The translations under genes and the position numbers were made by a program. Positions 1 to 64,000 of a stretch of 64,000 bases of DNA are shown one piece after another (positions within the stretch are counted from its first letter, which is position 1; every line of letters begins with the position of its first letter). This DNA is from an uncultured Bacteroidales bacterium (GTDB lineage: Bacteria > Bacteroidota > Bacteroidia > Bacteroidales > UBA932), in contig UQWT01000003.1 of NCBI GenBank assembly GCA_900544815.1, positions 157-64,156 on the forward strand, read 5' to 3'. The notes under the pieces were generated by a model that made no database searches, was not told the DNA's origin, and worked only from the letters and a program-made list of their open reading frames with translations.

Positions 1-774
1 CAGGATTAAGGCAGTTTGTAGAAAAATATCCATTACAATTTCCACCCCATCCAAAATTAAAATGGAATAAATAATTGGTATTGTCTTCTGATGAAAACTT
101 TGCCCCATCTATAACCCAAGAATGTCCTTTTGTAAAATTACATGGTATTGCAGATATAAATACTGGTTTACCCCAAGCCAACATACCACTTGTTTTTCTA
201 ATCATACTATTTGTAAATTTAGATGAACTGTATTTTGTTACATTTGTATAACCGTATTTAGCCATACGTTTCTTTATCTGCTCCGGCGTGATAAGTGTAA
301 ACCACGGCGTTACAACCTTGCGCACTTTTGAATATATATCATACATCAACAAAGCAACATCCTCTTTTCCCTTATCTGTTAAGTTATTTACGAAAGTCCC
401 CGATTTCATTCTATTCCAATCAAGAATGTCTCCCTTAACAATCAAATTCTGTGGATATTCATTTGCCGCCATTATCATCGCAAGAGCTGTTGTGGAGCAC
501 CCTGTGCTAGCATTTCGTTTTGGGCCTATCCATAATAATCTATATTTACAGTACTTATTATACGGAGCGCCCTGTCCCCACGCAGTGTTTAAAATAGGCG
601 AAACAGTGGCCAACGGGTAATTATTCTCTCCTGTTTCTCCTGTTCCAATGGGATTATCCCTAAATCGTTTAATTTGTCGGTAGCACTCTTATTTGAGATC
701 GTCGATTCTTTGCTACAAGAAACAATAACGAGCAATCCCAACAACAAAGGCAATAAAAATTTTTTTCTTCTCAT
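1..774 (-). pseudogene. C10 family (streptopain/SpeB-like) cysteine peptidase lipoprotein, apparently frameshifted; C-terminus runs off the window start
   Basis: Hand translation of the minus strand from 688 down to 1 is open. It reads ...SPILNTAWGQGAPYNKYC...ASTGCSTTALAMIMAANEYP...KGHSWVIDGAKF...FHFNFGWGGNCNGYF. These are the W-x-Q..PYN, catalytic GCxxTA, H-x-x-IDG and NFGWGG..NGYF motifs typical of C10 peptidases. The only lipoprotein signal peptide (MRRKKFLLPLLLGLLVIVSC, ORF 589..774) is in another frame. Both frames are open only between 592 and 688, so one indel is needed to join them. Confidence 0.6.
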
Positions 775-1113
775 TTTACTGTCGTTTTTTAAGTGTTCCT
801 ATTATTTTTATATAACTTTTACCATAGATGGATAATTTCCAAAACAGGCATTATTTTTTACAAAGATAAACAAATATTCCAGTTCTACAACAAATTTTAA
901 ATCTTTTTGCATTATTTTCTTCAAAATTCAAACTATACTCTTAAAGATGTCTACAATAGTAAAAATCGACAAATACTCCGTAATCAGAATCATTGGCGCA
1001 AAATATTATTTTATCATAAAGCAACCAGTAGTCCTCTTTGGTGTTTCGGGTTCCTCTATTAAAGCAATTATTCCTAACTTTGGCCTTTGCAAAGACGCCC
1101 ATACCCAAAAGCG

Positions 1114-2046
1114 ATGCTTAAAGAGTATTTAAATAGCAACTATAGTGCAATCACAATCCTTGGTCCCACTGCAAGCGGAAAGACCAAAGCCGCTGTTGCA
1201 TTAGCACATAGAATAGAGAAACTTGCAGGCAAAAAGGCAGAGATTCTATCTGCCGATTCAAGGCAGGTTTACATTGGAATGGACATTGGCACCGGCAAAG
1301 ATATGGATGAGTACGGCAATGTTCCCGTTCACCTCATAGACATTGTTCCTGCCGGTGAAAAATACAATATCTTCCGCTACCAAAGAGACTTTTCAAAAGC
1401 ATACAGTCAAATAGTCGAGAAAGGGAATTTGCCAATAATATGCGGAGGTTCGGGACTTTACATAGAGGCTGCCACATGCGGATACGAACTTAAAGATGTT
1501 GACCCTAACCTGCAATTGAGGGCGGAATTAGAGCAGAAAACAATGGAGGAGCTTATAGCTATGTTCACAGACTTGAAGCTCAAAAACGGTACACAACCAC
1601 ACAACCACACAGATTTCGACACCAAAAAGAGGGTTATAAGAGCCATTGAAATAGAGATGGCGATTACCAAAAAAGAGCCTGCAAAAGAGTTTATTCCGCT
1701 TCCCGACAAAAACTCTATTCTCTTCCTTGGGGTAGATGTAGACAGAGAGACCCGCAACAAAAGAATAGACACCCGGTTGCAGAGCAGGCTTGAAGAGGGG
1801 ATGATAGATGAGGTAAAAAGGCTGTTAGACAGTGGGATAAAGGCAGAAGACCTAATCTATTACGGATTGGAATATAAATATGTGACACTTTACCTTACAG
1901 GAGAGTTAGAGTACAGTACAATGGTGGATAAACTGCAGACAGCCATTCACCAGTTTGCCAAAAGGCAGATGACGTGGTTTAGAGGGATGGAGCGCAAAGG
2001 GATAGAGATTAAATGGTTGCCGCTTGAAGAATTTTTAGGAGAATAA
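1114..2046 (+). CDS. miaA: tRNA dimethylallyltransferase
   Basis: P-loop ITILGPTASGKT and the SADSRQVYIGMDIGTGK motif; length about 310 aa. ATG at 1114 is preferred over the TTG at 1087 used by the ORF track. Confidence 0.9.
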   Translation: MLKEYLNSNYSAITILGPTASGKTKAAVALAHRIEKLAGKKAEILSADSRQVYIGMDIGTGKDMDEYGNVPVHLIDIVPAGEKYNIFRYQRDFSKAYSQIVEKGNLPIICGGSGLYIEAATCGYELKDVDPNLQLRAELEQKTMEELIAMFTDLKLKNGTQPHNHTDFDTKKRVIRAIEIEMAITKKEPAKEFIPLPDKNSILFLGVDVDRETRNKRIDTRLQSRLEEGMIDEVKRLLDSGIKAEDLIYYGLEYKYVTLYLTGELEYSTMVDKLQTAIHQFAKRQMTWFRGMERKGIEIKWLPLEEFLGE

Positions 2047-2099
2047 CTATTACCTGTCACCAAGTTGATATTTAATACCGGCTTATATTAATAAACGCT

Positions 2100-3230
2100 A
2101 TGATAAAGAATCTAATTGGAATGGCTGTTGCCACGCTACTTGCGCTGACTGCAAATTATGCAGCAGCCCAAAAGGCAAAAGATCTTAAGTACTACAATGT
2201 TAAAGAGCTTGTAAAAGAGGGTAAAGCCCATATTGTTAACCAAGCAGATTACGGAACCGGTTTCTTTACCCGGCTTCCGCAGCAGATGGAGGGAAAGGTA
2301 AGGAAACCTGTCTGGGACTTAGGGCAGAACAGCGCAGGCATAGCAGTCCTTTTCTGCACAGACAGTAAGGCTATAGGAGCAAAATGGACACTGCTCAACA
2401 ACTTTAGTATGGCACACATGCCTGGAACAGGAATCAGAGGATTAGACCTGTACAGCAGGATAGACAACCAATGGTATTTTACAGGAACAGCCCAGCCAAA
2501 CGGTAAGGAGAGCATGAATGTCTTTGCACGCAAATTGCAAGGAAACAGAATAGACTATATAATGTATCTTCCCCTTTACGATGGCATTACAGAACTTAAC
2601 ATTGGGATAGACTCATCTGCATCCTTTTATGAATCACATAAAGAGAAGTTAATCAATACCGCAAAAGCACCTGTCCTCTTTTACGGAACAAGCATAACGC
2701 AGGGAGGTTGTGCCTCTCGCCCAGGAATGGTCTACACCTCTATGGTACAGAGAACTTTAGGCATTGAAACCATAAACCTTGGATTTAGCGGCAACGGCAG
2801 AATGGACAGAATAATGGCAGATGCCATAGCAAAAGTAAAAACATCTGCTGTTGTAATAGACTGTCTGCCAAACTGTACCTATCAGATAATCAAAGACAGC
2901 GCAGACTATTTTGTAAGGACAATTGCAGCTGCAGATCCTCAAAGACCGGTGTTTTTAGTCTCTAATTTCAGATTCCCTGCATATTGGCTTACAGGTGATG
3001 ACCAGGCAGAGACAGAGAGGGAAAATACTCTTTGGAAAGAGACTGCAGACAAACTCAGGAAGGAGGGCTTTAAGAATATCCACTATATAGATATTGAGGG
3101 CAAGACAATGAAAGAGGCTGCCACAGGGCCGGATTACGAGTACACCGTAGATGGCATTCATCTAACAGATCTTGGCTTTATGCGAATGGGAGAATACTAT
3201 ACCAATATGCTCAAAAAATATACAAAGTAG
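2100..3230 (+). CDS. secreted SGNH/GDSL-family hydrolase
   Basis: N-terminal signal peptide. SGNH blocks FYGTSITQGG (Ser), GFSGNG and DGIHLTDLG (Asp-x-x-His). Confidence 0.7.
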   Translation: MIKNLIGMAVATLLALTANYAAAQKAKDLKYYNVKELVKEGKAHIVNQADYGTGFFTRLPQQMEGKVRKPVWDLGQNSAGIAVLFCTDSKAIGAKWTLLNNFSMAHMPGTGIRGLDLYSRIDNQWYFTGTAQPNGKESMNVFARKLQGNRIDYIMYLPLYDGITELNIGIDSSASFYESHKEKLINTAKAPVLFYGTSITQGGCASRPGMVYTSMVQRTLGIETINLGFSGNGRMDRIMADAIAKVKTSAVVIDCLPNCTYQIIKDSADYFVRTIAAADPQRPVFLVSNFRFPAYWLTGDDQAETERENTLWKETADKLRKEGFKNIHYIDIEGKTMKEAATGPDYEYTVDGIHLTDLGFMRMGEYYTNMLKKYTK

Positions 3231-3256
3231 CCCCTCATCTCACAAGATAAACATAA

Positions 3257-3299
3257 AAAGTCTGCCAAGGAACCACCTTTTGGCCGACTTTTTATTTTA
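3257..3299 (+). terminator. imperfect hairpin plus T-run downstream of the SGNH hydrolase gene
   Basis: aaagtctgccaagg...ccttttggccgacttt followed by tttattttag, located between convergent genes. Confidence 0.4.
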
Positions 3300-3343
3300 G
3301 CAAAGCTACAATAAATGCTACACTTTAGCATAATTAAGTAATC

Positions 3344-4510
3344 TTAAACAAACAACTCCCTAATAATACTGTCCGCCACAAAAAGATACCCCTTTGCTAT
3401 GGCATACTGCCTATCCCCACTACCCACGGGCACCAACTTTCCACTCTCTATATAAACAGACAACTGCCGCTCTATCTCTTTAAAAAATTCCGGGAACTCC
3501 GCTCTTAGCAAACCAAAATCCACTCCGTGGCATCTTCTTAACCCCAACATTATAGATTCATTGAACATATCCTCCTTGCTTAGAACTTCGCTTTCCAAAA
3601 TGTAGCCAAGCGGTAATCCGTCATTCAGACGGTCTTTATAATATTTTATGTATCCCGACAGATTATTCTTGTTCCAACTTCTCTCCATACCGTTATATGA
3701 ATGGGCGCCTGGTCCCAATCCCAAATACGGCACTTTTCTCCAATAAGAGCTGTTATGAATGGAACAGTATTCATCCGATATGGCAAAATTCGATATTTCA
3801 TACTGCAGATAACCTTTACTTAGAAGATAATCCTGCAAGAGGCTGTATTGTCGTGCACAATAATCATCAGATGGTGGAGTATACACCCCCTGCTCATACT
3901 GTTTTCCCAATGGGCTACCGGGATCTATACTCATCTGATATGCAGATATATGATTGGGCTTCAACTGAGTGATTGTTTGCAGATTATATCTCCATTGAGA
4001 GTCTGTAAGCAGCGAATAGCCAAAAATAAGATCTAAACTTATGTTGTTTATGCCTGCATTTCGCAGTAGCTCAACAGCAGAGATTGCCTCTGCCGCCGTA
4101 TAGCGCCTGTTCATCCATATTAGGTGTTCATCAACGAAAGATTGGACACCTAAACTAACTCTGTTTACCCCAAGAGCCACCAACGCCTCTGCATAATCCA
4201 AATTAATATCATTTGGATTGGCCTCTATGGTAAACTCTTTAAAATCTGCAGGAAAAACAGATTTTATTCCATCTATAAGCTCTGTCAACTGAGCAACTGT
4301 CAAACAAGAGGGGGTGCCCCCACCAATGTATAGTGTATGACACCCCTTTTCTGTTTTATCTGCCGGCGTATCAAAGAAACGACTCCTGCTTTCAGCCTCT
4401 TTAATTACAGCCTTAACATAATCGTCTCTACTGCCCAACCCTTTTACGGAATAAAAACTGCAATACCTGCAAAATGTCCTGCAAAACGGGATATGGACAT
4501 AGATATGCAT
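3344..4510 (-). CDS. hemW: radical SAM family heme chaperone / oxygen-independent coproporphyrinogen oxidase-like protein
   Basis: N-terminal IPFCRTFCRYCSF (CxxxCxxC radical-SAM motif), GGGTPS and a HemN-like C-terminal region; 388 aa. Confidence 0.85.
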   Translation of the reverse strand: MHIYVHIPFCRTFCRYCSFYSVKGLGSRDDYVKAVIKEAESRSRFFDTPADKTEKGCHTLYIGGGTPSCLTVAQLTELIDGIKSVFPADFKEFTIEANPNDINLDYAEALVALGVNRVSLGVQSFVDEHLIWMNRRYTAAEAISAVELLRNAGINNISLDLIFGYSLLTDSQWRYNLQTITQLKPNHISAYQMSIDPGSPLGKQYEQGVYTPPSDDYCARQYSLLQDYLLSKGYLQYEISNFAISDEYCSIHNSSYWRKVPYLGLGPGAHSYNGMERSWNKNNLSGYIKYYKDRLNDGLPLGYILESEVLSKEDMFNESIMLGLRRCHGVDFGLLRAEFPEFFKEIERQLSVYIESGKLVPVGSGDRQYAIAKGYLFVADSIIRELFV

Positions 4511-4533
4511 CTGCCTAAGAACCTTTACTTAAC

Positions 4534-5394
4534 TTACTTGAGCAGAAGGTCTGCACTTCCCAATTTGCCCTGTGTTGTATAGGCATCTACCGTGTAAACA
4601 CCCTTTGCAAGTTTCTCCGCAGGGGTAAAATATACACAAACTTCAACCTCCTCACCTTGATAGTCAACCTCTCTCGATGCAGAATATATCAACTCTTCAC
4701 CATTGAACTTGAATATATTCTGAGACCCGGATGTAAGCAATATTCCATCGGGACCTTTTATCCTTATATAAACCTCCATAAGGCCGCTCTTTGCTATACT
4801 GTTTTCTACAAGATTCAAGCATGTTTTGAGTTTTACAACCCTGCCGGCCTTTGCAATGAGTTTGCCATTATCTGAAATTCCTGTAAGAGTTACACCTCTG
4901 CCCTTTATTACAGAGCCTTTCTCAACCTGTTTTGAAAGATCTTCAGTAGTAGACTTAAGGTTATCGTATCTTTTTCTGCTCTCTTTTGCCTCTTTTCTTG
5001 CCTCCGCAGTCTCTTTTCTAAGGTTGTTATTAAGGGTATTAAGCGAGTCTATCTGTTTGATATAGCCTCTCATTATACTTCTGAGTGTACCCAACTCCTT
5101 TTCATATTTTCTAAGCTGGTATTTATTGTTAGCCTCTGTTTTCTTAACCCTTTCTATGAGTTGGGCCACCTTCTCCTTCTCTTTTGCAAGTTCACTGCTT
5201 AATGTATCGTTAGTGGTAGACAAATTAGAATAATCCTCCTGCAACTGCTGCATCTCAACTGTAAGTGTCTCCTTATCAACCGTAAGATCATTGATTAAAT
5301 TGTTTCTGTCTACCCATACATAGATGAGAACGCCTACCAGCAGAATGGCAACTCCGCCCAATACATAAATAATAGTCTTAAAATTTTTTTCCAT
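4534..5394 (-). CDS. membrane-anchored coiled-coil protein, function unknown
   Basis: One N-terminal TM helix (IIYVLGGVAILLVGVLIYVWV), a long charged heptad-like region and a beta-rich C-terminal domain. No motif I recognise. Confidence 0.5.
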   Translation of the reverse strand: MEKNFKTIIYVLGGVAILLVGVLIYVWVDRNNLINDLTVDKETLTVEMQQLQEDYSNLSTTNDTLSSELAKEKEKVAQLIERVKKTEANNKYQLRKYEKELGTLRSIMRGYIKQIDSLNTLNNNLRKETAEARKEAKESRKRYDNLKSTTEDLSKQVEKGSVIKGRGVTLTGISDNGKLIAKAGRVVKLKTCLNLVENSIAKSGLMEVYIRIKGPDGILLTSGSQNIFKFNGEELIYSASREVDYQGEEVEVCVYFTPAEKLAKGVYTVDAYTTQGKLGSADLLLK

Positions 5395-5614
5395 AATTTT
5401 AACGCTTTAAGTAGAAAATGAGAGCCCCTAAAAGTAATACTCTCCCTCCGTTTAACAAGTTGTACAAAATTCGCATACTTATTGCAACAAAAATATAGCC
5501 AAACGAGATAATCCATACCTTATTTGACTTGAGATACAAAAATAAGAAATAATATTTTTATATTTGCCAACAATAAGTTTTTTTGTTTTATCACATACAT
5601 AACGTAAATACATT

Positions 5615-6085
5615 ATGAAGTACTTTATTAGGTCTGTCAAATATTTTGTCTACATCGTAGTAATATTTATTATTCTTGTCAATATTATCTTCTACACATC
5701 ACAGAGACAGCCGGGAATAGACAATTTTACAGATCTGTTCAAGGATGGCTCATTGTGGCAGATGCTCGCTCTGTTTGTTGCATTCTCTGCCGTATATCCT
5801 ATCTTGGGCTATTACAACAAGAAGATTTATACTAACAACAATTTTGCAGCAAAGAAACAGTCTATTATAGATTATATGACTAATGGCGGAAGGTATATGT
5901 TAACCGATGATTCAAACGGACGTCTTACATTTAGAATAAAAAGCCCTTTTATAAGGTTCATGAGACTTTATGAGGATGCCATTGTTATAGACTACACAAG
6001 CAATCCTGTTATTATGAGCGGTCTTAGGAAGGAGGTTGTAAGATACAGCAGAAATATTGAAACCATTATCCAGAGTGAAGAGTAA
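5615..6085 (+). CDS. small membrane protein, function unknown
   Basis: Two predicted TM helices followed by a soluble tail; clean ATG ORF filling the intergenic gap. Confidence 0.45.
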   Translation: MKYFIRSVKYFVYIVVIFIILVNIIFYTSQRQPGIDNFTDLFKDGSLWQMLALFVAFSAVYPILGYYNKKIYTNNNFAAKKQSIIDYMTNGGRYMLTDDSNGRLTFRIKSPFIRFMRLYEDAIVIDYTSNPVIMSGLRKEVVRYSRNIETIIQSEE

Positions 6086-6144
6086 CTTTGGCATTGGCTA
6101 AGGCCAACTCTAACGCCAAAGCCAAAGCTGATAAACTATAAACC
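6086..6144. repeat. mosaic low-complexity intergenic repeat, copy A
   Basis: ggcattggctaaggccaac...cgccaaagccaaagc followed by ataaactataaacc. It uses the same GCCAAAGC hexamer-type and TATAAAC heptamer-type sub-motifs as copies B-F. It starts at the nucleotide after the stop codon at 6085. Confidence 0.6.
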
Positions 6145-6149
6145 AATAT

Positions 6150-6362
6150 ATGAGAGTTGTAAAAAGATACGAAAACGGTTTTAGCGCAAACCTTGCAAAA
6201 GGTATGTTAGAGAGCAACGGCATAGATGCCTGGATTCTCAATCCAAATCAGGCATTCTCTACCGGCTCCACTTTTGGTACACTTGGAATAGAATTAGCTG
6301 TTGCCGATGAAAACTATGATGAGGCCTGCAGACTTTTGGCAGCCTCTTCTAATGCAGAGTAA
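6150..6362 (+). CDS. small DUF2007-like (putative signal-transducing) protein
   Basis: 70 aa; the N-terminal pattern VVKRYENGFSANLAKGMLESNGIDAWILN resembles the DUF2007 family as I remember it. Confidence 0.45.
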   Translation: MRVVKRYENGFSANLAKGMLESNGIDAWILNPNQAFSTGSTFGTLGIELAVADENYDEACRLLAASSNAE

Positions 6363-6910
6363 AATTCCTCTCCAAAGTGGCTTGTTATAACTTCCCGCAG
6401 GAACTTATATACGGGAAGTCTCTCTTTCTTGCCCTTTTCAAATGCGCATTTGCATATATCCCATCTGTGAAGATTCAAAGCTGTATATCCGTTTGAAAGT
6501 TGAGACAGTCTTATTGGATATAGGGAACAGGATATTGGTTTTTTAAATCTGCTCCTCCCCGCACAATACGATTTTTCAATAGCGCAAAAACAGTTTTCAT
6601 TCTCATCAAAGCAGGTGTATGCACACTCCATCTTTCCAACAAGCGGCGTAACCAAATCTCCGTCTGTATCTATTTCGGCTACTCCGTTCTTCTCAATCAC
6701 AGCTATGCCACTTGATGTCATAAATGGTTTATAGAGAGGATAGTTATCCTCTAACTTTTCTATTTCGTCCTCCTCTACCGGTGCTCCACTGTCTCCTATA
6801 ATACAACAGCACCCCTTGCAGGTTTTATAATCACATGCAAAAAATTCTGTAAGGATGTCGGAAGAGACTAAATATCTATCTATTTCAAATATAAAACTTC
6901 TGTTTCTCAT
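6314..6910 (-). CDS. Cys-rich conserved hypothetical protein (DUF3109-like)
   Basis: FFACDYKTCKGCCC cysteine cluster plus further conserved Cys residues; about 198 aa. The family assignment is from memory only. Confidence 0.45.
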   Translation of the reverse strand: MRNRSFIFEIDRYLVSSDILTEFFACDYKTCKGCCCIIGDSGAPVEEDEIEKLEDNYPLYKPFMTSSGIAVIEKNGVAEIDTDGDLVTPLVGKMECAYTCFDENENCFCAIEKSYCAGRSRFKKPISCSLYPIRLSQLSNGYTALNLHRWDICKCAFEKGKKERLPVYKFLREVITSHFGEEFYSALEEAAKSLQASS

Positions 6911-6951
6911 GGATATCGTTATTTGTAGGGAATAGGATTGAAAAAAAGCCT

Positions 6952-9828
6952 TTAATAGCCAAAGAAATTACGTATAAACTCATCCTCCTTAAACAGTGTC
7001 CTTGTCTTTACATCATCTTCCGTTCCCTCCATAAGGAGATCTACCTGATTGCCGTACCCCACAAGATTTGTCATAAAGAGGTTAAAGTCTTTTGATGTTA
7101 TTCCATCTAAAACAGAGAGATAATCTTTATTAAAGTTTATATTGTACAACATTCGGTTTTCTAACACATCAAGCCAATATATATTCATATTGCATATCTG
7201 CTTAAAGTTTTCTTTGGCTTTGTTTACCGCTATATTAAACAGTGAATTATCTACACCATTCTTAAGTATGTTATCCAATATCCCAAGGTATGCCTCCTTT
7301 ACCACAAAAATATCTGAACTGTCTGCCACAAAGTTTGTATTAAGTACAAATATCTGTTCGGGATAATTGATAATCTTGGATGATGTTATAACATCTGTCG
7401 TAATCCTCCTTACAGGCGATTTTTCTATTGCAGCCTTTATATACGTCCTACAAAGGTCTGCCATTACATAATTCTTTATGTTAAAGTCGCACCCAATCGA
7501 ATTTGTGATGTTAAGATAACAGCGCGGCACCACCATCTCTGCGAAGAACTGCTTTGAGACTCTCCCTTTTGTAAGGTAGTTTGGCACAACCACTCCTGTC
7601 TCTCTTGCATCAGGGTTCCCTTTAAGGAGACTCAAGTATTTTACAGACAGATCTTTTATGATCATTGGGTCTATATTGCCGGTAAAAACAAATATAAAAT
7701 CTGCGGCATTGGCAAATCTGCCGTTTATCTGGTTATAGATTCTGTTATAATTAAGCCTTGCAATATCCTCCTTTGTCACTCTGCCTACATACCTTTTATT
7801 ACTGTTGTTATAATATGCTATACTGTCTGCAAAAAGATGAGTCGGCGACAGCATGTCATACTCGGATTCAAAGATTTTTGTCTTTTTATATAAATCAAAC
7901 GCCCTGTCATCTTTCCTTCTTTGAGCAAAGGAGAGGTACAAGGCTGTAAACAGCTCCTCTAATTTATTCATTGGTGCATAGCCGTAAACGATCTCCTTGT
8001 CCTGTTTGATTGCAGACTTCATGTCCATATCGTTGTATCGGTAAAGCCGTTCCAATTCTGACTGCATCACATTGGCAAGTCCTCCCATGTTTACAAGGTC
8101 GTTCATATATTTTTCGTTGCTTAGGGTAATGCCGTCCATCATGGAAAAGCCGCCTTTGCTGACAGCTCTTACAGAGACTGTATCTTTTGAATCTGTAGTC
8201 TGTTTGAAAACAACGGTAACGCCGTTAGGCAGATAGAACTCTTTGGCTCCTGTAAGCGGGTCTGTTCCCTCTTGAACATTAAGTGCGGTCTCCCTGTATG
8301 CTACATGAGGCCAACGGACCGTCTCCTTCTCTATCCTTTCCGGTGCTGCCGTAGCCAATGTCTCCTTAAAGGTGGAGTAGAGTCTCTCCTTTGAGATATT
8401 GTCCAACGACGGTCTGTCGGGAACTTTACACACTATCCTAAAATTCTCCTTATTGCCAAGCAGTGCCTTGGCATAATCGTTAAGTTGTGTTTGGGTAATG
8501 GCATAGACAATCTCCTTCATCATTTCAAACTTAAGCTCTATACTTGCCAATGAGTATCCGTAAAGGTAGTTGTCCAACAGCCTTTTGGAGAAGATGGCAT
8601 TGGGCTGGCTAAATCTATTGTCGTACAGGTTCTCTATATCCCTATAATATATATCTTTGGATTTAAGAAGTTCCTGTCCGTTGAATCCGAACTTTGCCAT
8701 CCTGTCTATCTCTGAACTAAGAAAACTTAATGTCTGGTAGATATTGTCGGGCAATGTCTCGTACGAAACGGAGATGAAGTTTTCGTCTGTGCTATATGGC
8801 GTCTCCTTTACCCTATACTCCACATTCCACACCGGCAGATTGTTCTTTAAAATTCCGTCTGATATTCTGGATGCCAACAACGCTAATATTGAGTTTGTCA
8901 TAAACTCCTGTATAAAAGGAACAGATGTGTTCTTGTATTTTGCAGGTAGTTCCGTTTTTATAAAGTCTATACTTACAGAGACTCTGTTGTACTCTTTGTC
9001 CTTCTGCAGACTTATAAAATTGGATCTGTCTATAGAGAGCTTCCTTGCCTCCGGCTTCCGGGTAAGCGGTTTTGGGATGGTTGAAAAGAGCGATGTTATT
9101 CTGGTCCTCACAGATGCTGTATCTATGTCTCCGCATACTATTATAGCCTGAAGATCCGGGCGAAACCATTTGTAATAAAAGTTCCTTAACTCCTTTGAGG
9201 TGAAACGGGGGGTGTGTGCCCATGGTTTCTGTTCTGCATCTTTGCTATTGTCTTTAAGAAAATCCTGGTTGCTCTTAAATGTTGTTCTGTTTTCGGCTGT
9301 CCAGAAATTTCTTACCCTATTATTATATAGTGTTTCTGCATTGTCTATATCCTCCTCATCTATGTTTATGGATGACATCCAGTTATATAGAATAAGCAGA
9401 GTTGAATCCGTTACATTGGAGTTTTTTAGCGGTACATTGTTTATGGAATATATTGTATTATTGTTGCCTGTATTGAACTGTATATCTTTTGGAGAGAGCC
9501 CCAAACCTGTAAGATATGTGGTGATTGTGGAATCAGGAAAGTTTCTTGTTCCTCTCAGCGAAAGCAGTTCTAACATCTTTAGCATACCTCTCTGATTATA
9601 ATCCTCTACATTCTCCCCTATCTTCTGTGCAAGTATAAAATCTGCATGCCCTTTAGCACCTGTATTCTTAAATAGATAGTATGTAAGCCCGTTTGCCAAT
9701 TTCCCGGTTTTCACCCTTGGATCTGTAGGCAGGGAGGCCACATCCTGCCCAAGGATACTACATGGTTCAACCAACATAAATAACAATAACAGTAAGAGAT
9801 ATGGTCTCCACGAACAATATGATTTCAT
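6952..9828 (-). CDS. M16 (pitrilysin/insulinase) family protein, predicted catalytically inactive
   Basis: Signal peptide; 958 aa. The N-terminal region aligns by eye to M16: KLANGLTYYL...NQRGMLKMLELLSLRGTRNFP. The HxxEH zinc motif position reads K-M-L-E-L. Confidence 0.65.
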   Translation of the reverse strand: MKSYCSWRPYLLLLLLFMLVEPCSILGQDVASLPTDPRVKTGKLANGLTYYLFKNTGAKGHADFILAQKIGENVEDYNQRGMLKMLELLSLRGTRNFPDSTITTYLTGLGLSPKDIQFNTGNNNTIYSINNVPLKNSNVTDSTLLILYNWMSSINIDEEDIDNAETLYNNRVRNFWTAENRTTFKSNQDFLKDNSKDAEQKPWAHTPRFTSKELRNFYYKWFRPDLQAIIVCGDIDTASVRTRITSLFSTIPKPLTRKPEARKLSIDRSNFISLQKDKEYNRVSVSIDFIKTELPAKYKNTSVPFIQEFMTNSILALLASRISDGILKNNLPVWNVEYRVKETPYSTDENFISVSYETLPDNIYQTLSFLSSEIDRMAKFGFNGQELLKSKDIYYRDIENLYDNRFSQPNAIFSKRLLDNYLYGYSLASIELKFEMMKEIVYAITQTQLNDYAKALLGNKENFRIVCKVPDRPSLDNISKERLYSTFKETLATAAPERIEKETVRWPHVAYRETALNVQEGTDPLTGAKEFYLPNGVTVVFKQTTDSKDTVSVRAVSKGGFSMMDGITLSNEKYMNDLVNMGGLANVMQSELERLYRYNDMDMKSAIKQDKEIVYGYAPMNKLEELFTALYLSFAQRRKDDRAFDLYKKTKIFESEYDMLSPTHLFADSIAYYNNSNKRYVGRVTKEDIARLNYNRIYNQINGRFANAADFIFVFTGNIDPMIIKDLSVKYLSLLKGNPDARETGVVVPNYLTKGRVSKQFFAEMVVPRCYLNITNSIGCDFNIKNYVMADLCRTYIKAAIEKSPVRRITTDVITSSKIINYPEQIFVLNTNFVADSSDIFVVKEAYLGILDNILKNGVDNSLFNIAVNKAKENFKQICNMNIYWLDVLENRMLYNINFNKDYLSVLDGITSKDFNLFMTNLVGYGNQVDLLMEGTEDDVKTRTLFKEDEFIRNFFGY

Positions 9829-10014
9829 AAATAGTGACGTCTTTTGATTAGCTTATCCAATATTTGTTGCTAAAATAATAATTTTAACGTTATCTGTTTG
9901 TTATTATCTCCATTTTTTCTATTTTTGGAATCATTTTCGCAGTAAGAGTCATAGGCTCCTGTTGCAGAAGATGTAACAAATGAGCGGACTAATAACATTT
10001 AACGACTAAATACA

Positions 10015-10950
10015 ATGAAACGTCTTTTTACTATTTTGGCGGTAGCATTTACTGCCGTACTATTTTCGGTTAACGCGTACGCACAAGATTTAGCTGCTGC
10101 TGCAGAGAACTACAAGAATGCAGCTGAGGCATTTAACGCAGGTAACAAAGTTGAGGCTTTGGCCGGTTTCCAAAAGGCATTGGAGGAGGCAACAGCTCTT
10201 GGAGATGAGGGAGCTGAGCTTGCTACAGAGTGCAAAAAACTTATTCCTACCGTACTTTTGGCTCTTGGTAAAGATTGCGTAACAAACAAGGATATGGACA
10301 AAGCTGTAGAGTATCTTAACCAAGCTATAACTATTGGTAAAGAGTTTGAGCAGACAGAGGTTGAGAATGAAGCAAAAGAACTTGTTCCTGTAGTTCTTAT
10401 GGCAGACGGAGACTCTATGCTTAATGAGGGTAAATTTGCAGAGGCTGCTGCAAGATACAACGAGGTATTGGCTATTGACCCTGAGAATGCAACCGCATAT
10501 ATAAGAACAGGTATGTGCCAATCTAAATTGGGAAATGAGGCTGCCGCTATTGAGGCTTACACAAAGGCTGCAGAAAAAGGAGAGAAAGATGCAGCATACA
10601 AACAGCTCAATACGATGTACGTAAACAAAGCTGTTACAGCGTTCAAGGCAAAAGATAACGCAGGCGCCCTTGACAATGCGCTAAAAGCAGGCGAGTACGG
10701 GGAGAATTTTAATTCAGACAAAATTGGTGGTATTGCAGCTTTCAACCTTAAGAAGAATGATACTGCAATTAAACTTTTGGAGCAGGCTGTAAAGGCTAAT
10801 CCTAATGCAACAGATATAAGATATTACTTAGCAAGAGCATACGAGGCTAAAGGGAACAAGGTAAAAGCAGTTGAGAACTACAAGAAGATTGTAGGAGATG
10901 CTAAGTTCAAGGCTTTTGCAGAGCAGAAGATCAAAGCTCTTGGCGCTTAA
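10015..10950 (+). CDS. secreted TPR-repeat protein
   Basis: Signal peptide. Repeated Ala/Leu/Tyr/Asn-rich 34-residue-like helical units (e.g. AEAAARYNEVLAIDPENATAYIRTGMC, YYLARAYEAKGNKVKAVENYKKI). Confidence 0.6.
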   Translation: MKRLFTILAVAFTAVLFSVNAYAQDLAAAAENYKNAAEAFNAGNKVEALAGFQKALEEATALGDEGAELATECKKLIPTVLLALGKDCVTNKDMDKAVEYLNQAITIGKEFEQTEVENEAKELVPVVLMADGDSMLNEGKFAEAAARYNEVLAIDPENATAYIRTGMCQSKLGNEAAAIEAYTKAAEKGEKDAAYKQLNTMYVNKAVTAFKAKDNAGALDNALKAGEYGENFNSDKIGGIAAFNLKKNDTAIKLLEQAVKANPNATDIRYYLARAYEAKGNKVKAVENYKKIVGDAKFKAFAEQKIKALGA

Positions 10951-10954
10951 TCCA

Positions 10955-12916
10955 ATGACAAAAGAACTGGAACTTTTAGCTCCGGCAAAAAATAAGGAGA
11001 TCGGCATTGCGGCTATAAACTGCGGTGCCGATGCCGTATATATTGCAGCCGAATCTTTTGGAGCACGTGAAGCTGCCGGCAATAGCATTGGAGATATTAA
11101 GGAGCTGTGCTACTACGCACATAAATTTCATGCAAAGATTTTTGTGGTGGTAAACACTATCCTTTATGATAATGAAACGGAGTCCGCCGCCAAACTTATA
11201 TGGGATCTCTACATGGCCGGGGCCGATGCAATAATCGTACAGGATCTTGGGGTACTCAGGCTCAATCTACCCCCAATTCCCTTATATGCATCAACTCAGA
11301 CAGATATAAGAGATACAGGAAAAGCCAAGTTGTTGGAAAAGTTAGGGTTCAGTAGACTTATAGTTGCAAGAGAGTTGAGCCTCAGACAAATTGCAGAGAT
11401 CGCCTCAAATACAGATGTTGATATTGAAACCTTTGTGCATGGAGCGCTCTGTGTAAGCTATAGCGGACAATGTTATCTTAGCGCGAGATTAACAGGAAGA
11501 AGTGCAAACAGAGGGGCATGTGCACAGGCTTGCAGAAACAACTATGATCTTATTGACGCCAACGGCAAAAGGCTTATCCGCAACAGCCATCTTCTCTCTC
11601 TAAAGGATTTTAATCTGAGCAGACGCATTGCAGATTTGGTAAAAGCCGGCGTTTCGTCGTTTAAGATTGAAGGCAGACTTAAGAATGAATCATTTGTAAA
11701 AACGGCTGTCTTGTTGTATAACAGCAGAATAAACGATTTTTTAAATTCAGCTGATGGTGCAGGCTACAGTCGTGGCTCATTAGGCAGTATTGAAACAACC
11801 GCACAGCCTAATGCAGAAGTTACATTCAATCGTGGGTTTACTGAATTTTTCATAGATGGCAAAAGGGGGGAATGGAGAAGTGAGGAGAGTGCTAAATATC
11901 TTGGCGAGTACATTGGGAGCGTTGTCTCAAGCAGAATAAACAGAGCCGGATTCATGGAGTTTACATACAAGTCGCCCAAACAGATAGTAAACGGAGACGG
12001 GTTATGCATTACAGACAGTAAGGGAAATATTACAGGCATAAGAGCCAACAACTGTAACACAACGGCAAAACAGGTTACAACTACATCAAAGGAGATTGTA
12101 AAAGCCGGAAGCAGCATATTTAGAAATTACAATTACATTTATGAGAAACAGCTTGACAAGGGCAACACAGAGAGGTTTATTCCGTTGGAAGTCACATTTA
12201 TTCAAAAAGGTGAGTGTTCCTCTTTTAAGATTGAATGCCATACGCAGGGGGTAAAGAGATCTGTCATCTCCTTTATTTATGATGTAAAGTATCCTTTCCA
12301 AAGGGCCAACAACCGTGAATCTGCAGAGAGGAACATAAAATTGCAGTTCTCTAAAAGGAGTTGTCATTTTACCTTTTCGCTAAAGGAATTTTATATAAAT
12401 GGGGCTACTCTGCCGTTTTTCCCTATATCAGAGCTGAATGCAATGAGAAACGAGATAGCCGAAATTGCCTCTCGAAAACTTGAGGATCTGCGTATTTTAG
12501 AAAAAAGACAAGAGGAGGAGAGAGAGGTTGCAAGGAGAGCCCGCAGAGATAGCTATATTAAAGGTATTCGCAATGGCGAGGAGAATCAAATATTTTATAG
12601 CCAGAACATCACAGACCAAAGGTGGCAGCCATATATGCTTAACGCATCAAACAGGTTATCAAAAGGGTTATACAGTGAGCTTGGAATATCCTCTTCCGCG
12701 TCATCTTACGAACTGAGCCCCGTAAAGGAGGCTGTGCTTATGCGCACCAAGTATTGTATAAAGTACCAGTTGGGAATCTGTAAGAGAGATTTGTCGGGAA
12801 GAAAAGGTATCCTATCAAATACAGATTTTAAGGAACCTCTCTTTCTATGCAATAATGAAAAGAAATTCAGGCTCGTTTTTGACTGTTCAAAATGCGAGAT
12901 GATGGTAATTGGATAA
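10955..12916 (+). CDS. peptidase U32 family protein
   Basis: MTKELELLAPAKNKEIGIAAINCGADAVYI...FGAR, then IFVVVNT and ARELSLRQI with an ETFVHGALCVSYSGQCYLS core typical of U32. ATG at 10955; the upstream extension in the ORF track overlaps the TPR gene. Confidence 0.8.
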   Translation: MTKELELLAPAKNKEIGIAAINCGADAVYIAAESFGAREAAGNSIGDIKELCYYAHKFHAKIFVVVNTILYDNETESAAKLIWDLYMAGADAIIVQDLGVLRLNLPPIPLYASTQTDIRDTGKAKLLEKLGFSRLIVARELSLRQIAEIASNTDVDIETFVHGALCVSYSGQCYLSARLTGRSANRGACAQACRNNYDLIDANGKRLIRNSHLLSLKDFNLSRRIADLVKAGVSSFKIEGRLKNESFVKTAVLLYNSRINDFLNSADGAGYSRGSLGSIETTAQPNAEVTFNRGFTEFFIDGKRGEWRSEESAKYLGEYIGSVVSSRINRAGFMEFTYKSPKQIVNGDGLCITDSKGNITGIRANNCNTTAKQVTTTSKEIVKAGSSIFRNYNYIYEKQLDKGNTERFIPLEVTFIQKGECSSFKIECHTQGVKRSVISFIYDVKYPFQRANNRESAERNIKLQFSKRSCHFTFSLKEFYINGATLPFFPISELNAMRNEIAEIASRKLEDLRILEKRQEEEREVARRARRDSYIKGIRNGEENQIFYSQNITDQRWQPYMLNASNRLSKGLYSELGISSSASSYELSPVKEAVLMRTKYCIKYQLGICKRDLSGRKGILSNTDFKEPLFLCNNEKKFRLVFDCSKCEMMVIG

Positions 12917-12955
12917 AATTGTATAATTTTACGGTTTAAAATCTGTTACAGACAA

Positions 12956-14065
12956 ATGCACGAAGAGATAAAAAGGAAGATGAGGCTAATGGTAGATGAG
13001 GCGCGTGTCCCTCATGCCATACTGTTTACAGAAAACTCCGGCAACGGGGCTATAGATATAGCTCTTGATTTTGTAAAGTATCTCTTCTGTACAGACAAAA
13101 AAGGTGGTGAGCCGTGCGGTAAATGCAACAACTGCAGCATGGTAGACCATCTTGCACACCCAGATCTGCATTTTGCTTTTCCTACCAATGCCACAGGAGG
13201 ACAGAGTAAAAAAAAGAGTGTGGAGGAGTACTATCCTCAATGGAGAGAATTGGTTAAGTCCAACCGCTTTTTTGGAGAGAAAGAGTTGAATGACGCACTT
13301 GGAATAGACAACAAAAGTGGAACGATTAGCGTGTCCGATGCCGCTGAAATAATGCGCGAATTGAGTTTATCCTCTTATGGAGGTGGGGCAAAGGTCATGC
13401 TGGTAATGTTCCCGGAAAAGATGAACACAGAGGCCGCAAACAAACTCCTTAAATCTTTGGAAGAACCAAGGCCCGATACCTGTTTCATTCTTATCTCACA
13501 CTCACCGCAAAAGATTCTTAAGACAGTGCTGTCTCGGTGTCTGAGAATAGAGGTTCCCCCGATTGACGCGGCGGAGGTGACAGATATACTTGTAAACATA
13601 TTTAAAGCAGATAAGGAGGAGGCAGCTATAGCGGCAAAACGCTCGTGCGGAAGTGTTGGAAAGGCTTTGGAAATTCTTGGCGAGATGCACAATGAAGCGA
13701 CAGACGAGTGCATCTTTATGAACATAATGCGTTCCTGCTGCTCCAACAGTCTATACGATACGCTTTTAGAGGGTGAAAGATTAGCAGCGGCCGGCAGAGA
13801 GAATATTAAGGCGGAGCTCATTAACGGCTTGGAAATTACAAGGAAGCTGCTTATGTTAGACTTGGGATTAGATGAAATCTCTTTTGTGTCTGCAGCCGAA
13901 TCTGCCGAATTGACTAAATTTAAAGGAATATTAAATAAATCATCACTCTACAGGTTGCGTGATTATATTGAATCATCTATAAGATTGATAGAGAGGAATG
14001 TAAATGCAAAATTCGTAATAGCGGACTTGTGCAACAGAATCTATTTTACCTGCAGAGAGAAATGA
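12956..14065 (+). CDS. holB: DNA polymerase III delta-prime subunit-like ATPase
   Basis: HAILFTENSGNG, Cys cluster CGKCNNCSMVDHLAHPDLHF, GGAKVMLVMFPEKMNTEAANKLLKSLEEP and SRC motif (LSRCLRIEVPP). Confidence 0.8.
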   Translation: MHEEIKRKMRLMVDEARVPHAILFTENSGNGAIDIALDFVKYLFCTDKKGGEPCGKCNNCSMVDHLAHPDLHFAFPTNATGGQSKKKSVEEYYPQWRELVKSNRFFGEKELNDALGIDNKSGTISVSDAAEIMRELSLSSYGGGAKVMLVMFPEKMNTEAANKLLKSLEEPRPDTCFILISHSPQKILKTVLSRCLRIEVPPIDAAEVTDILVNIFKADKEEAAIAAKRSCGSVGKALEILGEMHNEATDECIFMNIMRSCCSNSLYDTLLEGERLAAAGRENIKAELINGLEITRKLLMLDLGLDEISFVSAAESAELTKFKGILNKSSLYRLRDYIESSIRLIERNVNAKFVIADLCNRIYFTCREK

Positions 14066-14088
14066 GTTAACATATATTTATTGAAGGG

Positions 14089-15516
14089 ATGGAAAATAAC
14101 ATTAAAGAATATGATTGTCAGAGAGGTTGTGAGAAGCTTCCCGACAATTTATGCGATAATATGACATGCGGAGGAGGAAACTGCTTCCAATACAACAGAA
14201 GTTGCTGCAAGTTAAGCGTCTTTGACTGGTTGGACGATGTTCCTATCGAAGATCTTAAGGATCTGTTTGAGGTAAGGTTCAAGAACACCCGCAAACTTAT
14301 ATTCAGAAATACATCGGGGCAGATGCTCCGTGTTGGGGATTTTGTTGTGGTAGAGGCTCAAACAGGTTATGACCTTGGCATTGTAACCATAGACAGTGCT
14401 ATGATATTCAACCAATTGAGAAGAGATCGCATTGACCCTAAAACATACGAATTCAGAAAAATATACCGCAAGGCAAGGCCTGCAGACATAGAGAAATGGC
14501 AGGATGCCATAGCTCGCGAACATTCAACAATGATACGCTCTCGGCAGATGGCTGCAGATCTTGGTCTTAACATGAAGATAGGAGATGTTGAGTTTCAGGG
14601 AGATGGTTCAAAAGCCATATTCTACTATATTGCAGATGAGAGAGTTGACTTTAGACAACTTATAAAGGACTTTGCAGAGGAGTTTAGAATTCGCATAGAG
14701 ATGAAGCAGATTGGAGCCAGACAGGAGGCAGGCTTGATTGGTGGAATTGGCGTATGCGGGCAGGCTCTATGTTGTTCGAGATACATGAACAACTTTAAGT
14801 CTATAACAACACAGGCAGCAAGGAGTCAGGATCTGTCTCTTAACCCGCAAAAACTTGCCGGACAGTGCGGGAAACTCAAATGCTGCATAAACTATGAAGT
14901 ATCTGTTTATGTTGATGCTCAAGCCAATCTACCTAAAGTTGTAGAGCCGCTTCACCTCGAAGACGGTGATGCCTATTTAATGAAAACAGATATTCTAAAG
15001 GGGATGATGTGGTTCTCATATACTCAGGGAAGCATGATTAATCTGCGTCCGTTAAAAACAGGGGCGGTAAAGGAGATAATTTCACTTAACAAACGTGGAA
15101 TAAAGGCACCTTCTATCTTGGAAGAGCAGAAGGAGAAAGTAGGAGAGTTCCTTAGTGCAGTTGGAGAGGACAGCATTTCACGCTTCGACAACAGTAAAGA
15201 GAGAAACAAAAAGAGAAAGAGGGCACAGAGAGAGCAGGCCTCCACAACAGACAATAAGGAGGCAACAGACAATACATCTACAGAGCCAAAAGAGCCGAGA
15301 GCCCCCAAAGGACCTAAAGTAGCAAAAGGATCTGTAGATCAGCGAGAACAGAGAGCACCAAGAGATCCTAAAGAGGCAAGAGATGACAAGGACGCTAATA
15401 GCAACAGGCAGCAGAATCGAGGAGCAAACAGCAGGCGGAACAGCAATCGTAACAGATCTCAAAGAGAGGGCAGGGAGAACAGAGAGAATAGAGGAACGGA
15501 CAAAATCAGCCAATAG
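14089..15516 (+). CDS. PSP1 domain protein (RicT/YaaT-like) with a long charged C-terminal tail
   Basis: VVVEAQTGYDLGIV, FRIRIEMKQIGARQEAG and GVCGQALCCSRY, GKLKCCINYE match the PSP1 C-terminal domain. The last ~110 aa are K/R/E/N/Q-rich low complexity. Confidence 0.8.
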   Translation: MENNIKEYDCQRGCEKLPDNLCDNMTCGGGNCFQYNRSCCKLSVFDWLDDVPIEDLKDLFEVRFKNTRKLIFRNTSGQMLRVGDFVVVEAQTGYDLGIVTIDSAMIFNQLRRDRIDPKTYEFRKIYRKARPADIEKWQDAIAREHSTMIRSRQMAADLGLNMKIGDVEFQGDGSKAIFYYIADERVDFRQLIKDFAEEFRIRIEMKQIGARQEAGLIGGIGVCGQALCCSRYMNNFKSITTQAARSQDLSLNPQKLAGQCGKLKCCINYEVSVYVDAQANLPKVVEPLHLEDGDAYLMKTDILKGMMWFSYTQGSMINLRPLKTGAVKEIISLNKRGIKAPSILEEQKEKVGEFLSAVGEDSISRFDNSKERNKKRKRAQREQASTTDNKEATDNTSTEPKEPRAPKGPKVAKGSVDQREQRAPRDPKEARDDKDANSNRQQNRGANSRRNSNRNRSQREGRENRENRGTDKISQ

Positions 15517-15551
15517 CTATACTATAGGGCAAAACAGATAATATTCATACA

Positions 15552-16055
15552 ATGGCAAAAAGGGTACTATCCATCATATTCCTCGTAGTATCTGTGGCAT
15601 TGTTGTCTTGCAATGTACAGAAACCGGTAAACGGTTCTGCCTTTATTGCCTTCAGCCCGGCCAAAGGGTGGTATAAAAATACCTCTTTAGTGTTCAAATT
15701 AGACGCAGCAGAAACAGATTACCCAAGCCGTAGTCTTGTATTTACGCTACAATTAGTTGAAACATACAGCTACAAGGAGGATGACACACTATATTTTGCG
15801 CTTACGTTCCATAGTCCGGATAACAATCTTTATTCAGACACATTAAAAGTTCCCGCATTAATGGCAGACAAAAGCGTTAAACAGAGAAGGAGCAATGGAA
15901 TCATAGAGATGGAGATTCCGTATGCCACCAACATAAAGAATATGGAGTGCGGAGGCTGGGAGATAAAGATAGACAAATGCAAGACCATAAGTAATAGAAA
16001 ATTATACAAATATATAGCCGGCTTAGGGGCATACATAATAGAATATGGGATATGA
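15552..16055 (+). CDS. gldH: GldH-like lipoprotein
   Basis: Lipoprotein signal (VALLSC); about 167 aa. It occupies the holB-PSP1-gldH gene order I recall as conserved in Bacteroidota. Sequence similarity was judged from memory only. Confidence 0.5.
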   Translation: MAKRVLSIIFLVVSVALLSCNVQKPVNGSAFIAFSPAKGWYKNTSLVFKLDAAETDYPSRSLVFTLQLVETYSYKEDDTLYFALTFHSPDNNLYSDTLKVPALMADKSVKQRRSNGIIEMEIPYATNIKNMECGGWEIKIDKCKTISNRKLYKYIAGLGAYIIEYGI

Positions 16056-16819
16056 GCAGCAAAGATAAATTAAGAAAATTTAGAGAAAACGAAGGATTCA
16101 AATGCCTTATACAGCCGTCAACAGATGATGTATTGTTTAAAGACTTTGAACTAAAAGGCAGATGGAACAGCAGCTTCTTTAAAAACAATAATCCAATAGT
16201 TCTTGAACTCGGATGCGGGAAAGGGGAGTACACTATAGAATTAGCAAAGCTCTACCCTCAAAAGAACTTTATAGGTATAGATATAAAAGGGGCAAGGCTC
16301 TGGAAAGGGGCAAAATACGCAACTGAAAACAGCATGCCCAATGTTGCATTCATTAGGACAAGAATAGATTTTATAGAGAGTCTATTTGCTCCGGTAGAGA
16401 TAGATGAGATCTGGATAACATTCCCTGACCCGCAAATAAAGAAAGCCCGCAAAAGGCTTACGGGCAGTATGTTCCTTAATCACTACAACAATATTTTAAG
16501 CCATAGCGGAGCAATTAACCTAAAGACAGACAGCAGATTTCTACACGAGTACACAAAGGCCCTATGCATGGCCAATAATTTTAAAGTTGAGGTTTGCGAT
16601 AACAATATATACAAGAACTTAGTTACGGACTGCAATAACAGCATATTGTCCATAAAGACCTTCTACGAAGCACATTACCTAAAAAACGGTCTTGCAATAA
16701 CATACATAAGATTTGCAACCGGAGGAAAGATGGCTGTAGAACCGCAATGGGACGAAGAATTTTGGGAGAAGGAGGAATCCAAAGGGCGTGAAAATGTCCT
16801 AAAAAACAAAGGTGCGTAG
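16052..16819 (+). CDS. trmB: tRNA (guanine-N7)-methyltransferase
   Basis: LELGCGKGEYTIELAKLYPQKNFIGIDIKG SAM-binding motif, then WITFPDPQIKK; 4-nt ATGA overlap with the upstream gene. Confidence 0.85.
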   Translation: MSSKDKLRKFRENEGFKCLIQPSTDDVLFKDFELKGRWNSSFFKNNNPIVLELGCGKGEYTIELAKLYPQKNFIGIDIKGARLWKGAKYATENSMPNVAFIRTRIDFIESLFAPVEIDEIWITFPDPQIKKARKRLTGSMFLNHYNNILSHSGAINLKTDSRFLHEYTKALCMANNFKVEVCDNNIYKNLVTDCNNSILSIKTFYEAHYLKNGLAITYIRFATGGKMAVEPQWDEEFWEKEESKGRENVLKNKGA

Positions 16820-16848
16820 CGTGCCCGGCAATATTTGTAGGCAAGTTT

Positions 16849-17871
16849 TTAACTTTTACGCTTCCCGACAAACACAGCCAACACCCTTAGCGCCTCCAAC
16901 GCCTTAATCTGAGCAGCCGAGAGAGAACCCAACCTACGCTCCAATTCCGCCTGCAACGAATTGACGAGGCCTACAGCTTTTATAGAATGCCCTGCCAATT
17001 TTTTTTCGGCAGAGGCAATGCCGTTGTATTGCTCCACAAATGAAAACACACGGTTCACAAGATTATCCTCTGTCTCTTTATTACCAAAAGATGTTGAGAG
17101 TAAAAGATTTATAATATTCATCCTTTCCTCTGCCCCTGCAACACCAAACGCCTCTATAAGAGGAAGAGTTATCTTACGTTCCCTTATATCCTCGCCATAC
17201 GGCTTTCCGGTATCTATAGACGGAGAATAATCAAAAATATCATCCCTTATCTGGAAAGCAACACCAAGCTCATAACCGTAATCCGTTATAAGTTTCAGCT
17301 CATTATCCGTTCCGTTAACAGAAAAAACAGCACTTTTAAGTGCCGCAATAAAAAGAGAGGCTGTCTTCTTATAAATTATTTTATAGTAATCCTCCTCCGA
17401 AATATCTAAAGTGTCTGCTTTTTGCATCTGAAAAAGCTCCCCGTCTGCAAGCTCTTCCAACGCAAAAGTAAAACAGTTTAAAATATTGCTCCCGGATTGG
17501 GTTAGCATGTACAAAGCCCTCGAGAGCCAGAAATCACCCGTAAGAACAGATGCCGCCGGACTAAAAAAAGCCTTGACAGTAAGCGCCCCCCTGCGCATAT
17601 CCGAGTTATCAACAACATCGTCATGCAACAGAGTTGCAGTATGGATCATCTCAGAGACAGCCGCACAACTCCACGAAACCTCGTTAGGAGTTCCGCATGA
17701 CTGTGCGGCCAAAAGGCTAAGAACAGGCCTCAGCTGTTTTCCCCTGTTATCATAGAGATATCTGTTTATCCTCTGTAAAAGAGGATTATCGTTTTCCAAC
17801 CCCTCTAAAAAACTTTTTCTGTAGTTTTCCCAATTATCCCCTAAGATCTCAATGACATCCTGTAAATTCAC
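16849..17871 (-). CDS. polyprenyl diphosphate synthase (long-chain, IspB-type)
   Basis: First and second Asp-rich motifs LLHDDVVDNSDMRRG and FQIRDDIFDY; 340 aa; GTG start in the ORF track. Confidence 0.85.
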   Translation of the reverse strand: MNLQDVIEILGDNWENYRKSFLEGLENDNPLLQRINRYLYDNRGKQLRPVLSLLAAQSCGTPNEVSWSCAAVSEMIHTATLLHDDVVDNSDMRRGALTVKAFFSPAASVLTGDFWLSRALYMLTQSGSNILNCFTFALEELADGELFQMQKADTLDISEEDYYKIIYKKTASLFIAALKSAVFSVNGTDNELKLITDYGYELGVAFQIRDDIFDYSPSIDTGKPYGEDIRERKITLPLIEAFGVAGAEERMNIINLLLSTSFGNKETEDNLVNRVFSFVEQYNGIASAEKKLAGHSIKAVGLVNSLQAELERRLGSLSAAQIKALEALRVLAVFVGKRKS

Positions 17872-17895
17872 TGCAACACCTGTTAAGTTAACTCT

Positions 17896-18513
17896 TTAAA
17901 AAAGAAATCCTATAGAGAGCTCAAAACCTCTGTTTTTCTCTCTTTTAACCTCTTTACGCAATTTAGGCCACTCAAAATTACTAACCTTTCCAAGATCCCA
18001 GCTGTATCTTCCCGACAACTGTATCTTCCATACCTCTATACCGGCGCCAAGCCCAAAGCCATATTCAAACCGGTTTAGATCGTCCCAACTTACCTTATTG
18101 TAAATACCACCCTTAGAGATGGCATAGCCAATATATGGTGTAAACTGAAGATAAGGTCTGAACAGAACTAAATCAACCCCCCACTGAACACCAACAGGAA
18201 GCTGAAGATAATGAAGTTTGGCGTCTTGTGAAAGATAGTCTTTTGAATTTTGTTCACCAAATTCCATCCTACTATTCTTATTAATATAAAGCAACTCCGG
18301 CTGGAGTGCAAAGCCTAACGGCAATTTAGCTTTATACATCACTCCAAAATGATAACCGGTACGCGCCTTTACATTAATCAGCCCGCCATCTGTTGGTTTC
18401 ATGTCTGACATAGTATTAAAATTCATTCCCCCTTTGATACCAAAACCAGACTGAGCACTTACCAACGGGATAAGCATAAACAGTGCTGCTACAAATGCCA
18501 ACAATCTCTTCAT
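17896..18513 (-). CDS. small outer-membrane beta-barrel protein (porin/OprW-like family)
   Basis: Signal peptide, alternating hydrophobic beta-strand pattern, and a C-terminal ...LSIGFLF ending in Phe. Confidence 0.6.
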   Translation of the reverse strand: MKRLLAFVAALFMLIPLVSAQSGFGIKGGMNFNTMSDMKPTDGGLINVKARTGYHFGVMYKAKLPLGFALQPELLYINKNSRMEFGEQNSKDYLSQDAKLHYLQLPVGVQWGVDLVLFRPYLQFTPYIGYAISKGGIYNKVSWDDLNRFEYGFGLGAGIEVWKIQLSGRYSWDLGKVSNFEWPKLRKEVKREKNRGFELSIGFLF

Positions 18514-18560
18514 AATAATCTATTCTAATTTAATATTTATCTGCCTAATAAAAAAATGCG

Positions 18561-18878
18561 CTAAAGCAACTTGTCAATCTTCTCAGCAATAGCGGCTTTA
18601 GTAGTTGCGCCAACTAATTTATCCTTAAGCTCGCCACCCTTGAAGAAAAGAAGAGTAGGGATATTCCTTATACGATATTCAACAGGAACATCAGTTGCAT
18701 CATCTACATTACATTTGCAGACTACAACCTTGCCCTCATACTCATTTGCAATCTCGTCTACAACAGGAGCAATCATTTTACATGGTCCGCACCAGGTAGC
18801 CCAAAAATCAACAATAACCGGTTTGTCCGCAGAAAGGACAACCTCTTTAAAATTAGCATCGTTTAGTTCAATAGCCAT
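18561..18878 (-). CDS. trxA: thioredoxin
   Basis: 105 aa with the WATWCGPCK active site. Confidence 0.95.
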   Translation of the reverse strand: MAIELNDANFKEVVLSADKPVIVDFWATWCGPCKMIAPVVDEIANEYEGKVVVCKCNVDDATDVPVEYRIRNIPTLLFFKGGELKDKLVGATTKAAIAEKIDKLL

Positions 18879-19135
18879 AACTTGTATTATTATTTAATTA
18901 ATAAACCTGTATAAACCGGTACAAAGCCAACTTATACCTTTATATAAAACAACTACATCTGTTATTTCCCTAATTTCAAACAAATATAGTATCAGTTGGT
19001 TCTGTACACTAAAAACAGAGGTGCTAAATTAGCATATTTTTTTTAGATTACATAGACAATGCAGTACAAAATATGTCTTTATAACAAATATTACAATTAA
19101 TATTAGAATTTATAATTGATTTAAGGATATTAATG

Positions 19136-19143
19136 TAAATTTG
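19136..19143 (+). promoter_or_regulatory. candidate Bacteroides-type -7 box (TAnnTTTG) upstream of kbl
   Basis: taaatttg lies 61 nt upstream of the kbl ATG and matches the TAnnTTTG consensus established for Bacteroides promoters. No convincing -33 TTTG was seen. Confidence 0.25.
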
Positions 19144-19203
19144 CGTGCTGTGGATAATGTTTTCCACTCCTGTATTAGAAACTAATATTAAAATACAATA
19201 CTT

Positions 19204-20394
19204 ATGTATAAGAATTTTCAATCTTATTTGACAAATGAGTTGCAATCTATAAAAGATGCAGGTCTGTACAAGAACGAGAGGATTATAGTTACCCCTCAGA
19301 AAGCAGAGATAAAGGTTAGCAGTGGCAAGGAGGTACTTAACTTCTGCGCAAATAACTACCTTGGATTATCTGATAATAAAGATCTTATCAATGCTGCCAA
19401 AAAAGCATTGGATGAGAGAGGTTTTGGAATGTCGAGCGTAAGGTTCATCTGCGGAACTCAAGATCTTCACAAAGAGTTGGAAAAGAAAATTGCAGAATTT
19501 TTCGGCACAGAGGACACTATCTTGTATGCTGCCTGCTTTGACGCAAACGGCGGTGTATTTGAGCCGTTGTTTAACGAGGAGGATGCAATTATATCAGACG
19601 CTTTGAATCATGCCTCCATTATAGACGGAGTAAGACTTTGTAAAGCACAACGCTATCGTTATGCCAATGCAAATATGGAAGAACTGGAGAAGTGTCTTAA
19701 GAAAGCTCAGGCACAAAGACACAGAATCATAGTAACAGACGGCGTTTTCTCTATGGACGGAAATGTTGCCCCTCTTGACAAGATCTATGAATTAGCTCAA
19801 AAGTACGATGCACTTGTGATGGTAGACGAATCCCACTCTGCAGGTGTTGTCGGGAAGACAGGAAGAGGAACTACAGAGCAGTTTAACCTAAGAGGAAAGA
19901 TTGAGATTCTTACAGGCACACTTGGAAAAGCGTTTGGCGGTGCAATAGGCGGCTTCACAACCGGTAAGAAGGAGATTATAGATATGCTCAGACAGCGTTC
20001 GCGTCCTTATCTTTTCTCTAACTCTATTCCGCCAATGGTTGCAGCTGCGGGTATAGAGATGTTCAACATGATGTCTCGCACCAATGAACTGCAGGATAAA
20101 CTTCATGCAAATACAGAGTACTTTGTTGCCAAGATGAAAGAGGCAGGTTTTGACATTAAACCTACCCAATCTGCAATATGCGCAGTTATGCTTTACGATG
20201 CAAAACTTTCACAAAAGATGGCAGAAAGACTTTTGGAGGAGGGAATATACGTAGTAGGATTCTACTATCCTGTTGTACCAAAAGACCTTGCACGTATACG
20301 TGTACAGATTTCGGCAGGTCACGAAAAAGAGCACTTAGACAGAGCTATTGCCGCATTTACCAAAGTAGGCAAGGAGCTAGGTTTGTTAAAATAA
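19204..20394 (+). CDS. kbl: glycine C-acetyltransferase (2-amino-3-ketobutyrate CoA ligase)
   Basis: Near-collinear similarity to E. coli Kbl as I recall it: FCANNYLGLS, SVRFICGTQDLHKELE, DALNHASIIDGVRLCKA.RYRYAN, TDGVFSMDG, GTLGKA (PLP Lys), RSRPYLFSNS. Confidence 0.85.
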   Translation: MYKNFQSYLTNELQSIKDAGLYKNERIIVTPQKAEIKVSSGKEVLNFCANNYLGLSDNKDLINAAKKALDERGFGMSSVRFICGTQDLHKELEKKIAEFFGTEDTILYAACFDANGGVFEPLFNEEDAIISDALNHASIIDGVRLCKAQRYRYANANMEELEKCLKKAQAQRHRIIVTDGVFSMDGNVAPLDKIYELAQKYDALVMVDESHSAGVVGKTGRGTTEQFNLRGKIEILTGTLGKAFGGAIGGFTTGKKEIIDMLRQRSRPYLFSNSIPPMVAAAGIEMFNMMSRTNELQDKLHANTEYFVAKMKEAGFDIKPTQSAICAVMLYDAKLSQKMAERLLEEGIYVVGFYYPVVPKDLARIRVQISAGHEKEHLDRAIAAFTKVGKELGLLK

Positions 20395-20415
20395 TCTTGT
20401 CTTTAAGACAATGTT

Positions 20416-20446
20416 AAGGGGATGACCAAAAGCAGGCCATCCCCTT
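20416..20446. terminator. hairpin between convergent kbl and pspC genes
   Basis: aaggggatg-N13-catcccctt (9-bp stem) in the 84-nt convergent intergenic gap; weak T tail. Confidence 0.45.
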
Positions 20447-20478
20447 TCTGTAATCACTCAAAAATAATAACCTATAAT

Positions 20479-21966
20479 CTAATCATCGTATTCGTAGCGC
20501 GGAATAAATTCAACCGTTTTAGGTTCACGCATTATAACCACCGTATTACGTGGTATGGCAAGTTCTATCCACGCAAGTTTTCCGTCAAAAGGTTTATCTT
20601 TTGAAAGGACCTTAGGATATACTGTTAAAAGTGAGTCCTTTATTGTACAAAGGTCATTTTCCCCCTTATCCCAAGCCATCTCTGCCAACGTGGCACCATA
20701 GAAGAATGTCTTCTCTGTCTCAACGTACGGCACACACGGTTCACCATTGTCAAGCCTGTAATTCCTGTCCCTTTTAATCCTAAAATGCGGATAATAGGCA
20801 ATCACACTACCATTTTCACCCTTATCAACATAGTAGAGATCTACCTCTCCATATTTGCTGTCATTCATATACATTTTGGCGCTTCCCGACAATTGAGGTT
20901 TCACAAAGTCAACGTATAAAGTGTCATAATGTTTATCAAAACTTGTACATATTTTATTTTGGTAATGATTTATAAAAGGGGTAGCCTTAGATATGCCCCA
21001 AGAAATGGATGACACAATACATACAATCCACAAAATGAACAATATAAGCCCCGGACGCCACTTAGGAGACTTAAAATTAAAACACAACATACTTCCAACA
21101 TACAGTAAGGCAATACAAGGAATAAACCATACACCCATTGCCATAATCTTAAAAAACAACATACCCGGCCCGGGCATTATATAATCCGCTAATGAATAAG
21201 CAGATATTCCTGTAAATATGTCTATTCCAAAGAGAAATACTATTCCACATATAAAACCGCCTATACCTGAAAGCAACATGACAATACCAACTATAAAGCA
21301 GATAGTCCTGCCTAACGCATTTAAAACTCTATTCCCGGAATGCTCCATATTATTTCCTTTTTTCCATTTGTAATCTCTTATTCCGTCCAATCCTGGATCT
21401 ATCCCATCCATTGAACATCTCTGTGCCACTGTCTTGGCAGGCGGTACAGCTATCCACAAGACTATATATCCTATTATCAGTATAGAGGCTAACGTATGCC
21501 CAAAGAATACGCTACTTCCAAAAAGGACAGCTACAACCAATACTATTCTTATCCATATAGGCGACGTATTTGCATATTTTGCCAATCCGGCACATACCCC
21601 ACCCAAAACATTGTTTCCAAGATCTCTGTAAAGCCTCTTCTTTATGTTTCCGTCCAAATCTACCCTATCCTGCACACTATTTGCCTGCGTAGATTTGCCA
21701 CCATCGGCATCCCTCAACTCCTCCGGTGTTCCAAGAATGGCAACTATATGCTGTATATCGCCGCTATCTACCACTCGGTCTCTTGCTCCTCTCTCTATAA
21801 GCAACTCTGCTATACGTTCCTCAACATCGGCAACAATCTCTTCATTTCCCGCAACATTCTTGTAATAGTTGTTCAATGACTCCAAATAGCTGTTCAACTG
21901 CTCCAAAGCATCTGTTTCAAGAGTAAATGCAATGCCGGATATGCTTATTTTTTCTATCTCTTTCAT
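20479..21966 (-). CDS. PspC domain-containing membrane protein (long form)
   Basis: KRLYRDLGNNVLGGVCAGLAKYANTSPIWIRIVLVV PspC motif, several TM helices, and a C-terminal beta-rich domain. Its start lies 2 nt after the padR stop. Confidence 0.8.
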   Translation of the reverse strand: MKEIEKISISGIAFTLETDALEQLNSYLESLNNYYKNVAGNEEIVADVEERIAELLIERGARDRVVDSGDIQHIVAILGTPEELRDADGGKSTQANSVQDRVDLDGNIKKRLYRDLGNNVLGGVCAGLAKYANTSPIWIRIVLVVAVLFGSSVFFGHTLASILIIGYIVLWIAVPPAKTVAQRCSMDGIDPGLDGIRDYKWKKGNNMEHSGNRVLNALGRTICFIVGIVMLLSGIGGFICGIVFLFGIDIFTGISAYSLADYIMPGPGMLFFKIMAMGVWFIPCIALLYVGSMLCFNFKSPKWRPGLILFILWIVCIVSSISWGISKATPFINHYQNKICTSFDKHYDTLYVDFVKPQLSGSAKMYMNDSKYGEVDLYYVDKGENGSVIAYYPHFRIKRDRNYRLDNGEPCVPYVETEKTFFYGATLAEMAWDKGENDLCTIKDSLLTVYPKVLSKDKPFDGKLAWIELAIPRNTVVIMREPKTVEFIPRYEYDD

Positions 21967-21968
21967 GA

Positions 21969-22310
21969 TTACAAAAGTTTTTTTGTCTTAATAAGGTTTA
22001 TAGAATCCTCAACATCTTTCCAGGCGCTATCCATAGCTTCTAACGCAAGATCACCCTGCTCAGTTAGGCTGTAATATTTTCTTGGAGGTCCCTGTTTGCT
22101 CTCCTCCCACCTGTAGGTAAGATAACCCTGATTCTTTAATCTTGTAAGCAGTGGATACAACGTTCCCTCCACAACTATCATCTTTGCCTCTTTAAGTTCG
22201 GTTATGAGAGAGGAGGCATAAGTCTCCCCGTTTTTGAGAATAGAAAGAATACAATATTCAAGCATTCCCTTTCTCATCTGTGACTTTATGTTTTCTAAAT
22301 TTATATCCAT
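21969..22310 (-). CDS. PadR family transcriptional regulator
   Basis: MLEYCILSILKNGETYASSLI...GTLYPLLTRLKNQGYLTYRWEES..GPPRKYYSLTEQG winged-helix PadR signature. ATG at 22310 is preferred over the TTG at 22343. Confidence 0.85.
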   Translation of the reverse strand: MDINLENIKSQMRKGMLEYCILSILKNGETYASSLITELKEAKMIVVEGTLYPLLTRLKNQGYLTYRWEESKQGPPRKYYSLTEQGDLALEAMDSAWKDVEDSINLIKTKKLL

Positions 22311-22326
22311 AGCAACTCTCCTTGTA

Positions 22327-22941
22327 TTATTTTTTAACGGCAAATTTGCTCAGATTCTCGGCATTAACAGGCAAACCGTACATTTGACACTTTTCAAGGG
22401 GTGTAACAGCCTTAGGTACCACTATCCAAAAGATAATATATATCCAAAATCCGGAAGAGCCCAATATAAGTAGCACCAAAAATATAACCCTAAGTAAAGT
22501 AGTATCAACTCCAATATAAAGAGCCAATCCGCTACACACTCCACCTATTTTGGCATCATCCGGATTTCTGTAAAGGACCTTTTTTGCAGCTCTTTCTCTA
22601 TTCTGTCTATAGCTATTGGGCTCTTGAGAATCGGTAGTGCCTGCTTCACCGTACGATTCTTCCGCAGTGTTAAAGTTATATTCAGAGCCATCGGGAAGCC
22701 CCAACTGCATTATAACTTCATTTACCATGTTAATATTCACCACATCCTTATAGCCGTTTTCCAACTTCTCTGTAAACAACTCGGATATTCGTCTTTCAAC
22801 ATCATCCATAACCTCTTTCCACTGTAGCTCCTTAGCTATTTTGCTTTTAAACACGCTCAGATAATTCTTTAATGCGACATACGCATCCTCATCCACATTA
22901 AAACCTCTGCCGGACAAACTGATATTCACTATCTTTTTCAT
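22327..22941 (-). CDS. PspC domain-containing membrane protein (short form)
   Basis: KVLYRNPDDAKIGGVCSGLALYIGVDTTLLRVIFLVLLILG. Its N-terminal ~60 aa are paralogous to the N-terminus of the long PspC protein. Confidence 0.8.
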   Translation of the reverse strand: MKKIVNISLSGRGFNVDEDAYVALKNYLSVFKSKIAKELQWKEVMDDVERRISELFTEKLENGYKDVVNINMVNEVIMQLGLPDGSEYNFNTAEESYGEAGTTDSQEPNSYRQNRERAAKKVLYRNPDDAKIGGVCSGLALYIGVDTTLLRVIFLVLLILGSSGFWIYIIFWIVVPKAVTPLEKCQMYGLPVNAENLSKFAVKK

Positions 22942-23101
22942 CTTATTGAAATATTTAATCTTAACTTAAAAAATATAGATAATTGTGTGAGTCTGATAGC
23001 CGTTCACTATCGTTCTCTCTCAACAATAATTCCGCTTACATTATTCTATTCTTACAAGGTACTGTTTCTTACCTTGTTTTTTGCATTGCAAATATATCTA
23101 T

Positions 23102-23138
23102 ATTTTACAGTACTATGCAACACATAGTACTGTAAAAT
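23102..23138. promoter_or_regulatory. perfect palindrome (16-bp arms, 5-nt spacer) upstream of the pspC-padR-pspC unit
   Basis: attttacagtactatg-caaca-catagtactgtaaaat. It lies ~160 nt upstream of the short pspC start and just downstream of secG. It could be an operator or an RNA hairpin. Confidence 0.35.
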
Positions 23139-23140
23139 GG

Positions 23141-23180
23141 CAAAAAAATTACAGACCTCAACTTAATGAAGCCTGTAATT
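23141..23180 (-). terminator. candidate intrinsic terminator of secG
   Basis: On the minus strand, aattacag-N17-ctgtaatt is followed by tttttttg, ~60 nt after the secG stop. The stem is short and AT-rich. Confidence 0.35.
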
Positions 23181-23237
23181 CCTTATTTGTCAAACTAATG
23201 CTTAATTATTAAAGATATTAAGAAAATGTTAAGCCAT

Positions 23238-23621
23238 TTACTTTTGAGTTGCTGCAGATGCCTCTTCTGCAGGATTAGCACTCTGCTGTGCCTCTCCCTG
23301 TACCTGCTGCATAGCCTCCTCCTGATTAAACTGAGGCTGCCCTTGCACAGCTGTATTCAATACCCTATCTGTAATATCTGTTCTGTTCTCAACAGCTCTG
23401 TTTGCAATAAATGCTGTAGCCAAAATGCAAAGAACAATAATTGTAATAGCTAAGGTCCAAGTTGATTTTTCAAGAAAATCTGCAGTCTGTCTCACTCCGA
23501 AAGTCTGATTTCCGGCAGCAAAGTTAGCTGCAAGTCCACCACCCTTTGAGTTCTGAAGCAACACTATTATGGTAAGCAAGACACTTGCAATAACAATAAG
23601 AATAGAAATTGCGGTATACAT
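23238..23621 (-). CDS. secG: preprotein translocase subunit SecG
   Basis: MYTAISILIVIASVLLTIIVLLQNSKGGGLAANF...FGVRQTADFLEKSTW; two TM helices; Gln/Ala-rich tail. Confidence 0.85.
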   Translation of the reverse strand: MYTAISILIVIASVLLTIIVLLQNSKGGGLAANFAAGNQTFGVRQTADFLEKSTWTLAITIIVLCILATAFIANRAVENRTDITDRVLNTAVQGQPQFNQEEAMQQVQGEAQQSANPAEEASAATQK

Positions 23622-23623
23622 AT

Positions 23624-24223
23624 TTATAAATTTTTAATATTATTTTCTTTACTTGATGATATCTTTAATTTTATGTCATTCACAAGACTTGCAAAGTAAA
23701 CACTTTTTTCCGGATATAACAAAATAAGTTTTGAATAAACATCCAAAGCCTCACGCCAACACTCCTGTTGCGTGTAAATCTGCGCAAGTGTCTCAGTGTA
23801 AAAAATTAACGGATCCACCCCGCTATTTGCGCCATCCCTTTTTACTGCTCTCTCCCTCTCTAATGACCTTGCTGCTTCAACCGGAATAGCAGGAGAATCG
23901 GCTTTTGCTTCGTTTTCATTGTTTACGCTCTCCAACTCCTCCCTGCTGAAATAGTCGCCACCAACTACAAATATCTTCTTGGCCTGCTGGATCTGAGATT
24001 GTATGACCTTATCATTTTCGGTACGTTTTTTTGTATTCTCAACACCCTCTATTTTAGTTGCAATCCATTCCGGAAACGGCACAAACGAAAACGACTCCCT
24101 CAACTTTTCCCGAGCCGTCTCCTTGCTTATCTCCGCCAATTTAAGAATAAGCTCCACCCTGGCTCCCTGATACCACGGATAGATGGAGATCAACTGCTCT
24201 ATAGAACTCAAATCCTTTGTCAT
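23624..24223 (-). CDS. hypothetical protein with a TPR-like C-terminus
   Basis: 199-aa ORF packed tightly between lptE and secG. C-terminal WREALDVYSKLILLYPEKSVYFASLVNDI resembles a TPR unit. Confidence 0.45.
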   Translation of the reverse strand: MTKDLSSIEQLISIYPWYQGARVELILKLAEISKETAREKLRESFSFVPFPEWIATKIEGVENTKKRTENDKVIQSQIQQAKKIFVVGGDYFSREELESVNNENEAKADSPAIPVEAARSLERERAVKRDGANSGVDPLIFYTETLAQIYTQQECWREALDVYSKLILLYPEKSVYFASLVNDIKLKISSSKENNIKNL

Positions 24224-24235
24224 ACTCTTGTAAAA

Positions 24236-24745
24236 TTACCAGTTAGCAACCGTTGCATTAAAGATGTCCTCTACCAAAGTCTCAACAATCTGGTCTACCA
24301 ATTGCGCCTCTGCAGACTCAAATGTCATGTTCGAATCATAATCCTGAAAAGCCGCAAATGACTTTGATTCAAAGCTCTGGCTCTCATCTTTATTATTAGT
24401 GAAAGATATGTTTACAGTTACTGTAAGCCTGTTTTTAGAAGCCACCTCATCAGATGTAACCGCAGTTGGGGTTATATCGTAGCTCATTATAAACCCCGAT
24501 ATCTCCAAATCTCCTCCATCCGTTACGGCATCCAATTTTGTAAGCTTTCTAAACTTATCCTGCAACGCCTCTGTAATCTGGTTGCTCAGAGACGGATTCA
24601 CCTTCATCGCCCTGTTCTCTATTGTGTATATGGAGATTGTCTTAACATCGGGCGATATGGAAGTTGCATTAAACTTGTATATTCCGCACCCCGCCAAAAG
24701 AGAGAACAGCAGAGCCATTATAAGATATATTTTTCCTTTATACAT
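24236..24745 (-). CDS. lptE: LPS assembly lipoprotein LptE-like
   Basis: Lipoprotein signal LLAGCGIYKFNATSISPDVKTISI; 169 aa. The sigma-54 regulator-lptE-secG context is typical of Bacteroidota. Confidence 0.6.
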   Translation of the reverse strand: MYKGKIYLIMALLFSLLAGCGIYKFNATSISPDVKTISIYTIENRAMKVNPSLSNQITEALQDKFRKLTKLDAVTDGGDLEISGFIMSYDITPTAVTSDEVASKNRLTVTVNISFTNNKDESQSFESKSFAAFQDYDSNMTFESAEAQLVDQIVETLVEDIFNATVANW

Positions 24746-24764
24746 AGCTTCCCTACAAATTATT

Positions 24765-26018
24765 TTATGCCAAATTAAGTTCTTTTATCTTTCTGTAAAG
24801 TGTCCTTTCAGATATACCAAGTTCCTGCGCAGCCGCCTTCCGTTTACCATTGTGTTTTTCGAGGCACTTTTTTATTAGGTCTGCATTTACGGAAGGGATA
24901 GACATTACCGGTTCCTGCTCTCCCCCCTGTTCCTCCGTAAACTGTTCGTACGCAGGCTCATCCTCAGTTCTTTCGCCGGAATGAATAAGCATAACCTCGT
25001 GAGGCAACGTATGGTGAGCCGGTATAACATCTGTCCCAGGGTGTTGACAAGCTGCAGCCGTCCTCCTAAGCAGCCCTCCGCCACCTTGTTGAGAGCCTGC
25101 TTTAAGACTGTTCACCTCTAACTTGAGGTCATCTATCTCATTCCTTAACTGAGACAATATCTTGTAGATGATCTCTCTGTCGGGAAGAATATCCTCATTT
25201 CCTCTGCCCCCCCCAACGACAGGCAGCTGATCTGGAGTATCCTGCGGAAGATATCTCATTAAAATCTCCGGGGTTATGGTCCTCTCCTTCTCCAAAACAG
25301 ACATCTGCTCTGCCACATTCTTGAGCTGCCTTATATTTCCCGGCCAGCGATAATTTTCCAGAAGATGCACAGCATCAGGGGTAAGCCTCACAGATGGCAT
25401 CTGATACTTATCTGCAAAATCCAACGCAAACTTTCTGAACAGGTTATGTATATCAGCCTTTCTCTCCCTTAAAGCGGGCAGCGTTATTGGAACGGTATTC
25501 AACCTGTAGTAGAGATCCTCCCTAAATTTCCCTTGGCGTATTGCGTGCGGCACATTAACATTTGTAGCCCCCACAACGCGCACATTTGTCTTTTGCACCT
25601 TTGATGAGCCAACCTTATAAAATTCACCGCTTTGAAGCACTCTAAGCAACCTTACCTGCGTTGAAAGCGGCAGCTCTGCAACCTCATCCAAAAAGATTGT
25701 TCCGCCGTCTGCCACCTCAAAATATCCCTTTCTCGTCTCTTGGGCGCCGGTGAACGAGCCCTTTTCATGCCCGAAAAGTTCTGAATCTATTGTTCCCTCA
25801 GGGATTGCGCCGCAGTTTACGGCTATGTATGCATTATGTTTTCTTGAACTGTTCTGGTGGATGATCTGAGGTATTACCTCCTTACCTACTCCGCTCTCTC
25901 CGGTTACCAATACAGACAGATCCGTTGGCGCCACCTGAACGGCAATCTCAATGGCTCTGTTAAGAACAGGGTCATCTCCAACTATCTCGTATCTCTGTTT
26001 AATATATTGTAAATCCAT
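24765..26018 (-). CDS. sigma-54-dependent transcriptional activator (AAA+ plus Fis-type HTH, no N-terminal sensor/receiver domain)
   Basis: GESGVGKEVIPQIIH Walker A starts ~40 aa from the N-terminus. Also ELFGHEKGSFTGA (GAFTGA-like loop), FLDEV, RVVGATN, FREDLYYRL and a C-terminal HTH (AAAQELGISERTLYRKIKE). Confidence 0.85.
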   Translation of the reverse strand: MDLQYIKQRYEIVGDDPVLNRAIEIAVQVAPTDLSVLVTGESGVGKEVIPQIIHQNSSRKHNAYIAVNCGAIPEGTIDSELFGHEKGSFTGAQETRKGYFEVADGGTIFLDEVAELPLSTQVRLLRVLQSGEFYKVGSSKVQKTNVRVVGATNVNVPHAIRQGKFREDLYYRLNTVPITLPALRERKADIHNLFRKFALDFADKYQMPSVRLTPDAVHLLENYRWPGNIRQLKNVAEQMSVLEKERTITPEILMRYLPQDTPDQLPVVGGGRGNEDILPDREIIYKILSQLRNEIDDLKLEVNSLKAGSQQGGGGLLRRTAAACQHPGTDVIPAHHTLPHEVMLIHSGERTEDEPAYEQFTEEQGGEQEPVMSIPSVNADLIKKCLEKHNGKRKAAAQELGISERTLYRKIKELNLA

Positions 26019-26044
26019 ATCTGCAAAGTTAAATTATTTTTAGT

Positions 26045-26078
26045 AAAAGATTACCAAGTTATTTTTTTAGATTACTTA
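26045..26078 (+). repeat. 34-nt direct repeat, copy 1 (left edge of RHS island)
   Basis: aaaagattaccaagttatttttttagattactta matches 34594..34628 (aaaagattatcaagttatttttttaagattactta) with one substitution and one 1-nt indel. Confidence 0.7.
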
Positions 26079-26125
26079 GAAGCCTTTTTATTTTTTTGTG
26101 CAAATATTTCGCTTCCCGACAAAAT

Positions 26126-26328
26126 TGGCTTTGGTTTTGGCTTTAGCTTTGGCTTTAGCTTTGGCTTTAGCTAATTAAGTTTATAGTTTATTGTTTAAAG
26201 TTTAAAGTCTGTTAATTAGTTTATAGATTTAAAGATATTAGTTTTTTACTTTAAACCTTACTGCTATTAACTTTAAAACTGTCTATACACTCTAAACTCT
26301 CAACTATAAACTTTATTAAGGCCAACGC
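26126..26328. repeat. mosaic low-complexity intergenic repeat, copy B (hexamer tract plus TIR-bounded unit)
   Basis: (GCTTTG/GCTTTA)n tract at 26126-26170. A unit follows, bounded by gctttagctaattaagtttatagttt (26164-) and caactataaactttattaaggccaacgc (-26328), which are imperfect inverted repeats. The interior is made of TTTAAAG/TATAAAC-type heptamers. Confidence 0.7.
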
Positions 26329-26722
26329 TTTTATCTATATTTTTCTTACCTTTGTTGCGAGGGTTTTGGAGAGGCGTCTGCACCGTTCCGCCGGAAACCG
26401 TTTTCCACCTAACAGCAAGAAAAAGGCTTGCGCACACAGCGGAACAGCAGTAATCTCAACATTCACCACCTGCTCCATATGGGATATACTAAAAGTATAT
26501 AGTTTTAAAGGACAAACTGCAGCAGTGCCGGGGAATGCACTGTGAGCCGGAGCAGAACAATGACGCTATTGATATCTATCTGATAGCAGCAATTAGTGCA
26601 CTGTATACAGCGTGTTAATCTGTGGCCTTTTATTATTAGCACGCATGGGAATTATTTAGAGCTAAAATACATTTTGGTAAACGTATGATTAAAATTTAAA
26701 CCTTAAACGCGGTTAGTCCGAC

Positions 26723-29722
26723 ATGAAAAGAGATCTATTCTTGCTACGCAGCATAGCAGTCTGTATGCTCGTCAGTACCTTTACAATCACATTGCAAGCC
26801 CAATCGGGCTTTGTACAGGACGGAGAAAAACAACGTCCTTCAACCGATTCATGGAACATGGTCAAATACGGAGAGGTTGGAGCGAGCCTCTATACCGGAA
26901 CAATACAGCTCAACATCCCATTCTATGAATACAAAGACAGTGACTTTACCATCCCTGTATCATTGGCTTACAGCAGTAACGGCCTGCAGCCCAACAAGAG
27001 AGGCGGAGTGTTAGGACCGGACTGGACATTGATGGCAGGCGGCAACATATCCATTGATTCGCAAGGATTGCCGGATCTGCAGGATGTTGACAACGAATGT
27101 AACAGTTACTACAGTCTGTACCGAAACGTGTCACAAATACCATCCACCTCCAAAATATGGAGATTGGGAGCATCATTATCAAATTTAGTGTCCGTTGGCG
27201 CTTACCCTGCCTCTTTGATACACTGCTTTGGTGGCACTCCAGACAATTATATAATGATGTACGATGCCATGCCGGATCTTTTTCATTTCAATTTTCTTGG
27301 TCATACGGGCAACTTCCATTTGGGAGTCAATAAAAAGGTTTACGTGTACAATACCGGAGGCAACAACAAAGACTACAGGATAAGTTTCAAGGAGGGGAGC
27401 ACAGAAGATGTCTTTGGCATAATCATAGAGACGGCAGACGGCTACAAATATGAATTTATAGAAGAGGAGACCTCCCAATCGCGAGACAGTGAAACAGGCA
27501 AACCTCTCACAGTTGCATATCATCTCAGTACCATAACGGCCCCCAACGGCAGAAAGGTTGAATATGTCTACCGCAATTATGATATCAGTGTAAGGGTGCC
27601 GGCAGGAATAGCCATAAGCGGCACACAGTACATGATCATCTGGGACGGAGGCATCCAAGAGGTAGAGTTTCATGGCAAGAACTTGGAACACCAGATAGTT
27701 ACAATAGACCAGAACATACCTGTGATAAGTCAGATAAAGATAGACGGCGGTACTGTTATCTCTTTCAACTACACACAACAGCCTGTTGAAGAGAGTGATG
27801 AGTACGGAGAGATGAACTTGTCTGCATCCTCTGCCATACGCTATAAACAGAGTGTTCGTATGACCGGTATCACCGTAAAGACAAACAACAAGACCGTCAA
27901 ACAGTGCGGATTCTCTTACAAGAAGATGACAAACGGCAAAAGGGTAAGCTATTTGGAAGAGGTAAATATTTTTGGAGAGGGTACTTATAAGATGACCTAC
28001 AACACGGCAGCCGGCTTCCCCGGCAACGGTACACTCAGTGTAGACCATTGGGGCTACTACAACGGCAAGAACGATGGCAACTCAACCAATATACCTTTCC
28101 TTAAGGTGTGTAAAAATGGCGAAAGCAGTGAGACTATAAATCAATCGACCAGAGATGCGATAAGCGCCAAAGCCATGACAGGCATACTCACAAAGATTAC
28201 CTACCCCAGCGGAGGTTACAGCAGTTTTGAGTATGAAGGTAATGACTATTCCAGAGTTTTCATGAGAGACTCTCTCAACCAATATGAAGGAAGCTACAGA
28301 ACACAATCGGGACTGTGCGGAGGGGTAAGGATAAAGCGGATAACCCACTATGACAAAGCAGGAGTATCATTGGGCGGCAGCAGTTACAGCTACAAAACAG
28401 GCAACACAAGCAACGGCACACTGCTCAATTATCCAAGATACCATATCAAGTACACTGCACAGGCACGGGTCACTCCAATGCTAACGGAGAACATAGACTA
28501 TTACTCCTCCTCGCTTGCAAACTACAACGGTTCTCATATTGAGTATTCCACTGTCTACGAGACTAAAAGTGATGGCAGTATCGTCAAGTACACATTCTCA
28601 TCGTCAGATTCCGCCGACTATGCGGATTTTCTTGAAAGACAGAATACGTACGATGAACCATACGCATTTGAAACTGTTGGGGCTTGGCGAAGAGATAATG
28701 CAGATATAACCTCAATAGTACAGCCTGCAGTGTCAAGACACGGAGACAGAGGCAAACTCCTGCAAAAGAGCATATACAAGAGTTCTTCCGAGAGTACTCC
28801 GGCATTGACGGAACAGTATACCTACAATACCGCAAGAGAGCTGTCTAAGGACTACTGTCCTGCATACCTTATAAGAAAAATCTCTACTGTTCCAACCTTT
28901 GTGGACAACTACGAACTTAAAGGAAGAAAATTAAAGGAAAAGAGAGGAGGCTCAAATGTAGAGAAAGAGGTGACATATTGCTACAACAGCCGTGGTCAGA
29001 TAATAACAGCAACAAGCACAGGCAGTGAAGAACACATATACATAGACAAGAACACCTTCGTTACAGACCTTACAGACTCTGAGGTAAACGCATCGGAGGC
29101 TTACCGCTTTATGAAAAGACGGTTTGATATAAACAGACCACTTGCTATTGAGCATTACATAGGTACAGGTTTTGGAGATTCAACATTGGTAGGCGGAGTG
29201 CGAACCGTTTACGGATTGAAGACAACCTCATCGGACACCCTGTTGGTAAAAAACAGAGTTGAGAAGTATGACATGGTGAGTGGTAAGTGGCATATTAAAG
29301 AGACTTATCTGAAATATGACAACAGAGGCAGATTGTTGGAAATGGAGGATATCAACGGCATAAAGACAAGTTTTGTGTGGGGATATGGTGGGCTATATCC
29401 TGTTTTGCAGGGAAGAAACATAAGCATCAATTCACTGAAAGGTATAAGCGGATTACAGGGGATAGAGAGCACTCCGCTCGAAGGATGCCTGAGCGAACAA
29501 CAGCGCACGGCTATCAAGGCACTTTGCACAAACAGCAACGCAGAGGTTGAGTATTACGAGTATCTTCCTTTAGTTGGCATAAGCAAGTTGATTGATGCCA
29601 CGGGAAAGATATACACCTACGAGTACAACAACGGAGGCAAACTGAAGAGGATTGTGGACAATGAGGGCAAGAGTGTGGAGGGAGGTTATTATTCTCCCGA
29701 CAATAAACTACCTAATTTATAG
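26723..29722 (+). CDS. secreted YD-repeat protein with an SpvB/TcdB-like N-terminal motif; no RHS core and no toxin domain
   Basis: Signal peptide (AVCMLVSTFTITLQAQS). TGTIQLNIPFYEYKDSDFTIPVSLAYSSNGLQPNKRGGVLGPDWTLMAGGNISID resembles the N-terminal SpvB/TcB-type motif. YD-like repeats are present: YCYNSRGQIITAT, YLKYDNRGRLLEMEDINGIKT, YTYEYNNGGKLKRIVDNEGKSVEG. It ends without a DPxG-type core. Confidence 0.7.
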   Translation: MKRDLFLLRSIAVCMLVSTFTITLQAQSGFVQDGEKQRPSTDSWNMVKYGEVGASLYTGTIQLNIPFYEYKDSDFTIPVSLAYSSNGLQPNKRGGVLGPDWTLMAGGNISIDSQGLPDLQDVDNECNSYYSLYRNVSQIPSTSKIWRLGASLSNLVSVGAYPASLIHCFGGTPDNYIMMYDAMPDLFHFNFLGHTGNFHLGVNKKVYVYNTGGNNKDYRISFKEGSTEDVFGIIIETADGYKYEFIEEETSQSRDSETGKPLTVAYHLSTITAPNGRKVEYVYRNYDISVRVPAGIAISGTQYMIIWDGGIQEVEFHGKNLEHQIVTIDQNIPVISQIKIDGGTVISFNYTQQPVEESDEYGEMNLSASSAIRYKQSVRMTGITVKTNNKTVKQCGFSYKKMTNGKRVSYLEEVNIFGEGTYKMTYNTAAGFPGNGTLSVDHWGYYNGKNDGNSTNIPFLKVCKNGESSETINQSTRDAISAKAMTGILTKITYPSGGYSSFEYEGNDYSRVFMRDSLNQYEGSYRTQSGLCGGVRIKRITHYDKAGVSLGGSSYSYKTGNTSNGTLLNYPRYHIKYTAQARVTPMLTENIDYYSSSLANYNGSHIEYSTVYETKSDGSIVKYTFSSSDSADYADFLERQNTYDEPYAFETVGAWRRDNADITSIVQPAVSRHGDRGKLLQKSIYKSSSESTPALTEQYTYNTARELSKDYCPAYLIRKISTVPTFVDNYELKGRKLKEKRGGSNVEKEVTYCYNSRGQIITATSTGSEEHIYIDKNTFVTDLTDSEVNASEAYRFMKRRFDINRPLAIEHYIGTGFGDSTLVGGVRTVYGLKTTSSDTLLVKNRVEKYDMVSGKWHIKETYLKYDNRGRLLEMEDINGIKTSFVWGYGGLYPVLQGRNISINSLKGISGLQGIESTPLEGCLSEQQRTAIKALCTNSNAEVEYYEYLPLVGISKLIDATGKIYTYEYNNGGKLKRIVDNEGKSVEGGYYSPDNKLPNL

Positions 29723-29961
29723 CTTTGGCGTTGGCCTTAATTAAGTTGAGAGTGTATAGTTTATTGTTTATAGACAGTTTTAAAGTTAAAAGCTATATTT
29801 TTTAAACTTCATAACTTACTATAAACTTTTAACTATAAACTAAATTGATGGCGTTGGCTTTAGCTTTGGCCGTTTTGAAGAGTATAGAAAGTATAGAGTG
29901 TATAGAAAGTAAAGAAGGTAGAGAGAGTAGAGAGAGTAGAGAAGGTAAAGAAAGCTAAAGC
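29722..29961. repeat. mosaic low-complexity intergenic repeats, copies C1 (29722-29845) and C2 (29846-29961)
   Basis: C1 (gcgttggccttaattaagttgagagtgtatag...acagttttaaagtta) is collinear with the reverse complement of the right part of copy B. C2 (gcgttggctttagctttggcc then GTATAGA/GTAGAGA heptamers) is collinear with the reverse complement of copy D. C1 starts at the stop codon of the upstream gene. Confidence 0.7.
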
Positions 29962-30288
29962 AAATAACTGACTCTAAACTTTAAAATAAACTGCAAACCG
30001 AGTGCAGAATTGCGAACTTGTTTGCAAATTATGCCGAGGTGCAACGTTTATTGTAGTTTTACTAAAATAATTAGAAACAGTTATGAACGACCTGTCAATC
30101 AGCGGAAAAGCGGTTGCCGAAAGCAGCTTATAAGAAACGGCGTCTGTTGAAGGACCGTTAGGATGCAAAGCAGACTAAAAGGGACGACTCAGCCGTTTCA
30201 AGCTGATTGAAGGCATTAGCAGTTGATTGACGCGGAGAGAAAAACTGTTTACTAATATTTTACATAACAATAAAAAGAATATATACTT

Positions 30289-33200
30289 ATGAACACAGAT
30301 ATACAACACAGAAATCACAGAGACTGTAGCTGCAGAAGCAGGGGTAGCAGTCATTTATCATCATATTTGCCAAAAGCATTTTGGCCGGTATTCGCTTTCA
30401 TGACAGTATTTATCGGGCTGTCGTTTACGGCTGGTGCAGCCGATACCATAAGGGTGAACATCCCGCGTGTTACAGTGACAATGGCAAGAAGCTACAACTT
30501 TACCAGTGCTGCCAACTCTGTATATGTTCCCGTGGAGTTCAACTCTGCAATGAGCGCAGACAAGGTGGCAGATTACATTGAGGAGAGCAACGCATTCCTC
30601 TTTGACCATTTTGGAGATGATGTAGCGGAGATAAGCGGAGTGTCGGATGACCTTGGTACCATCTACTTGGATATCAAACCAAACACAGGAATAAAACGTG
30701 TCCTCCTCATCACAAGCACAGGCAGCGGCAGCAAGGTCATAACGGTGGTGCAAGCAGGTGACACCCCGGAGCCCGAGCCGGAACCAGAACCTGAGCCGGA
30801 CGAGAAGTTCAACATCCCCGGCAACTGGAAGATGGTGCGCCACTATACGGACGAGACAGGCAATAACTACATAACGGACATCACCTTCTATGACGGCTTG
30901 GGATATCCCTCACAGATAGTCAACGTAGGGGCATCCCCTACAGGGAACAGGAACATCGTTACCCCTATAGTCTATGACAGGATGAGAAGAAGCGATTCTG
31001 TCCTCTTCCTGCCGTATGCCTCGGCTACTGTCAATACCATAAAGGAGGAGAGTGCGCCTCTGCAGGGACAAAGCTCTTTCTACGGTACTATGTTCGGCAC
31101 AGGCGAGAGCAGCTATGCCAAGACAAGAAGGGTATATGAACCATCAGAGTTGAACAGGGTATCCCGGGAGTATAAGCCGGGAAGCGCATACACAAGCAGG
31201 CATGTCTCCTACAGCTATGAGACTAACAGTGCAAACGAGGTCGTTAATATGTCGGCCGGTAGCTTCAATGGTGCATTGTTTGTAAACAGCGCTTATCCGT
31301 TCTATGATGCAGGCAAGCTCTTTAAGGATGTGGCAACAGACGAGGACGGGAACACATTAACCACCTATACAGATGTCACAGGAAAAGTGATAATGGAGAA
31401 GAGAGGAACGGATAACATGACCTATTATGCCTATGACGACAGAGGATTTCTCTCTTGGGTGATAACTCCTGCCGGAAGTGCTGTGTTGTCATCTTGCGCC
31501 AAAGATATAATAACAAGCACAAATAATTATACATTCGCCAGAGGTATAACAAGCTCATTTGCGGCAGAGCACTGCTATGTATATATTCGCGACTATATGG
31601 GCAATATAATAGAGAAAAACATTCCCGGAGCCGGAATCAGTGAATATGTCTATGACAAAGGTGGAAGGCTTGTACTTGAGAGAGATGCCAACCTTAAAGG
31701 GAAGAACAGATGGATCTATCATGTCTATGATAACATAGGACGGGAGATAGAGTGTAATCTTGTGCAGGGTACGGCATCGGTGACAAGAGTTTCGGCACAG
31801 ACAAACTATAACAATCTTTCCATCAATAACAGTTATCCTCAGCTCGGAGGAGGAACACCCGATACCCCTCCGTCTGCTATAGGGAGCTTTACCCTTATAT
31901 GCAAGCTCTCTCAGACTCGGTTCGGAGGTGGGGTATATCGCACCGCATCCTCCACTCAGACCTCATCATTTACTGTTCCTTCCTATCTTGCCTTTTCACC
32001 TGTAAGCGGTGTGGCAGAGAGTGCAGATTTGGATAATATGAAGGTGATCGGTTACAAACTCTATGAGAAAATTGCCCTGCTCGATGGCAATACTGAGACA
32101 AGCGGTGGTAATGCCAACTTTATAGAGAGGGCATTCTATTATGACAGGAAAGGAAGGGTGATGCAGGTGGTGGAGAAGAACTCTACGGGAGGTATAAGCA
32201 GGACAAGCACCAAGTATGATTTTAGGGGAAACATCCTTGCAGTGAACGAGAGTCACTCGGCAGGCAGTCTTACAATAACAAAAGGAACGGTATACAGCTA
32301 TGACCAAAGGGGAAGGCTGCTTAGCGAGAGGGTATCTGTAGACGGAGTGGAGAAAGCAACGGTAAACTACAGTTATGATGCTCTTGGCAATCTTACGGGA
32401 AAGAGCTATGGCAATGGTGTGACAGACAATCTGCAGTACAATATTCAGGGATGGGGTACGGTATCACAGACAGTCAAGGGGAGTGAGACGCTGTACAGCC
32501 AGAAGCTGGGCTACTATGATGCAGAGAAAGGTAGCGGATTGTATAACGGTAACATCTCCGAGTGGAGGGTGCAACAGGGAACAAATGCTGCAAGCACATA
32601 CAGGTACAGCTATGACGGATTGGGCAGGCTCACGGAGAGTTCAAGATATGCGGGAAGCGGTACAAGTACAACAAACAGTTGGTGCGAGAGGGGAATAGAT
32701 TATGATCTTAACGGAAATATTGTTACCTTGCAGAGGTTTGGCAGCAATAGCATTACGGCAGAGGATGATCTGAGTTACAGTTATACAGGCAACAGGCTCA
32801 CAGCCCTTACAGGCAGCAGCGAGGGGGCTGAGCTGAATGCTTCATACAGCTATGATGCAGGTGGTAACATGCTCTATGACGGCAGAAGAGGATTGGGTAT
32901 AAGTTACAACATCCTTAATCTGCCGGCAAAGGTGGTGGAAAAGACAGGTGCTACGGCAGCAGACGGTGCGGTCAAGGCTGAGTATCTCTACAGTGTGGAT
33001 GGAATCAAGCAGAGGGTTGTAGACGGGGCAAGCAGTAATGGTTATCTCTATCTTGGAACATTGGTACTCTCAAAGAGCGGAGAGAGCTACTCATTGGCAA
33101 GTACAGGGTTCGGTGGAGGAAGGATTATAGGTGGAGCAGGAAACAGTTGTTTGGCATATTACTACGGTACGGATCACTTGGGTAGCGTGAGGGTGATAAC

Positions 33201-34059
33201 GGACGGCAGCGGCAGTGTAGTGGAGAGGAACGACTACTACCCTATGGGTATGAGAACAACCACAGGCAATAGTTACCCACAATTGACAACCAACCTCTAC
33301 AAGTACAACGGCAAGGAGGTTCAGACGCTTGGAGGCATTGGCTTCACAGACTACGGCGCGAGGATGTACGATGACTTCACCGGACGGTGGTTTGTTCCGG
33401 ATCCGTTGGCAGAGAAATACGCCTCAATGTCTCCTTATATGTACTGCGGAGGGAATCCGATAAATGTTATTGACATAGATGGAAGAGATGCAATTTATAT
33501 TGCTTTCCCAAAGTACAGAGCTAACGGTATTCCATTTACAGGACATGCAGGTGTATTGTTGATTGACAATAAAACAGGGCTGACAAAATATTATGAATAT
33601 GGAAGATACAATGGAAGTCGCATTGGTAAAGTAAGGCCGGTAACCATTCCCAATGTAGTCATAGGAAAAGACGGCAAACCCACCTTAAAAAGTCTTAACA
33701 GGGTTCTTAAGCAACTTTCAGATATATCTGGAGACCACGGTGATATAGAAGGGGCTTATATCATAAGTGACAAGTTCAAAGAGATGAATGATTATGCTAA
33801 AAATAAAATGAAAGAAAATGACGACCCCAAAAGAAAGAAATATTCAATAATAAACAACAACTGTGCAACTTTTGCCGAAGATGTTATTACACAAGATAAA
33901 AGTGTTGATAAACCTTTCACAATAATCAAAAGTCCTGTTAATATTGTTAGCGAATATCAAGAGAAAGGCAATGCAAGAGTTCAATATAAGGCAAAAACTC
34001 AAACCACCACAATAGAAGAGGGTGATGAAAATGATGCAAAAATTAATTTTAGAAATTAG
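30289..34059 (+). CDS. RHS repeat-associated core domain protein (polymorphic toxin) with an unassigned C-terminal toxin domain
   Basis: N-terminal hydrophobic segment, a (PE)5 linker and the FYDGLGYPSQIV..IVYDRMRR region typical of Bacteroidota RHS N-termini. Many YD repeats: YYDRKGRVMQVV, YSYDQRGRLLSE, YSYDALGNLTGK, YSYDGLGRLTES. RHS core: GTDHLGSVRVITDGSGSVVERNDYYPMGM...YKYNGKE...YGARMYDDFTGRWFVPDPLAEKY..SPYMYCGGNPINVIDIDGRD. About 190 further residues follow. Confidence 0.9.
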   Translation: MNTDIQHRNHRDCSCRSRGSSHLSSYLPKAFWPVFAFMTVFIGLSFTAGAADTIRVNIPRVTVTMARSYNFTSAANSVYVPVEFNSAMSADKVADYIEESNAFLFDHFGDDVAEISGVSDDLGTIYLDIKPNTGIKRVLLITSTGSGSKVITVVQAGDTPEPEPEPEPEPDEKFNIPGNWKMVRHYTDETGNNYITDITFYDGLGYPSQIVNVGASPTGNRNIVTPIVYDRMRRSDSVLFLPYASATVNTIKEESAPLQGQSSFYGTMFGTGESSYAKTRRVYEPSELNRVSREYKPGSAYTSRHVSYSYETNSANEVVNMSAGSFNGALFVNSAYPFYDAGKLFKDVATDEDGNTLTTYTDVTGKVIMEKRGTDNMTYYAYDDRGFLSWVITPAGSAVLSSCAKDIITSTNNYTFARGITSSFAAEHCYVYIRDYMGNIIEKNIPGAGISEYVYDKGGRLVLERDANLKGKNRWIYHVYDNIGREIECNLVQGTASVTRVSAQTNYNNLSINNSYPQLGGGTPDTPPSAIGSFTLICKLSQTRFGGGVYRTASSTQTSSFTVPSYLAFSPVSGVAESADLDNMKVIGYKLYEKIALLDGNTETSGGNANFIERAFYYDRKGRVMQVVEKNSTGGISRTSTKYDFRGNILAVNESHSAGSLTITKGTVYSYDQRGRLLSERVSVDGVEKATVNYSYDALGNLTGKSYGNGVTDNLQYNIQGWGTVSQTVKGSETLYSQKLGYYDAEKGSGLYNGNISEWRVQQGTNAASTYRYSYDGLGRLTESSRYAGSGTSTTNSWCERGIDYDLNGNIVTLQRFGSNSITAEDDLSYSYTGNRLTALTGSSEGAELNASYSYDAGGNMLYDGRRGLGISYNILNLPAKVVEKTGATAADGAVKAEYLYSVDGIKQRVVDGASSNGYLYLGTLVLSKSGESYSLASTGFGGGRIIGGAGNSCLAYYYGTDHLGSVRVITDGSGSVVERNDYYPMGMRTTTGNSYPQLTTNLYKYNGKEVQTLGGIGFTDYGARMYDDFTGRWFVPDPLAEKYASMSPYMYCGGNPINVIDIDGRDAIYIAFPKYRANGIPFTGHAGVLLIDNKTGLTKYYEYGRYNGSRIGKVRPVTIPNVVIGKDGKPTLKSLNRVLKQLSDISGDHGDIEGAYIISDKFKEMNDYAKNKMKENDDPKRKKYSIINNNCATFAEDVITQDKSVDKPFTIIKSPVNIVSEYQEKGNARVQYKAKTQTTTIEEGDENDAKINFRN

Positions 34060-34061
34060 AT

Positions 34062-34478
34062 ATGAAGATTAAATTATTACGTTTATTATTGTATCCTGTT
34101 GCTGTGGTAATTATTTGTATAATATTACTCTTTATATGGTTAATTCTGCCATATGACAGGGAATGGGAAAAGCCTGAAAATGTTCCGGATTCAGCAGTTT
34201 GGGTAGGTGGTTGTGATGGTGGAAACTGGATAGAATTGGTGGATTTTAAAGAGGATACTATAAGATTTAGACTTTATAGAGATTGTAATGGGGATTTATT
34301 ATTGGATGCAGATTTTGTTTATCAGAAAAAAGATGATATACGTCTTACAAGAACAAATTGGGATAAATATCTCGACTTTTTTGATGGAGAATCAATTGCT
34401 ACTAATATTATCAGAGATAACCGCTATTGCCACCTAATTCCGGTTTTCCCAGCCTATTACCAAGAAACAATAGAATAG
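34062..34478 (+). CDS. candidate cognate immunity protein (membrane-anchored)
   Basis: Starts 2 nt after the RHS stop. 138 aa with an N-terminal TM/signal anchor (LLLYPVAVVIICIILLFIWLIL). Very AT-rich (~25% GC in sampled 60-mers). The call rests on position and size, not on homology. Confidence 0.55.
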   Translation: MKIKLLRLLLYPVAVVIICIILLFIWLILPYDREWEKPENVPDSAVWVGGCDGGNWIELVDFKEDTIRFRLYRDCNGDLLLDADFVYQKKDDIRLTRTNWDKYLDFFDGESIATNIIRDNRYCHLIPVFPAYYQETIE

Positions 34479-34593
34479 ATGGGACAACTCCTATTTTGTA
34501 ACATCTATTATGCATAATTCAAACTCTTAGTAAGCGCTAAAAAATAAGTTGGTAAAGATTTAGCAGTATTTTTGAGGATAGATGTCTTTTTGA

Positions 34594-34628
34594 AAAAGAT
34601 TATCAAGTTATTTTTTTAAGATTACTTA
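34594..34628 (+). repeat. 34-nt direct repeat, copy 2
   Basis: See 26045..26078. This copy ends 14 nt before the ATG at 34642. Confidence 0.7.
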
Positions 34629-34641
34629 AATAAAATTAGAT

Positions 34642-35067
34642 ATGAGGACATTGTTATTATTATTTATTGCAAGTATGCTTATTGGGTGTTCTGTTATGAA
34701 TAACAATTCTCTTTGCAGAGAAGACAAATCAAATAGGGCAACTCTGTTTAAAATCAAATCCATACAGGATAAGGGGAAGTTTTATATTATCTATGCAAAA
34801 AGAAATGATTCCCTGTTTAAGATTCTTAGTGACCCTAAAGTGAAAGCTAATGGTGAAAAAATTAAAGTTAATCATTATTATAAACTTGAGTTGAAGAAAA
34901 TTTTTCCACGTGATTCTATATTTGGTATAGCAATAGCTCCTAATGCGGGTATAGTAGGTTTTGATTATGGAGGAAAAACAATTTATAAAGAAAAAAAATC
35001 ACACAATAAAGTGTATAGAGCTAAAAACTTAAAGGGATTGTATCTTGATAATGACCTAAATAGGTAA
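34642..35067 (+). CDS. small lipoprotein, possible second/orphan immunity protein
   Basis: Lipoprotein signal LFIASMLIGCS; 141 aa; AT-rich. The sequence just before its ATG (aaattagatatgagga) resembles the RHS-stop/immunity-start junction (aaattagatatgaaga). Confidence 0.45.
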   Translation: MRTLLLLFIASMLIGCSVMNNNSLCREDKSNRATLFKIKSIQDKGKFYIIYAKRNDSLFKILSDPKVKANGEKIKVNHYYKLELKKIFPRDSIFGIAIAPNAGIVGFDYGGKTIYKEKKSHNKVYRAKNLKGLYLDNDLNR

Positions 35068-35085
35068 ATAGCTTAGATGATGATT

Positions 35086-35115
35086 GCGGAGTGGTCTAAA
35101 TTTAGACCACTCCGC
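35086..35115 (+). terminator. perfect 30-nt palindrome downstream of the lipoprotein gene
   Basis: gcggagtggtctaaa|tttagaccactccgc, 19 nt after the stop at 35067. A strong hairpin, but no clear U-tract. Confidence 0.45.
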
Positions 35116-35125
35116 TAAATCAAAC

Positions 35126-35240
35126 GCTCCTTACTTTCTATACTCTCTTTTCCTTCTCTCCTCTCTATACACTAAAAAAGCCAATGCTAAAGCTAAAGCC
35201 AACGCCAACGCTATAAACAATACACTTTCAACTATTAATT
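35126..35240. repeat. mosaic low-complexity intergenic repeat, copy D
   Basis: ctttctatactctcttttccttctctcctctctatacact...gccaatgctaaagctaaagccaacgccaacgc then tataaacaatacac. This is the reverse-complement arrangement of copy C2. Confidence 0.7.
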
Positions 35241-35275
35241 TGCTATATTTGTTCGGTTTTAGAATTTTTGATAGG

Positions 35276-36025
35276 ATGAAAATACTAGTTTTAATACCGG
35301 CCAGATATGCTTCATCTAGATTCCCCGGTAAGCCATTAGCAATAATCAAAGGTAAACCTATGATCCAGAGGGTTTACGAGCAATCCATGAAGGCATACGA
35401 TGATGTATGCGTTGCCACAGACGATGAGCGGATATACAACAAGGTAAAGGAGTTTGGCGGAAGGGTCGTTATGACATCAACCGAGCATCAAAGCGGTACA
35501 GACAGATGTCTTGAGGCATTGGAGAGATTCTCAGCGGAGGCGGGGGTACGCTATGATGCTGTAATAAATGTGCAGGGAGATGAACCATATATACAGCCGG
35601 AGCAGATAAGGCTCGTAGGTGAGCTTCTTGCAAAAGACAATGCAGACATAGCAACTCTTGTAATGCGTGTAGACAGCGTGGAGGAGTACAATAACAGCAA
35701 CTCTCCAAAAGTTGTAACAGACAAAGAGGGTTATGCGCTCTATTTCAGCAGATCACCAATTCCATTTTCAAGGGGTGCAGAGGTAACGGACGAGGTGTTG
35801 AAAAACGGAAGATTTTACAGACATGTGGGGATGTACGGGTACAGGTCCTGTGTTCTCAAAGAGATCTGCACTCTTCCTCAAAGTTTCCTCGAAAAAACAG
35901 AGAAACTTGAGCAGTTGAGATGGCTCGAAAACGGATACAGGATAAAAACTGCAATCACCGAGTACAAAACACATGCGGTTGACACCCCGGAGGATTTAAA
36001 ATATCTTAATGAGACAGATTTGTAA
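35276..36025 (+). CDS. kdsB: 3-deoxy-manno-octulosonate cytidylyltransferase
   Basis: MKILVLIPARYASSRFPGKPLAIIKGKPMIQRVYE, GTDRC and NVQGDEP motifs. ATG at 35276; the TTG-initiated extension in the ORF track reads through repeat D. Confidence 0.9.
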   Translation: MKILVLIPARYASSRFPGKPLAIIKGKPMIQRVYEQSMKAYDDVCVATDDERIYNKVKEFGGRVVMTSTEHQSGTDRCLEALERFSAEAGVRYDAVINVQGDEPYIQPEQIRLVGELLAKDNADIATLVMRVDSVEEYNNSNSPKVVTDKEGYALYFSRSPIPFSRGAEVTDEVLKNGRFYRHVGMYGYRSCVLKEICTLPQSFLEKTEKLEQLRWLENGYRIKTAITEYKTHAVDTPEDLKYLNETDL

Positions 36026-36074
36026 CATAATACAGAATTTAACTTTTTAGACAATTTTCTTTTGAAAAAATAAC

Positions 36075-36082
36075 TATCTTTG
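36075..36082 (+). promoter_or_regulatory. candidate -7 box (TAnnTTTG)
   Basis: tatctttg lies 91 nt upstream of the ATG at 36173. Confidence 0.2.
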
Positions 36083-36172
36083 CCAATGTTTGACGGACTG
36101 TTTTGTTTTTACAGAGGATGTGGAGGCAAAATGGTGTTTTATTGTAGTAATCACATTTTAATTATATACAAA

Positions 36173-37837
36173 ATGAAAAAATTATCTTTCAGATTTCTAA
36201 GTCTCATGGTTTTGAGCTTAGCACTTGTTGCTTGTAGCAATCCATCAAAGATGGCCAAGTATGCAAGCATGGTTACAACCAATTGTGAACCTCAGGTTCT
36301 AGAGGCTGTTGCAGGTAAGATTGATGCAACATATTCAGTAACATTCCCCGGTAAATATTTCCTTAAAAAAGCTATTTTGGAGATCACCCCTGTAATGGTT
36401 TACCAAGGTGGTGAGGTTGCAGGTGAAACTTTCACTCTACAGGGTGAGAAAGTTCTTGAAAACTACACAACTGTTCCTTTTGAGCAGGGAGGTACATACA
36501 AGAGAAATGTATCCTTCAACTATGTTCCGGGAATGGAGAAAGCTGTTTTGGAGCTTAGAGCTACCGTTTACAACAAAACCAAAACCAAAAAATTTGTTTA
36601 TCCTGCTCCATTCAAGATTGCAGACGGAACAAATACAACCTATATGTTAGTTTGCACAGAGGGTACACCTACATTTGAGGCAGATAACTATCAGAAGATT
36701 ATCAAAGAGCAGAAAGAGAGCCAGATCCTTTATGTAATCAATCAGGCAGAGGTTAGAAACAGCCAGCTTACAAAGAAAGAGATCAAAGAGTTTGAGGAGT
36801 TCCTTAAATCTGTTGCAAACGATGAGAGAAGAACCCTTACCTCTAACGATATTATAGCTTACGCTTCACCAGACGGTAAAGAGACATTGAACGCTTCTTT
36901 GTCTGAGAAGAGAATGAATACTGCAACCAAAGCTTTCCAGAAGAAGATTGCCAAGAAAAACAAAACTGCTTTGGACGCAGATCTTAACGCATCTCATGTA
37001 AATGAGGACTGGGAAGGTTTCCAGGAGCTGGTTTCTGCATCTAATATAGAGGATAAAGAGCTTATTCTAAGAGTTCTTTCTATGTACTCAGATCCGGCTG
37101 TAAGAGAGCAGGAGATTAAGAATATGTCATCTGTATTCCAGATTTTGGCAGACAAGATCCTTCCTCAACTTAGAAGAGCAAGAATCATTGCCAATGTTGA
37201 TTACAAGAACTGGACAGATGATGAGATCAACGACATGATAGAGAACAATATAGATGAGTTAGACGAAGAGGCATTGCTTTATGCAGCTGCAACTCTTAAG
37301 AAGAATCCTGCTGACAAGATGAAACTATACGAGCAGGCAGCTAAGAAATACAATAGCAGCCGCGCATATAACAACATGGCAGTTCTTTATCTTATTCAGG
37401 GTAAAGCAGCAGATGCAAAGAGCGCTCTTGACAAGATGTCTGAGAAAACTCCAAGCTACTATAACAATATGGGTGTTGTAGCCATGCAACAGGAGAACTA
37501 CAAGGCTGCTGCAGATTATCTTTCAAAATCTAATCTGCCTGAGGCTAAATACAATCAGGCTGCTTTGGATATCTTAGACGGTAAATACCAGCAGGCAGTT
37601 GCTGCTCTTGCAGGTACAGGCGCCGAGAACGAGGCTCTTGCATACTTGCTAGTAGGCGAGAACGCAAAAGCAGGTGCTGCTATCCACTGCAAATGTCCTA
37701 AATCCAACTACCTTAGAGCTATTGTAGCTGCTCGTCAGGGCAACTCTGCAGCTGCTAAAGAGTTTATTGAGAAGGCTTCTAAAGATGAGAAGTTGGCAGC
37801 AAGGGCTAAGAATGATATTGAGTTTGCAAAACTATAA
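36173..37837 (+). CDS. lipoprotein with an OmpA-like segment and C-terminal TPR-like repeats
   Basis: MKKLSFRFLSLMVLSLALVACS lipobox. IAYASPDGKETLNASLSEKRMNTA resembles the OmpA-family peptidoglycan-binding motif. The C-terminal Ala/Tyr/Asn-rich helical repeats are TPR-like. Confidence 0.5.
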   Translation: MKKLSFRFLSLMVLSLALVACSNPSKMAKYASMVTTNCEPQVLEAVAGKIDATYSVTFPGKYFLKKAILEITPVMVYQGGEVAGETFTLQGEKVLENYTTVPFEQGGTYKRNVSFNYVPGMEKAVLELRATVYNKTKTKKFVYPAPFKIADGTNTTYMLVCTEGTPTFEADNYQKIIKEQKESQILYVINQAEVRNSQLTKKEIKEFEEFLKSVANDERRTLTSNDIIAYASPDGKETLNASLSEKRMNTATKAFQKKIAKKNKTALDADLNASHVNEDWEGFQELVSASNIEDKELILRVLSMYSDPAVREQEIKNMSSVFQILADKILPQLRRARIIANVDYKNWTDDEINDMIENNIDELDEEALLYAAATLKKNPADKMKLYEQAAKKYNSSRAYNNMAVLYLIQGKAADAKSALDKMSEKTPSYYNNMGVVAMQQENYKAAADYLSKSNLPEAKYNQAALDILDGKYQQAVAALAGTGAENEALAYLLVGENAKAGAAIHCKCPKSNYLRAIVAARQGNSAAAKEFIEKASKDEKLAARAKNDIEFAKL

Positions 37838-37922
37838 AACTGTCTAAAAAGTCAACTGCCACATTACGTTTGTTTTACAAGCTTTGCATTTGCACTTTTT
37901 ACACAATTTTAAAAGATTTTAT

Positions 37923-37954
37923 AGGGTGGTCTCACAGGCCACCCTTATTTTGTT
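37923..37954 (+). terminator. intrinsic terminator
   Basis: agggtgg-N9-ccaccct followed by tattttgtt, ~85 nt after the stop at 37837. Confidence 0.55.
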
Positions 37955-38003
37955 GCATTAACTACCAATAGTTTAATTAAATTTGCAACAAATCTGTAAC
38001 AGC

Positions 38004-39344
38004 ATGAGCAAATTATTATTATTTACCAATAGCTATCCTTTTGGCAATGGCGAGACATTTTTGGACGATGAGATTCCATATCTTGCCGGCAGGTTTGATG
38101 AGATCTATATACATCCCCTCTATATCCCGGCAGATGCCGCCACGCTCTCCATAAATAATAAAAATTGCTTTAAGTTTAAAAACATAAAGATTTGCGAAGC
38201 TCTTATACCATTTGATCATAAAGACAAGAAGGGACTTATAAGAAAGGGGCTTAAAATCATCCCTCCACAATGGCAGATTACAGAGTTTTTTTCAAAGGGT
38301 TGTTTCCTGCACGCAAAAAAATTAAGACTGTTTTTTAATTACTCGCTCATATACAACTCCATTATTGCAGACAAATCTCTTGTCAACAAGATTTTATGCG
38401 AACTAAACGAGTGCAGTGTTGCCTATTTCTACTGGGGAGACAAATCTGCCCTCCTTGTGCCGGAGTTAAAAAAACTAATAGCACACAAGTTTAAAAAGTC
38501 TGCAGACAAGATGCCGGCATTTGTTGTACGGTTTCATGGTTCGGACCTTTACGAGGAGGTAAAAGGATACCTACCATTTAGAAAGCATCTTCTCCCGCAA
38601 ATAGACTATGCCGTCACTATTTCAAAAAACGGAAAGGAATATATCAAAAACAGATATCCCGGCATTCAACCCAAGAATGTATGCACATACAGGTTAGGCA
38701 GTTGCGGTGACAATATTCCAAAAAGGATAGGACAGGAGTTTGAAGGCTCGCTGTTTCACATTATAAGCTGCTCCAACATTATTCCTCTAAAACGTGTAGG
38801 GCTTATTGCAGACGCCCTGAAGATTGTCCAAAACGACGTGGCTTTTTTAGAAAGGATGTGGGAAAACGGCTATGACGGAATAAAATGGACTCACATTGGA
38901 AACGGCCCGCTCTTAAATGAGATTAAAGAAAAAACAACGTTGGAGGAGGATGGAGAGGTAGTATATGACCTTAAGGGAGAGATGGAACATAACAATGTTT
39001 TAAACTATTACAGACAAGAAGATTGCGATCTTTTTGTTCAGGTAAGCAGTAGCGAAGGTGTTCCGGTTTCCATTATGGAGGCTCTGTCGTTTGGTATTCC
39101 GGTACTTGCCACAAATGTAGGCGGGGTTGGTGAGATTGTCTATAACAGAGATTCGGATCCTTTTGGGAAATTGGTCAACGCAGATATTACCACTACCAAT
39201 CTTGCAACAGAAATAGAGAACTTTATCCTTTTGCCTCCCGACAAATTACTCAACATGAAACGTGCTGCCCGCACCGAGTGGGAACTTGGCTGGGACAGCA
39301 CTAAGAACTATTCTGCCTTTGCAGATTTTTTAGTAACACTGTAA
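38004..39344 (+). CDS. glycosyltransferase (GT-B fold, GT4-like)
   Basis: C-terminal SSSEGVPVSIMEALSFGIPVLATNVGGVGEIV (E-x7-E-type motif). ATG at 38004 is preferred over the TTG at 37983. Confidence 0.7.
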   Translation: MSKLLLFTNSYPFGNGETFLDDEIPYLAGRFDEIYIHPLYIPADAATLSINNKNCFKFKNIKICEALIPFDHKDKKGLIRKGLKIIPPQWQITEFFSKGCFLHAKKLRLFFNYSLIYNSIIADKSLVNKILCELNECSVAYFYWGDKSALLVPELKKLIAHKFKKSADKMPAFVVRFHGSDLYEEVKGYLPFRKHLLPQIDYAVTISKNGKEYIKNRYPGIQPKNVCTYRLGSCGDNIPKRIGQEFEGSLFHIISCSNIIPLKRVGLIADALKIVQNDVAFLERMWENGYDGIKWTHIGNGPLLNEIKEKTTLEEDGEVVYDLKGEMEHNNVLNYYRQEDCDLFVQVSSSEGVPVSIMEALSFGIPVLATNVGGVGEIVYNRDSDPFGKLVNADITTTNLATEIENFILLPPDKLLNMKRAARTEWELGWDSTKNYSAFADFLVTL

Positions 39345-39363
39345 GTTTACCCTCGCACAGCTT

Positions 39364-41151
39364 TTAATCGAGTTTTAAGACAGCCATAAACGCACTCTGC
39401 GGCACCTCTACATTACCAACCTGACGCATACGGCGTTTACCTTTCTTCTGCTTCTCCAACAGCTTGCGCTTACGGGAAATATCACCTCCATAACATTTGG
39501 CAGTAACATCCTTTCTTACAGCCTTAACCGTTTCACGAGCAATAATCTTTGCGCCTATTGCCGCCTGAATCGCAATATCAAATTGCTGTCTTGGGATAAG
39601 CTCCTTTAGCTTTTCACACATTTTACGCCCAAAGTCATAGGCATGATCTCTATGTATAAGGCTCGACAATGCATCCACCTGCTCTCCATTAAGAAGTATA
39701 TCCAACTTTACAAGATCTGCCTGCCGGTAATCGATGATATGGTAATCAAATGAGGCATATCCCTTTGAGATAGACTTGAGTTTGTCATAAAAATCAAACA
39801 CTATCTCTGCAAGAGGAATATCGAAACTCAGTTCAACTCTATCTGCCGTAAGGAAATGCTGGTTAATAAGCGTACCTCTTTTATCCAAGCACAACTTCAT
39901 TACCGGCCCAAAGAAATCCGCACGTGAGATAATCTGCGCCCTAATATATGGCTCCTCTATATAGTCTATAAGAGTAGGTGCGGGAAGCCCGGATGGGTTG
40001 TGAACATCAACCACCTCTCCCTGTGTTGTATATACTTTGTATGAAACGTTTGGAACTGTGGTGATACAGTCCATGTTAAACTCCCTGTAAAGCCTCTCCT
40101 GAACAATTTCAAGATGAAGAAGCCCAAGGAATCCACACCTGAAACCAAACCCAAGGGCAAGCGAACTCTCGGGGTCAAATACAAGTGATGCATCGTTAAG
40201 CTGCAATTTCTCCAAAGATGATCTTAAATCCTCATATTGGTCTGTTTCAACCGGATAAACACCTGCAAAGACCATAGGTTTCACCTCCTCAAAACCTGCA
40301 ATTGCATTACTGCAAGGGTTGTCTATTCTTGTAATGGTATCACCAACCTTAACCTCAACAGCACTCTTTATACCACTTATTATATAACCCACATCCCCTG
40401 TCTTAATCTCATCTTTGGGACACAACTTCATCCTTAAAACACCAACTTCATCTGCAACATACTCCTTTCCGGTATTAAAGAATTTAACCTTTTCTCCCTT
40501 TTTAATAGTTCCGTTCTCAACCTTAAAATATGCTATAACACCTCTGAATGAATTGAATACAGAGTCAAATATCAATGCCTGGAGAGGGGCGTTGGGGTCT
40601 CCCTGCGGAGCAGGAACCCTCTCAACAATAGCATCCAAAATTTCCGGCACACCTATACCTGTCTTGCCGCTGGCAAGGAGGATCTCTTCGCTTTTACATC
40701 CCAAAAGGTCTACTATCTGATCCTTTACTACCTCCACCATGGCACTGTCCATATCTATCTTGTTAATGACGGGTATAATCTCCAGATCGTGGTTAAGTGC
40801 AAGGTACAGATTGGATATCGTCTGTGCCTGAATTCCCTGTGTTGCATCTACAACAAGCAGAGCGCCTTCGCAAGAGGCAATAGCCCTTGATACCTCATAC
40901 GAGAAATCCACATGACCCGGAGTGTCAATGAGATTAAGAATATATTTCTCACCTCCACGAACATACTCCATCTGAATTGCATGGCTCTTTATGGTAATAC
41001 CTTTCTCCTTCTCCAAATCCATTGAATCGAGAACCTGATTCTCCATCTCCCTGTCCGACAGTGTGTGCGTGGCCTCTAATAATCTGTCGGCCAAAGTACT
41101 CTTTCCATGGTCTATATGTGCTATAATGCAAAAGTTCCTTATATTCTTCAT
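39364..41151 (-). CDS. lepA: elongation factor 4
   Basis: [32 protein letters not shown] and NKID, with the LepA-specific C-terminal region; 595 aa. Confidence 0.95.
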
Positions 41152-41176
41152 CTACATTTAATCTAAAAGCGGTAAT

Positions 41177-41192
41177 TATGTTTGCAAAGATA
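41177..41192. promoter_or_regulatory. back-to-back candidate -7 boxes for divergent lepA and transketolase genes
   Basis: tatgtttgcaaagata contains TATGTTTG on the + strand and TATCTTTG on the - strand. The minus-strand box lies 34-41 nt upstream of the lepA ATG. Confidence 0.3.
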
Positions 41193-41321
41193 ATTCAATT
41201 TTGTATTATCTTCGCACTGCGGCTTTGGCATCTTGCTTTTATGATACTGTTTACAACTTAAACAGCATTCAAGCCTCCTGAATTAGACACTAAATAACAC
41301 TTAAAACATAGAAATTCTTAC

Positions 41322-42170
41322 ATGTATAACATTGAACAATTAAATGATATAGCCTCTCAGGTAAGGAGAGACATTATCAGAATGGTCACAGATGCCCAGT
41401 CTGGACATCCGGGCGGCAGCCTCAGCAGTGCCGATGTAATGACCGCGCTCTTCTTTAAGGTATTAAAGCACAACCCTGCAAACTGGAGCAGAACAGGTAG
41501 AGGAAACGACATGTTCTTCCTCTCTGCCGGGCATATCTCCCCTGTATTTTACAGTGTATTGGCAAGGAGCGGTTATTTTCCTGTTAAGGAGCTTGCCACA
41601 TTCAGAAAATTTGGCACAAGGCTACAGGGCCATCCATCTACAGATCATAATCTTCCTGGAGTATATGAAGCTGCCGGTTCGCTTGGACAGGGATTGTCTG
41701 TTGCAATAGGAGCCGCTTTGAGCAAGAAGATAGACAACGATCCAAATTATGTTTACGTTTTACTTGGAGACGGAGAGCAGGAGGAGGGTCAGGTATGGGA
41801 AGCTGCCATGTTTGGCGCACACCATAAAGTTGACAATCTTATAGCTATCACAGACTGGAACCACCAACAGATAGACGGCAATATAGATGATGTTGCAGGA
41901 GTTGGCGAGTTAGACAAAAAATGGGAAGCTTTCGGCTGGAGGGTGATTATTACAGATGGCCATAATATGGAGAAGATTATCTCTGCTCTTGAAGAGGCCA
42001 AAAGAACCGCAAAGGAGAACAACTCCCCTGTAATGGTGCTGTTAAAGACAGAGATGGGAGAGGGTGTAGACTTTATGCGCGGCACCAATGAGTGGCACGG
42101 CAAGGCCCCAAAACCAGAGCAGGCAGAGAAGGCTCTTGCACAACTAAAAGAGACACTTGGAGATTACTAA
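41322..42170 (+). CDS. transketolase, N-terminal (TPP-binding) subunit
   Basis: GHPGGSLSSADVMTALFF, LGDGEQEEGQVWEA and HGKAP; 282 aa, split-type transketolase. Confidence 0.9.
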   Translation: MYNIEQLNDIASQVRRDIIRMVTDAQSGHPGGSLSSADVMTALFFKVLKHNPANWSRTGRGNDMFFLSAGHISPVFYSVLARSGYFPVKELATFRKFGTRLQGHPSTDHNLPGVYEAAGSLGQGLSVAIGAALSKKIDNDPNYVYVLLGDGEQEEGQVWEAAMFGAHHKVDNLIAITDWNHQQIDGNIDDVAGVGELDKKWEAFGWRVIITDGHNMEKIISALEEAKRTAKENNSPVMVLLKTEMGEGVDFMRGTNEWHGKAPKPEQAEKALAQLKETLGDY

Positions 42171-42208
42171 AATCCAAGTGACAGTAATAACCAGATAACA
42201 TTAAATTT

Positions 42209-43171
42209 ATGATAAAAGAAAATTTCATAAACAGAGGCAGCAAAGATACAAGAAGCGGTTTTGGAGCCGGGCTGCTTGAAGCCGGAAAGCAGAATGAGAA
42301 TATTGTTGCCCTATGTGCAGACCTTGTAGGCTCTGTAAAGATGGGAGATTTTGCAAAAGAGTTTCCAAACAGATTTTTCCAGGCAGGCATAGCCGAGGCC
42401 AACATGATTGGCGTTGGTGCAGGCCTTGCCTTAAGCGGTAAGGTTGCTTTTGTTGGTACATTCGCCGCATTTGCAACAGGAAGGGTTTACGACCAGATAA
42501 GGCAGGCTGTCTGCTATTCTAACACAAACGTTAAGATTGCAGCTTCTCACGCGGGAATTACACTTGGAGAGGATGGCGCAACCCACCAGATATTGGAGGA
42601 TATAGGACTTATGAGGATGTTGCCTAATATGGTTGTCATTAACCCATGTGACTACAACCAGACTAAAGCAGCTACAATAGCGGCAGCAGCACACAACGGA
42701 CCTGTTTATTTGAGATTCGGGCGTCCATCAGTTCCTAATTTTACCCCATGCGACCAGAAATTTGAAATAGGAAAAGCACTAAAACTAATTGATGGATGCG
42801 ATGTTACAATCTTTGCAACCGGGCATCTTGTATGGGAGGCGATACAGGCTGCAGACGCACTTGAATCTGCCGGCATAAAGGCAGAAGTCATAGATATCCA
42901 CACCATTAAGCCTTTAGATGTTGCTGCTGTCTTGGAATCTGTGGCAAAGACAAAAGCTGCAGTTGTGGCAGAGGAGCATTTTATTGCCGGCGGTCTTGGA
43001 GAGGCTATCTGCGGGACTCTATGTGCAAACGGAAAGGCTGTACCTGTTGAATTTGTTGCAATAGACGACAAGTTTGGGCAGAGCGGCACACCATCTCAGC
43101 TGATGAAGGCATACGGATTGGATGCAGAGCATATTGTTGAAGCTGCAAAGAACGTTATAACAAGAAAATAA
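42209..43171 (+). CDS. transketolase, C-terminal (pyrimidine-binding) subunit
   Basis: FFQAGIAEANMIGVGAGLA, GATHQ..EDIGLMR and GPVYLRFGR; 320 aa. Confidence 0.9.
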   Translation: MIKENFINRGSKDTRSGFGAGLLEAGKQNENIVALCADLVGSVKMGDFAKEFPNRFFQAGIAEANMIGVGAGLALSGKVAFVGTFAAFATGRVYDQIRQAVCYSNTNVKIAASHAGITLGEDGATHQILEDIGLMRMLPNMVVINPCDYNQTKAATIAAAAHNGPVYLRFGRPSVPNFTPCDQKFEIGKALKLIDGCDVTIFATGHLVWEAIQAADALESAGIKAEVIDIHTIKPLDVAAVLESVAKTKAAVVAEEHFIAGGLGEAICGTLCANGKAVPVEFVAIDDKFGQSGTPSQLMKAYGLDAEHIVEAAKNVITRK

Positions 43172-43177
43172 TCTATC

Positions 43178-43726
43178 ATGATTGAAGATTCCGAAATTCT
43201 TGAACTATACAACAAAGACTCAAAGGACGAGGCATTCAATCATATTGTACGAAAATATTCAGAACGATTGTATTGGCACATCAGGGAGCTTTGCGGCTCC
43301 CATGATGATGCCGATGACCTTTTGCAGACAACCTTCATAAAGGTATGGAATGCACTTCCCACCTTTAGAAATGACTGTAAGCTCTACACATGGATATGGC
43401 GTATAGCCACCAATGAAACCCTTACATTTTTAAGGAGAAAAAAGATTATCTCCTTTCTCTCTTTACAGAATTATAGCACATACCTGCAGGAGAAGATGGA
43501 GGATGAGCCATACTTTGACGGAGACAAGTTACAACTTCTTTTGAACAAGGCCATAATAGCCCTTCCTCCACGGCAGCGAGCAGTTTTCAGTCTAAGATAT
43601 TTTCAAGAGATGAAGTACGAAGAGATATCGGAGATAATGGGAATATCTGTAGGTGCGCTAAAAGCCTCATACCATCATGCCTATAACAAGATAAAGACCA
43701 TTTTACAGGATGAGTGGGACAATTGA
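43178..43726 (+). CDS. ECF-type RNA polymerase sigma factor
   Basis: Region 2 (DDADDLLQTTFIKVW, YTWIWRIATNE) and region 4 (RQRAVFSLRYFQEMKYEEISEIMGISVGALKASYHHA). Confidence 0.85.
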   Translation: MIEDSEILELYNKDSKDEAFNHIVRKYSERLYWHIRELCGSHDDADDLLQTTFIKVWNALPTFRNDCKLYTWIWRIATNETLTFLRRKKIISFLSLQNYSTYLQEKMEDEPYFDGDKLQLLLNKAIIALPPRQRAVFSLRYFQEMKYEEISEIMGISVGALKASYHHAYNKIKTILQDEWDN

Positions 43727-43801
43727 GCTTATTAATTGAGCAATGCAATTAATCTTTTGAGATAAACGATAGTCTAATTTACAGAAGAATATTTAGAGGA
43801 T

Positions 43802-44194
43802 ATGAACAAGAATGACAATATTATGGATTCCCTTAACAGATGCCCTTTCAAATTGCCGGCAGGATATACCAACAAAGTTGAGGAAAGTGTCCGCAAAAAG
43901 ATAGAAAAAGAGGAGACAGGCAATATGGCTCTGCTCAAGCCTAACTTTGCACTCCTTCTCACATTCGTCGCTATCCTTGGAATAGGTTACGGCATAATGA
44001 ATTGGGCTACCCCAAAAGATTATACGGGAGTTGCAAATGAAACGGAGAGCACCGCAGTTGCCGCTAATGAAGATTATGGCAATGAACTGTTTGATACTAT
44101 TCCCAATAATCGTTTGAGCTCTGAGGAGGAGGCTATAGAGGATTATCTTATAGAGACCGGCTTTACTGTAACAGCTTTAGCATCCATCGAGTAA
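43802..44194 (+). CDS. putative anti-sigma factor (single-pass membrane protein)
   Basis: Sits immediately downstream of the ECF sigma gene. Short cytoplasmic N-terminus, one TM helix (ALLLTFVAILGIGYGIM) and an acidic C-terminus. Position-based call. Confidence 0.4.
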   Translation: MNKNDNIMDSLNRCPFKLPAGYTNKVEESVRKKIEKEETGNMALLKPNFALLLTFVAILGIGYGIMNWATPKDYTGVANETESTAVAANEDYGNELFDTIPNNRLSSEEEAIEDYLIETGFTVTALASIE

Positions 44195-44220
44195 CCAAAA
44201 ACAATATACAATAGACATAT

Positions 44221-44751
44221 ATGAGATACATTATTTCATTAGCAATCAGCTTAATATTAATGTCGGGCAGTCTCTTTGCTCAGAATAGAGAGGATAACGA
44301 GCCTTGTTGCGAACAGTCCGAACAGACAACAGACAACAAGCAAAAAAAGGAGGAGCAGAAGAGGAATCATCAAGAGATGAGAGAGATGATCCAGGCAAAA
44401 AAGATAGCCTTCTTTACAGAATATTTGGATCTTACGCCAAGTGAGGCAGAAAAATTCTGGCCGCTGTACAACAGTTTTTGGAAACAGAGGATGGATGCTC
44501 ACAAAAACGCAAAGATTGCCCTCAAGAACCTTAATAAAGCGGTAAACTCCACAGAAGAGACTCCTGATTCTACAATAAAATCTCTTATGGAGAAATATAT
44601 ATCATTAAGTAAAAAGGAGTTTGAGATAATGGATGATATGTTTGGCAAGATGAATAGCATATTACCTGTAAAGAAGGCCGCCAAACTGATTAGTGCCGAG
44701 GAAAAATTCAGAGAGCAGCTCATAAGACAGCTTAAGGAGAAAAAGGATTAG
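44221..44751 (+). CDS. secreted helical protein associated with the ECF sigma module (Spy/CpxP-like composition)
   Basis: Signal peptide; K/E/Q-rich helices; LTPSEAEKFWPLYNSFWKQR motif. It is the third gene of the sigma/anti-sigma unit. Confidence 0.35.
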   Translation: MRYIISLAISLILMSGSLFAQNREDNEPCCEQSEQTTDNKQKKEEQKRNHQEMREMIQAKKIAFFTEYLDLTPSEAEKFWPLYNSFWKQRMDAHKNAKIALKNLNKAVNSTEETPDSTIKSLMEKYISLSKKEFEIMDDMFGKMNSILPVKKAAKLISAEEKFREQLIRQLKEKKD

Positions 44752-44756
44752 ATCTT

Positions 44757-45521
44757 CTACAAGTAAAAGTTGAACATAAGTCTTCTAAAAGGCTCGTTGT
44801 CTGCACCGCAGATAACGAGTTTTTCTTTTTCCACGCAAACTGCAGAAGTCTTTACCCCCTTTTCAAACTCCATAAGCAGACGTTTGACCGGCTTATGCGC
44901 AACAGTAAAGACTTCGCACATACGTATAAGGTTCAATGTTTCTATCCCATGCTTCCCCACAAACTCCGTTTTCCTTATAAACTCCCGCCCCTCCGTTACA
45001 GGGAGAATAATTGCCAACCTACCGCCCGTTTTGAGAAGTCTTAAAGTATTGTTGAGCAGATCCATCTGCGAAAGGGAATCTGTATGTTTTGCATTTACCA
45101 TCCTGGTACCCGAGCTTTTAAGCGAATTTATAAAATATGGCGGATTAGTAAAGATGAGATCATATTTTTTGTCGGGAAGCGGGACATAATCTTGTAAGGC
45201 TACATGCTGCAAACCAACCCACGGCCATGGGGAGGCGGATACATTTTCCAAGGCATCTGCATACGCATTATCCTCTATCTCTATACCTGTAATAGTGCAA
45301 CCGTGGCTACAGACGCCACCCGTTGCCACGCAGTCATGCTGTTCATCTAACCGTTGGGCGCACATAAGTGCAATAACCCCGGTTCCGGTTCCTATATCGA
45401 GGAAATTGGCGTCTGAAGGCAGAATATTCATCCAGGAACCAAGCAGCACTCCGTCTGTATTCACCTTCATTGCAGTTCGCTGCTGTGTTATGCCAAATCT
45501 CTTGAATCTAAAGCCTGCCAT
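44757..45521 (-). CDS. tRNA (adenine-N6)-methyltransferase (TrmN6/YfiC-like)
   Basis: [43 protein letters not shown] and the IFTNPPYF catalytic motif. Confidence 0.8.
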
Positions 45522-46173
45522 CCTTCATCTCAAATATTCTGTCACTCATCTGCGCCAGCTCGCGTTCGTGAGTAACTATTACAATGGTCTGCCTGAGCTT
45601 GTCCCTTAATTTAAAGAAAAGATCGTGCAGCTCCGCTTTATTTTTGCTGTCTAAGTTTCCCGACGGTTCATCGGCAAACAGCACTGCCGGGCTGTTTATC
45701 AACGCCCTTGCAATGGCAACCCTCTGCTGCTCTCCACCGCTGAGCTCCTTTGGCTTATGTTCAAGTCTTTCTCCCAATCCCAAATCGGATAACAGCATTA
45801 CAGCCCTTTCTCTTATATCAGCCTCCTTTTTCTTCTCTTTGTTATTGCAATTGTATATCCGGGCCGGCAACATTACATTTTCCAAGGCAGTAAATTCCGG
45901 CAAGAGGTGATGAAACTGGAATACAAAACCTATTTTGCTGTTTCTGAACAATGCCAGACCATCTCCCTTTAATTTTGATATATCAGTTCCGTCTATTATC
46001 ACCTCCCCACTTGTAGGTGGAAGGAGCGAACCCATAATCTGCAAAAGAGTAGACTTCCCGGCACCGCTGGCACCTACAATAGAGACAACCTCCCCTTTGT
46101 TGATTTTAAGATTTATATTCTTAAGGACATGCAGCTGTCCGAATGATTTATTTATATTATTGCAGATTATCAC
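45508..46173 (-). CDS. ABC transporter ATP-binding protein (LolD-like)
   Basis: Walker [10 protein letters not shown], signature [15 protein letters not shown] and Walker B LFADEP; 221 aa. Confidence 0.85.
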
Positions 46174-46200
46174 TTTGCACTTTGTTTATTTCGCAAAGGT

Positions 46201-46240
46201 AAACAAAAAGAGGGGGACCGTCAAACCGATCCCCCCTCCT
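46201..46240 (-). terminator. intrinsic terminator downstream of the EF-G paralogue
   Basis: On the minus strand, gagggggg...ccccctc G/C-rich stem followed by tttttgttt. Confidence 0.5.
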
Positions 46241-46304
46241 CTTGGTTAGATTATAGTATCAAATGATTAAAATATCACAATATAAAAGTTCATAGTAAAA
46301 TATA

Positions 46305-46329
46305 ACCAAAGCCAAAGTTTAATTATAGT
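46305..46329. repeat. short fragment of the mosaic repeat family, copy F
   Basis: aaccaaagccaaagtttaattatag abuts the stop codon at 46331. Confidence 0.4.
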
Positions 46330-46330
46330 A

Positions 46331-48484
46331 CTACTCCTCCTTCTCACTTGCTTCGTAAGCCTTAAGCAGTTTGTCTTGAACATCTGCAGGCACCTGTTGG
46401 TAATCTGCAAAACTCATTGTAAATGTTGCTCTTCCGCTTGTAAGCGAACTTAGAGTTGTAGAATATTTATACAATTCTGCCAATGGAACTCTTGCCCTAA
46501 GCACCTCGAATCCCTTCTCGCTGTTCATTCCCTCTATGATAGCTCTGCGGTTTTGAAGGTCAGACATAACATCTCCCATACAGTCTGACGGTACAAGGAT
46601 CTCAACATTGTAGATAGGTTCCATGATCTTAGGACCGGCCTTCTTGAATGCCTCTTTAAATGCATTTCTGGCAGCAAGTTTAAATGCCATTTCGTTTGAA
46701 TCTACGGGGTGCATCTTACCATCATATACATATACTCTAATATCACGTGCATATGATCCTGTAAGAGGTCCCTCATTCATCTTCTCCATAACACCTTTAA
46801 GGATTGCAGGCATAAATCTGGCATCAATTGCACCGCCTACTATACAGTTATAGTATTCAAGTTTTCCGCCCCACTCTAGAGGGTACTCCTCTTTTCCTTT
46901 GATATTAAGGACATAATCCTGTCCGTCTGCTTTAAACTTGTTGTTCTGAGGTGCTCCCTCTGTGTATGGCTCAATGATAATATGAACCTCGCCAAACTGA
47001 CCTGCTCCGCCGGACTGTTTCTTGTGTCTGTAATCCGCTCTTGCAACCTTTGTGATGGTCTCACGATATGGGATTCTTGGAGCAAACAGATCTATATCCA
47101 ATTTATGTATATTGTTTATCTGCCACTTAAGAATATTTATATGATGCTCTCCCTGTCCGCTCAAGATAGTCTGTTTAAGTTCTTTTGAATACTCAACAAT
47201 AATGGTAGGATCTTCTGCACTCGCCCTGTTAAGGATCTCGCCAAGTTTTTCGTCATCCTTCTCCTCTTTAGCCTTTATAGCCGTGCGGAATTTAGGAGCA
47301 GGGAACTGTGTAGGGGCAAACTCCCAGTCGCAACCGACAGCATCTAATGTCTGGTTTGTCTTAACACTCTTTAGTTTTACGGTACATGCTATATCGCCTG
47401 CACAAACCTCGGAGATCTTCTCTCTCTTCTTACCGGCAGATGCGTATATAATTGAGATACGCTCCTTGTTGCCGTTGACAGGATTTACAAGGTCCATTCC
47501 CTCTGTAAGTTTGCCTGACATAACCTTAAAATATGTTACTTCACCAAGATGCTGTTCCATTCCTGTCTTGTAAACAAACAACGAAGTAGGACCGTTTGAA
47601 TCCACTTTCACCTCTGTGCCGTCTACAAGTTTGTTAGGACAAAGATCCGGGCTTGGGCATGTATTGATTGTAAACTCCATCAGTCTCTTTACACCAATAT
47701 CTTTCTTTGCAGAGAGACAGAATACAGGCATTATATCCCCCTTTCTCATTCCTATCTTAAGGCCTGCCCTAATCTCATCCTCTGTAAGTTTTCCTTTGTC
47801 AAAGAATGCCTCCATAAGGGTCTCGTCATTCTCTGCAGACATCTCTACCAACTGCTGGTGCAACTCTGCAGCCTCATCTGCATACTCAGCAGGAATATCT
47901 GCCTCCAATCGTGTACCATTCTCATCTGTAAATGTGTATAACTTCATTTTAAGCACATCCACAAACTGGTTGAAGTTTGTACCGGCATTAACAGGGAACT
48001 GAACAAGAACTATCTTGTTGCCAAATGACTGCCTAAGAGAATCTATTGTTGCATGCCAATCCGCCTTCTCCGAATCCAACTGGTTTACACCAATTATAAG
48101 CGGCTTGTTGTGTTTCTGTGCATGCCTTGCAAATATCTCTGTTCCAACCTCAACACCCTGAGTTGCATTAACTATGAGGACTCCGTTCTCAGCTACGGAA
48201 AATGCAGAATAGACGCCCCCTACAAAATCATCTGAGCCCGGGGTATCTATAATATTGAACTTTGTATCCTTAAATTCTGTATATAATAGAGTAGAAAAAA
48301 TAGAGCGCTGATATATCTGCTCAATCTCTGTATTATCACTTATTGTGTTCTTTGCCTCAACAGAACCTCTTCTGTCTATGATTTTTCCTTCAAACATCAT
48401 TGTTTCGGCAAGAGTGGTTTTCCCGGATTTAGAGCTTCCCAAGAGGACTATATTCCTCACATTTTGGGTGTTGTAAGTTTTCAT
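46331..48484 (-). CDS. elongation factor G paralogue (EF-G2-like translational GTPase)
   Basis: G1 GSSKSGKTT, DTPGSDDF and NQLD, with EF-G domains II-V collinear; 717 aa. The P-loop context differs from canonical AHIDAGKTT. Confidence 0.8.
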   Translation of the reverse strand: MKTYNTQNVRNIVLLGSSKSGKTTLAETMMFEGKIIDRRGSVEAKNTISDNTEIEQIYQRSIFSTLLYTEFKDTKFNIIDTPGSDDFVGGVYSAFSVAENGVLIVNATQGVEVGTEIFARHAQKHNKPLIIGVNQLDSEKADWHATIDSLRQSFGNKIVLVQFPVNAGTNFNQFVDVLKMKLYTFTDENGTRLEADIPAEYADEAAELHQQLVEMSAENDETLMEAFFDKGKLTEDEIRAGLKIGMRKGDIMPVFCLSAKKDIGVKRLMEFTINTCPSPDLCPNKLVDGTEVKVDSNGPTSLFVYKTGMEQHLGEVTYFKVMSGKLTEGMDLVNPVNGNKERISIIYASAGKKREKISEVCAGDIACTVKLKSVKTNQTLDAVGCDWEFAPTQFPAPKFRTAIKAKEEKDDEKLGEILNRASAEDPTIIVEYSKELKQTILSGQGEHHINILKWQINNIHKLDIDLFAPRIPYRETITKVARADYRHKKQSGGAGQFGEVHIIIEPYTEGAPQNNKFKADGQDYVLNIKGKEEYPLEWGGKLEYYNCIVGGAIDARFMPAILKGVMEKMNEGPLTGSYARDIRVYVYDGKMHPVDSNEMAFKLAARNAFKEAFKKAGPKIMEPIYNVEILVPSDCMGDVMSDLQNRRAIIEGMNSEKGFEVLRARVPLAELYKYSTTLSSLTSGRATFTMSFADYQQVPADVQDKLLKAYEASEKEE

Positions 48485-48651
48485 ATCTTCTTTACTGTTA
48501 TTTAGTTTATATACTGTAATATTATTTTAATTTCTGCCATATTCTACCTCTGTTTTCAACAAACGGGCAGATTTTCAAAATTAAACAAAAATATTTGGAA
48601 AATCAATATTTTTACCAGTATAAATTGCGTTATTGTGAAAAAATTTACAAA

Positions 48652-49287
48652 CTAAAACAGCCTAGGCTCTAAATCGCTCTTTTTTAACAAAGTAAACGAT
48701 GCTCTGTGATACGGGCTTATTCCAAACTCGGCTATGGCTTTTCTATGGGCTTTGGTAGGATAACCTTTGTTCTTTTCCCAGTTGTAGTTTGGGTACTCCT
48801 TAGCCAACCTTGTCATATACTCATCTCTATGGGTTTTGGCTAATACAGAAGCTGCCGCAATGGAGGTATATTTGGAATCACCCTTAACTATACAATGATA
48901 TGGTATTCTTCTTCCCGACAAAGAACAATATTCTCTAAACTTGTTGCCATCTACAATTATATGCTCAGGCTCAATTGTAAGTTTATCTAAAGCACGCTGC
49001 ATTGCGGTTATGGATGCCTGCAGGATATTTATCTTATCTATCTCCTGCGCATCAACAAAACAGACAGCCCACGCAAGTGCATTCTCCTCTATGTAGGGTC
49101 TAAGCAACTCTCTATTATGTTCGGACAATTGTTTTGAATCATTCAAAAGGGGGTGATAAAACCCTTGTGGCAATATTACAGCAGCCGCAACTACAGGGCC
49201 TGCAAGACACCCTCTCCCGGCCTCATCACATCCCGCCTCCGTTTTGTTAGGAAGCATATAATCAAGTAAACTTGTAACCTGTTTCAT
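48652..49287 (-). CDS. rnhB: ribonuclease HII
   Basis: [21 protein letters not shown] and DSK...ASI.AK motifs. ATG at 49287 is preferred over the TTG at 49326. Confidence 0.9.
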
Positions 49288-49340
49288 AACCGCAAATTTA
49301 CCTTTTTTACAGAAAGTAAAGAACAACTAATTAGAAACAG

Positions 49341-49438
49341 CTTCTCTCTCCGTGCCTTAATTAGCTTTGGCTTTAGCTTTAGCCTTCTCTACCCTCTCTA
49401 CTTTCTCTACGCTTTCAACTTATAATTAAGGCTAACGC
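49341..49438. repeat. mosaic low-complexity intergenic repeat, copy E (MITE-like, ~10-bp terminal inverted repeats)
   Basis: gccttaatta-gctttggctttagctttagcc-ttctctaccctctctactttctctac-...-taattaaggc. It fills the rnhB/XRE intergenic gap and abuts the XRE stop codon. Confidence 0.7.
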
Positions 49439-49791
49439 TATTTACCGGACTTTGTATACTGGTTTAGAAGTTCTGCCTGAATGTTAATCTTGGCTGTAAG
49501 ATCATCTATCAACGCTCGCAACCTTATATTCTCGTTGATGAGAGCATCCATCCTTGAGCTAATATCATACAACTGCTTATCGCCGCTGTCGGACAAAAGA
49601 TAATCCGGAGAAACATCCAACAGAGATGCAATCTGCTCAACATGCCGGTTAACGAGTCTTGTTGGACCTGTTTCCAATTTTCTGTATGAGTTGAGCGATA
49701 TTTTAAGGGACTGTGCCATTTTCTCTTGCGAAAGTTTTTTACCTCTCCGCAAGTAAGATATTCTCTCCTTTATTTTGACATCTTTTCCCAT
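49438..49791 (-). CDS. XRE-family HTH protein with a C-terminal coiled coil
   Basis: KKLSQEKMAQSLKISLNSYRKLETG HTH, then the heptad-like ALINENIRLRALIDDLTAKINIQAELL. ATG at 49791. Confidence 0.65.
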   Translation of the reverse strand: MGKDVKIKERISYLRRGKKLSQEKMAQSLKISLNSYRKLETGPTRLVNRHVEQIASLLDVSPDYLLSDSGDKQLYDISSRMDALINENIRLRALIDDLTAKINIQAELLNQYTKSGK

Positions 49792-49878
49792 AGCTGGCAA
49801 CAACAGTTTTTATCAATTACAAAGTAAATGGATAACAATCTTGTTTATAGCCAACTTATATATTGTATTATTACACCT

Positions 49879-51045
49879 TTAAGTTGCTATTTTTACCCAA
49901 AAGATGTTATATGCTATACCTTTTATATATTTATGCGCATTGGTTACCGAGTCTTGGATGTCTTTTGATACCAGTTCTAAAGAAAAAATCTTTATATGGT
50001 GAGGTGGGTTCAATTTTGAAATGCCGCAAATTACATATAACATCTTATTGTACCTTTTGCATGCATCAAATACGGTACCAACAACCTTGCCGCTAAAGCT
50101 CTGACTGTCTAAACACCCCTCTCCTGTAAGTACAATATCCGCCCGTCTGACCATCTCGTCCAAATGATTAAGCTCAGCAAAAAAGAGACTTCCCTTAACA
50201 AGCTCTGCCCCAAGCAGCGCATGCAAGGCGTAACCAACCCCGCCTGCCGCCCCGGCTCCGGTAAATGAGCATCCGCAATCATGATATAATGCTGTGATCT
50301 TGGCAAAATTCTCTATACCACTTTCCAACTCCCTTTGAGCTGTTTTGTCTGCTCCTTTTTGAGGAGAGTATATATATGTGGCTCCGTTAGGGCCAAGCAG
50401 TGGATTGTCTACATCGCAGATTACCTTAATCCTAACATGTTTTTTTTCTAAAAGCTCATATACAGCAGATAGGTTAACGCATTCTATATCTTGCAAATCC
50501 GCTCCGGTTATGATGTGTGGTTCAAGCTCTGCCCATTTCCTTGAACATCTGTTATTCTTGTATGTAGTTGTCATGCCAAGAGCCTGCAACATGCCTGCTC
50601 CGCAATCGTTGGTGGCACTGCCTCCTATTGATAACCATATCTTTGTTGCTCCGCACTCGCATGCATCCTTTATTGCCTCTCCCAAACCGTATGTTGATGT
50701 GTAGAGTGGGTTACGCTCCTCTGTTTTAAGTAGTTCAAGGCCGCTTACTGCAGCCATCTCTATAAATGCTTTGGTACCGTTCAACAGATATTCTGCAACT
50801 ATCTCTCTTCCAAGTGGGTCACGTACATTACACTGTACCCTCCTGCCACCAAATTGCTGTGCAACAACATCTATGCTGCCATCTCCACCGTCTGCCATAG
50901 GTAGTAACTCTATATTTAAAGGGGATTTGTCGGGAAGCATATCTATATCATTATAAGCCTCTCTAATCCCTTCTGCCATTGCCTTGGCCGCCTCATACGC
51001 AGTGAGACTGCCTTTAAATTTATCCGGTGCAATTAAGATATTCAT
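49879..51045 (-). CDS. glycerate kinase
   Basis: MNILIAPDKFKGSLTAYEAAKAMAEGI...LPMADGGDGS, collinear with the GlxK/GarK N-terminus as I recall it; 388 aa. Confidence 0.85.
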   Translation of the reverse strand: MNILIAPDKFKGSLTAYEAAKAMAEGIREAYNDIDMLPDKSPLNIELLPMADGGDGSIDVVAQQFGGRRVQCNVRDPLGREIVAEYLLNGTKAFIEMAAVSGLELLKTEERNPLYTSTYGLGEAIKDACECGATKIWLSIGGSATNDCGAGMLQALGMTTTYKNNRCSRKWAELEPHIITGADLQDIECVNLSAVYELLEKKHVRIKVICDVDNPLLGPNGATYIYSPQKGADKTAQRELESGIENFAKITALYHDCGCSFTGAGAAGGVGYALHALLGAELVKGSLFFAELNHLDEMVRRADIVLTGEGCLDSQSFSGKVVGTVFDACKRYNKMLYVICGISKLNPPHHIKIFSLELVSKDIQDSVTNAHKYIKGIAYNIFWVKIAT

Positions 51046-51055
51046 TATATTTGTA

Positions 51056-51063
51056 CTTTTGAG
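51056..51063 (+). promoter_or_regulatory. candidate -7 box (TAnnTTTG) for the S46 peptidase gene
   Basis: tatatttg lies 39 nt upstream of the ATG at 51102. Confidence 0.3.
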
Positions 51064-51101
51064 GTCAAATTTACCGATAAACTTTTTAAAACATATACTA
51101 C

Positions 51102-53186
51102 ATGAAGAAATTAGCTCTATTTCTGGCAGGTGCGCTCATGTTTGCGCAGATGCCTCTAAAGGCTGACGAGGGTATGTGGCTGCTGCCGCTACTCCAGAAA
51201 CTTAACATAAACAAGATGCAGGATCTTGGGTTAAAGTTGTCGGCCGAGGATATTTATAATTTTAACAACTCATCTCTTAAAGATGCTATTGTGCAGTTTG
51301 GTGGAGGTTGTACCGGAGAGATTGTCTCAGACAAGGGTCTGTTGTTTACAAACCACCACTGCGGATATGCATCTATTCAGGCGTTAAGTTCTGTTGAGCA
51401 TGATTACCTTAATGATGGCTATTGGGCAATGAACCTGTCTGAAGAGCTTCCTGTAAACGGGCTTTCTGTTACATTCATAGATAGATTTACAGATGTTACT
51501 GCTCAAGTTGAGAAGGCTTTGGCAAAGGCCAAGACTGAGGAGGAGAAGGAGAAAGCTTTTATGGCTTTAAAGAATAAGTTAGAGAAAGAGGCTGTTGCTG
51601 CAGATCCTACACTTAACGCTGTCGTTACGAGTTTTTATGCAGGCAACCAGTACTATCTTATAACTTCAAGGACATTTAAGGATATACGGTTTGTTGGGGC
51701 ACCGCCTTCATCTATAGGAAAGTTTGGTGGTGATACAGATAACTGGATGTGGCCAAGACATACGGGCGATTTCTCTGTGTTCAGGGTTTACGCAGACAAG
51801 AACAACAATCCTGCTACCTATTCAAAGGATAATGTTCCATATACCCCTAAGAGGTCTCTTATAATATCTTTAAAAGGTATTAAAGAGAACGATTACGCAA
51901 TGATCATGGGATTCCCCGGCAGGACAACCCGTTTTATGACATCTTACGAGGCAGATGAAACTCAGCACACAATTAACCCTGTTGCAATTAAGGTAAGAAC
52001 TATAAAGCAGCAGATATGGAGGGAGGATATGTTGGCAGATCCAAAGGTTAATATCCAGTATGCCAGCAAGTTTTCAGGATCTTCCAACGGATGGAAGAAA
52101 TGGATGGGCATGGACGAGACCTTTAACAAACTTAAGGTTATAGAGAGAAGGGCTGCAGAGGAAACCAAATTTATGGAGTGGGTTAACAAGGATCCAAAGA
52201 GGGTGGAGAAATATGGCAAAGCGTTGGAGACCATTAAGGAGGTTATTGCAAACAGGAAAGAGGCTACGTATACACATCGTTATATGTATGAGGCTCCATA
52301 CTCAATAGAATTGGTAAGGGCAACCTCTGCCCGCTATGCCGGAGACAAAAAGGATGCTTTCTACAAAGACTACTCTGTTGGCACAGACAAGAAACTGGCG
52401 GCAGCAATGCTTAAAGTATTCAAAGAAAATGTTGACCCTAAATATCTTTTGGATGTATATTCAACCATAGATACTCAGTTTGGCGGCAGCATAGACAAAT
52501 ATGTAGATTGGCTGTACAGCACCTCTGTTTATACAAGTGCAGAAAAACTCACACAAGCAGAAAAAGACAACGTGGATCTTTCCAAAGATCCTGCAAACCT
52601 TTTGAGAAAAGATATCCTTAATCTGCAGTCTAAACTTATCCCATTCATTGAGGCAGGAGAGAAAGAGTTTGAGGAGGCGAGAAAAGCATATGTTGCAGGT
52701 GTTCTGGAGATGGGCGGAGACAAGCCTATGTACCCGGATGCAAACTTTACTTTAAGATTAACATACGGCAGTGTACTGCCATATTCACCTAAAGATGCCG
52801 TTGTATATAACTACTATACTACTTTAGACGGCGTTATGGAGAAGGAGGATCCAACCAATTTTGAATTTGTGGTTCCTGCGAAGTTAAAGGAGCTTTGGAA
52901 AAACAAGGATTTTGGAAGGTATGCAATGCCAAACGGCAAACTTCCGGTTGCATTCCTCTCTAACAACGACATTACCGGAGGTAATTCCGGAAGTCCTGTT
53001 CTTAATGATAAAGGGGAGCTTCTTGGACTTGCATTCGACGGCAACTGGGAGGCAATGAGTGGTGACGTTATCTTTGAACCCGAACTACAGAGATGTATAA
53101 ATGTTGATGTAAGATATGTACTGTTCATCATAGATAAGTTTGGCGGAGCCGGTTATCTGCTTGATGAGATGAAGTTGACTGAATAA
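51102..53186 (+). CDS. S46 family dipeptidyl-peptidase (DPP7/DPP11-like)
   Basis: Signal peptide then [35 protein letters not shown] (His), and C-terminal [25 protein letters not shown] (Ser). Confidence 0.9.
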
Positions 53187-54316
53187 TGAAAGATATTTTA
53201 GATATTCTTAAAACCGTGACCCACCCCGCTTACGACAAGAGCGTGGTGGATCTTGGGCTAATAGAGGATGTTAAGACAGAGACCTCCAATGACGGCAAAG
53301 TTGAAAAGGTAAAGTTCAAACTTGTATTTAAAGCTCCCGATGCCCTTAGTGGAGAGATAAAACGTGCATGCGAAGCAGCCATACAGAAAGCCCTCCCCGG
53401 TGTTAAGGTTAGCATAATGGAGCTTGTGCGCGAAAAGGCTGCAAAGAATGGTACCAATATAAACGACCTTACCAAGGATGATCTTGGCGGGATTGGCAAA
53501 ATTATAGCCGTAGCCTCCGGCAAGGGTGGTGTTGGAAAATCTACTGTATCTGTGAATCTTGCCATAACTCTCGCAAAGATGGGGTATAAGGTTGGTCTTG
53601 CAGATGCAGATGTTTACGGCCCTTCTATTCCAAAGATGACCCACACAGAGGGGGAGATCCCTAATGTGGAGTTTATCTACGAAGATGGCTACACAGATGA
53701 TGGTACAGCAGAAAGCCTTACCCGGCAGGGCGTTGCAAACCGTCATGGCAAATGTGTAAAACAGCTCATTGTCCCAATTGAAAAATATGGGGTAAAATGG
53801 ATGAGTATAGGTTACTTTGCCGCACCGGAACAGGCTCTTATCTGGAGAGGCCCAATGGCATGCAATGCTTTAAAACAGATGATCTTGCAGGTAAAATGGG
53901 GAGAGCCGGACTTTCTGCTTATAGATCTGCCGCCGGGAACAGGCGACATACACATAACATTGGTACACGATATTCCGCTTACAGGTGCTGTTATAGTTAC
54001 AACGCCACAGGATGTGGCGCTTGCAGATGTTGAGAAGGGTATAAACATGTACCGCAACAAGGATGTGAACAAACCCATATTGGGGCTTGTTGAGAATATG
54101 TCTTGGTTCACACCTGCAGAGTTGCCAAACAACAGATATTATATTTTTGGCAAGGATGGAGGAAAGAGAATGGCAGAGAAATATGGCGTTGCACTTCTTG
54201 GGCAAATTCCATTGGTACAGAGTATTAGAGAGAGCGGAGATGAGGGTGAGCCTGCCGCGCTTAAATATGAACCTGTCTACAATGCTTTTAAAGGTGTGGC
54301 AGATAAATTAGTTTAG
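53186..54316 (+). CDS. Mrp/NBP35 (ApbC) iron-sulfur cluster carrier ATPase
   Basis: N-terminal DUF59-like region, deviant Walker [20 protein letters not shown] and ENMS. TAATG overlap with the S46 gene. Confidence 0.85.
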
Positions 54317-54324
54317 GTTTAAAA

Positions 54325-54942
54325 ATGAGACCGAACACAAAAAAACTTGATAAGGGGAAAAAGAGTTTTTCACAAAAACCGCTATCTCCGCAGGAGGCAA
54401 TCTTAAATGAGAAGAAACTGCTCAGGAAAAAAATAAAGGAGCTTAAAGAGGAGATGAGCCTGCCTGAAAGGAATGCCGTCTCTATGGTTACCCTTGCCAA
54501 ATTGGAGGCAGAGCCTGAGTTCAAATATGCCCGTACCTTTTTAATCTATTTTTCACTTCCCGACGAGATACAGACAGAGGCTTTTATAGACAAGTGGCAT
54601 TCACTTGGTAAGAGGGTGGTACTTCCTTTGGTGGTTGGGGATGATCTTGTCTTAAAGGAGTATGATCCCAAGAAGCTGCAAGAGGGGTATAAAGGAATTT
54701 ATGAACCCACAGAGGATTCTGCCACGGTTGAACCGTCTGAAATAGACCTTGCAATTATTCCCGGGGTTGCTTTTGATTATAAAGGTAACAGAATGGGGCG
54801 CGGGAAAGGGTTTTATGACAGATTCCTGCCAAAACTCACATGCCCTGTATGGGGTGTTGCCTTCCCTTTCCAGATGGTTAAGGAGATTCCATGCGAGGAG
54901 TTTGATAAGCCTGTAGATAAGGTGTTCTTCATAAACGAATAA
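54325..54942 (+). CDS. 5-formyltetrahydrofolate cyclo-ligase
   Basis: IPGVAFDYKGNRMGRGKGFYDRFL motif; 205 aa. Confidence 0.8.
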   Translation: MRPNTKKLDKGKKSFSQKPLSPQEAILNEKKLLRKKIKELKEEMSLPERNAVSMVTLAKLEAEPEFKYARTFLIYFSLPDEIQTEAFIDKWHSLGKRVVLPLVVGDDLVLKEYDPKKLQEGYKGIYEPTEDSATVEPSEIDLAIIPGVAFDYKGNRMGRGKGFYDRFLPKLTCPVWGVAFPFQMVKEIPCEEFDKPVDKVFFINE

Positions 54943-55011
54943 TATATTTACGGAGCTTTTTATGCCGTAGGCCGCTTTTAACGGGGCAGTATAAATGAAA
55001 TTATTATAAGA

Positions 55012-55043
55012 AAGGGTTAGTTGAACAATATCAGCTAACCCTT
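55012..55043. terminator. hairpin between convergent genes
   Basis: aagggttag-N14-ctaaccctt followed by tt; A/T-rich on both sides. Confidence 0.45.
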
Positions 55044-55070
55044 TTCCATAAAACTACCCTTTAATTTAAA

Positions 55071-56705
55071 TTATTCTGCATCTCTTACACAACGAAGTTG
55101 AGCACCGTTATTTACGCTGTTGTTTGCCAATGTAACCCTGCCCTCCGGATATTTGGCCATAGTGTATGTTGTCATAAGACCGAACATAGAGATACCTGTT
55201 AACTTACCATCTTTTTCTGTATGAGTTGCGTATGTAGATGTAAGATAATATGTCATTGCAGCCTGTCCAACTATGTTTGTAAGTGACGTGTTACCACTCC
55301 ATAACTGTGTATTCATATATTGACCTGCTGCAGCGAAATTAGTTTTACTTCTTGCTCCTGTTCTTACAAAGTTCCAACCTGCAGCATCAAAAGAGGCAAC
55401 CTTGCCACCATCATATACAGCATCATAGAATAGAGCATCCTCCTTCTTTACAGGGGCAGAATCATCCTTACCTTTATTAGAGTAGCCGCATAGAGCCAAA
55501 TAGTCTGCACGGGTTGGAATATGCCAACCTTTAGGGCAGATACCCTGTACGCCCTCAAAAGATTTCATATTATTTGCATTTACCTCCTTAACGTTTGCAG
55601 CAGCATAAAAGTCATACAGATAACCGTATTTCTCAACAGACGCATCATCTGTAAGAGCCTTAACATCATTTGCCTTTATTGCAGCAGGAGCTCCTTCATT
55701 AACGAATGTGTACGGATACCAGATATGAGACTCCTCTTTAGGATCTGCACTTACTGTATATCCTTTTGGAGCATATCTCATTGGCTGAGCCATCCAGATC
55801 TGACCGTTAGACAACTTCACAGTGTTGTATTTAACACCGTCATACATAAAGTAGTTCTCGTTCAAATGCTCCTCAAATGCCGGAGAATCATCACCGGGAA
55901 TATCGCCTTTATCGTCCCAATCCTCTATCTCACCACTCAATTTAATCTCAAGCCCGCTCTTGGTTACAAGTGCGTTGATATTATATCTTCCACCGGCAAC
56001 AATCTCTGTTGAAGCAAGTTTTTGAACTAATTCAAGGCCTGATTTAGTTGTTACCACCAACTCAATCGCAGCGGTCTGAGGAACTATGATTGCCTGATAT
56101 GCGCTGTTCGCTGTAACCTCCATTGCTGTGATATTAGATGCTGCAGCCGAGCCTACAGATACAGAAAGGTTTGTAAGGTCTACATTTGCTGTAGGGACAA
56201 GTCCTTTTAATACAACAGATGATATATCTGAACCTGATTCGTTCTTAATCTTGAACACTACCTTTGAAAGCAGATGCTTGAAAACCATTGTAACAGCATT
56301 TTCTGATGGCTTAATATTTTCTTGCACTGCACCCATAAGGTCTGACGCAGTAAAGCCATTTGCAAAGTTCTGGTCTGCCGCAACAGTAAATGTTGTTGGC
56401 ACCCCTGTAGAACTATATGGATAATACGCAACAAACTTAGATGCAGCTTCGCTGTCTGAATACCATACAACATCACCTGTAAATACGTTATTAGCAAAAG
56501 TCATCTCTGCATTTGTTACATAATTTTCGGTTCCTTTGATTATGGAGAGACCTACTTTGTCTCCATTTTCAAAGTTTACATCTGTAGCCTTAGTGATAAT
56601 AGGGTCTATAGATACCTTTTGATTAGAATAGTCCGGGGCATCATTGTTTTTTTCACAAGCTGCCAATGCGGCAAGCGCCACCATGGAAAGTAAAAATTTT
56701 TTCAT
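55071..56705 (-). CDS. lipoprotein with a fimbrillin-like N-terminal region and a C-terminal FISUMP (Fibrobacter succinogenes major paralogous) domain
   Basis: Lipobox LAALAACE. The N-terminal beta-rich region resembles the Bacteroidales fimbrillin family. The C-terminal GQIWMAQPMRY...YGYLYDF...ICPKGWHIPTRADYLAL matches the FISUMP motif. Confidence 0.6.
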   Translation of the reverse strand: MKKFLLSMVALAALAACEKNNDAPDYSNQKVSIDPIITKATDVNFENGDKVGLSIIKGTENYVTNAEMTFANNVFTGDVVWYSDSEAASKFVAYYPYSSTGVPTTFTVAADQNFANGFTASDLMGAVQENIKPSENAVTMVFKHLLSKVVFKIKNESGSDISSVVLKGLVPTANVDLTNLSVSVGSAAASNITAMEVTANSAYQAIIVPQTAAIELVVTTKSGLELVQKLASTEIVAGGRYNINALVTKSGLEIKLSGEIEDWDDKGDIPGDDSPAFEEHLNENYFMYDGVKYNTVKLSNGQIWMAQPMRYAPKGYTVSADPKEESHIWYPYTFVNEGAPAAIKANDVKALTDDASVEKYGYLYDFYAAANVKEVNANNMKSFEGVQGICPKGWHIPTRADYLALCGYSNKGKDDSAPVKKEDALFYDAVYDGGKVASFDAAGWNFVRTGARSKTNFAAAGQYMNTQLWSGNTSLTNIVGQAAMTYYLTSTYATHTEKDGKLTGISMFGLMTTYTMAKYPEGRVTLANNSVNNGAQLRCVRDAE

Positions 56706-56921
56706 TTGTGTATATGTTAATTGTGTTTTAAATTCTATATGATTTGTTGTTTTGAAGACAGTAAAAGGCAGACCGCTGCCCTTTACAGGCTTTTGCTACA
56801 AAGTTAAAATAAAAACCATTCTATTGTGTAATAAGATGGTAAATACCGCTTATTTGGTACGCAATGTTGTCAAATGAAAGAAAACGCAAATTGTCGGGAA
56901 GAAAAAAGCTCAAATATATAA

Positions 56922-57635
56922 CTACCTTATTACAAGCCTATAGCCTACGCTTCGTATGTTGAGTATGGAGACGTTTTTATCTTTCTGCAGTTTATGTCTG
57001 AGTTTTGTTATATAGACATTTAAGGAGCGACTGTTAAAATAGCTGTCATCGCCCCAGATCTGTGTAAGCATATCGGAGGTTGAGGCCGTCTCATTTATAT
57101 GCCTTGCAAGATATGCCAACACCTCACACTCCCTATACGGCAACTCTGTCTGTTCAAACTCGTTTGTACCGACAACACCATAGCCTAATATTCTTTCACT
57201 AACATCCAAAGTGTATTTTCCAATCTTTATTGTCTCCTGCAGCTCTCCTCTCTGTTTTTGCTCCCAACGTCCTGCCAATGAACGTATCCTTGCTATGAGT
57301 TCTGCAATGGCAAACGGTTTTTTTAGGTAATCGCTTCCGCCTAATTCAAATCCTTTTACAACATCGTTTGTGTCTGAACGTGCTGTAAGGAAAAGTACGG
57401 GGATCTTTATTCCATGTCTGTCCAACTCCTTCATAAAGGTGAACCCGTCCATTTTGGGCATCATTATATCGGATACAATCACATCTGCATCAAGTCCGTT
57501 CAAAATAGCATGCAATGCATCTTCGCCATTAAATTCAAGTGTAACTTCAAAGCCGTTTGAATCCAACGTCTCTTTTATTATCTCGGCTAATGTCTGCTCA
57601 TCCTCAACCAAAAGCACTTTAATTAGAGTATTCAT
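56922..57635 (-). CDS. OmpR-family response regulator
   Basis: LLVEDEQ, DVIVSDIMMPKMDG receiver motifs and a winged-helix C-terminus (IRSVGYRLV). Confidence 0.9.
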   Translation of the reverse strand: MNTLIKVLLVEDEQTLAEIIKETLDSNGFEVTLEFNGEDALHAILNGLDADVIVSDIMMPKMDGFTFMKELDRHGIKIPVLFLTARSDTNDVVKGFELGGSDYLKKPFAIAELIARIRSLAGRWEQKQRGELQETIKIGKYTLDVSERILGYGVVGTNEFEQTELPYRECEVLAYLARHINETASTSDMLTQIWGDDSYFNSRSLNVYITKLRHKLQKDKNVSILNIRSVGYRLVIR

Positions 57636-57647
57636 CGGGAAGAAAAT

Positions 57648-59246
57648 TTAAATTATTGGAATTTTGATTGTAAAGGTTGTCCCTTTTTTATAGCGGCTCT
57701 CCACATTTATGGTTCCGCCGTGCGCTGTAACAACCATCTTTACATAATAAAGGCCAAGGCCTACACCTTTTACATTGTAGAGGTCTCCATTGCTTTCGCG
57801 GTAATATTTGTCGAATATGTATTTTATTGACCCTTGGGACATTCCATTGCCGTTGTCTGCCACGACAATCTTTAGTTTTCCGTTGTCTATGCTACAGTTT
57901 ATTGCTATCTTTACGCTGCTGCCGGAGTATTTTACAGAGTTTTCCACCAAGTTGAGTAGCATGTTTTTCAGATGGAAACGATCTGCAGTGATGTTGCCGC
58001 AATTATCTGTGTTGACAGATATCTCTACAGTCTTGTCTGTATTTTCGCTGTGGCAGAGCATCTCATCCTTCACCTCCTCTACAAGTTCGGACAGGCTGAA
58101 TTGCTCTTTATTCAGCTGCATTCCACGCTCTTTCTCCTTTGTAAGTATTAGGATGCGCTCTATCATGGTTTCCAACGATTTAAGCTGCGTTGATATAACT
58201 GCAAGATACCGTTTTCTCTTCTGCGGGTCTTCGTCTGCATTGTAGTTAAGGAGGGCATCATTTGCTGCATACGCCACAGACACAGGGGTTTTGAGTTCGT
58301 GGGTTATATTGTGGGTAAAGTCGTCCTTCATCTCCTCCAATCTTTTCTGCCTTATGATGGTTCTTAGCAGATAGAGAAACATAAGGCCAATTACAACTAT
58401 AATGAGCACAGATGAGATTATTATTCCGGCAATATCTTTTATTGTATCGTTAAACGGATTCTCTATCTCTACTTTGTAGTAATAAGTCTCTTTGCTTGCA
58501 GTGGTTGCTAAAGCAGGCTCACCGTTTACAGTGGCTACTGCTAAGGTATCCGGCATTACTTTGCTGCGTATTATCTTTATGCCACTTTGTGCGGTATCTT
58601 TCTTTCCGTCAATCATAATCACCCTGGTATCTATACGATTAGATATTCTCTTATTGACAGACTGCCGTTTGTCTACTCTAACATAATCTGTATCAAATCT
58701 CAATAAATTGGATGATAATAATTTAGTTGAGTCCGGTACAAAATCTTTTGTGAACAGGACTTTGTTGTCCTCTTTATTGAGCAACGATGAGCGGAATGAG
58801 GCAAAAATCCCCTGTTCCCTTAACTTTGTCAAAAGGGTTTGATTGAATTTGTTAAAATTATTCTTGTCGGGAGTCTCCAAAAAGGTTACAGTAATATTTG
58901 TCTTTTTTGTTGAATTTGAGTTAGGGACACTTTTTTCAACGGAGATAATCATCCTGCCTTCATCGTCATTGTTAAAAACCTCTATAGATTTTATATTATC
59001 TGTGTCCTCGTTAAAGATTGTCTCTTGTATCTGTTTTCTTAAGGTTTCATCCTGCTTACCAAATCCTCTCTCCACATAGTTCTCGTATGCAGCATCTGTT
59101 ATGGCGGATTTTACTATGTAGTTAAAATCTGCCAACTTTGCGCTATACATCTCTTTAAGCCACAGGATCTGTACTGCAGACAAAAGTATCAAAACCACAA
59201 TTACTAATGCACTTATGTATTTGAATCTTTTCATGTTAGGGTTCAT
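57648..59246 (-). CDS. sensor histidine kinase
   Basis: Two TM segments flank a ~240-aa extracytoplasmic domain. H-box FTHNITHELKTPVS; N, G1 and G2 boxes (DNGNGM, GVGLGLYYV). Confidence 0.9.
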   Translation of the reverse strand: MNPNMKRFKYISALVIVVLILLSAVQILWLKEMYSAKLADFNYIVKSAITDAAYENYVERGFGKQDETLRKQIQETIFNEDTDNIKSIEVFNNDDEGRMIISVEKSVPNSNSTKKTNITVTFLETPDKNNFNKFNQTLLTKLREQGIFASFRSSLLNKEDNKVLFTKDFVPDSTKLLSSNLLRFDTDYVRVDKRQSVNKRISNRIDTRVIMIDGKKDTAQSGIKIIRSKVMPDTLAVATVNGEPALATTASKETYYYKVEIENPFNDTIKDIAGIIISSVLIIVVIGLMFLYLLRTIIRQKRLEEMKDDFTHNITHELKTPVSVAYAANDALLNYNADEDPQKRKRYLAVISTQLKSLETMIERILILTKEKERGMQLNKEQFSLSELVEEVKDEMLCHSENTDKTVEISVNTDNCGNITADRFHLKNMLLNLVENSVKYSGSSVKIAINCSIDNGKLKIVVADNGNGMSQGSIKYIFDKYYRESNGDLYNVKGVGLGLYYVKMVVTAHGGTINVESRYKKGTTFTIKIPII

Positions 59247-59258
59247 GACGCAAAGCTA

Positions 59259-61898
59259 CTAAAACTTATATTTAATACCTACCGTAATCTCCCTTCCCCT
59301 CAATCTGTAATTAGTTAAATAGAACGAAAGCGAACCTATTGAGGAGTTTGAAAAGCTCTTTTTATTAAAGATATTATTTACAGAGGCATTCAGCTCAATT
59401 TTTTTTGCCACCATATATTGCAGATAAAGGTTAGACAACACTATGTTCTTGTCTGTATTTGTTGCTGAGTTGTAGTAATGATCTGCAGAAAGGTCCAACG
59501 ACAGACGTCTTATAGGCGTAGCGGAAAAGGTCATACTCTGCTTTATATAATCTGCAGATGATTCTCCAACATAGGAGTCCGGCTGTTTCATCTTAAGGTT
59601 TGTATAGCTACAGCTATAATCCAATGAGCCCCACATGCTTATAGCGGCATTTATGCTCCCTGTTACGGTTGTGCTGTAAGATTTATAGTCAAACAGATTG
59701 TTGTTCTGAACCATCTTCCCGCTGTTTACGGCATAATTTGCAGTAAAGCCAACCTTACCGCCTATTGCCCTAACATCTTTTGAAATCTCCGCACTTGCAT
59801 TATAGCTTTCGCTCTTTGTATCCCCCTTTCTAAATCCTGTTGCAATTATCTTTCCGTCAAAGTCTCTTACACTTATAAGGCCGTTTGAATAATGGACATA
59901 TGAGGCAGAGAGGTTTACATAGAACAACGCAAGCGGGTCCCTATAAGAAAATCTTGCATCAACAAGACTGTTTTTGTTTGAGGCTTCTACCTTACTGCCC
60001 CTAATTACATTTCTATAATTTGTATAGATATATCCCTCAAAAGCATATTTGTCAGATACAGGACTCTCTCCAAAAGAGGCATTCAGCTGTAATTCTGTCT
60101 TTTGGCTTATATTCCACCTAAAATAATAAAGGAAAGGGGAGATATATGTATCGTCATACCATGTTTTGTAATACTTTACAGGTATCTTTACACTCATAAG
60201 CAAATCATCGCTCCTATATTGCACATACGGAGTGGCTGTTATTACGTACTTATTTAAATTACCATACTCTTTCATATTTCTCCACACCCCCTCTCCCGAA
60301 CCCGAAATAGCAAAATTCCATCTGCTTACAGCTATTTTATACTCAATCTCCTCGTATGTTGCAAAAGCGTTTATATTCAGTTTTTGGTAAAAAGGGGCCT
60401 CAACAGAACCATCCTTATCTATTACATTAACCACCCCGAGCCTTTCAATTGCAGACACATATTTATTTACGCTCTTAAAACTTAGCGATTTACCATGCTC
60501 AAACACACTTAGCAGATTAAAATTATTCTCCACATAATATTCAGAGTTTTGAGTATGCTGCATTGCAGAATATGAACCGGTAAAAACATCATTTTGACTG
60601 CTGTTTTCAAGATAAGCGCTTAGTCTGTTTTTCAAAAACCGTTTGCTTCCGTTTGCAGACAAAGTAATATCCCCTGTCAATTTATGAACACCTCCATTCA
60701 TCTCTATGTCATTATAGTTGTGAATAATACTGTCCTTAAGGTAATAATCGCTTATAGAACCCTTCCATGCCTTTTGCTTATCGTATGAATAACATAGATT
60801 ACTCTTTAACTCATAATCATTTTTAAATCTCCTAAGATTGTTCGTAGAAGCAAGAATACTCTTGTTAAAGGTTGTGTACATGCTCCCCAAATTTGGGATA
60901 GCCATACTCTCTTCACAGGTATAATTTGGCAGCTCATAACTGTAATTGTTAGAAGAAGATATACTCTCCAAGTCTAACTTGGATGCAGCCTCATCCCTTA
61001 ACACCACTCCTGTATTGTTTGTCTTGATATTGTTCATGCTCTGTACACCTTTACCTATGCTCATTGCAAAAACGCGCCCGTTCCACAATTCATAATTGCC
61101 ACTTAAACTAATATCTCCAAGCCATTTGGCCTTAGCCGTCTCCTTTAGTTTTATATTAAGAGCAGCCCTGTCACTAAACCTCACATCCTTTAAAGCCTTT
61201 ACAGGCTGATGGTTCTCCAATACCTCAACTTTGGCTATATCCTTTGGATTAAGGTTATTGGTGGCCAATCCATACCTTCCTCCAAGAAGATCAGCCCCCT
61301 CTATGTAGAATTTGTTTATAGGCTCTCCGTTGTACTTTACGTTACCACCGCCATCCACCTCAATACCAGGAATACGTTTAAGCACATCTGCTAATGCCCT
61401 GTCTGTAGATTTAGCAAAACTCTCTACATTAAAGACAATGGTATCGCCCCTCATCTGCACCTTTGGAGCCCTCACAACCACCTCCTTAAGTTTGAACGAC
61501 GCCTCTTTGAGCACAACATTCGCAACCTCCTTAACCCCCTGTTCATCAAGCACAATCCTCCTCTCCTCATACCCCATGTAAGAAAACACCAACGCTGCAC
61601 GACCCTCTGCCGCATTGATTTTTGCCACAATTTCCTGCTTAATTGAAAACGCTCCGTTTCTGTCTGTTGTAGCATAGCCCAACATCTCCTCTTTTTTTAT
61701 CTCTTTGCTTCCCGACAAAACATCTTTTTCCACTTTTACCACCTTTACTACAACACCAGCCAAAGGCTCTCCGCCGGAATCCTTTACAACCCCTTTCAGC
61801 TCCTTAACACTGCCAACCGAATAGCCAAAAACAGGCACAAGCAGAATTGCAACAGCAACAAGCAACACCACCGGTACAACAAAACACTCACATTTCAT
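59259..61898 (-). CDS. outer-membrane beta-barrel protein with a carboxypeptidase-regulatory-like domain and a plug-like segment (TonB-dependent-receptor-like)
   Basis: LKGVVKDSGGEPLAGVVVKVV, ALADVLKRIPGIEVDGGGNVKYNGEPINKFYIEG and the C-terminal ...ITVGIKYKF. Confidence 0.65.
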   Translation of the reverse strand: MKCECFVVPVVLLVAVAILLVPVFGYSVGSVKELKGVVKDSGGEPLAGVVVKVVKVEKDVLSGSKEIKKEEMLGYATTDRNGAFSIKQEIVAKINAAEGRAALVFSYMGYEERRIVLDEQGVKEVANVVLKEASFKLKEVVVRAPKVQMRGDTIVFNVESFAKSTDRALADVLKRIPGIEVDGGGNVKYNGEPINKFYIEGADLLGGRYGLATNNLNPKDIAKVEVLENHQPVKALKDVRFSDRAALNIKLKETAKAKWLGDISLSGNYELWNGRVFAMSIGKGVQSMNNIKTNNTGVVLRDEAASKLDLESISSSNNYSYELPNYTCEESMAIPNLGSMYTTFNKSILASTNNLRRFKNDYELKSNLCYSYDKQKAWKGSISDYYLKDSIIHNYNDIEMNGGVHKLTGDITLSANGSKRFLKNRLSAYLENSSQNDVFTGSYSAMQHTQNSEYYVENNFNLLSVFEHGKSLSFKSVNKYVSAIERLGVVNVIDKDGSVEAPFYQKLNINAFATYEEIEYKIAVSRWNFAISGSGEGVWRNMKEYGNLNKYVITATPYVQYRSDDLLMSVKIPVKYYKTWYDDTYISPFLYYFRWNISQKTELQLNASFGESPVSDKYAFEGYIYTNYRNVIRGSKVEASNKNSLVDARFSYRDPLALFYVNLSASYVHYSNGLISVRDFDGKIIATGFRKGDTKSESYNASAEISKDVRAIGGKVGFTANYAVNSGKMVQNNNLFDYKSYSTTVTGSINAAISMWGSLDYSCSYTNLKMKQPDSYVGESSADYIKQSMTFSATPIRRLSLDLSADHYYNSATNTDKNIVLSNLYLQYMVAKKIELNASVNNIFNKKSFSNSSIGSLSFYLTNYRLRGREITVGIKYKF

Positions 61899-61912
61899 AA
61901 AATTTCCTACTT

Positions 61913-62833
61913 TTATTCAATGATTTTCTCTATTGGATCATACCCACGGCTGCTACTAACCGAAGCATCATTCACATTCACGGTTATCTTAGACTTTCTA
62001 ATCTCGGCAGGAGTAAGTTCTCTGCCTGTACTTGCATCAAACACCTTGACCGTTGCACCTCCCGAAGCAGTGATATAGCCAACAGGATCCTCAATATAGC
62101 GCTTGTATGTTTTGATAAATTTTTCAAATGATGTCTTTACATACTTTTTATTTGTAAACTCTATAGGCTTTCTACACTCCTGAATACCGTCCAATTCCCA
62201 TGAATAGTGTCCCTGCCTATCCGCAACTTTTAATATCAGTCCCGGAAGCCCTCTGAATTTCCATGGCCCCGCATTCACCGGGACATCCGGAGCAAACCAT
62301 GCAATATAATCCCTACCTCTAAAACTGCAGGTTGCCATATTACATTCATATCCGGCAATATTCTTTACGGAATCCTGCACAACAATCCAATTGAAATCCG
62401 GAATCTTCTCTATGTAAGATATATTGTCTACACCCACTTTGGTTACCTCACAGAGGTTATCTCCCTGTGTGTACATATAAGATTGCGTACCGGTCTTGTA
62501 TTTGGAAATAGCCGCAACTTTGGCATTTACATCCATGTTAGATTTAGAGAGAGCCTTAAAGACAGAATCCCTTACCATCTCTAATTTACTTATATAACTT
62601 GTTGCATTACGGCCTATAAGCAGCAACATCTCGTCGTCAGTGACCTTGTCTTTGTCTAATGTATCTTTTAAATACCAATATTTATATGAACACTCCAAAA
62701 AGGCATTGTCCATTTGGCCTGTGGCAAACTCTTTGCTATTGTTGTTCTGTGCTCCCAAAACATTGCTTAAAGCAATGGCAGATAATTGCAATACAACTAT
62801 CCGCAGAATCTTTTTAAATGCAGTCATAATCAT
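61913..62833 (-). CDS. GLPGLI family protein
   Basis: Contains the eponymous motif FRGLPGLILKV; signal peptide; 306 aa. It is adjacent to the OM barrel gene, as is typical for this family. Confidence 0.8.
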   Translation of the reverse strand: MIMTAFKKILRIVVLQLSAIALSNVLGAQNNNSKEFATGQMDNAFLECSYKYWYLKDTLDKDKVTDDEMLLLIGRNATSYISKLEMVRDSVFKALSKSNMDVNAKVAAISKYKTGTQSYMYTQGDNLCEVTKVGVDNISYIEKIPDFNWIVVQDSVKNIAGYECNMATCSFRGRDYIAWFAPDVPVNAGPWKFRGLPGLILKVADRQGHYSWELDGIQECRKPIEFTNKKYVKTSFEKFIKTYKRYIEDPVGYITASGGATVKVFDASTGRELTPAEIRKSKITVNVNDASVSSSRGYDPIEKIIE

Positions 62834-63059
62834 TCTTTTAATTCAGTGTCCTATTTGATTGCTGCAAAGTAACCCACAAAAAGAGTGTCTATATATTATT
62901 TGGTGATTAAGAAGTGTTAATAAATGTTAACACTATAGAATTAAAATCTTTTTCAGTTTTCCATGCAAGATTTTAAGAAAAGAGGATTTAAGGATATAGG
63001 AATGTTGTTAGTTAGTCAATTATAATTTTAAAATTAATGTAAAATGAAAAAAACTATTT

Positions 63060-63082
63060 AGCTGTTAAAAGCCATAACAGCT
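63060..63082 (-). terminator. candidate intrinsic terminator of rsmA
   Basis: agctgtta-N7-taacagct overlaps the stop codon. On the minus strand it is followed by aaatagttttttt. Confidence 0.45.
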
Positions 63083-63870
63083 TATAGTAGCAAAAATAGA
63101 TTTGTAAGATATACAAACTCCTCTACCGAAAGCTGTTCCGGGCGTTTATCCAATATGGGATCCTGAATCTCTATACCTAATTTGGCTGCTATTGGTTTTA
63201 TTGAATTTCTTATGGTTTTCCTGCGTTGGTTAAAACAGGCTTTTATAATCTGCTTAAACAGTTGGGGATCACAACCCAATTCTTTATTATCGTTCCTAAC
63301 AAGCCTTATTACGCCGGATTTCACCTTAGGCGGAGGAAGAAAGACATGCTCCGGTACGGTAAAAAGATACTCCATATTGTACCACGCCTGCAAAAGCACA
63401 GATAGTATTCCGTATGATTTGTTCCCCGGAGGGCTTACCAAACGTTCAGCCACCTCTTTCTGAAGCATACATACAACCTGAGGTACTAAATTAGGATCTT
63501 CCAATATCTTAAAAAAAATCTGAGACGATATATTGTACGGGAAATTCCCTATTATGCTAAACGGTTCACCGGCAAAAGCATCCCGCAGATTCATCTGCAA
63601 AAAATCTCTTTGCACCAAAGACGACAACGAATACGGGTATGTTGCCTTTAGATATTCTATAGATTCCGTATCTATCTCCGCAAGCTCCAACCTTACCCTC
63701 TCATCCTCTATAAGATACTTTGTAAGTACCCCTGTCCCCGGCCCTATCTCCAATACATTGTTGGACAACCTTGTCTCATCATTTATCCTTAGTGCATCAA
63801 CAATCCCCTTTGCAATTCCTTCATCCTTAAGAAAATGCTGGCCCAATGCCTTCTTTGCCTTAACTATCAT
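63082..63870 (-). CDS. rsmA: 16S rRNA (adenine1518/1519-N6)-dimethyltransferase
   Basis: KKALGQHFLKDEGIAKGIVDAL, LEIGPGTGVLT and GNFPYNISS. ATG at 63870 is preferred over the TTG at 63915. Confidence 0.9.
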   Translation of the reverse strand: MIVKAKKALGQHFLKDEGIAKGIVDALRINDETRLSNNVLEIGPGTGVLTKYLIEDERVRLELAEIDTESIEYLKATYPYSLSSLVQRDFLQMNLRDAFAGEPFSIIGNFPYNISSQIFFKILEDPNLVPQVVCMLQKEVAERLVSPPGNKSYGILSVLLQAWYNMEYLFTVPEHVFLPPPKVKSGVIRLVRNDNKELGCDPQLFKQIIKACFNQRRKTIRNSIKPIAAKLGIEIQDPILDKRPEQLSVEEFVYLTNLFLLL

Positions 63871-64000
63871 AATATGTACCGTTCTCTTCCCGACAAAATT
63901 AGCACTTTTTGTCAACAGTACATAATGCAGGTTATTTGTCTTTTTGTAAATACAGTTATCAGAAAAAAATGGAGAAAAAAGAAATTATATAAAAAATAAC

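Follow-up and report, generated by a model that had tools for sequence, protein, structure and literature searches.

A dispersed 11-nt word with a one-base dialect in gut Bacteroidales, a candidate DNA uptake sequence

An uncultured human-gut genus of Bacteroidales carries an exact word of 11-12 bases, CTTCCCGACAA in its 11-nt form, about once per 4 kb of DNA. Two sister species conserve the word above background at orthologous positions; a third has in its place a form that differs at one base. The conserved unit, K-CTTCCCGACAA-W (core TCCCGACA), is judged, with a probability of a little over one half (about 55%), to be a lineage-specific DNA uptake enhancing sequence with dialects, analogous to the DUS of Neisseriaceae and the USS of Pasteurellaceae. 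These gut bacteria may thus take up DNA of their own species preferentially, and the word would, if this is true, be the first DNA-uptake-enhancing sequence outside Proteobacteria.

Abundance and genomic context of the word

The window, meaning the whole 64-kb stretch of DNA that was analysed, contains 14 exact copies of CTTCCCGACAA, nine on the + strand and five on the - strand, and every coordinate and strand listed for them in the initial annotation was reproduced. Dinucleotide shuffles predict 0.03 copies and Markov models (orders 2-5) fitted to sequence from which the word had been masked predict 0.008-0.02, an excess of roughly 700-1700-fold that bears out the earlier estimate of about 0.02 expected copies and a several hundred-fold excess. 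An unmasked order-5 model gives 1.3 copies, a value inflated by the presence of the copies in its training data. No other word of the window is as over-represented, and this one is its top 9- to 13-mer. Five one-mismatch copies accompany it: CTTCCCTACAA (24748-24758, +), with the exact word at the orthologous site of L217; CTTCCCGACAG (25177-25187, -), with the same variant in L217; CCTCCCGACAA (39234-39244, +); CTTCCCCACAA (44952-44962, +), which corresponds to an exact copy in L225; and CTTCCCGACGA (54556-54566, +), conserved in L226 and L225. The earlier list had included 25177, 39234 and 54556, which stand, and had missed 24748 and 44952, so its total of three is too low.

The density is not confined to the window: DNA of the same species outside it holds seven more copies in 17.7 kb, where one neighbourhood is a rearranged ribosomal-protein region, giving a same-species total of 21 copies in 81.7 kb. 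The density is thus one exact copy per 3.9-4.6 kb, and the word is present in every neighbourhood sampled. Other Bacteroidales loci, 1.3 Mb in all, contain five copies, every one in nearer relatives, and 800 kb of viral DNA contain none. About 15 kb of strain-variable DNA, Rhs and methylase islands among it, also has zero copies (P~0.02). The motif is non-palindromic, with a conserved unit of ~12-13 bp and ~12-13 informative positions; on recount, the base 5' of the word is G in eight copies and T in six and the 3' flank is A/T-rich, as had been reported.

Eleven copies lie within genes, and the host genes named for them agree with Pfam tables. Four are read as LPD[KN]: in miaA (IPPT; 1699-1709, +; sense, LPDK), at codon 17 of the PSP1 gene (14137-14147, +; LPDN), in an MTS methyltransferase gene (45169-45179, -; sense, LPDK) and at codon 37 of a glycerate kinase gene (50927-50937, -; sense, LPDK). 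Five are read as LSG[RS]: near the 3' end of a U32 peptidase gene (12791-12801, -; mRNA TTGTCGGGAAG, LSGR) and, antisense, in an OMP beta-barrel gene (18008-18018, +; LSGR), a long PspC gene (20882-20892, +; LSGS), the RNase HII gene (48911-48921, +; LSGR) and codon 61 of a CarbopepD_reg outer-membrane receptor gene (61708-61718, +; LSGS). The remaining two give [FV]VGK, one six codons before the end of a polyprenyl synthase gene (16861-16871, +; antisense, FVGK) and one in kbl (19847-19857, -), where VVGK is written with the rare codons GTC and GGG. The coding copies therefore occupy three of the six strand and frame combinations (P~0.01 if all were used equally), and the description of the word as occurring in every reading frame does not hold.

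Outside coding sequence, one copy (26112-26122, +) is intergenic, beside a hexamer tandem repeat at the edge of a strain-variable Rhs island, and another (56891-56901, -) is intergenic, 20 nt downstream of a response-regulator stop codon. The third (63886-63896, +) belongs to the 5' leader of ksgA and precedes the conserved, likely start of that gene, MIVKAKKALGQHFL, by ~10 codons, in keeping with its earlier assignment as intergenic or leader DNA. The constraint acts on the DNA word and not on a protein motif, as first proposed, because the codons that CTTCCCGACAA imposes are the rarest synonymous ones (TCG 8%, GTC 10%, CCC 13%, GGG 15%), because the third sister species encodes the VVGK of kbl without the word, through three synonymous differences (TTGTTGGAAAA), and because of the intergenic copies.

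Conservation at orthologous sites and a one-base dialect

Comparison with relatives, which had been suggested as a check, showed that both of the first two sister species keep the word at orthologous positions above background: in species A, 7 of 11 sites are identical against 27% expected (P=0.012), and in species B, 5 of 9 against 10% (P=0.001). The copies at 14137, 19847 and 20882 are exact in both L217 and L221, the last despite diverged flanks; that at 12791 is exact in L217 with one mismatch in L221, and that at 26112 is present in L217. Exact orthologues in L226 were found for 45169 (absent in L225 and L223), for 48911 (exact also in L225) and for 61708. The copy at 18008 has one or two mismatches in the sister species, and that at 16861 is polymorphic among strains, with G->T in L001 and L003.

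The third sister species, here called the GATA species, has no copy of TCCCGACA (GACA) in ~55 kb and carries CTTCCCGATA in place of CTTCCCGACAA. At five orthologous sites the sole change is C9->T: 1699, 12791 and 20882 (both in L219), 48911 (in L223) and 54556, which reads CTTCCCGATGA. The remaining ancestral sites have decayed by one to five mismatches, mostly retaining C9, as at 14137, which is CTTGCCGACAA in L219, and new GATA sites occur at positions that lack the word in the sister species. An out-of-sample locus of 18 kb, L227, confirmed the variant outside the original sample, with CTTCCCGATA as its top 10-mer (five copies) and seven copies of TCCCGATA. The GATA variant is a coordinated one-base dialect switch in one sister species. 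Among more distant relatives, L009 has the core with different flanks (TCCCGACAR, 11 times in 16 kb) and L225 has the core with a relaxed 5' CT.

The uptake reading and its rivals

The likeness to uptake sequences that had been claimed at the outset is strengthened by the orthologous conservation and the one-base dialect, and we know of no setting other than the uptake sequences of Neisseria and Haemophilus in which a word and its one-letter sister variant occupy the same sites. The magnitude and sharpness of the excess also match DUS and USS. Like the DUS of Neisseriaceae (GCCGTCTGAA, or the 12-mer AT-DUS), the word is non-palindromic and 10-12 bp long, has a strict core with a weaker 5' extension, is found on either strand, within genes and outside them, at ~1000-fold excess and varies between related species by single bases around a common core. 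With the USS of Pasteurellaceae (AAGTGCGGT and ACAAGCGGT types) it shares mostly intragenic placement in restricted frames and permissive protein parts, A/T-rich flanks and two subclade-specific variants of one word. Both systems have unrelated sequences, DUS belong to another phylum, and apart from weak T at -8 and -11 the flanks of the present word show no evident periodic AT-tracts of the USS kind. A 2025 survey gives DUS and USS as 9-10 nt words with hundreds to thousands of copies and lists uptake sequences for Neisseriaceae and Pasteurellaceae only; among the papers searched, none uses the present word as a motif, in agreement with the initial statement that none had been described for Bacteroidota.

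We infer that the reader of the word is an uptake receptor and that the organisms are naturally transformable. A surface-exposed, trans-acting competence receptor would bind double-stranded DNA at the ~12-bp word, whichever way the word is oriented, and fragments bearing it would be preferentially taken up and recombined. Point mutations that create the word would spread and those that destroy it would be lost, by molecular drive with or without selection, such that copies would accumulate at any place that the protein code allows, rare synonymous codons included. In one species the specificity of the receptor would have shifted and the genome would have followed, keeping C9->T sites, losing others and gaining new GATA sites.

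Several observations count against uptake. No competence genes (comEC, dprA, comF, pilus or secretin, ComP-type minor pilin or other ComP-like receptor) were seen in ~80 kb. To our knowledge, most Bacteroidales also lack type IV pili, the carriers of known or proposed receptors, and the reader would therefore have to be another protein. The density is 3-4 times below that of Neisseria or Haemophilus, and the core stretch at 34.6-45.1 kb (10.5 kb) has no exact copy. About half of DUS and USS copies are reported in terminators (2025 survey), whereas all three intergenic copies here lie outside terminator-like hairpins, and inverted pairs of the word are absent from the window.

The dialect switch and orthologous conservation require only that some protein reads the word in trans, whether or not DNA is taken up. 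Another DNA-binding protein, its specificity changed in the GATA species, is a rather unlikely candidate for that role; it could organise the nucleoid or chromosome, or the word could be a self/non-self marker for a defence system. The word-free Rhs and methylase islands would also fit a 'self' marker, but the word is non-palindromic, non-polar, placed about every 4 kb and found in every neighbourhood, whereas the architectural sites parS, matS and those of SlmA and Noc are palindromic, far rarer and regional. KOPS and other architecture-imparting sequences do resemble it as short, chromosome-wide, non-palindromic words with a trans-acting protein reader; KOPS, however, are 8-mers with >80-90% strand polarity toward dif. 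No architectural or self-marking system known to us selects an exact 11-12-mer so densely, and the rare-codon cost implies strong drive. Polarity also bears on a Chi-type recombination or repair signal, of which an AddAB/RecBCD-like or other repair nuclease would read one strand and which genome-wide selection would maintain as the two co-evolve. Chi sites, too, are species-specific and lie dispersed within and between genes, about one every 4-5 kb; the density here (~1 per 4-4.6 kb) is near that of E. coli Chi, a switch of reading enzyme should bring variants with it, and 9 of the 14 window copies have the G-rich orientation on the inferred leading strand (4-fold-site GC skew s=-0.125 for the + strand). 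Yet that 9:5 split probably falls within what GC skew predicts for a G-rich word, orientation over 35 distinct sites is 19:16, without strand polarity, and a 75% skew is rejected (P=0.006), and the Chi/KOPS-type alternative offered initially is not supported. Known Chi sites moreover specify 5-8 bases, are over-represented only a few-fold and are strongly co-oriented with replication, against ~12-13 specified positions and ~1000-fold excess here, and this explanation is decidedly unlikely.

Biased, Vsr-like mismatch correction coupled to a word-recognising DNA methyltransferase, converting near-cognates to the word, is highly improbable. It would account for exact copies outnumbering one-mismatch neighbours (14 to 5) and for a dialect difference that is a C->T transition, a change linked to cytosine methylation, and the cyanobacterial HIP1 (GCGATCGC) is likewise a hyper-abundant short word found in all contexts and conserved at orthologous sites. 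HIP1, however, is palindromic, 8 bp long and tied to methyltransferases, whereas the present word is asymmetric and its 11-13 specified bases far exceed known methyltransferase motifs; the DNA examined shows no methyltransferase or Vsr gene in linkage with it. Decayed sites of the GATA species mostly keep C9, its T9 sites are otherwise intact and unrelated sequence gave rise to its new GATA sites, and C9 is therefore no simple deamination hot spot. That the copies are an ordinary by-product, through chance, faulty assembly, a recurring peptide motif or the relics or ends of mobile elements, is effectively refuted. Apart from weak T-rich similarity over a few bases on the 5' side, the flanks are dissimilar (mean identity between copies ~0.34), repeat families containing the word reach at most 20-27 nt, consistent with the earlier view that it is not embedded in a longer repeat, and Rfam gave no match. 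Conserved housekeeping genes contain copies as in-frame parts in assemblies made independently from many samples, the copies cover three frames, two strands and intergenic DNA, and chance is excluded by 14 copies against 0.01-0.03 expected.

Within genes, the copies tend toward gene ends, with 5 of the 11 coding copies in the terminal 10% of the gene (P=0.05). Frame bias and build-up in poorly conserved parts of genes have been reported for DNA uptake enhancing sequences (2025 survey).

Abundance and Anatomy of the Word

The exact 11-mer CTTCCCGACAA (reverse complement TTGTCGGGAAG) occurs 14 times in the window, nine times on the plus strand and five times on the minus strand, and every copy claimed in the initial annotation was confirmed at exactly its reported position. 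Dinucleotide-preserving shuffles of the window predict 0.03 copies, and Markov models (order 2-5) trained after the copies had been masked predict 0.008-0.02, which translates into a ∼1000-fold excess and upholds the over-representation originally claimed. An order-5 value of 1.3 is circular because that model was trained on the copies themselves. The most frequent 9- to 13-mers of the window are the word and its sub-words, and only five sites differ from it by one mismatch (24748, 25177, 39234, 44952, and 54556); the three such sites listed earlier are among them, but the earlier total of three was too low.

The base preceding the 14 copies is G in eight and T in six, and the base following them is mostly A or T, as first described. 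A motif built from 42 pooled, non-orthologous sites containing the core TCCCGACA, drawn from this species and three sister species, has ∼13 informative positions, K-C-T-[TCCCGACA]-A-W, beyond which there is a weak preference for T at −8 and −11 and nothing further out. The word is asymmetric and not palindromic. Repeat families that contain it reach at most 20-27 nt with weakly T-rich flanks, and mean flank identity among copies is ∼0.34, so there is no longer element around the word, in agreement with the initial annotation. No Rfam match was found in the window. An origin as a mobile-element relic, REP, or MITE was rejected on the grounds of this flank identity, the short families, and the location of most copies within genes, and sequencing artefact was also rejected as a source of the copies.

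Unrelated housekeeping genes hold 11 of the 14 copies, and their earlier identifications are consistent with Pfam tables; the non-coding copies are at 26112, at 56891, and in the ksgA leader (63886). Five of the 11 coding copies fall in the terminal 10% of the gene (P=0.05). A terminator scan found no terminator-like hairpin at the intergenic copy at 56891, and the window contains no inverted pairs of the word. The coding copies are read as LPD[KN] (four), LSG[RS] (five), or [FV]VGK (two) and use three of the six strand/frame combinations (P∼0.01), making the initial description of a word present in every reading frame an overstatement. The unused frames would require CGA and CGG, the rarest Arg codons, and the used frames still take the least-used synonymous codons, namely TCG (8% of Ser), GTC (10% of Val), CCC (13% of Pro), and GGG (15% of Gly). 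Codon preference thus opposes the word, which indicates that the constraint acts on DNA. A protein motif was rejected for this reason and because kbl of a third sister species keeps the VVGK peptide with three synonymous differences and without the word, so the earlier claim of a constrained DNA word stands.

Distribution, Conservation, and Dialects

The window matches a stretch of contig DAIPQI010000003.1, from the metagenome-assembled genome (MAG) GCA_036779675.1, at 100% identity. The source is an uncultured member of the Bacteroidales that is common in human gut metagenomes, its kbl protein being listed in 502 collection blocks; proteins of the genus come from ENA, Logan, and NCBI only, never from JGI. 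Identity among strains is ∼99.5%, and they retain the copies apart from one that is polymorphic, at 16861. Same-species DNA beyond the window, including a strain whose locus abuts a ribosomal-protein operon in a rearranged neighborhood, contains seven more copies in 17.7 kb, so the density is not confined to the window, a possibility that had been raised against the word. The species density is 21 copies in the 81.7 kb sampled, or 1 per 3.9 kb, and densities in sister species are similar. Among 80 Bacteroidales species loci (1.3 Mb), five copies were found, all in the nearer relatives L008, L011, L018, and L034. In the 80 viral loci listed (800 kb), which were seeded by the 14-mer GCTTCCCGACAAAA, itself containing the word, and which serve as a background control only, no second copy was present. 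No competence genes were found within the species' DNA examined. Strain-variable DNA, ∼15 kb in all, holds no copies (P∼0.02) and comprises an Rhs/DUF6443 island (∼26.1-34.6 kb), a methylase island in locus L089, and another variable stretch, but exact copies are likewise missing from 10.5 kb of core DNA, leaving depletion in accessory DNA only suggestive.

Judged by homologues of two window proteins, about five species cluster tightly, and a wide gap separates them from the next homologues. Syntenic loci of sister species were fetched and aligned to the window with MAFFT, and copies of the word were found at orthologous positions with diverged flanks. The three loci of species A (∼87% DNA identity) hold six, four, and four exact copies, and the two loci of species B (72-78% identity) hold five and seven; one of the latter, L225, has 13 copies of TCCCGACAA in 22 kb, the 5′ CT being more relaxed in species B. 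In species A, seven of 11 word sites are fully identical, compared with 27% of random 11-nt windows (P=0.012), and the sites add up to 5 mismatches where 15.6 would be expected (P=0.004). Five of nine sites are identical in species B, compared with an expectation of 10% (P=0.001), and two further sites are absent; because of those two absent sites, the summed mismatches do not reach significance (P=0.19), while the count of fully identical sites does. Site identity above that of random windows in both species shows that the word is maintained through synonymous drift, the behavior that the initial annotation had proposed to look for.

The third sister species (76-81% identity; six loci, L007, L219, L223, L224, L227, and L228; MAGs GCA_963636615.1, GCA_963635675.1, and GCA_963628325.1) has no copies of TCCCGACA. 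While CTTCCCGACAA occurs in three species (the GACA species, with MAGs GCA_036779675.1 and GCA_030525025.1), this fourth carries CTTCCCGATA and is termed the GATA species. Its orthologues of the copies at 12791, 20882, and 48911 and of the one-mismatch site at 54556 differ solely by C to T at position 9 of the word (C9), giving CTTCCCGATAA or CTTCCCGATGA, and the remaining ancestral sites have one to five mismatches and mostly keep C9. The pattern is bimodal, and C9 as a simple deamination hot spot was rejected because the decayed sites mostly retain that base. An out-of-sample test on a further 21-kb locus of the GATA species, 18 kb of it new, gave no copies of TCCCGACA and seven of TCCCGATA, with CTTCCCGATA as the top 10-mer (five copies). 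The miaA orthologue of site 1699 in this locus again has only the C9 change, amid strongly diverged flanks, and new copies appear at places without the word in other species, such as a HemN-like gene where the window reads CTTTCCAAAAT. That the same base changed in concert at many scattered loci implies a trans-acting reader with altered specificity.

In more distant relatives the core is shared and the flanks differ. Locus L009 (kbl identity 90%, GC 47%) has TCCCGACAR 11 times in 16 kb (1561-12525), including an inverted pair at 4762-4790 that is a potential hairpin, and the exact 11-mer is absent; this looks like a dialect of the broader clade with a common core. Two other loci, L011 and L035, show milder core enrichment.

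Strand Polarity and Candidate Functions

The raw GC skew of the window contains no replichore signal and tracks gene orientation, so replication and transcription components were separated at 4-fold degenerate sites instead. The replication component on the plus strand is −0.125 (95% CI −0.19 to −0.06), so a single replichore probably contains the window, its minus strand being the leading one. Counts of the two word orientations are 9:5 within the window; for 35 distinct sites placed in window orientation they are 19:16. Assuming a single replichore, the latter ratio is compatible with 50:50 (P=0.74), and a polarity of 75%, as for Chi, is rejected (P=0.006). The comparison of orientation with GC skew suggested at the outset, as run on the window and mapped sites, therefore gives no polarity, and the Chi- or KOPS-type role entertained there is not supported. 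Chi is 5-8 nt long with ∼75% or more replication co-orientation, unlike a word with ∼13 informative positions, and KOPS and other polar architecture words have >80% strand polarity.

The reading ranked first, at a probability of roughly 0.55, is that the word acts as a DNA-uptake-enhancing sequence. An asymmetric word of ∼12 bp in ∼1000-fold excess, present in both orientations and in restricted frames under DNA-level constraint, together with its lineage specificity, orthologous conservation, and one-base dialects around a common core, argues for this ranking. To our knowledge, the only words described with such a combination of features are the uptake sequences found in Neisseriaceae and Pasteurellaceae. 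The DNA uptake sequence (DUS) of Neisseriaceae is GCCGTCTGAA-like and the uptake signal sequence (USS) of Pasteurellaceae is AAGTGCGGT/ACAAGCGGT-like, and CTTCCCGACAA/TTGTCGGGAAG is an analogue, not a member, of these sequence families. As in the word, known uptake sequences are short (9-12 nt), non-palindromic, and hundreds- to thousands-fold over-represented, lack replication polarity, constrain DNA with biased frame use in genes (three of six frames here), and have lineage dialects with a common core. They differ in a higher density and in often forming inverted pairs in terminators (the only pair here is that of L009). They also reach hundreds to thousands of copies genome-wide, to be set beside the 21 copies of the word in the 81.7 kb sampled, and are rarer in recently acquired or accessory DNA; exact copies of the word are missing from variable DNA and from the 10.5-kb core stretch alike. 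A 2025 survey names uptake sequences for Neisseriaceae and Pasteurellaceae only and describes one-base dialects, frame bias, and a preference for permissive sites. A full-text literature search retrieved the word in primers only, never as a motif, and nothing relevant came from searches on uptake sequences for Bacteroid*, Porphyromonas, or Bacteroidales.

Other explanations were weighed against the same observations. Even without an uptake receptor, the coordinated one-base switch shows that some trans-acting system recognizes an exact 11-12-mer present once per ∼4 kb, and such a reader might instead be another DNA-binding system for which the word is an architectural or "self" marker, although we consider this unlikely. 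A dispersed word could also be a Chi-like recombination signal, but its length, excess, and lack of polarity make this rather improbable. Still less probable is a word driven by methylation and repair in the manner of HIP1, which is palindromic and coincides with a methyltransferase site; the asymmetry of the word and its bimodal decay count against such a drive. REP and MITE elements have longer, usually palindromic conserved units in intergenic DNA and do not resemble a mostly genic word, and trivial causes are highly implausible.

If the word is an uptake sequence, its reader would be an uptake receptor and the organism would be competent. Possible, at somewhat under even odds, is the wider proposal that uncultured gut Bacteroidales, namely the genus of GCA_036779675.1 and relatives with the TCCCGACA core, have self-DNA-specific natural transformation with their own uptake sequence and dialects, the first outside Proteobacteria. 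Its receptor would not be related to those type IV minor pilins that are known or proposed to play this role elsewhere. If function is confirmed, this would be a new, independent variant of a DUS/USS-type system in another phylum. Nothing in a genome indicates species-specific natural transformation more clearly than uptake sequences, which are described for two proteobacterial families only. If human-gut Bacteroidales, abundant though uncultured, had a third system unrelated to these, transformational exchange of homologous DNA would be shaping their populations. The word could then serve as a tag to separate core from acquired DNA and to assign metagenomic contigs to the genus, and its addition to transforming DNA would be a possible route to genetic tractability. 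The GACA and GATA sister species would form a natural experiment in which comparison of surface and competence proteins could reveal the receptor.

Other Dispersed Words and Repeated Elements

Tandem repeats made up most of what a de novo word search in 80 relatives returned. It also gave one CRISPR-like array and one protein motif in repeated form (L086), and dispersed words that looked genuine came only from L022/L021, L039/L042, and L009. In a rumen lineage (MAGs RGIG7951 and RGIG10221), ATCGCTGAG(G) occurs eight times in 21 kb of L022 (1868-20651), on both strands with unrelated flanks, and three orthologous copies of the ATCGCTGAGG-type word are kept between both MAGs (L021 at 662, 9668, and 11132); this may be a second, independent word system. 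Another candidate lineage-specific word, AGCCTCGGC, is found on both strands seven times in 21 kb of L039 (407-16707) and three times in 11 kb of L042 (2778, 4491, and 8840). That rumen and gut Bacteroidales carry such different words suggests that words conferring uptake specificity may be widespread in the order and may have arisen repeatedly. The CRISPR-like array lies at a contig end (L070, 1-500) and has seven direct repeats (…TTTGAAATAGTGTAAACACC) at a spacing of ∼77 nt.

The window and related loci contain other elements. The strain-variable Rhs/YD-repeat (DUF6443, TseH) island at 26038-34618 has a higher GC content (44-46%) and is flanked by 32-nt direct repeats (26038-26069 and 34587-34618, 91% identical); it is missing in strain L001, where 26078 is joined to 34587, and is replaced by other DNA in strains L004 and L006. 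The island of L089 (1-5134), found in one strain, encodes a 1000-aa N6_Mtase/Eco57I/helicase protein and DUF4121, lacks the word, and occupies, upstream of smpB, the place of the gcvP region. A 19-nt element, TTTTTTTAGATTACWTAGA, recurs in conserved form upstream of genes in three intergenic regions (19038-19056, 26062-26080, and 34612-34630) and may act as a promoter or leader element common to those genes. Tandem repeats of hexamers, (TTGGCT/TTAGCT)n, occur between genes at 26125-26172, 29713-29878, 35165-35220, and 49361-49391, and similar 7-8-nt intergenic repeats occur in the Bacteroidales loci L044, L049, L051, L064, L069, and L071. Contigs L007 and L052 have typical Bacteroidales gene content and are labelled Acutalibacteraceae and Oscillospiraceae, respectively, and NCBI taxonomy places Candidatus Egerieisoma, the label of L011 and L013, in Clostridiaceae; these labels probably reflect mis-binned contigs and a misplaced taxon.

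Follow-up and report, generated by a model that had tools for sequence, protein, structure and literature searches.

A MITE/BIME-like family of small non-coding intergenic repeats in uncultured human-gut Bacteroidales

The window, i.e., the whole 64,000-nt stretch of DNA analysed here, carries six sites (A to F) at which short-period repeats lie beside housekeeping genes (kdsB, rnhB, pyrG and others). A preliminary description had listed these sites as sharing a set of sequence blocks, and all six were present where it had placed them, with a correction for site E given below. Hexamer tracts and 9-nt arrays were found in the window only at the listed intergenic sites, and Tandem Repeats Finder returned arrays with periods of 6/12, 7 and 9/18/27 nt at sites B, C, D and F. 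The block TCTCTAC/TCTATAC had been taken for a heptamer, but its period is 9 nt, with GTAGAGARR or GTATAGARR as the unit on the purine strand. The sites are mosaic, as had been proposed, although the blocks should not be seen as independent bricks: they are organised into two recurrent palindromic unit types and a conserved terminal module of about 45 nt. The type I unit is an imperfect palindrome of about 165 nt with heptamer-rich arms and occurs at site B and in the first half of site C. In the type II unit, inverted hexamer arms enclose a 9-nt purine-rich array; this unit occurs in the second half of site C and at site F, as well as at site D, where the hexamer tract is on one side only. 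Both types have in common the terminal module (CTATACAC..TCAACT..TTAATTAAGGCYAACGC) and variable (GCKTTR)n tracts, and the units range in size from 60 to 240 nt.

Table 1. Repeat features in the window
Feature	Position	Strand	Description
Site A	6086-6149	+	Two hexamer arms (6086-6098 and 6115-6127) forming a short hairpin, followed by GATAAAC TATAAAC
Site B, left hexamer tract	26126-26171	+	(GCTTTR), about 7.5 units, period 6/12
Site B, type I core	26172-26329	+	Near-palindromic, heptamer-rich; arms 26172-26226 and 26264-26318
Site C, leading hexamers	29720-29735	+	TAG stop codon, then GCTTTGGCGTTGGC
Site C1, type I core	29736-29848	+	Orientation opposite to B; arms 29751-29791 and 29801-29841
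Site C2, type II unit	29851-29964	+	Hexamer arm GCGTTGGCTTTAGCTTTGGC, 9-nt array (29879-29954), closing arm AAAGCTAAAGC
Site D, type II unit	35130-35243	-	In plus-strand order: 9-nt array (35130-35173), A-run (35174-35179), hexamers (35180-35211), terminal module (35212-35243)
Site E, marginal member	46251-46328	-	Lineage-specific 72-nt block between TTATAG direct repeats (46251-46256 and 46323-46328; CTATAA on the gene strand)
Site F, type II unit	49354-49437	-	Hexamers (49364-49385), 9-nt units (49386-49412), terminal module
Module Y remnant, outside the family	49327-49353	-	Right end of a different palindromic repeat of about 190 nt

Site A, with 13-nt arms that are 92% complementary, extends from the TAA stop codon (6083-6085) to the ATG of a 70-aa ORF at 6150; it is the only site to which the earlier statement that several copies fill the entire gap applies (6086-6149). 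The inverted repeats described as bounding B and F were both recovered. At site B these are 55-nt arms with 75% complementarity, and the right end carries the terminal module TCTATACACTCTAAACTCTCAACTATAAACTTTATTAAGGCCAACGC; at site F they form a perfect 10-nt inverted repeat, GCCTTAATTA (49354-49363) and TAATTAAGGC (49423-49432), matching at 10/10 positions. Repeats of this kind interrupt assemblies, as seen from an N gap within site B in L002. At site C the first hexamer unit opens with the G of the stop codon, and the C1 core (41-nt arms, 78% complementary; 78% identical to B over 117 nt) is embedded in a hexamer tract, with direct-orientation hexamers on either side. The C2 unit has 14-nt arms, 93% complementary, around an array of about eight GTAKAGARR units. 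Site D is flanked on one side by a terminator-like hairpin (35088-35117) and on the other by the kdsB -7 box TATATTTG (35244-35251), whereas site F begins right after the stop codon of an HTH gene (49438-49440), next to a remnant of module Y, which is complete at the site F position in L190. The arm search found no terminal inverted repeats at sites D and E. Site E lies between the stop codon of an EF-G-like gene (46331-46333) and the terminator hairpin of that gene. It contains two hexamer units and the TAATTAAA word. The lineage-specific block spans approximately 46251-46328 instead of 46305-46329, BLAST gave no significant match between it and the remaining sites, and its membership is marginal.

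Every detected interval was intergenic, and the ORFs within the units are only read-through artefacts, in line with their supposed non-coding nature. Copies occur about once every 6-10 kb and most often start at the upstream gene's stop codon or a few bases from it: about 17 of the 30 intervals abut or overlap this codon. The abutments reported at 6085, 29722, 46331 and 49438 were correct. In the gaps between tandem genes, the element is closer to the stop codon than to the next start codon.

The repeats stand out statistically in the window. We found 18 matches to GCKTTRGCKTTRGC with at most one mismatch, where 0.34 were expected and none of 100 shuffles reached 18, and 13 matches to GTAKAGARRGTAKAGA with at most two mismatches, where 0.49 were expected. 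All 18 of the former fall inside sites A, B, C, D and F, and all 13 of the latter inside sites B, C, D and F. The 10-mer boundary word proposed earlier is not enriched (7 matches with at most one mismatch versus 8.2 expected), yet its three exact copies all lie in sites C and F. An nhmmer search gave E = 1e-46 for site B and E values of 1e-35 to 1e-43 for eight other full-length copies, which brings the full-length type I copies to nine, together with many partial ones, at a density of about one per 3-10 kb. The eight relatives come from sister species and from metagenome contigs of the human gut. Their identity is 84-90% with B and 76-93% among themselves over about 150-200 nt in BLAST and nhmmer alignments, and their flanks are unrelated at all loci except the ortholog in the sister species L188. 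In addition, a 48-nt terminal module in the L098 ortholog of site F matches the right end of B at 94% identity.

The blocks are AT-rich and of short period, and site B has a gap in one public assembly, which could suggest that the sites are unrelated low-complexity tracts or assembly artefacts resembling each other by chance. This is almost certainly wrong and is refuted by the alignments: the similarity extends over a non-periodic core with unrelated flanks, the enrichment of both motifs is far beyond expectation, and the family is missing from the equally AT-rich intergenic DNA of the clade at 80% RNase HII identity. Moreover, identical sequences were found again in many independent assemblies from ENA, NCBI, Logan and JGI. 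The family therefore remains intact under proper alignment and is distinct from AT-rich low complexity. On the sequence evidence, the six sites are true copies and fragments of one previously undescribed small non-coding intergenic repeat family.

Hexamer tracts, 9-mer tracts and profile matches occurred in the window species and its sister lineages, a clade whose RNase HII proteins are at least 91% identical. The family was missing from 59 kb of DNA, syntenic or related, in relatives whose RNase HII is 80% and 68% identical, as well as from 63 kb of unrelated loci and from phage and plasmid collections. Judged by these comparisons, it is specific to one genus-level clade of uncultured human-gut Bacteroidales.

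RNA folding of each copy predicted hairpins at sites A, B and C (z from -2.0 to -3.5; site A, -17.1 kcal/mol and z = -2.9; site B, z = -3.5), whereas sites D, E and F folded no better than shuffled sequence. The long hairpins predicted for type I units and a central sequence of about 110 nt that is well conserved among the copies could be expected of structured small-RNA genes or riboregulators that are incidentally repetitive. However, the window gave no covariance-model match to Rfam 15, either at gathering thresholds or at E <= 0.1, covariation is essentially nil, copies occur in both orientations relative to the neighbouring genes, and many of them are truncated or rearranged, which makes such a role very improbable.

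The same hairpins, the dense, extragenic and mosaic copies and the strong bias to begin at the upstream stop codon are also features of domesticated REP/BIME-like elements, i.e., host-acting palindromes spread by a RAYT-type single-strand transposase, which would either stabilise or terminate mRNAs as hairpins directly behind stop codons or be bound by nucleoid proteins. In addition, the left (GCTTTR) and right (YAACGC) arms show a systematic T/G asymmetry that is conserved across the copies and resembles the conserved mismatches of REP hairpins. Nevertheless, we consider domestication of this kind unlikely. The 20-40-nt REP with a GTAG or CGTC head is absent, only one of 27 predicted pairs is compensatory and the covariation term is positive, sites D, E and F lack significant hairpins, and no RAYT was seen in the window or the fetched loci. 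Classical G+C-rich terminators adjoin sites D and E, and therefore the elements are no substitute for terminators. The content of orthologous sites is not conserved, which argues against a site-specific function.

Comparison of strains revealed changes by whole repeat units. Site D has two length alleles among strains that differ by exactly 18 + 6 nt, site C2 of strain L175 contains one additional 9-nt unit (+9 nt), the copies in L125 and L135 differ by 14 nt (2 x 7), and between those in L122 and L130 there are differences of 6 and of 7 nt. Such in-phase gain and loss of whole 6-, 7- and 9-nt units is a signature of replication slippage. At site B of strain L175, most of the left hexamer tract has been swapped for a different module although the strains are about 99% identical; the replacement of whole end modules between near-identical strains points to recombination or gene conversion between copies.

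Insertion polymorphism was present between lineages at orthologous sites, where cores are present or absent, often within or beside a hexamer tract. The ortholog of site B is present in L188, but the C1 core, flanked on both sides by GGCGTTGGC in the window, is missing from the orthologous site of that species. The position of site D has a different content in L188 and L190, with an additional unit of about 150 nt in the latter, and orthologs of site F in four sister lineages comprise 33, 50, 111 and 322 nt of differing content. The site E block is missing in L098 and L186 and is present and longer in L183; CTATAA flanks it in the filled lineages and occurs as a single copy in the empty one. 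This single clean duplication could equally be a target-site duplication or a product of deletion between short direct repeats. No common target-site duplication was visible around copies other than E and C1, and the differences at E, C1 and the L190 site D may reflect insertion or deletion, in either direction. Orthologs are 86% identical, paralogs 76-93% and flanks 88-90%; since these values are similar, recent transposition is not demonstrated, and an old burst followed by local turnover would match them equally well.

The segregation of length alleles within the species and the location of two sites next to promoters raise the question of whether the repeats are hypervariable cis-regulatory cassettes, in which changes in unit number and module swaps would adjust the expression of neighbouring genes, or make it phase-variable, by altering promoter-upstream sequence or spacing, as in contingency-locus repeats or promoter-bearing MITEs of the BrickBuilt type. 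BrickBuilt elements have bidirectional promoter activity in Porphyromonas gingivalis (PMC4596501). Site D lies between the terminator hairpin and the kdsB -7 box, and the rnhB -7 box TAAATTTG adjoins site F, as it does the orthologs of this site, so that the element must contain the -33 region. However, the variable arrays are upstream of -33 and thus outside the -33/-7 interval, the majority of copies are at gene 3' ends instead of promoters, and the need for phase variation of housekeeping genes such as kdsB, rnhB and pyrG is not obvious. A regulatory purpose is therefore quite improbable.

Several known repeats resemble the family in part. The BOX elements of Streptococcus pneumoniae (Firmicutes) consist of A-B(n)-C modules of 59, 45 and 50 nt. 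They are likewise modular, intergenic and hairpin-forming, contain a short internal module whose copy number varies and are not known to have a transposase of their own, but their sequence is unrelated and they have no short-period (6-9 nt) arrays. Cyanobacterial STRR sequences are short tandem heptamer repeats of intergenic DNA. TAACTGA repeats occur in Beggiatoaceae, Cyanobacteria and some Bacteroidetes (MacGregor 2015, PMC4679880). Both share with our family tandem 7-nt units, strictly intergenic locations and abundance in particular lineages only. They are, however, direct arrays of one heptamer mostly immediately upstream of start codons, whereas here arrays of unrelated unit sequence, mostly right after stop codons, form part of larger palindromic elements that also have conserved terminal modules and non-periodic cores.

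The BrickBuilt MITE of P. gingivalis has one 23-nt minisatellite, repeated from 1 to about 23 times, between a leader and a tail, and about 19 copies per genome located 49-591 nt from genes (Klein et al. 2015, PMC4596501). The likeness extends to the Bacteroidales host, the strictly intergenic position, the limited host range, the many partial copies and the modular structure, in which a tandem array lies within conserved flanking subunits with small inverted ends and the repeat number varies by copy and strain. The description of BrickBuilt sets our family apart by its three periods (6, 7 and 9 nt) and near-palindromic units, and our family is also much denser and often abuts stop codons. REP/BIME elements of enterobacteria and pseudomonads are high-copy extragenic palindromes that combine with short motifs into mosaics, mostly past gene 3' ends, and form imperfect hairpins with conserved mismatches and genus- or species-specific sequence (Nunvar et al. 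2010, PMC2817692; Di Nocera et al. 2013, PMC3733652). Our family is such a high-copy extragenic mosaic of motifs, although its arms are tandem hexamers and heptamers, unlike the classical REP unit, and its internal arrays are length-polymorphic. CRISPR arrays, which have direct repeats of 24-48 nt and unique spacers of similar length, can be rejected, as they were initially, since the units here are 6-9 nt long and run head to tail without spacers. Integron attC sites (RYYYAAC/GTTRRRY ends) do not fit either: the ends are GTTGGCC or GTTAGCC, unlike GTTRRRY, the neighbours are housekeeping genes instead of cassettes, and no integrase was found.

The elements are small (below about 500 bp) and non-coding, have inverted repeats (A, B, C1 and F) and are dispersed with unrelated flanks. 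"MITE-like" is a fair label because B and F have inverted-repeat bounds and insertion polymorphism exists. The family thus falls into a familiar class, MITE/BIME-like, rather than being a novel type of system. With a probability of about 60%, we explain the sites as copies, partial copies and juxtapositions of one small non-coding, non-autonomous family of this class that has been diversified by slippage and recombination. Its copies would have spread via transposition catalysed in trans, as in MITEs, or via a REP/RAYT-like single-strand hairpin mechanism, and later slippage and inter-copy recombination would have produced the mosaics. About 300 kb of DNA from the clade showed no transposase or RAYT gene and no longer element with these ends. 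Most copies would be tolerated passengers of 3'-UTR-like space, with selection probably holding them away from downstream promoters; as a side effect, some would necessarily provide mRNA 3' hairpins or upstream promoter sequence.

Three events coincide with the hexamer tracts: a core lies within a tract, with hexamers on both sides (site C in comparison with L188), the extra unit of L190 lies beside a tract (site D), and the swap of the end module in L175 took place exactly at a tract (site B). This could mean that (GCKTTR)n tracts are both the landing pad and the exchange point of a dedicated mechanism, which we offer as a speculative and rather doubtful idea. If true, with a clade-specific enzyme that targets or extends the tracts, the result would be a mobile-element system directed at microsatellites, and it would generate strain-level variation at gene boundaries. 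The repeat family itself changes quickly between strains, in the gaps between housekeeping genes.

The six intergenic repeat sites A to F lie in a housekeeping chromosomal stretch of the genome of an uncultured gut Bacteroidales lineage (G+C 40.8%), the genes of which include miaA, kdsB, lepA, transketolase, secG, lptE, rnhB, an EF-G paralogue and an RHS toxin island. When the sequence was re-read, all six matched the preliminary description of mosaic sites assembled from short repeat blocks, and the blocks were not found in any other intergenic region of the window. With a density of 6 sites per 64 kb, the family accounts for ~1.3% of the window and for about one eighth of the DNA between its genes. 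The double hexamer GCKTTRGCKTTRGC (≤1 mismatch) gave 18 matches against 0.34 expected, all in A, B, C, D and F, and the double nonamer GTAKAGARRGTAKAGA (≤2 mismatches) gave 13 against 0.49 expected, all in B, C, D and F; no enrichment in the window was seen for the 10-nt boundary word by itself with one mismatch allowed. Tandem Repeats Finder reported periods of 6/12, 7 and 9/18/27 at the block-bearing sites. Since these and the nonamer results show 9-nt periods in the third block, it is a 9-nt repeat and not a heptamer run, as had been proposed.

Low complexity alone does not explain the resemblance between the sites. BLAST and MAFFT revealed full-length relatives of element B at loci with unrelated flanks, and an nhmmer profile recovered nine full-length copies at E ≤ 1e-35 together with many partial ones. 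Over aligned positions element B was 84-90% identical to the other full-length copies, which were 76-93% identical among themselves, and the conserved portion includes ~110 nt of non-periodic sequence (AGTCAGTTAATTAGTTTATAGATTTAAAGATATTAGTTTTTTACTTTAAACTTTACTGCTATTAACTTTAAAACTGTCTATACACTATAAACTTTCAACT). Iterative BLAST did not spill into coding sequence or chance loci. The family therefore survives alignment as a true repeat family. The data establish that these are non-coding, palindromic, modular repeats restricted to one genus; the original observation is real and its reading was largely right.

The elements have GGCCTTAATTAAGTT-type ends and form two recurring unit types. Type I (B and C1, the first part of site C) is a near-palindrome of ~165 nt, with a left arm rich in GTTTATA/GTTTAAA and a right arm rich in their complements; its left end is (GCTTTR)n-GCTAATTAAG and its right end CTTWATTAAGGC-(CAACGC)n, the left and right hexamers differing systematically by T/G across copies. 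The arms of element B (55 nt) are 75% complementary, and its RNA fold has a z-score of -3.5. In type II (C2 and F), inverted hexamer arms enclose a purine-rich array of 9-nt units, GTAGAGARR/GTATAGARR, and a terminal module, CTATACAC..TCAACT..TTAATTAAGGCYAACGC, often follows; site D is of this type with a hexamer tract on a single side. Site A consists of a minimal hairpin, its two arms made of hexamers, and two heptamers, and a third small module, GCTTTAGCTAATTTAATTTTGATAGCCAACGC, is present at some ends. The grouping of all six sites into one family held for A-D and F; site E has in common with the others only two hexamer units and the word TAATTAAA, and gave no significant BLAST match to them. 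We also observed a short motif, TTGTCGGGAAG(C) (window form cttcccgacaaaatt), directly adjoining hexamer tracts at window positions 26090-26125 and in the flanks of two metagenome loci (L126 and L129), with one further occurrence in the window at 56880-56900.

Homologues of RNase HII fall into identity tiers of 99%, 91-94%, 78-80% and 68% or less. The family is carried by the 91-94% sister lineages (L098/L188, a Hadza-gut MAG labelled uncultured Bacteroidales, and L183, L186 and L190), and no hexamer tracts, nonamer tracts or profile matches were present in 59 kb from the syntenic 80% lineages (L177, L180) and a 68% relative (L182). In the gap of L177 orthologous to site E (13000-13090) there are repeats of similar flavour, ACACTATAAACTCTTTAAAAG..GGCGTTAATTAAAC..CTTTAAAAC, below all detection thresholds used; they may be very remotely related to the family, or low-complexity sequence may have converged. 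A degenerate terminal pattern scanned over metagenome contigs yielded ~20 real matches in human-gut assemblies, amid chance matches from soil. In tblastn searches, the only links of the metagenome contigs to the window were an RHS gene (89-90% identity) and a short fragment of MiaA, with no housekeeping genes in common; these contigs probably belong to sister species. Hexamer sites reach one per ~2.7 kb in the metagenome loci, which were chosen for carrying a copy. The boundary word GCGTTRGCCTTAATWAAG gave 38 matches over the genome collection, a chance-level number, only that in L098 being real; the word is too variable for a census of the family. In viral contigs the 16-nt boundary word had 72 chance matches, none in family context, and two core patterns had none. 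Element B gave no BLAST match to plasmid and phage records, and Rfam returned nothing at gathering or E-value thresholds.

Comparison of orthologous and related loci showed two kinds of change. Whole repeat units are gained or lost: within the species, two alleles of site D are set apart by exactly two 9-nt units plus one hexamer (the long allele in three of 11 assemblies) and site C of strain L175 has gained one 9-nt unit, and paired metagenome loci differ by two 7-nt units (L125 vs L135) or by one 6-nt and one 7-nt unit (L122 vs L130). Larger segments also come and go. In L175, again within the species, the left end of site B is replaced, from inside the hexamer tract, by the small hairpin module; the C1 core is missing in L188, and in the window a hexamer tract surrounds it, GGCGTTGGC standing on either side; and site D of L190 has an extra ~150-nt unit beside its hexamer tract. 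Site E is absent in L098 and L186 and present in the window and L183, with a CTATAA duplication on its flanks. The content of site F measures 33 nt in L186, 50 nt in L098, 111 nt in the window, ~300 nt in L190 and 322 nt in L183, with differing modules. Element B is orthologous in the window and L188, and its insertion therefore predates their split; the two copies are 86% identical, their flanks 88-90% and paralogues 76-93%. The data establish two routes of turnover among the copies: slippage, in three different short arrays, and exchange or indels, both boundaries of which lie in hexamer tracts.

All family intervals are intergenic. Of the 30, ~17 overlap the stop codon of the gene upstream or start only a few bases away from it; where two genes stand in tandem, the element in the gap is nearer to the stop than to the next start. 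A hexamer unit begins with the G of a TAG stop at sites C and F, as it does in L098 and L183 at the site orthologous to F. L186 keeps the orthologous stop codon at the same place without hexamers there, and thus the stop is ancestral and not element-derived. G+C-rich classical terminator hairpins adjoin sites D and E. Directly after the elements lie TATATTTG (before kdsB) and TAAATTTG (before rnhB), which we take, from the TAnnTTTG consensus, to be putative -7 boxes of the Bacteroidetes type. Within the hexamer tract, TAGCTTTG fits the same motif, and was rejected as a promoter because a 12-nt period places -33 and -7 at a wrong distance; TTGGC..TTGG was dismissed as a mimic of a sigma-54 promoter because the -12 element does not fit. 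The first 64 residues of the called KdsB (..YFLYSLFLLSSLYTKKANAKAKANANAINN..) are read-through of element D, and the true start is the ATG at 35276 (249 aa). The longer form is the representative of a 90% protein cluster and occurs on dozens of contigs in public collections.

Coordinates of element B, the called kdsB gene and other repeats near the family sites
Feature	Window	Other loci	Description
Element B	26126-26329		type I unit
kdsB, called version	35084-36025		upstream start TTG at 35084, runs through element D; 313 aa
Module Y	30068-30268; remnant 49327-49353	L188 4598-4805; L190 14930-15130	~190-nt repeat, not the family
Module X	29969-30112	L183 9751-9895	~145 nt; left flank and left end of module Y
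Second, unrelated MITE-like repeat	26040-26085; 34530-34625	L002 15990-16175	inverted ends AAAAATAAGTTGGTAAAGATT, AAAGATTACCAAGTTATTTTTTT

Other repeats are found nearby. Module Y, bounded by the inverted repeats TTAGAAACAGTT..CCTGTCAATCAGC and GTTGATTGACGC..AACTGTTTACTAA, gives on folding a long hairpin of very high stability (-68 kcal/mol, z = -7.5) and lies just upstream of a DUF6443-RHS-TseH toxin gene (30289-34059). Its orientation is identical in all three assemblies of the window species and opposite at the orthologous place in L188 (90.9% identity as the reverse complement vs 74.7% in the same sense); an invertible switch could account for this, as could independent insertion of a palindromic element. 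Module X recurs at a different locus, between an HTH gene and rnhB, in the sister species L183-L185 (94.5% identity); it holds the start of a putative short ORF (MNDLSISGK...), which in L183 continues into hexamer-derived AKAKAN codons. The second MITE-like repeat has a 160-bp copy upstream of the transketolase gene in L002, absent from the window at ~41290, and its copies bound the 8.5-kb RHS toxin island (~26090-34610). Strains L001 and L003 lack this island entirely; in them the 142-aa ORF and kdsB come directly after the sigma-54 activator gene. When gene order was compared between L188 (12563-14756) and the window (37837-54942), a glycosyltransferase gene directly preceded the 5-FTHF cyclo-ligase/ParA/peptidase S46 block in L188/L189 (the Hadza MAG lineage), as also in L190/L191; compared with the window species, the lepA-rnhB segment is thus inverted or transposed.

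The inverted ends, dispersed copies and filled and empty sites make spread by transposition in trans the most economical origin of the family. It is not proven, since no partner gene came to light, the duplications do not agree with one another and there is no sign of very recent copies; only housekeeping genes, and no transposase, were found among the neighbouring genes. A host role like that of REP/BIME repeats is possible, but it is weakened by the lack of covariation in the alignment, by copies that do not fold and by unconserved content at orthologous sites. RNAalifold on eight type I copies found one compensatory pair and a positive covariation term, and hence no evidence for a selected RNA structure. 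Integron attC sites were rejected because of mismatched ends and neighbouring genes of housekeeping type, phased DNA curvature because the 6-, 7- and 9-nt periods are out of helical phase, and telomere-like end addition because nothing speaks in its favour.

A literature search found no description of the family. By description, BrickBuilt of P. gingivalis comes closest: this MITE encloses a 23-nt minisatellite, includes partial copies and has promoter activity (PMC4596501). Both are Bacteroidales MITE-like elements with internal tandem arrays, whereas those of our family come in three different short periods. Further analogues are BIMEs, pneumococcal BOX elements and the heptamer arrays found between genes in cyanobacteria and Beggiatoaceae (PMC4679880), and the three-period architecture appears in none of these systems as described. 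The family is a novel representative of an already known repeat class, and the second Bacteroidales MITE-like element with internal tandem arrays after BrickBuilt. In practice, it leads gene callers to wrong start codons, as for KdsB in public protein collections, and breaks short-read assemblies (one public MAG is gapped inside site B); as highly polymorphic markers, its copies could tell apart strains that are ~99% identical. The hexamer tracts apparently act as insertion and exchange points, and this is the sole feature that could raise the interest of the family: it would represent a new biological mechanism only if an enzyme proves to lie behind the association of hexamer tracts with insertion or exchange.

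What the first reader, a model, noticed from the sequence alone, without database searches (positions are those of the whole stretch)
33484..34059. Unassigned ~190-aa toxin domain after the RHS core, with His...Cys spacing suggestive of a permuted papain-like (PPPDE/LRAT-like) hydrolase
After the autoproteolysis-type core end (GGNPINVIDIDGRD, D at 33472) comes AIYIAFPKYRANGIPFTGHAGVLLIDNKTGLTKYYEYGRY....KKYSIINNNCATFAEDVITQD.... I recognise no standard nuclease, deaminase or ADP-ribosyltransferase motifs.

GHAGVLLID..YYEYG (His codon at 33544) followed ~105 residues later by NNNCATFAEDV (Cys codon at 33862) resembles the His-then-Cys order of PPPDE/DeSI and LRAT-type permuted papain-fold enzymes, including the NNC-x-x-F context. 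Both downstream candidate immunity proteins are extracytoplasmic (a membrane anchor and a lipoprotein). That fits a periplasm-acting peptidase or amidase better than a cytoplasmic nuclease. This is pattern recognition from memory, not a search result.
Basis: inference. Interest (0 to 1): 0.7.

Follow-up and report, generated by a model that had tools for sequence, protein, structure and literature searches.

The report
TseH-family cysteine hydrolase toxin on RHS
The ~190-residue tail of this RHS protein belongs to the already described TseH family of cell-envelope-attacking cysteine hydrolase toxins and sits next to its matching immunity gene, so it is an ordinary new example of a known bacterial weapon.

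Summary

The domain is not unassigned. It matches Pfam PF25218 (TseH-like) at E=2e-28, 99.8 bits against a cut-off of 27. It matches the Vibrio cholerae TseH crystal structure 6V98 at E=1e-23. An AlphaFold model (pLDDT 92) superposes on 6V98 with TM 0.82/0.86.

His1086, Glu1103 and Cys1192 align with the TseH triad His64/Glu81/Cys172. They are invariant in the ~120 closest homologues and kept in 84-85 of 86 related ORFs.

TseH is described as a papain-like NlpC/P60 cysteine hydrolase with His before Cys. It is toxic only in the periplasm. PPPDE and LRAT membership is not met.

ORF 34062..34478 is the cognate immunity. Homologues lie directly downstream of the toxin in 40 of 80 related loci, and one bridging sequence links the family to TsiH. 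The second ORF (34642..35067) has no such support.

TseH homologues annotated as Rhs/YD-repeat proteins, including Bacteroidetes ones, were noted in 2015. Low novelty.

The parts
26723..29722 (+). 999-aa secreted protein with an RHS repeat at its C-end. It corresponds to the N-terminal half of single-chain ~2100-aa RHS proteins found elsewhere.
   Evidence: The signal-peptide-like N-terminus is visible. Pfam RHS_repeat hits residues 957-982. The protein is collinear with residues 3-1119 of one 2125-aa ORF in L030, whose residues 1124-2125 match the window's RHS protein.
30289..34059 (+). RHS polymorphic toxin, 1256 aa. It has a signal-like N-terminus, DUF6443, an RHS/YD shell, the RHS core end and a TseH-like toxin domain.
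   Evidence: The identical gene in public assemblies already carries precomputed PF20041 and PF25218 hits.
30847..31221 (+). DUF6443 domain (residues 187-311).
   Evidence: Pfam PF20041, E=8.4e-25, 88 bits against a cut-off of 27.8.
33235..33483 (+). RHS repeat-associated core end (residues 983-1065), ending NPINVIDIDGR. This is the presumed autoproteolysis site that releases the toxin.
   Evidence: NCBIfam TIGR03696, 50.4 bits against a cut-off of 32.5. The family profile also hits TcC/YenC2 core ends in the PDB. Cleavage itself is inferred from the TcC/RHS literature.
33484..34059 (+). TseH-family cysteine hydrolase toxin domain (residues 1066-1256) plus the stop codon.
   Evidence: Pfam PF25218, E=2e-28. 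PDB 6v98, E=1.1e-23. AF2 model pLDDT 92.2. Foldseek against 6v98 gives TM 0.82/0.86, E=4.8e-16. GC falls from 47-51% in the shell to 30-39% here.
33544..33546 (+). His1086 codon, the catalytic His (equivalent to TseH His64).
   Evidence: Alignment. 116/116 conserved and 84/86.
33595..33597 (+). Glu1103 codon, the third triad residue (equivalent to TseH Glu81).
   Evidence: Alignment. 119/119 conserved and 85/86. The triad is named.
33862..33864 (+). Cys1192 codon, the nucleophile (equivalent to TseH Cys172). It sits at the N-terminus of helix 127-135 of the domain.
   Evidence: Alignment. 121/121 conserved and 84/86.
34062..34478 (+). Cognate immunity protein, 138 aa. It has an N-terminal membrane anchor and a beta-rich periplasmic domain, and is TsiH-like. 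Its start lies 2 nt after the toxin stop.
   Evidence: Homologues lie directly downstream on the same strand in 40 of 80 related loci. AF2 gives pLDDT 87, helix 2-28 and then 7 strands. The link to V. cholerae TsiH runs through P0328.

Best explanation
The last 191 residues of the RHS protein are a TseH-family toxin. This is a papain-like (NlpC/P60-superfamily) cysteine hydrolase with His before Cys in the sequence. Cys1192 is the nucleophile, His1086 the general base and Glu1103 the residue that orients the His.

The domain is carried as the variable tip of an RHS shell. It is probably cut free behind the ...DIDGR core end (inferred). Once delivered into the periplasm of a competing Gram-negative cell it damages the cell envelope. 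The most likely reaction is cleavage of peptidoglycan peptide stems or cross-links, leading to lysis (inferred from TseH).

The producer is protected by the product of the translationally coupled next gene (34062..34478). This is a membrane-anchored protein whose beta-rich domain faces the periplasm. It belongs to the same family as V. cholerae TsiH, although the link is distant.

What is shown here: family membership, fold, triad conservation and conserved toxin-immunity linkage. What is inferred: periplasmic site of action, substrate, autoproteolytic release and delivery route. The route is not a linked T6SS, because no T6SS genes were found in the window.
For: - Pfam PF25218 TseH: E=2e-28, 99.8 bits against a cut-off of 27.
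- PDB 6v98: E=1.1e-23, with H/E/C aligned in register. The family profile gives E=8e-39.
- AF2 model pLDDT 92.2. 6v98 is the only significant Foldseek match, TM 0.82/0.86.
- The triad is invariant in 116-121 homologues at 50-82% identity. It is kept in 84-85 of 86 ORFs down to 39% identity across Bacteroidota, Myxococcota and Proteobacteria.
- For TseH: toxic only in the periplasm, neutralised by TsiH, lyses permeabilised cells (PMC4453574). It is called an NlpC/P60 family cysteine endopeptidase with an essential Glu/His/Cys.
- imm1 homologues lie immediately downstream in 40 of 80 loci. The imm1 family has 742 representative clusters.
- TsiH has the same architecture. It hits family member P0328 at E=2.9e-6. 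P0328 itself sits directly downstream of a TseH-like RHS tip.
- The GC drop at the toxin-immunity cassette fits an exchangeable RHS tip.
Against: - The exact reaction of TseH is unsettled. One paper says the purified protein is inactive in vitro, with a loop that may block the pocket. Another calls its activity 'enigmatic'. 'Peptidoglycan endopeptidase' is therefore a borrowed and not fully proven label.
- Direct profile comparison of the imm1 family with TsiH is weak (hhalign probability 11%). The homology rests on one bridging sequence.
- No T6SS, PAAR or VgrG gene was found among about 43 ORFs scanned in the 64-kb window. Delivery is therefore unknown.
- The RHS shell is split into two genes here and is fragmented in one strain (L083). 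Activity of this particular copy is not guaranteed.
Confidence: 0.8

Rival explanations
1. The fold and triad are as above, but the substrate is not peptidoglycan. The enzyme would act on a membrane-associated acyl substrate such as a phospholipid, a lipoprotein acyl chain or a lipid-linked precursor. Other His-before-Cys NlpC/P60 relatives work this way.
For: - TseH is reported inactive in vitro and its activity is called enigmatic.
- LRAT/PLAAT enzymes are acyltransferases or phospholipases (established knowledge).
- In 19 of 80 related loci the toxin is followed by a ~105-aa protein made almost entirely of three TM helices. That is an odd inhibitor for a soluble wall hydrolase.
- The immunity protein here is itself membrane-anchored.
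Against: - TseH causes cell bursting and lysis of permeabilised cells.
- Later literature treats it as a wall-targeting endopeptidase.
- No Pfam LRAT hit at E<=1.
- The window's immunity has a sizeable soluble beta domain, typical of active-site-capping inhibitors.
Confidence: 0.14
2. The domain is a true member of the PPPDE/DeSI (Peptidase_C97) or LRAT families, as the first reader named them. It would act as an isopeptidase or acyltransferase of those families.
For: - A weak local similarity exists around the Cys helix. Peptidase_C97 gives E=0.017 for the domain alone and E=0.0011 for the L087 homologue. PDB PPPDE1/2 give E~0.6.
- The His-then-Cys order is the same.
Against: - All these scores are below Pfam's cut-off (15-19 bits against 29.2) and cover only ~30 residues.
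- No LRAT hit.
- Foldseek finds no PPPDE or LRAT structure among its top 50 matches.
- A far stronger full-length match to TseH exists.
Confidence: 0.02
3. The locus is a decaying or undeployed RHS remnant. The toxin domain is intact in sequence but is no longer delivered.
For: - The shell is encoded by two genes separated by 566 bp, whereas L030 has one 2125-aa ORF.
- One strain has the RHS broken into three ORFs.
- No secretion-system genes were found nearby.
Against: - Both window ORFs are long and uninterrupted, and each starts with its own signal-like sequence.
- Three other assemblies keep a product of 1250-1259 aa.
- The triad and the immunity gene are intact.
- Two-protein shells are functional in Tc toxins (TcB/TcC; established knowledge).
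Confidence: 0.1

Closest known systems
Vibrio cholerae T6SS effector TseH (VCA0285; PDB 6V98; Pfam PF25218) with immunity TsiH (VCA0286)
   Same: - Same domain family, 34% identity in the structural alignment, TM 0.82/0.86.
- The same Glu-His-Cys triad, in register.
- An immunity gene lies immediately downstream with the same build (N-terminal TM anchor plus a ~90-100-aa beta domain). It is distantly linked by sequence through P0328.
   Different: - TseH is a free-standing 223-aa protein encoded after a PAAR gene and fired by a T6SS.
- Here the domain is the C-terminal tip of a 1256-aa Bacteroidales RHS protein with DUF6443 and a signal-like N-terminus. There is no PAAR, VgrG or T6SS gene in 64 kb.
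- The immunity is 138 aa and carries a P..A.W.GGCDGG.W motif that TsiH lacks.
Rhs/YD-repeat proteins carrying TseH-like C-termini (noted by Altindis et al. 2015, mBio, PMC4453574)
   Same: That paper reports that a large number of TseH BLAST homologues are annotated as Rhs or YD-repeat proteins, with homologues in Bacteroidetes and Proteobacteria. This scan found 160 species-level loci, including full-length RHS proteins and short orphan tips.
   Different: None of these RHS-borne copies appears to have been tested experimentally in the papers found. This copy has a split shell.
Tc toxin TcB/TcC and other RHS cocoons (e.g. PDB 4O9X, 4IGL)
   Same: The RHS core end preceding the toxin matches TcC/YenC2 core ends. 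The cargo sits at the C-terminus after the core. The shell is encoded by two consecutive genes, as for TcB and TcC.
   Different: The cargo is an envelope-targeting cysteine hydrolase rather than an ADP-ribosyltransferase. There is no TcA-like translocator nearby. Autoproteolysis was not tested.
PPPDE/DeSI (Peptidase_C97) and LRAT/PLAAT permuted papain-like enzymes
   Same: His precedes Cys. Cys lies at a helix N-terminus in an N-C-x-x-F-like context. There is sub-threshold local similarity to PPPDE.
   Different: Below every family threshold. No structural match was retrieved. The third residue is a Glu on the strand next to the His.

Membership tests
TseH-like effector domain (Pfam PF25218) | Score above the curated Pfam gathering threshold | tested here: met
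   99.8 bits against a cut-off of 27, E=2e-28. Profile positions 33-160 of 167 are covered.
TseH-like effector domain (Pfam PF25218) | Same three-dimensional fold as the TseH crystal structure 6V98 | tested here: met
   The AF2 model (pLDDT 92.2) against 6v98 gives TM 0.82/0.86, rmsd 2.5 A over 184 columns, E=4.8e-16. It is the only significant PDB match.
TseH-like effector domain (Pfam PF25218) | Glu-His-Cys catalytic triad (TseH Glu81/His64/Cys172) present and conserved | tested here: met
   Glu1103, His1086 and Cys1192 align in register (triad named). They are invariant in 116-121 homologues and kept in 84-85 of 86 ORFs. Side-chain geometry in the model was not measured.
TseH-like effector domain (Pfam PF25218) | Cognate TsiH-type immunity gene immediately downstream | tested here: inconclusive
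   A conserved downstream gene is present in 40 of 80 loci and has the same architecture as TsiH. Direct profile comparison with TsiH gives only 11% probability. TsiH hits family member P0328 at E=2.9e-6, and P0328 is itself next to a TseH-like gene.
TseH-like effector domain (Pfam PF25218) | Periplasm-specific toxicity neutralised by the immunity protein | not testable with these tools
   Shown for V. cholerae TseH/TsiH only.
T6SS effector (delivery class) | Genetic linkage to PAAR/VgrG/Hcp or a T6SS cluster, or a PAAR domain in the protein | tested here: not met
   There is no PAAR domain in the 1256-aa protein. No T6SS family was found among about 43 ORFs scanned across the window. The rest of the genome was not available.
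RHS/YD polymorphic toxin | RHS repeats, an RHS-associated core end, a variable C-terminal toxin and a downstream immunity gene | tested here: met
   RHS_repeat 42.9 bits. TIGR03696 50.4 bits against 32.5, and YD_repeat_2x. GC drops at the tip. Immunity linkage is shown.
RHS/YD polymorphic toxin | Autoproteolytic release of the C-terminal toxin | not testable with these tools
   The motif NPINVIDIDGR is present. Cleavage is inferred from TcC/RHS structures.
PPPDE/DeSI (Peptidase_C97, PF05903) | Score above the Pfam gathering threshold, or similarity to PPPDE structures | tested here: not met
   15.4 bits against 29.2, and only residues 107-137 of the domain are covered. PDB 2wp7 and 3ebq give E~0.6. 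Both are absent from the top 50 Foldseek matches.
LRAT/PLAAT (PF04970) and canonical NlpC/P60 (PF00877) | Profile match; for canonical NlpC/P60, Cys before His | tested here: not met

The most novel reading that the evidence does not exclude
TseH-family toxins, including this one, are not peptidoglycan endopeptidases. They would attack a membrane-bound acyl substrate such as phospholipid, lipoprotein or a lipid-linked precursor.

Probability: 0.14. Interest if true: 0.55.

Novelty: new member of a known kind. Interest (0 to 1): 0.2.

Why it matters
For annotation, this turns an 'unknown RHS tip' into a named toxin-immunity pair with three testable catalytic residues.

More broadly, three by-products may be useful:
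- The immunity partner belongs to a large family (742 clusters at 50% identity). It has no Pfam model and no solved fold, and it appears to include V. cholerae TsiH.
- A second, fully membrane-embedded candidate immunity family accompanies a sister group of the same toxin.
- The TseH domain is mostly an RHS cargo in Bacteroidota rather than a T6SS-only effector.

Because the substrate of TseH is still unproven, an RHS-borne copy from a common Bacteroidales species is a second system in which to settle it. None of this is surprising to a specialist.

Tried and rejected
- NCBIfam gave nothing for the toxin domain or for either downstream ORF beyond noise.
- Foldseek of the toxin model against viral structures (BFVD) gave no significant match.
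- Foldseek of the immunity model against the PDB gave no match below E=0.6. The immunity family profile against PDB sequences gave nothing either.
- Direct hhalign of the imm1 family against TsiH gave 11% probability, in register but not significant. A larger profile against TsiH matched only the TM helix.
- The link to TsiH came only from phmmer/jackhmmer through P0328. It depends on that single sequence.
- I looked for a relation between the length of the toxin's C-terminal tail and the immunity type. No clean correlation emerged, so the idea was dropped.
- The Hersch et al. 2020 structure paper (PMC7190449) is not held. Its findings are cited second-hand.
- A literature search for DUF6443 found no paper.
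- The lipoprotein ORF 34642..35067 was considered as a second immunity and rejected for lack of any co-occurrence.
- PPPDE, LRAT and canonical NlpC/P60 membership were rejected on thresholds.

Full report
**1. The observation**

ORF 30289..34059 on the + strand encodes a 1256-aa protein. Pfam finds DUF6443 at residues 187-311 and RHS repeats. NCBIfam finds the RHS repeat-associated core at residues 983-1065.

The His codon (cat) is at 33544-33546, residue 1086. The Cys codon (tgt) is at 33862-33864, residue 1192. The D at 33472 is Asp1062 in ...NPINVIDIDGR, the local version of the RHS core-end motif.

The two downstream ORFs are as described. ORF 34062..34478 encodes 138 aa with an N-terminal hydrophobic helix. 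ORF 34642..35067 encodes 141 aa with an LIGC lipobox.

**2. What the domain is**

The domain is not unassigned.
- It matches Pfam PF25218, 'Type VI secretion system effector TseH-like', at E=2e-28 and 99.8 bits against a gathering cut-off of 27.
- A plain phmmer search of PDB sequences finds chain 6v98_A, V. cholerae TseH deposited as 'cysteine hydrolase', at E=1.1e-23.
- A profile of homologues raises that to E=8e-39.
- An AlphaFold2 model built on 44 sequences has mean pLDDT 92.2 and pTM 0.89.
- Foldseek against the PDB returns 6V98 as the only significant match, with TM 0.82/0.86, rmsd 2.5 A and E=4.8e-16.
- Nothing significant was found among viral structures.

**3. Catalytic residues**

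The literature gives the TseH triad as Glu81-His64-Cys172 (PMC11160734). These residues are reported as essential for activity (PMC11696984 citing Hersch et al. 2020).

The deposited chain index is offset by 20 from protein numbering. In the alignment, chain His44, Glu61 and Cys152 pair with domain residues His21, Glu38 and Cys127. In the full protein these are His1086, Glu1103 and Cys1192.

Conservation is strong.
- Among the best 120 of 365 homologous clusters (50-82% identity, all carrying PF25218), His is 116/116, Glu 119/119 and Cys 121/121.
- In 86 ORFs from 80 species-level loci reaching 39% identity, they are kept in 84, 85 and 84. The exceptions are mostly truncated ORFs.
- In the model, His opens strand 21-27, Glu lies on the neighbouring strand 34-42, and Cys opens helix 127-135. 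This is the papain-like arrangement with the His-bearing sheet before the Cys helix.

**4.

TseH is described as an NlpC/P60-family, papain-like cysteine endopeptidase. Canonical NlpC/P60 enzymes have Cys before His (established knowledge, Anantharaman and Aravind 2003). TseH and this domain have His before Cys, so 'permuted papain-like hydrolase' is a fair description.

- Peptidase_C97 (PPPDE) reaches only 15.4 bits against 29.2, over ~30 residues around the Cys.
- PDB PPPDE1/2 give E~0.6.
- LRAT and NlpC/P60 models do not appear at E<=1.
- Foldseek retrieved no such structure among its top 50 matches. The superfamily placement therefore rests on published descriptions of TseH, not on a test made here.

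**5. Site of action and mechanism**

Altindis et al. 2015 (PMC4453574) reported the following for TseH:
- It is harmless in the E. coli cytosol.
- It kills when sent to the periplasm.
- It is neutralised by the product of the next gene, TsiH.
- It makes cells burst.
- It lyses outer-membrane-permeabilised cells.

Later papers call it a wall-targeting endopeptidase. However, one reports that the purified protein is inactive in vitro, with a loop that may block substrate entry. Another calls its specific activity enigmatic.

I therefore commit to this model: a Cys1192/His1086/Glu1103 hydrolase that acts in the target periplasm on the cell envelope, most probably on peptidoglycan peptides. I put about 0.8 on the envelope-toxin model. 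Within it, I put roughly 0.55 on peptidoglycan specifically.

**6. Immunity**

The toxin stop (34057-34059) is followed two bases later by the ATG of ORF 34062..34478.
- Homologues of this ORF lie immediately downstream of the toxin, on the same strand, in 41 of 80 related loci by BLASTP and in 40 of 80 by profile search. These include proteobacterial and myxococcal loci.
- The family has no Pfam model.
- It has 742 representative clusters at E<=1e-3.
- It shows a conserved P..A.W.GGCDGG.W motif.
- Its AlphaFold model (pLDDT 87.4) is one TM helix (residues 2-28) followed by a seven-strand beta domain. That domain has no PDB fold match.

V. cholerae TsiH was read from locus L081 downstream of PAAR and TseH. 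It has the same build. Direct profile comparison is not significant (11%). However, TsiH hits one family member, P0328, at E=2.9e-6, with 32% identity over 56 residues of the beta domain. P0328 matches the window protein at E=6e-16. P0328 itself sits directly after a TseH-like RHS tip. Jackhmmer from TsiH then gathers all 203 family sequences.

I regard the pair as homologous to TseH-TsiH, with moderate confidence because a single sequence carries the link.

The second ORF, 34642..35067, has no homologue in any of the 80 loci. It is conserved only in strains of the same species. It is not supported as an immunity gene.

**7. Context and delivery**

GC content is 47-51% in the RHS shell and falls to 27-39% across the toxin, immunity and lipoprotein genes. 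This is typical of exchangeable RHS tips.

The domain occurs both on full-length RHS proteins (about 1180 to more than 2200 aa) and on short orphan tips of 200-330 aa. The scan found 160 species-level loci. They are mostly Bacteroidota, and the closest is Porphyromonas loveana at 82%.

Neither PAAR nor any T6SS family was found in the protein or among about 43 ORFs scanned across the 64-kb window. The neighbours are housekeeping genes: a sigma-54 activator, LptE, SecG, PspC and KdsB. Both the RHS protein and the 999-aa protein upstream begin with signal-like sequences. Sec export followed by an unknown surface or vesicle route is the best guess; this is inference.

**8. Comparison with what is known, and novelty**

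Altindis et al. wrote in 2015 that a large number of TseH homologues are annotated as Rhs/YD-repeat proteins, and that homologues occur in Bacteroidetes as well as Proteobacteria. The identical gene in public assemblies already carries a precomputed PF25218 hit.

This is therefore a new, untested member of a known kind. It differs from the type member in its carrier (RHS tip rather than a free PAAR-linked protein) and in the absence of a linked T6SS.

**9. The least conventional reading not excluded**

The family may act on a membrane-bound acyl substrate rather than on peptidoglycan. The points in favour are:
- the unresolved biochemistry;
- a sister group of these toxins paired with a ~105-aa protein of three TM helices in 19 of 80 loci.

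I give this about 0.14.

**10. Verdict**

Interest is low, about 0.2.

Noticed in passing
window 26723..29722 and 30289..34059; L030:165-6542: The 999-aa upstream protein and the 1256-aa RHS protein are collinear with a single 2125-aa ORF in a Bacteroidales MAG. Upstream residues 1-993 match ORF residues 3-1119, and RHS residues 179-1243 match residues 1124-2125. The shell is therefore split into two genes here, 566 bp apart. RHS residues 1-178 (own signal-like segment, PEPEPEPEPEP linker) have no counterpart in the fused form. This is reminiscent of TcB/TcC.
   Followed up: partly
L016, L018, L021, L023, L025, L029-L031, L033-L035, L039, L041, L043, L047, L053, L063, L074, L077 (gene directly after the toxin stop): In 19 of 80 related loci the TseH-like domain is followed by a conserved ~105-aa protein made of three TM helices, not by the TsiH-like gene. 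Its motifs are YLGSI.F..G and F.DIM.G....P...SE. It is a second, wholly membrane-embedded candidate immunity family for the same toxin family.
   Followed up: partly
L009:5248-6975 (Porphyromonas loveana DSM 28520): In the closest relative (82% identity) the toxin reading frame runs without a stop codon straight into the immunity ORF (...DAKVKKELAMRTKLLYLL...). This gives one 575-aa ORF. It could be a stop-codon loss, a sequencing error or a real fusion.
   Followed up: partly
window 34642..35067: This is a 141-aa lipoprotein (LIGC lipobox) in the low-GC cassette between the immunity gene and kdsB. It has no Pfam or NCBIfam match. It is conserved in strains of the same species (truncated to 90 aa in L084). 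It is absent from all 80 related toxin loci, and its role is unknown. It may be an orphan immunity gene left by an earlier RHS tip.
   Followed up: partly
L083:1-2998: One public assembly of the same species has the RHS gene broken into three ORFs (413+, 308 and 499 aa), while the immunity gene is identical. This suggests decay of the toxin with retention of immunity.
   Followed up: no
window 34062..34478 and its family (A2, A3): The immunity family is large (742 clusters at 50% identity; 221 at E<=1e-10). It has no Pfam model and no detectable PDB fold relative. It has nearly invariant W47, C51, G53, W75 and an invariant P42..A45..G49..D52.G54.W56 core. It appears to include V. cholerae TsiH only through a single bridging sequence, P0328.
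   Followed up: yes
window 15552..16055, 55071..56705 and 61913..62833: A GldH-like lipoprotein, an Mfa-like fimbrillin and a Porph_ging-family protein point to a Porphyromonas-like Bacteroidales genome with gliding/T9SS-type components. No T6SS gene was seen in the window.
   Followed up: no
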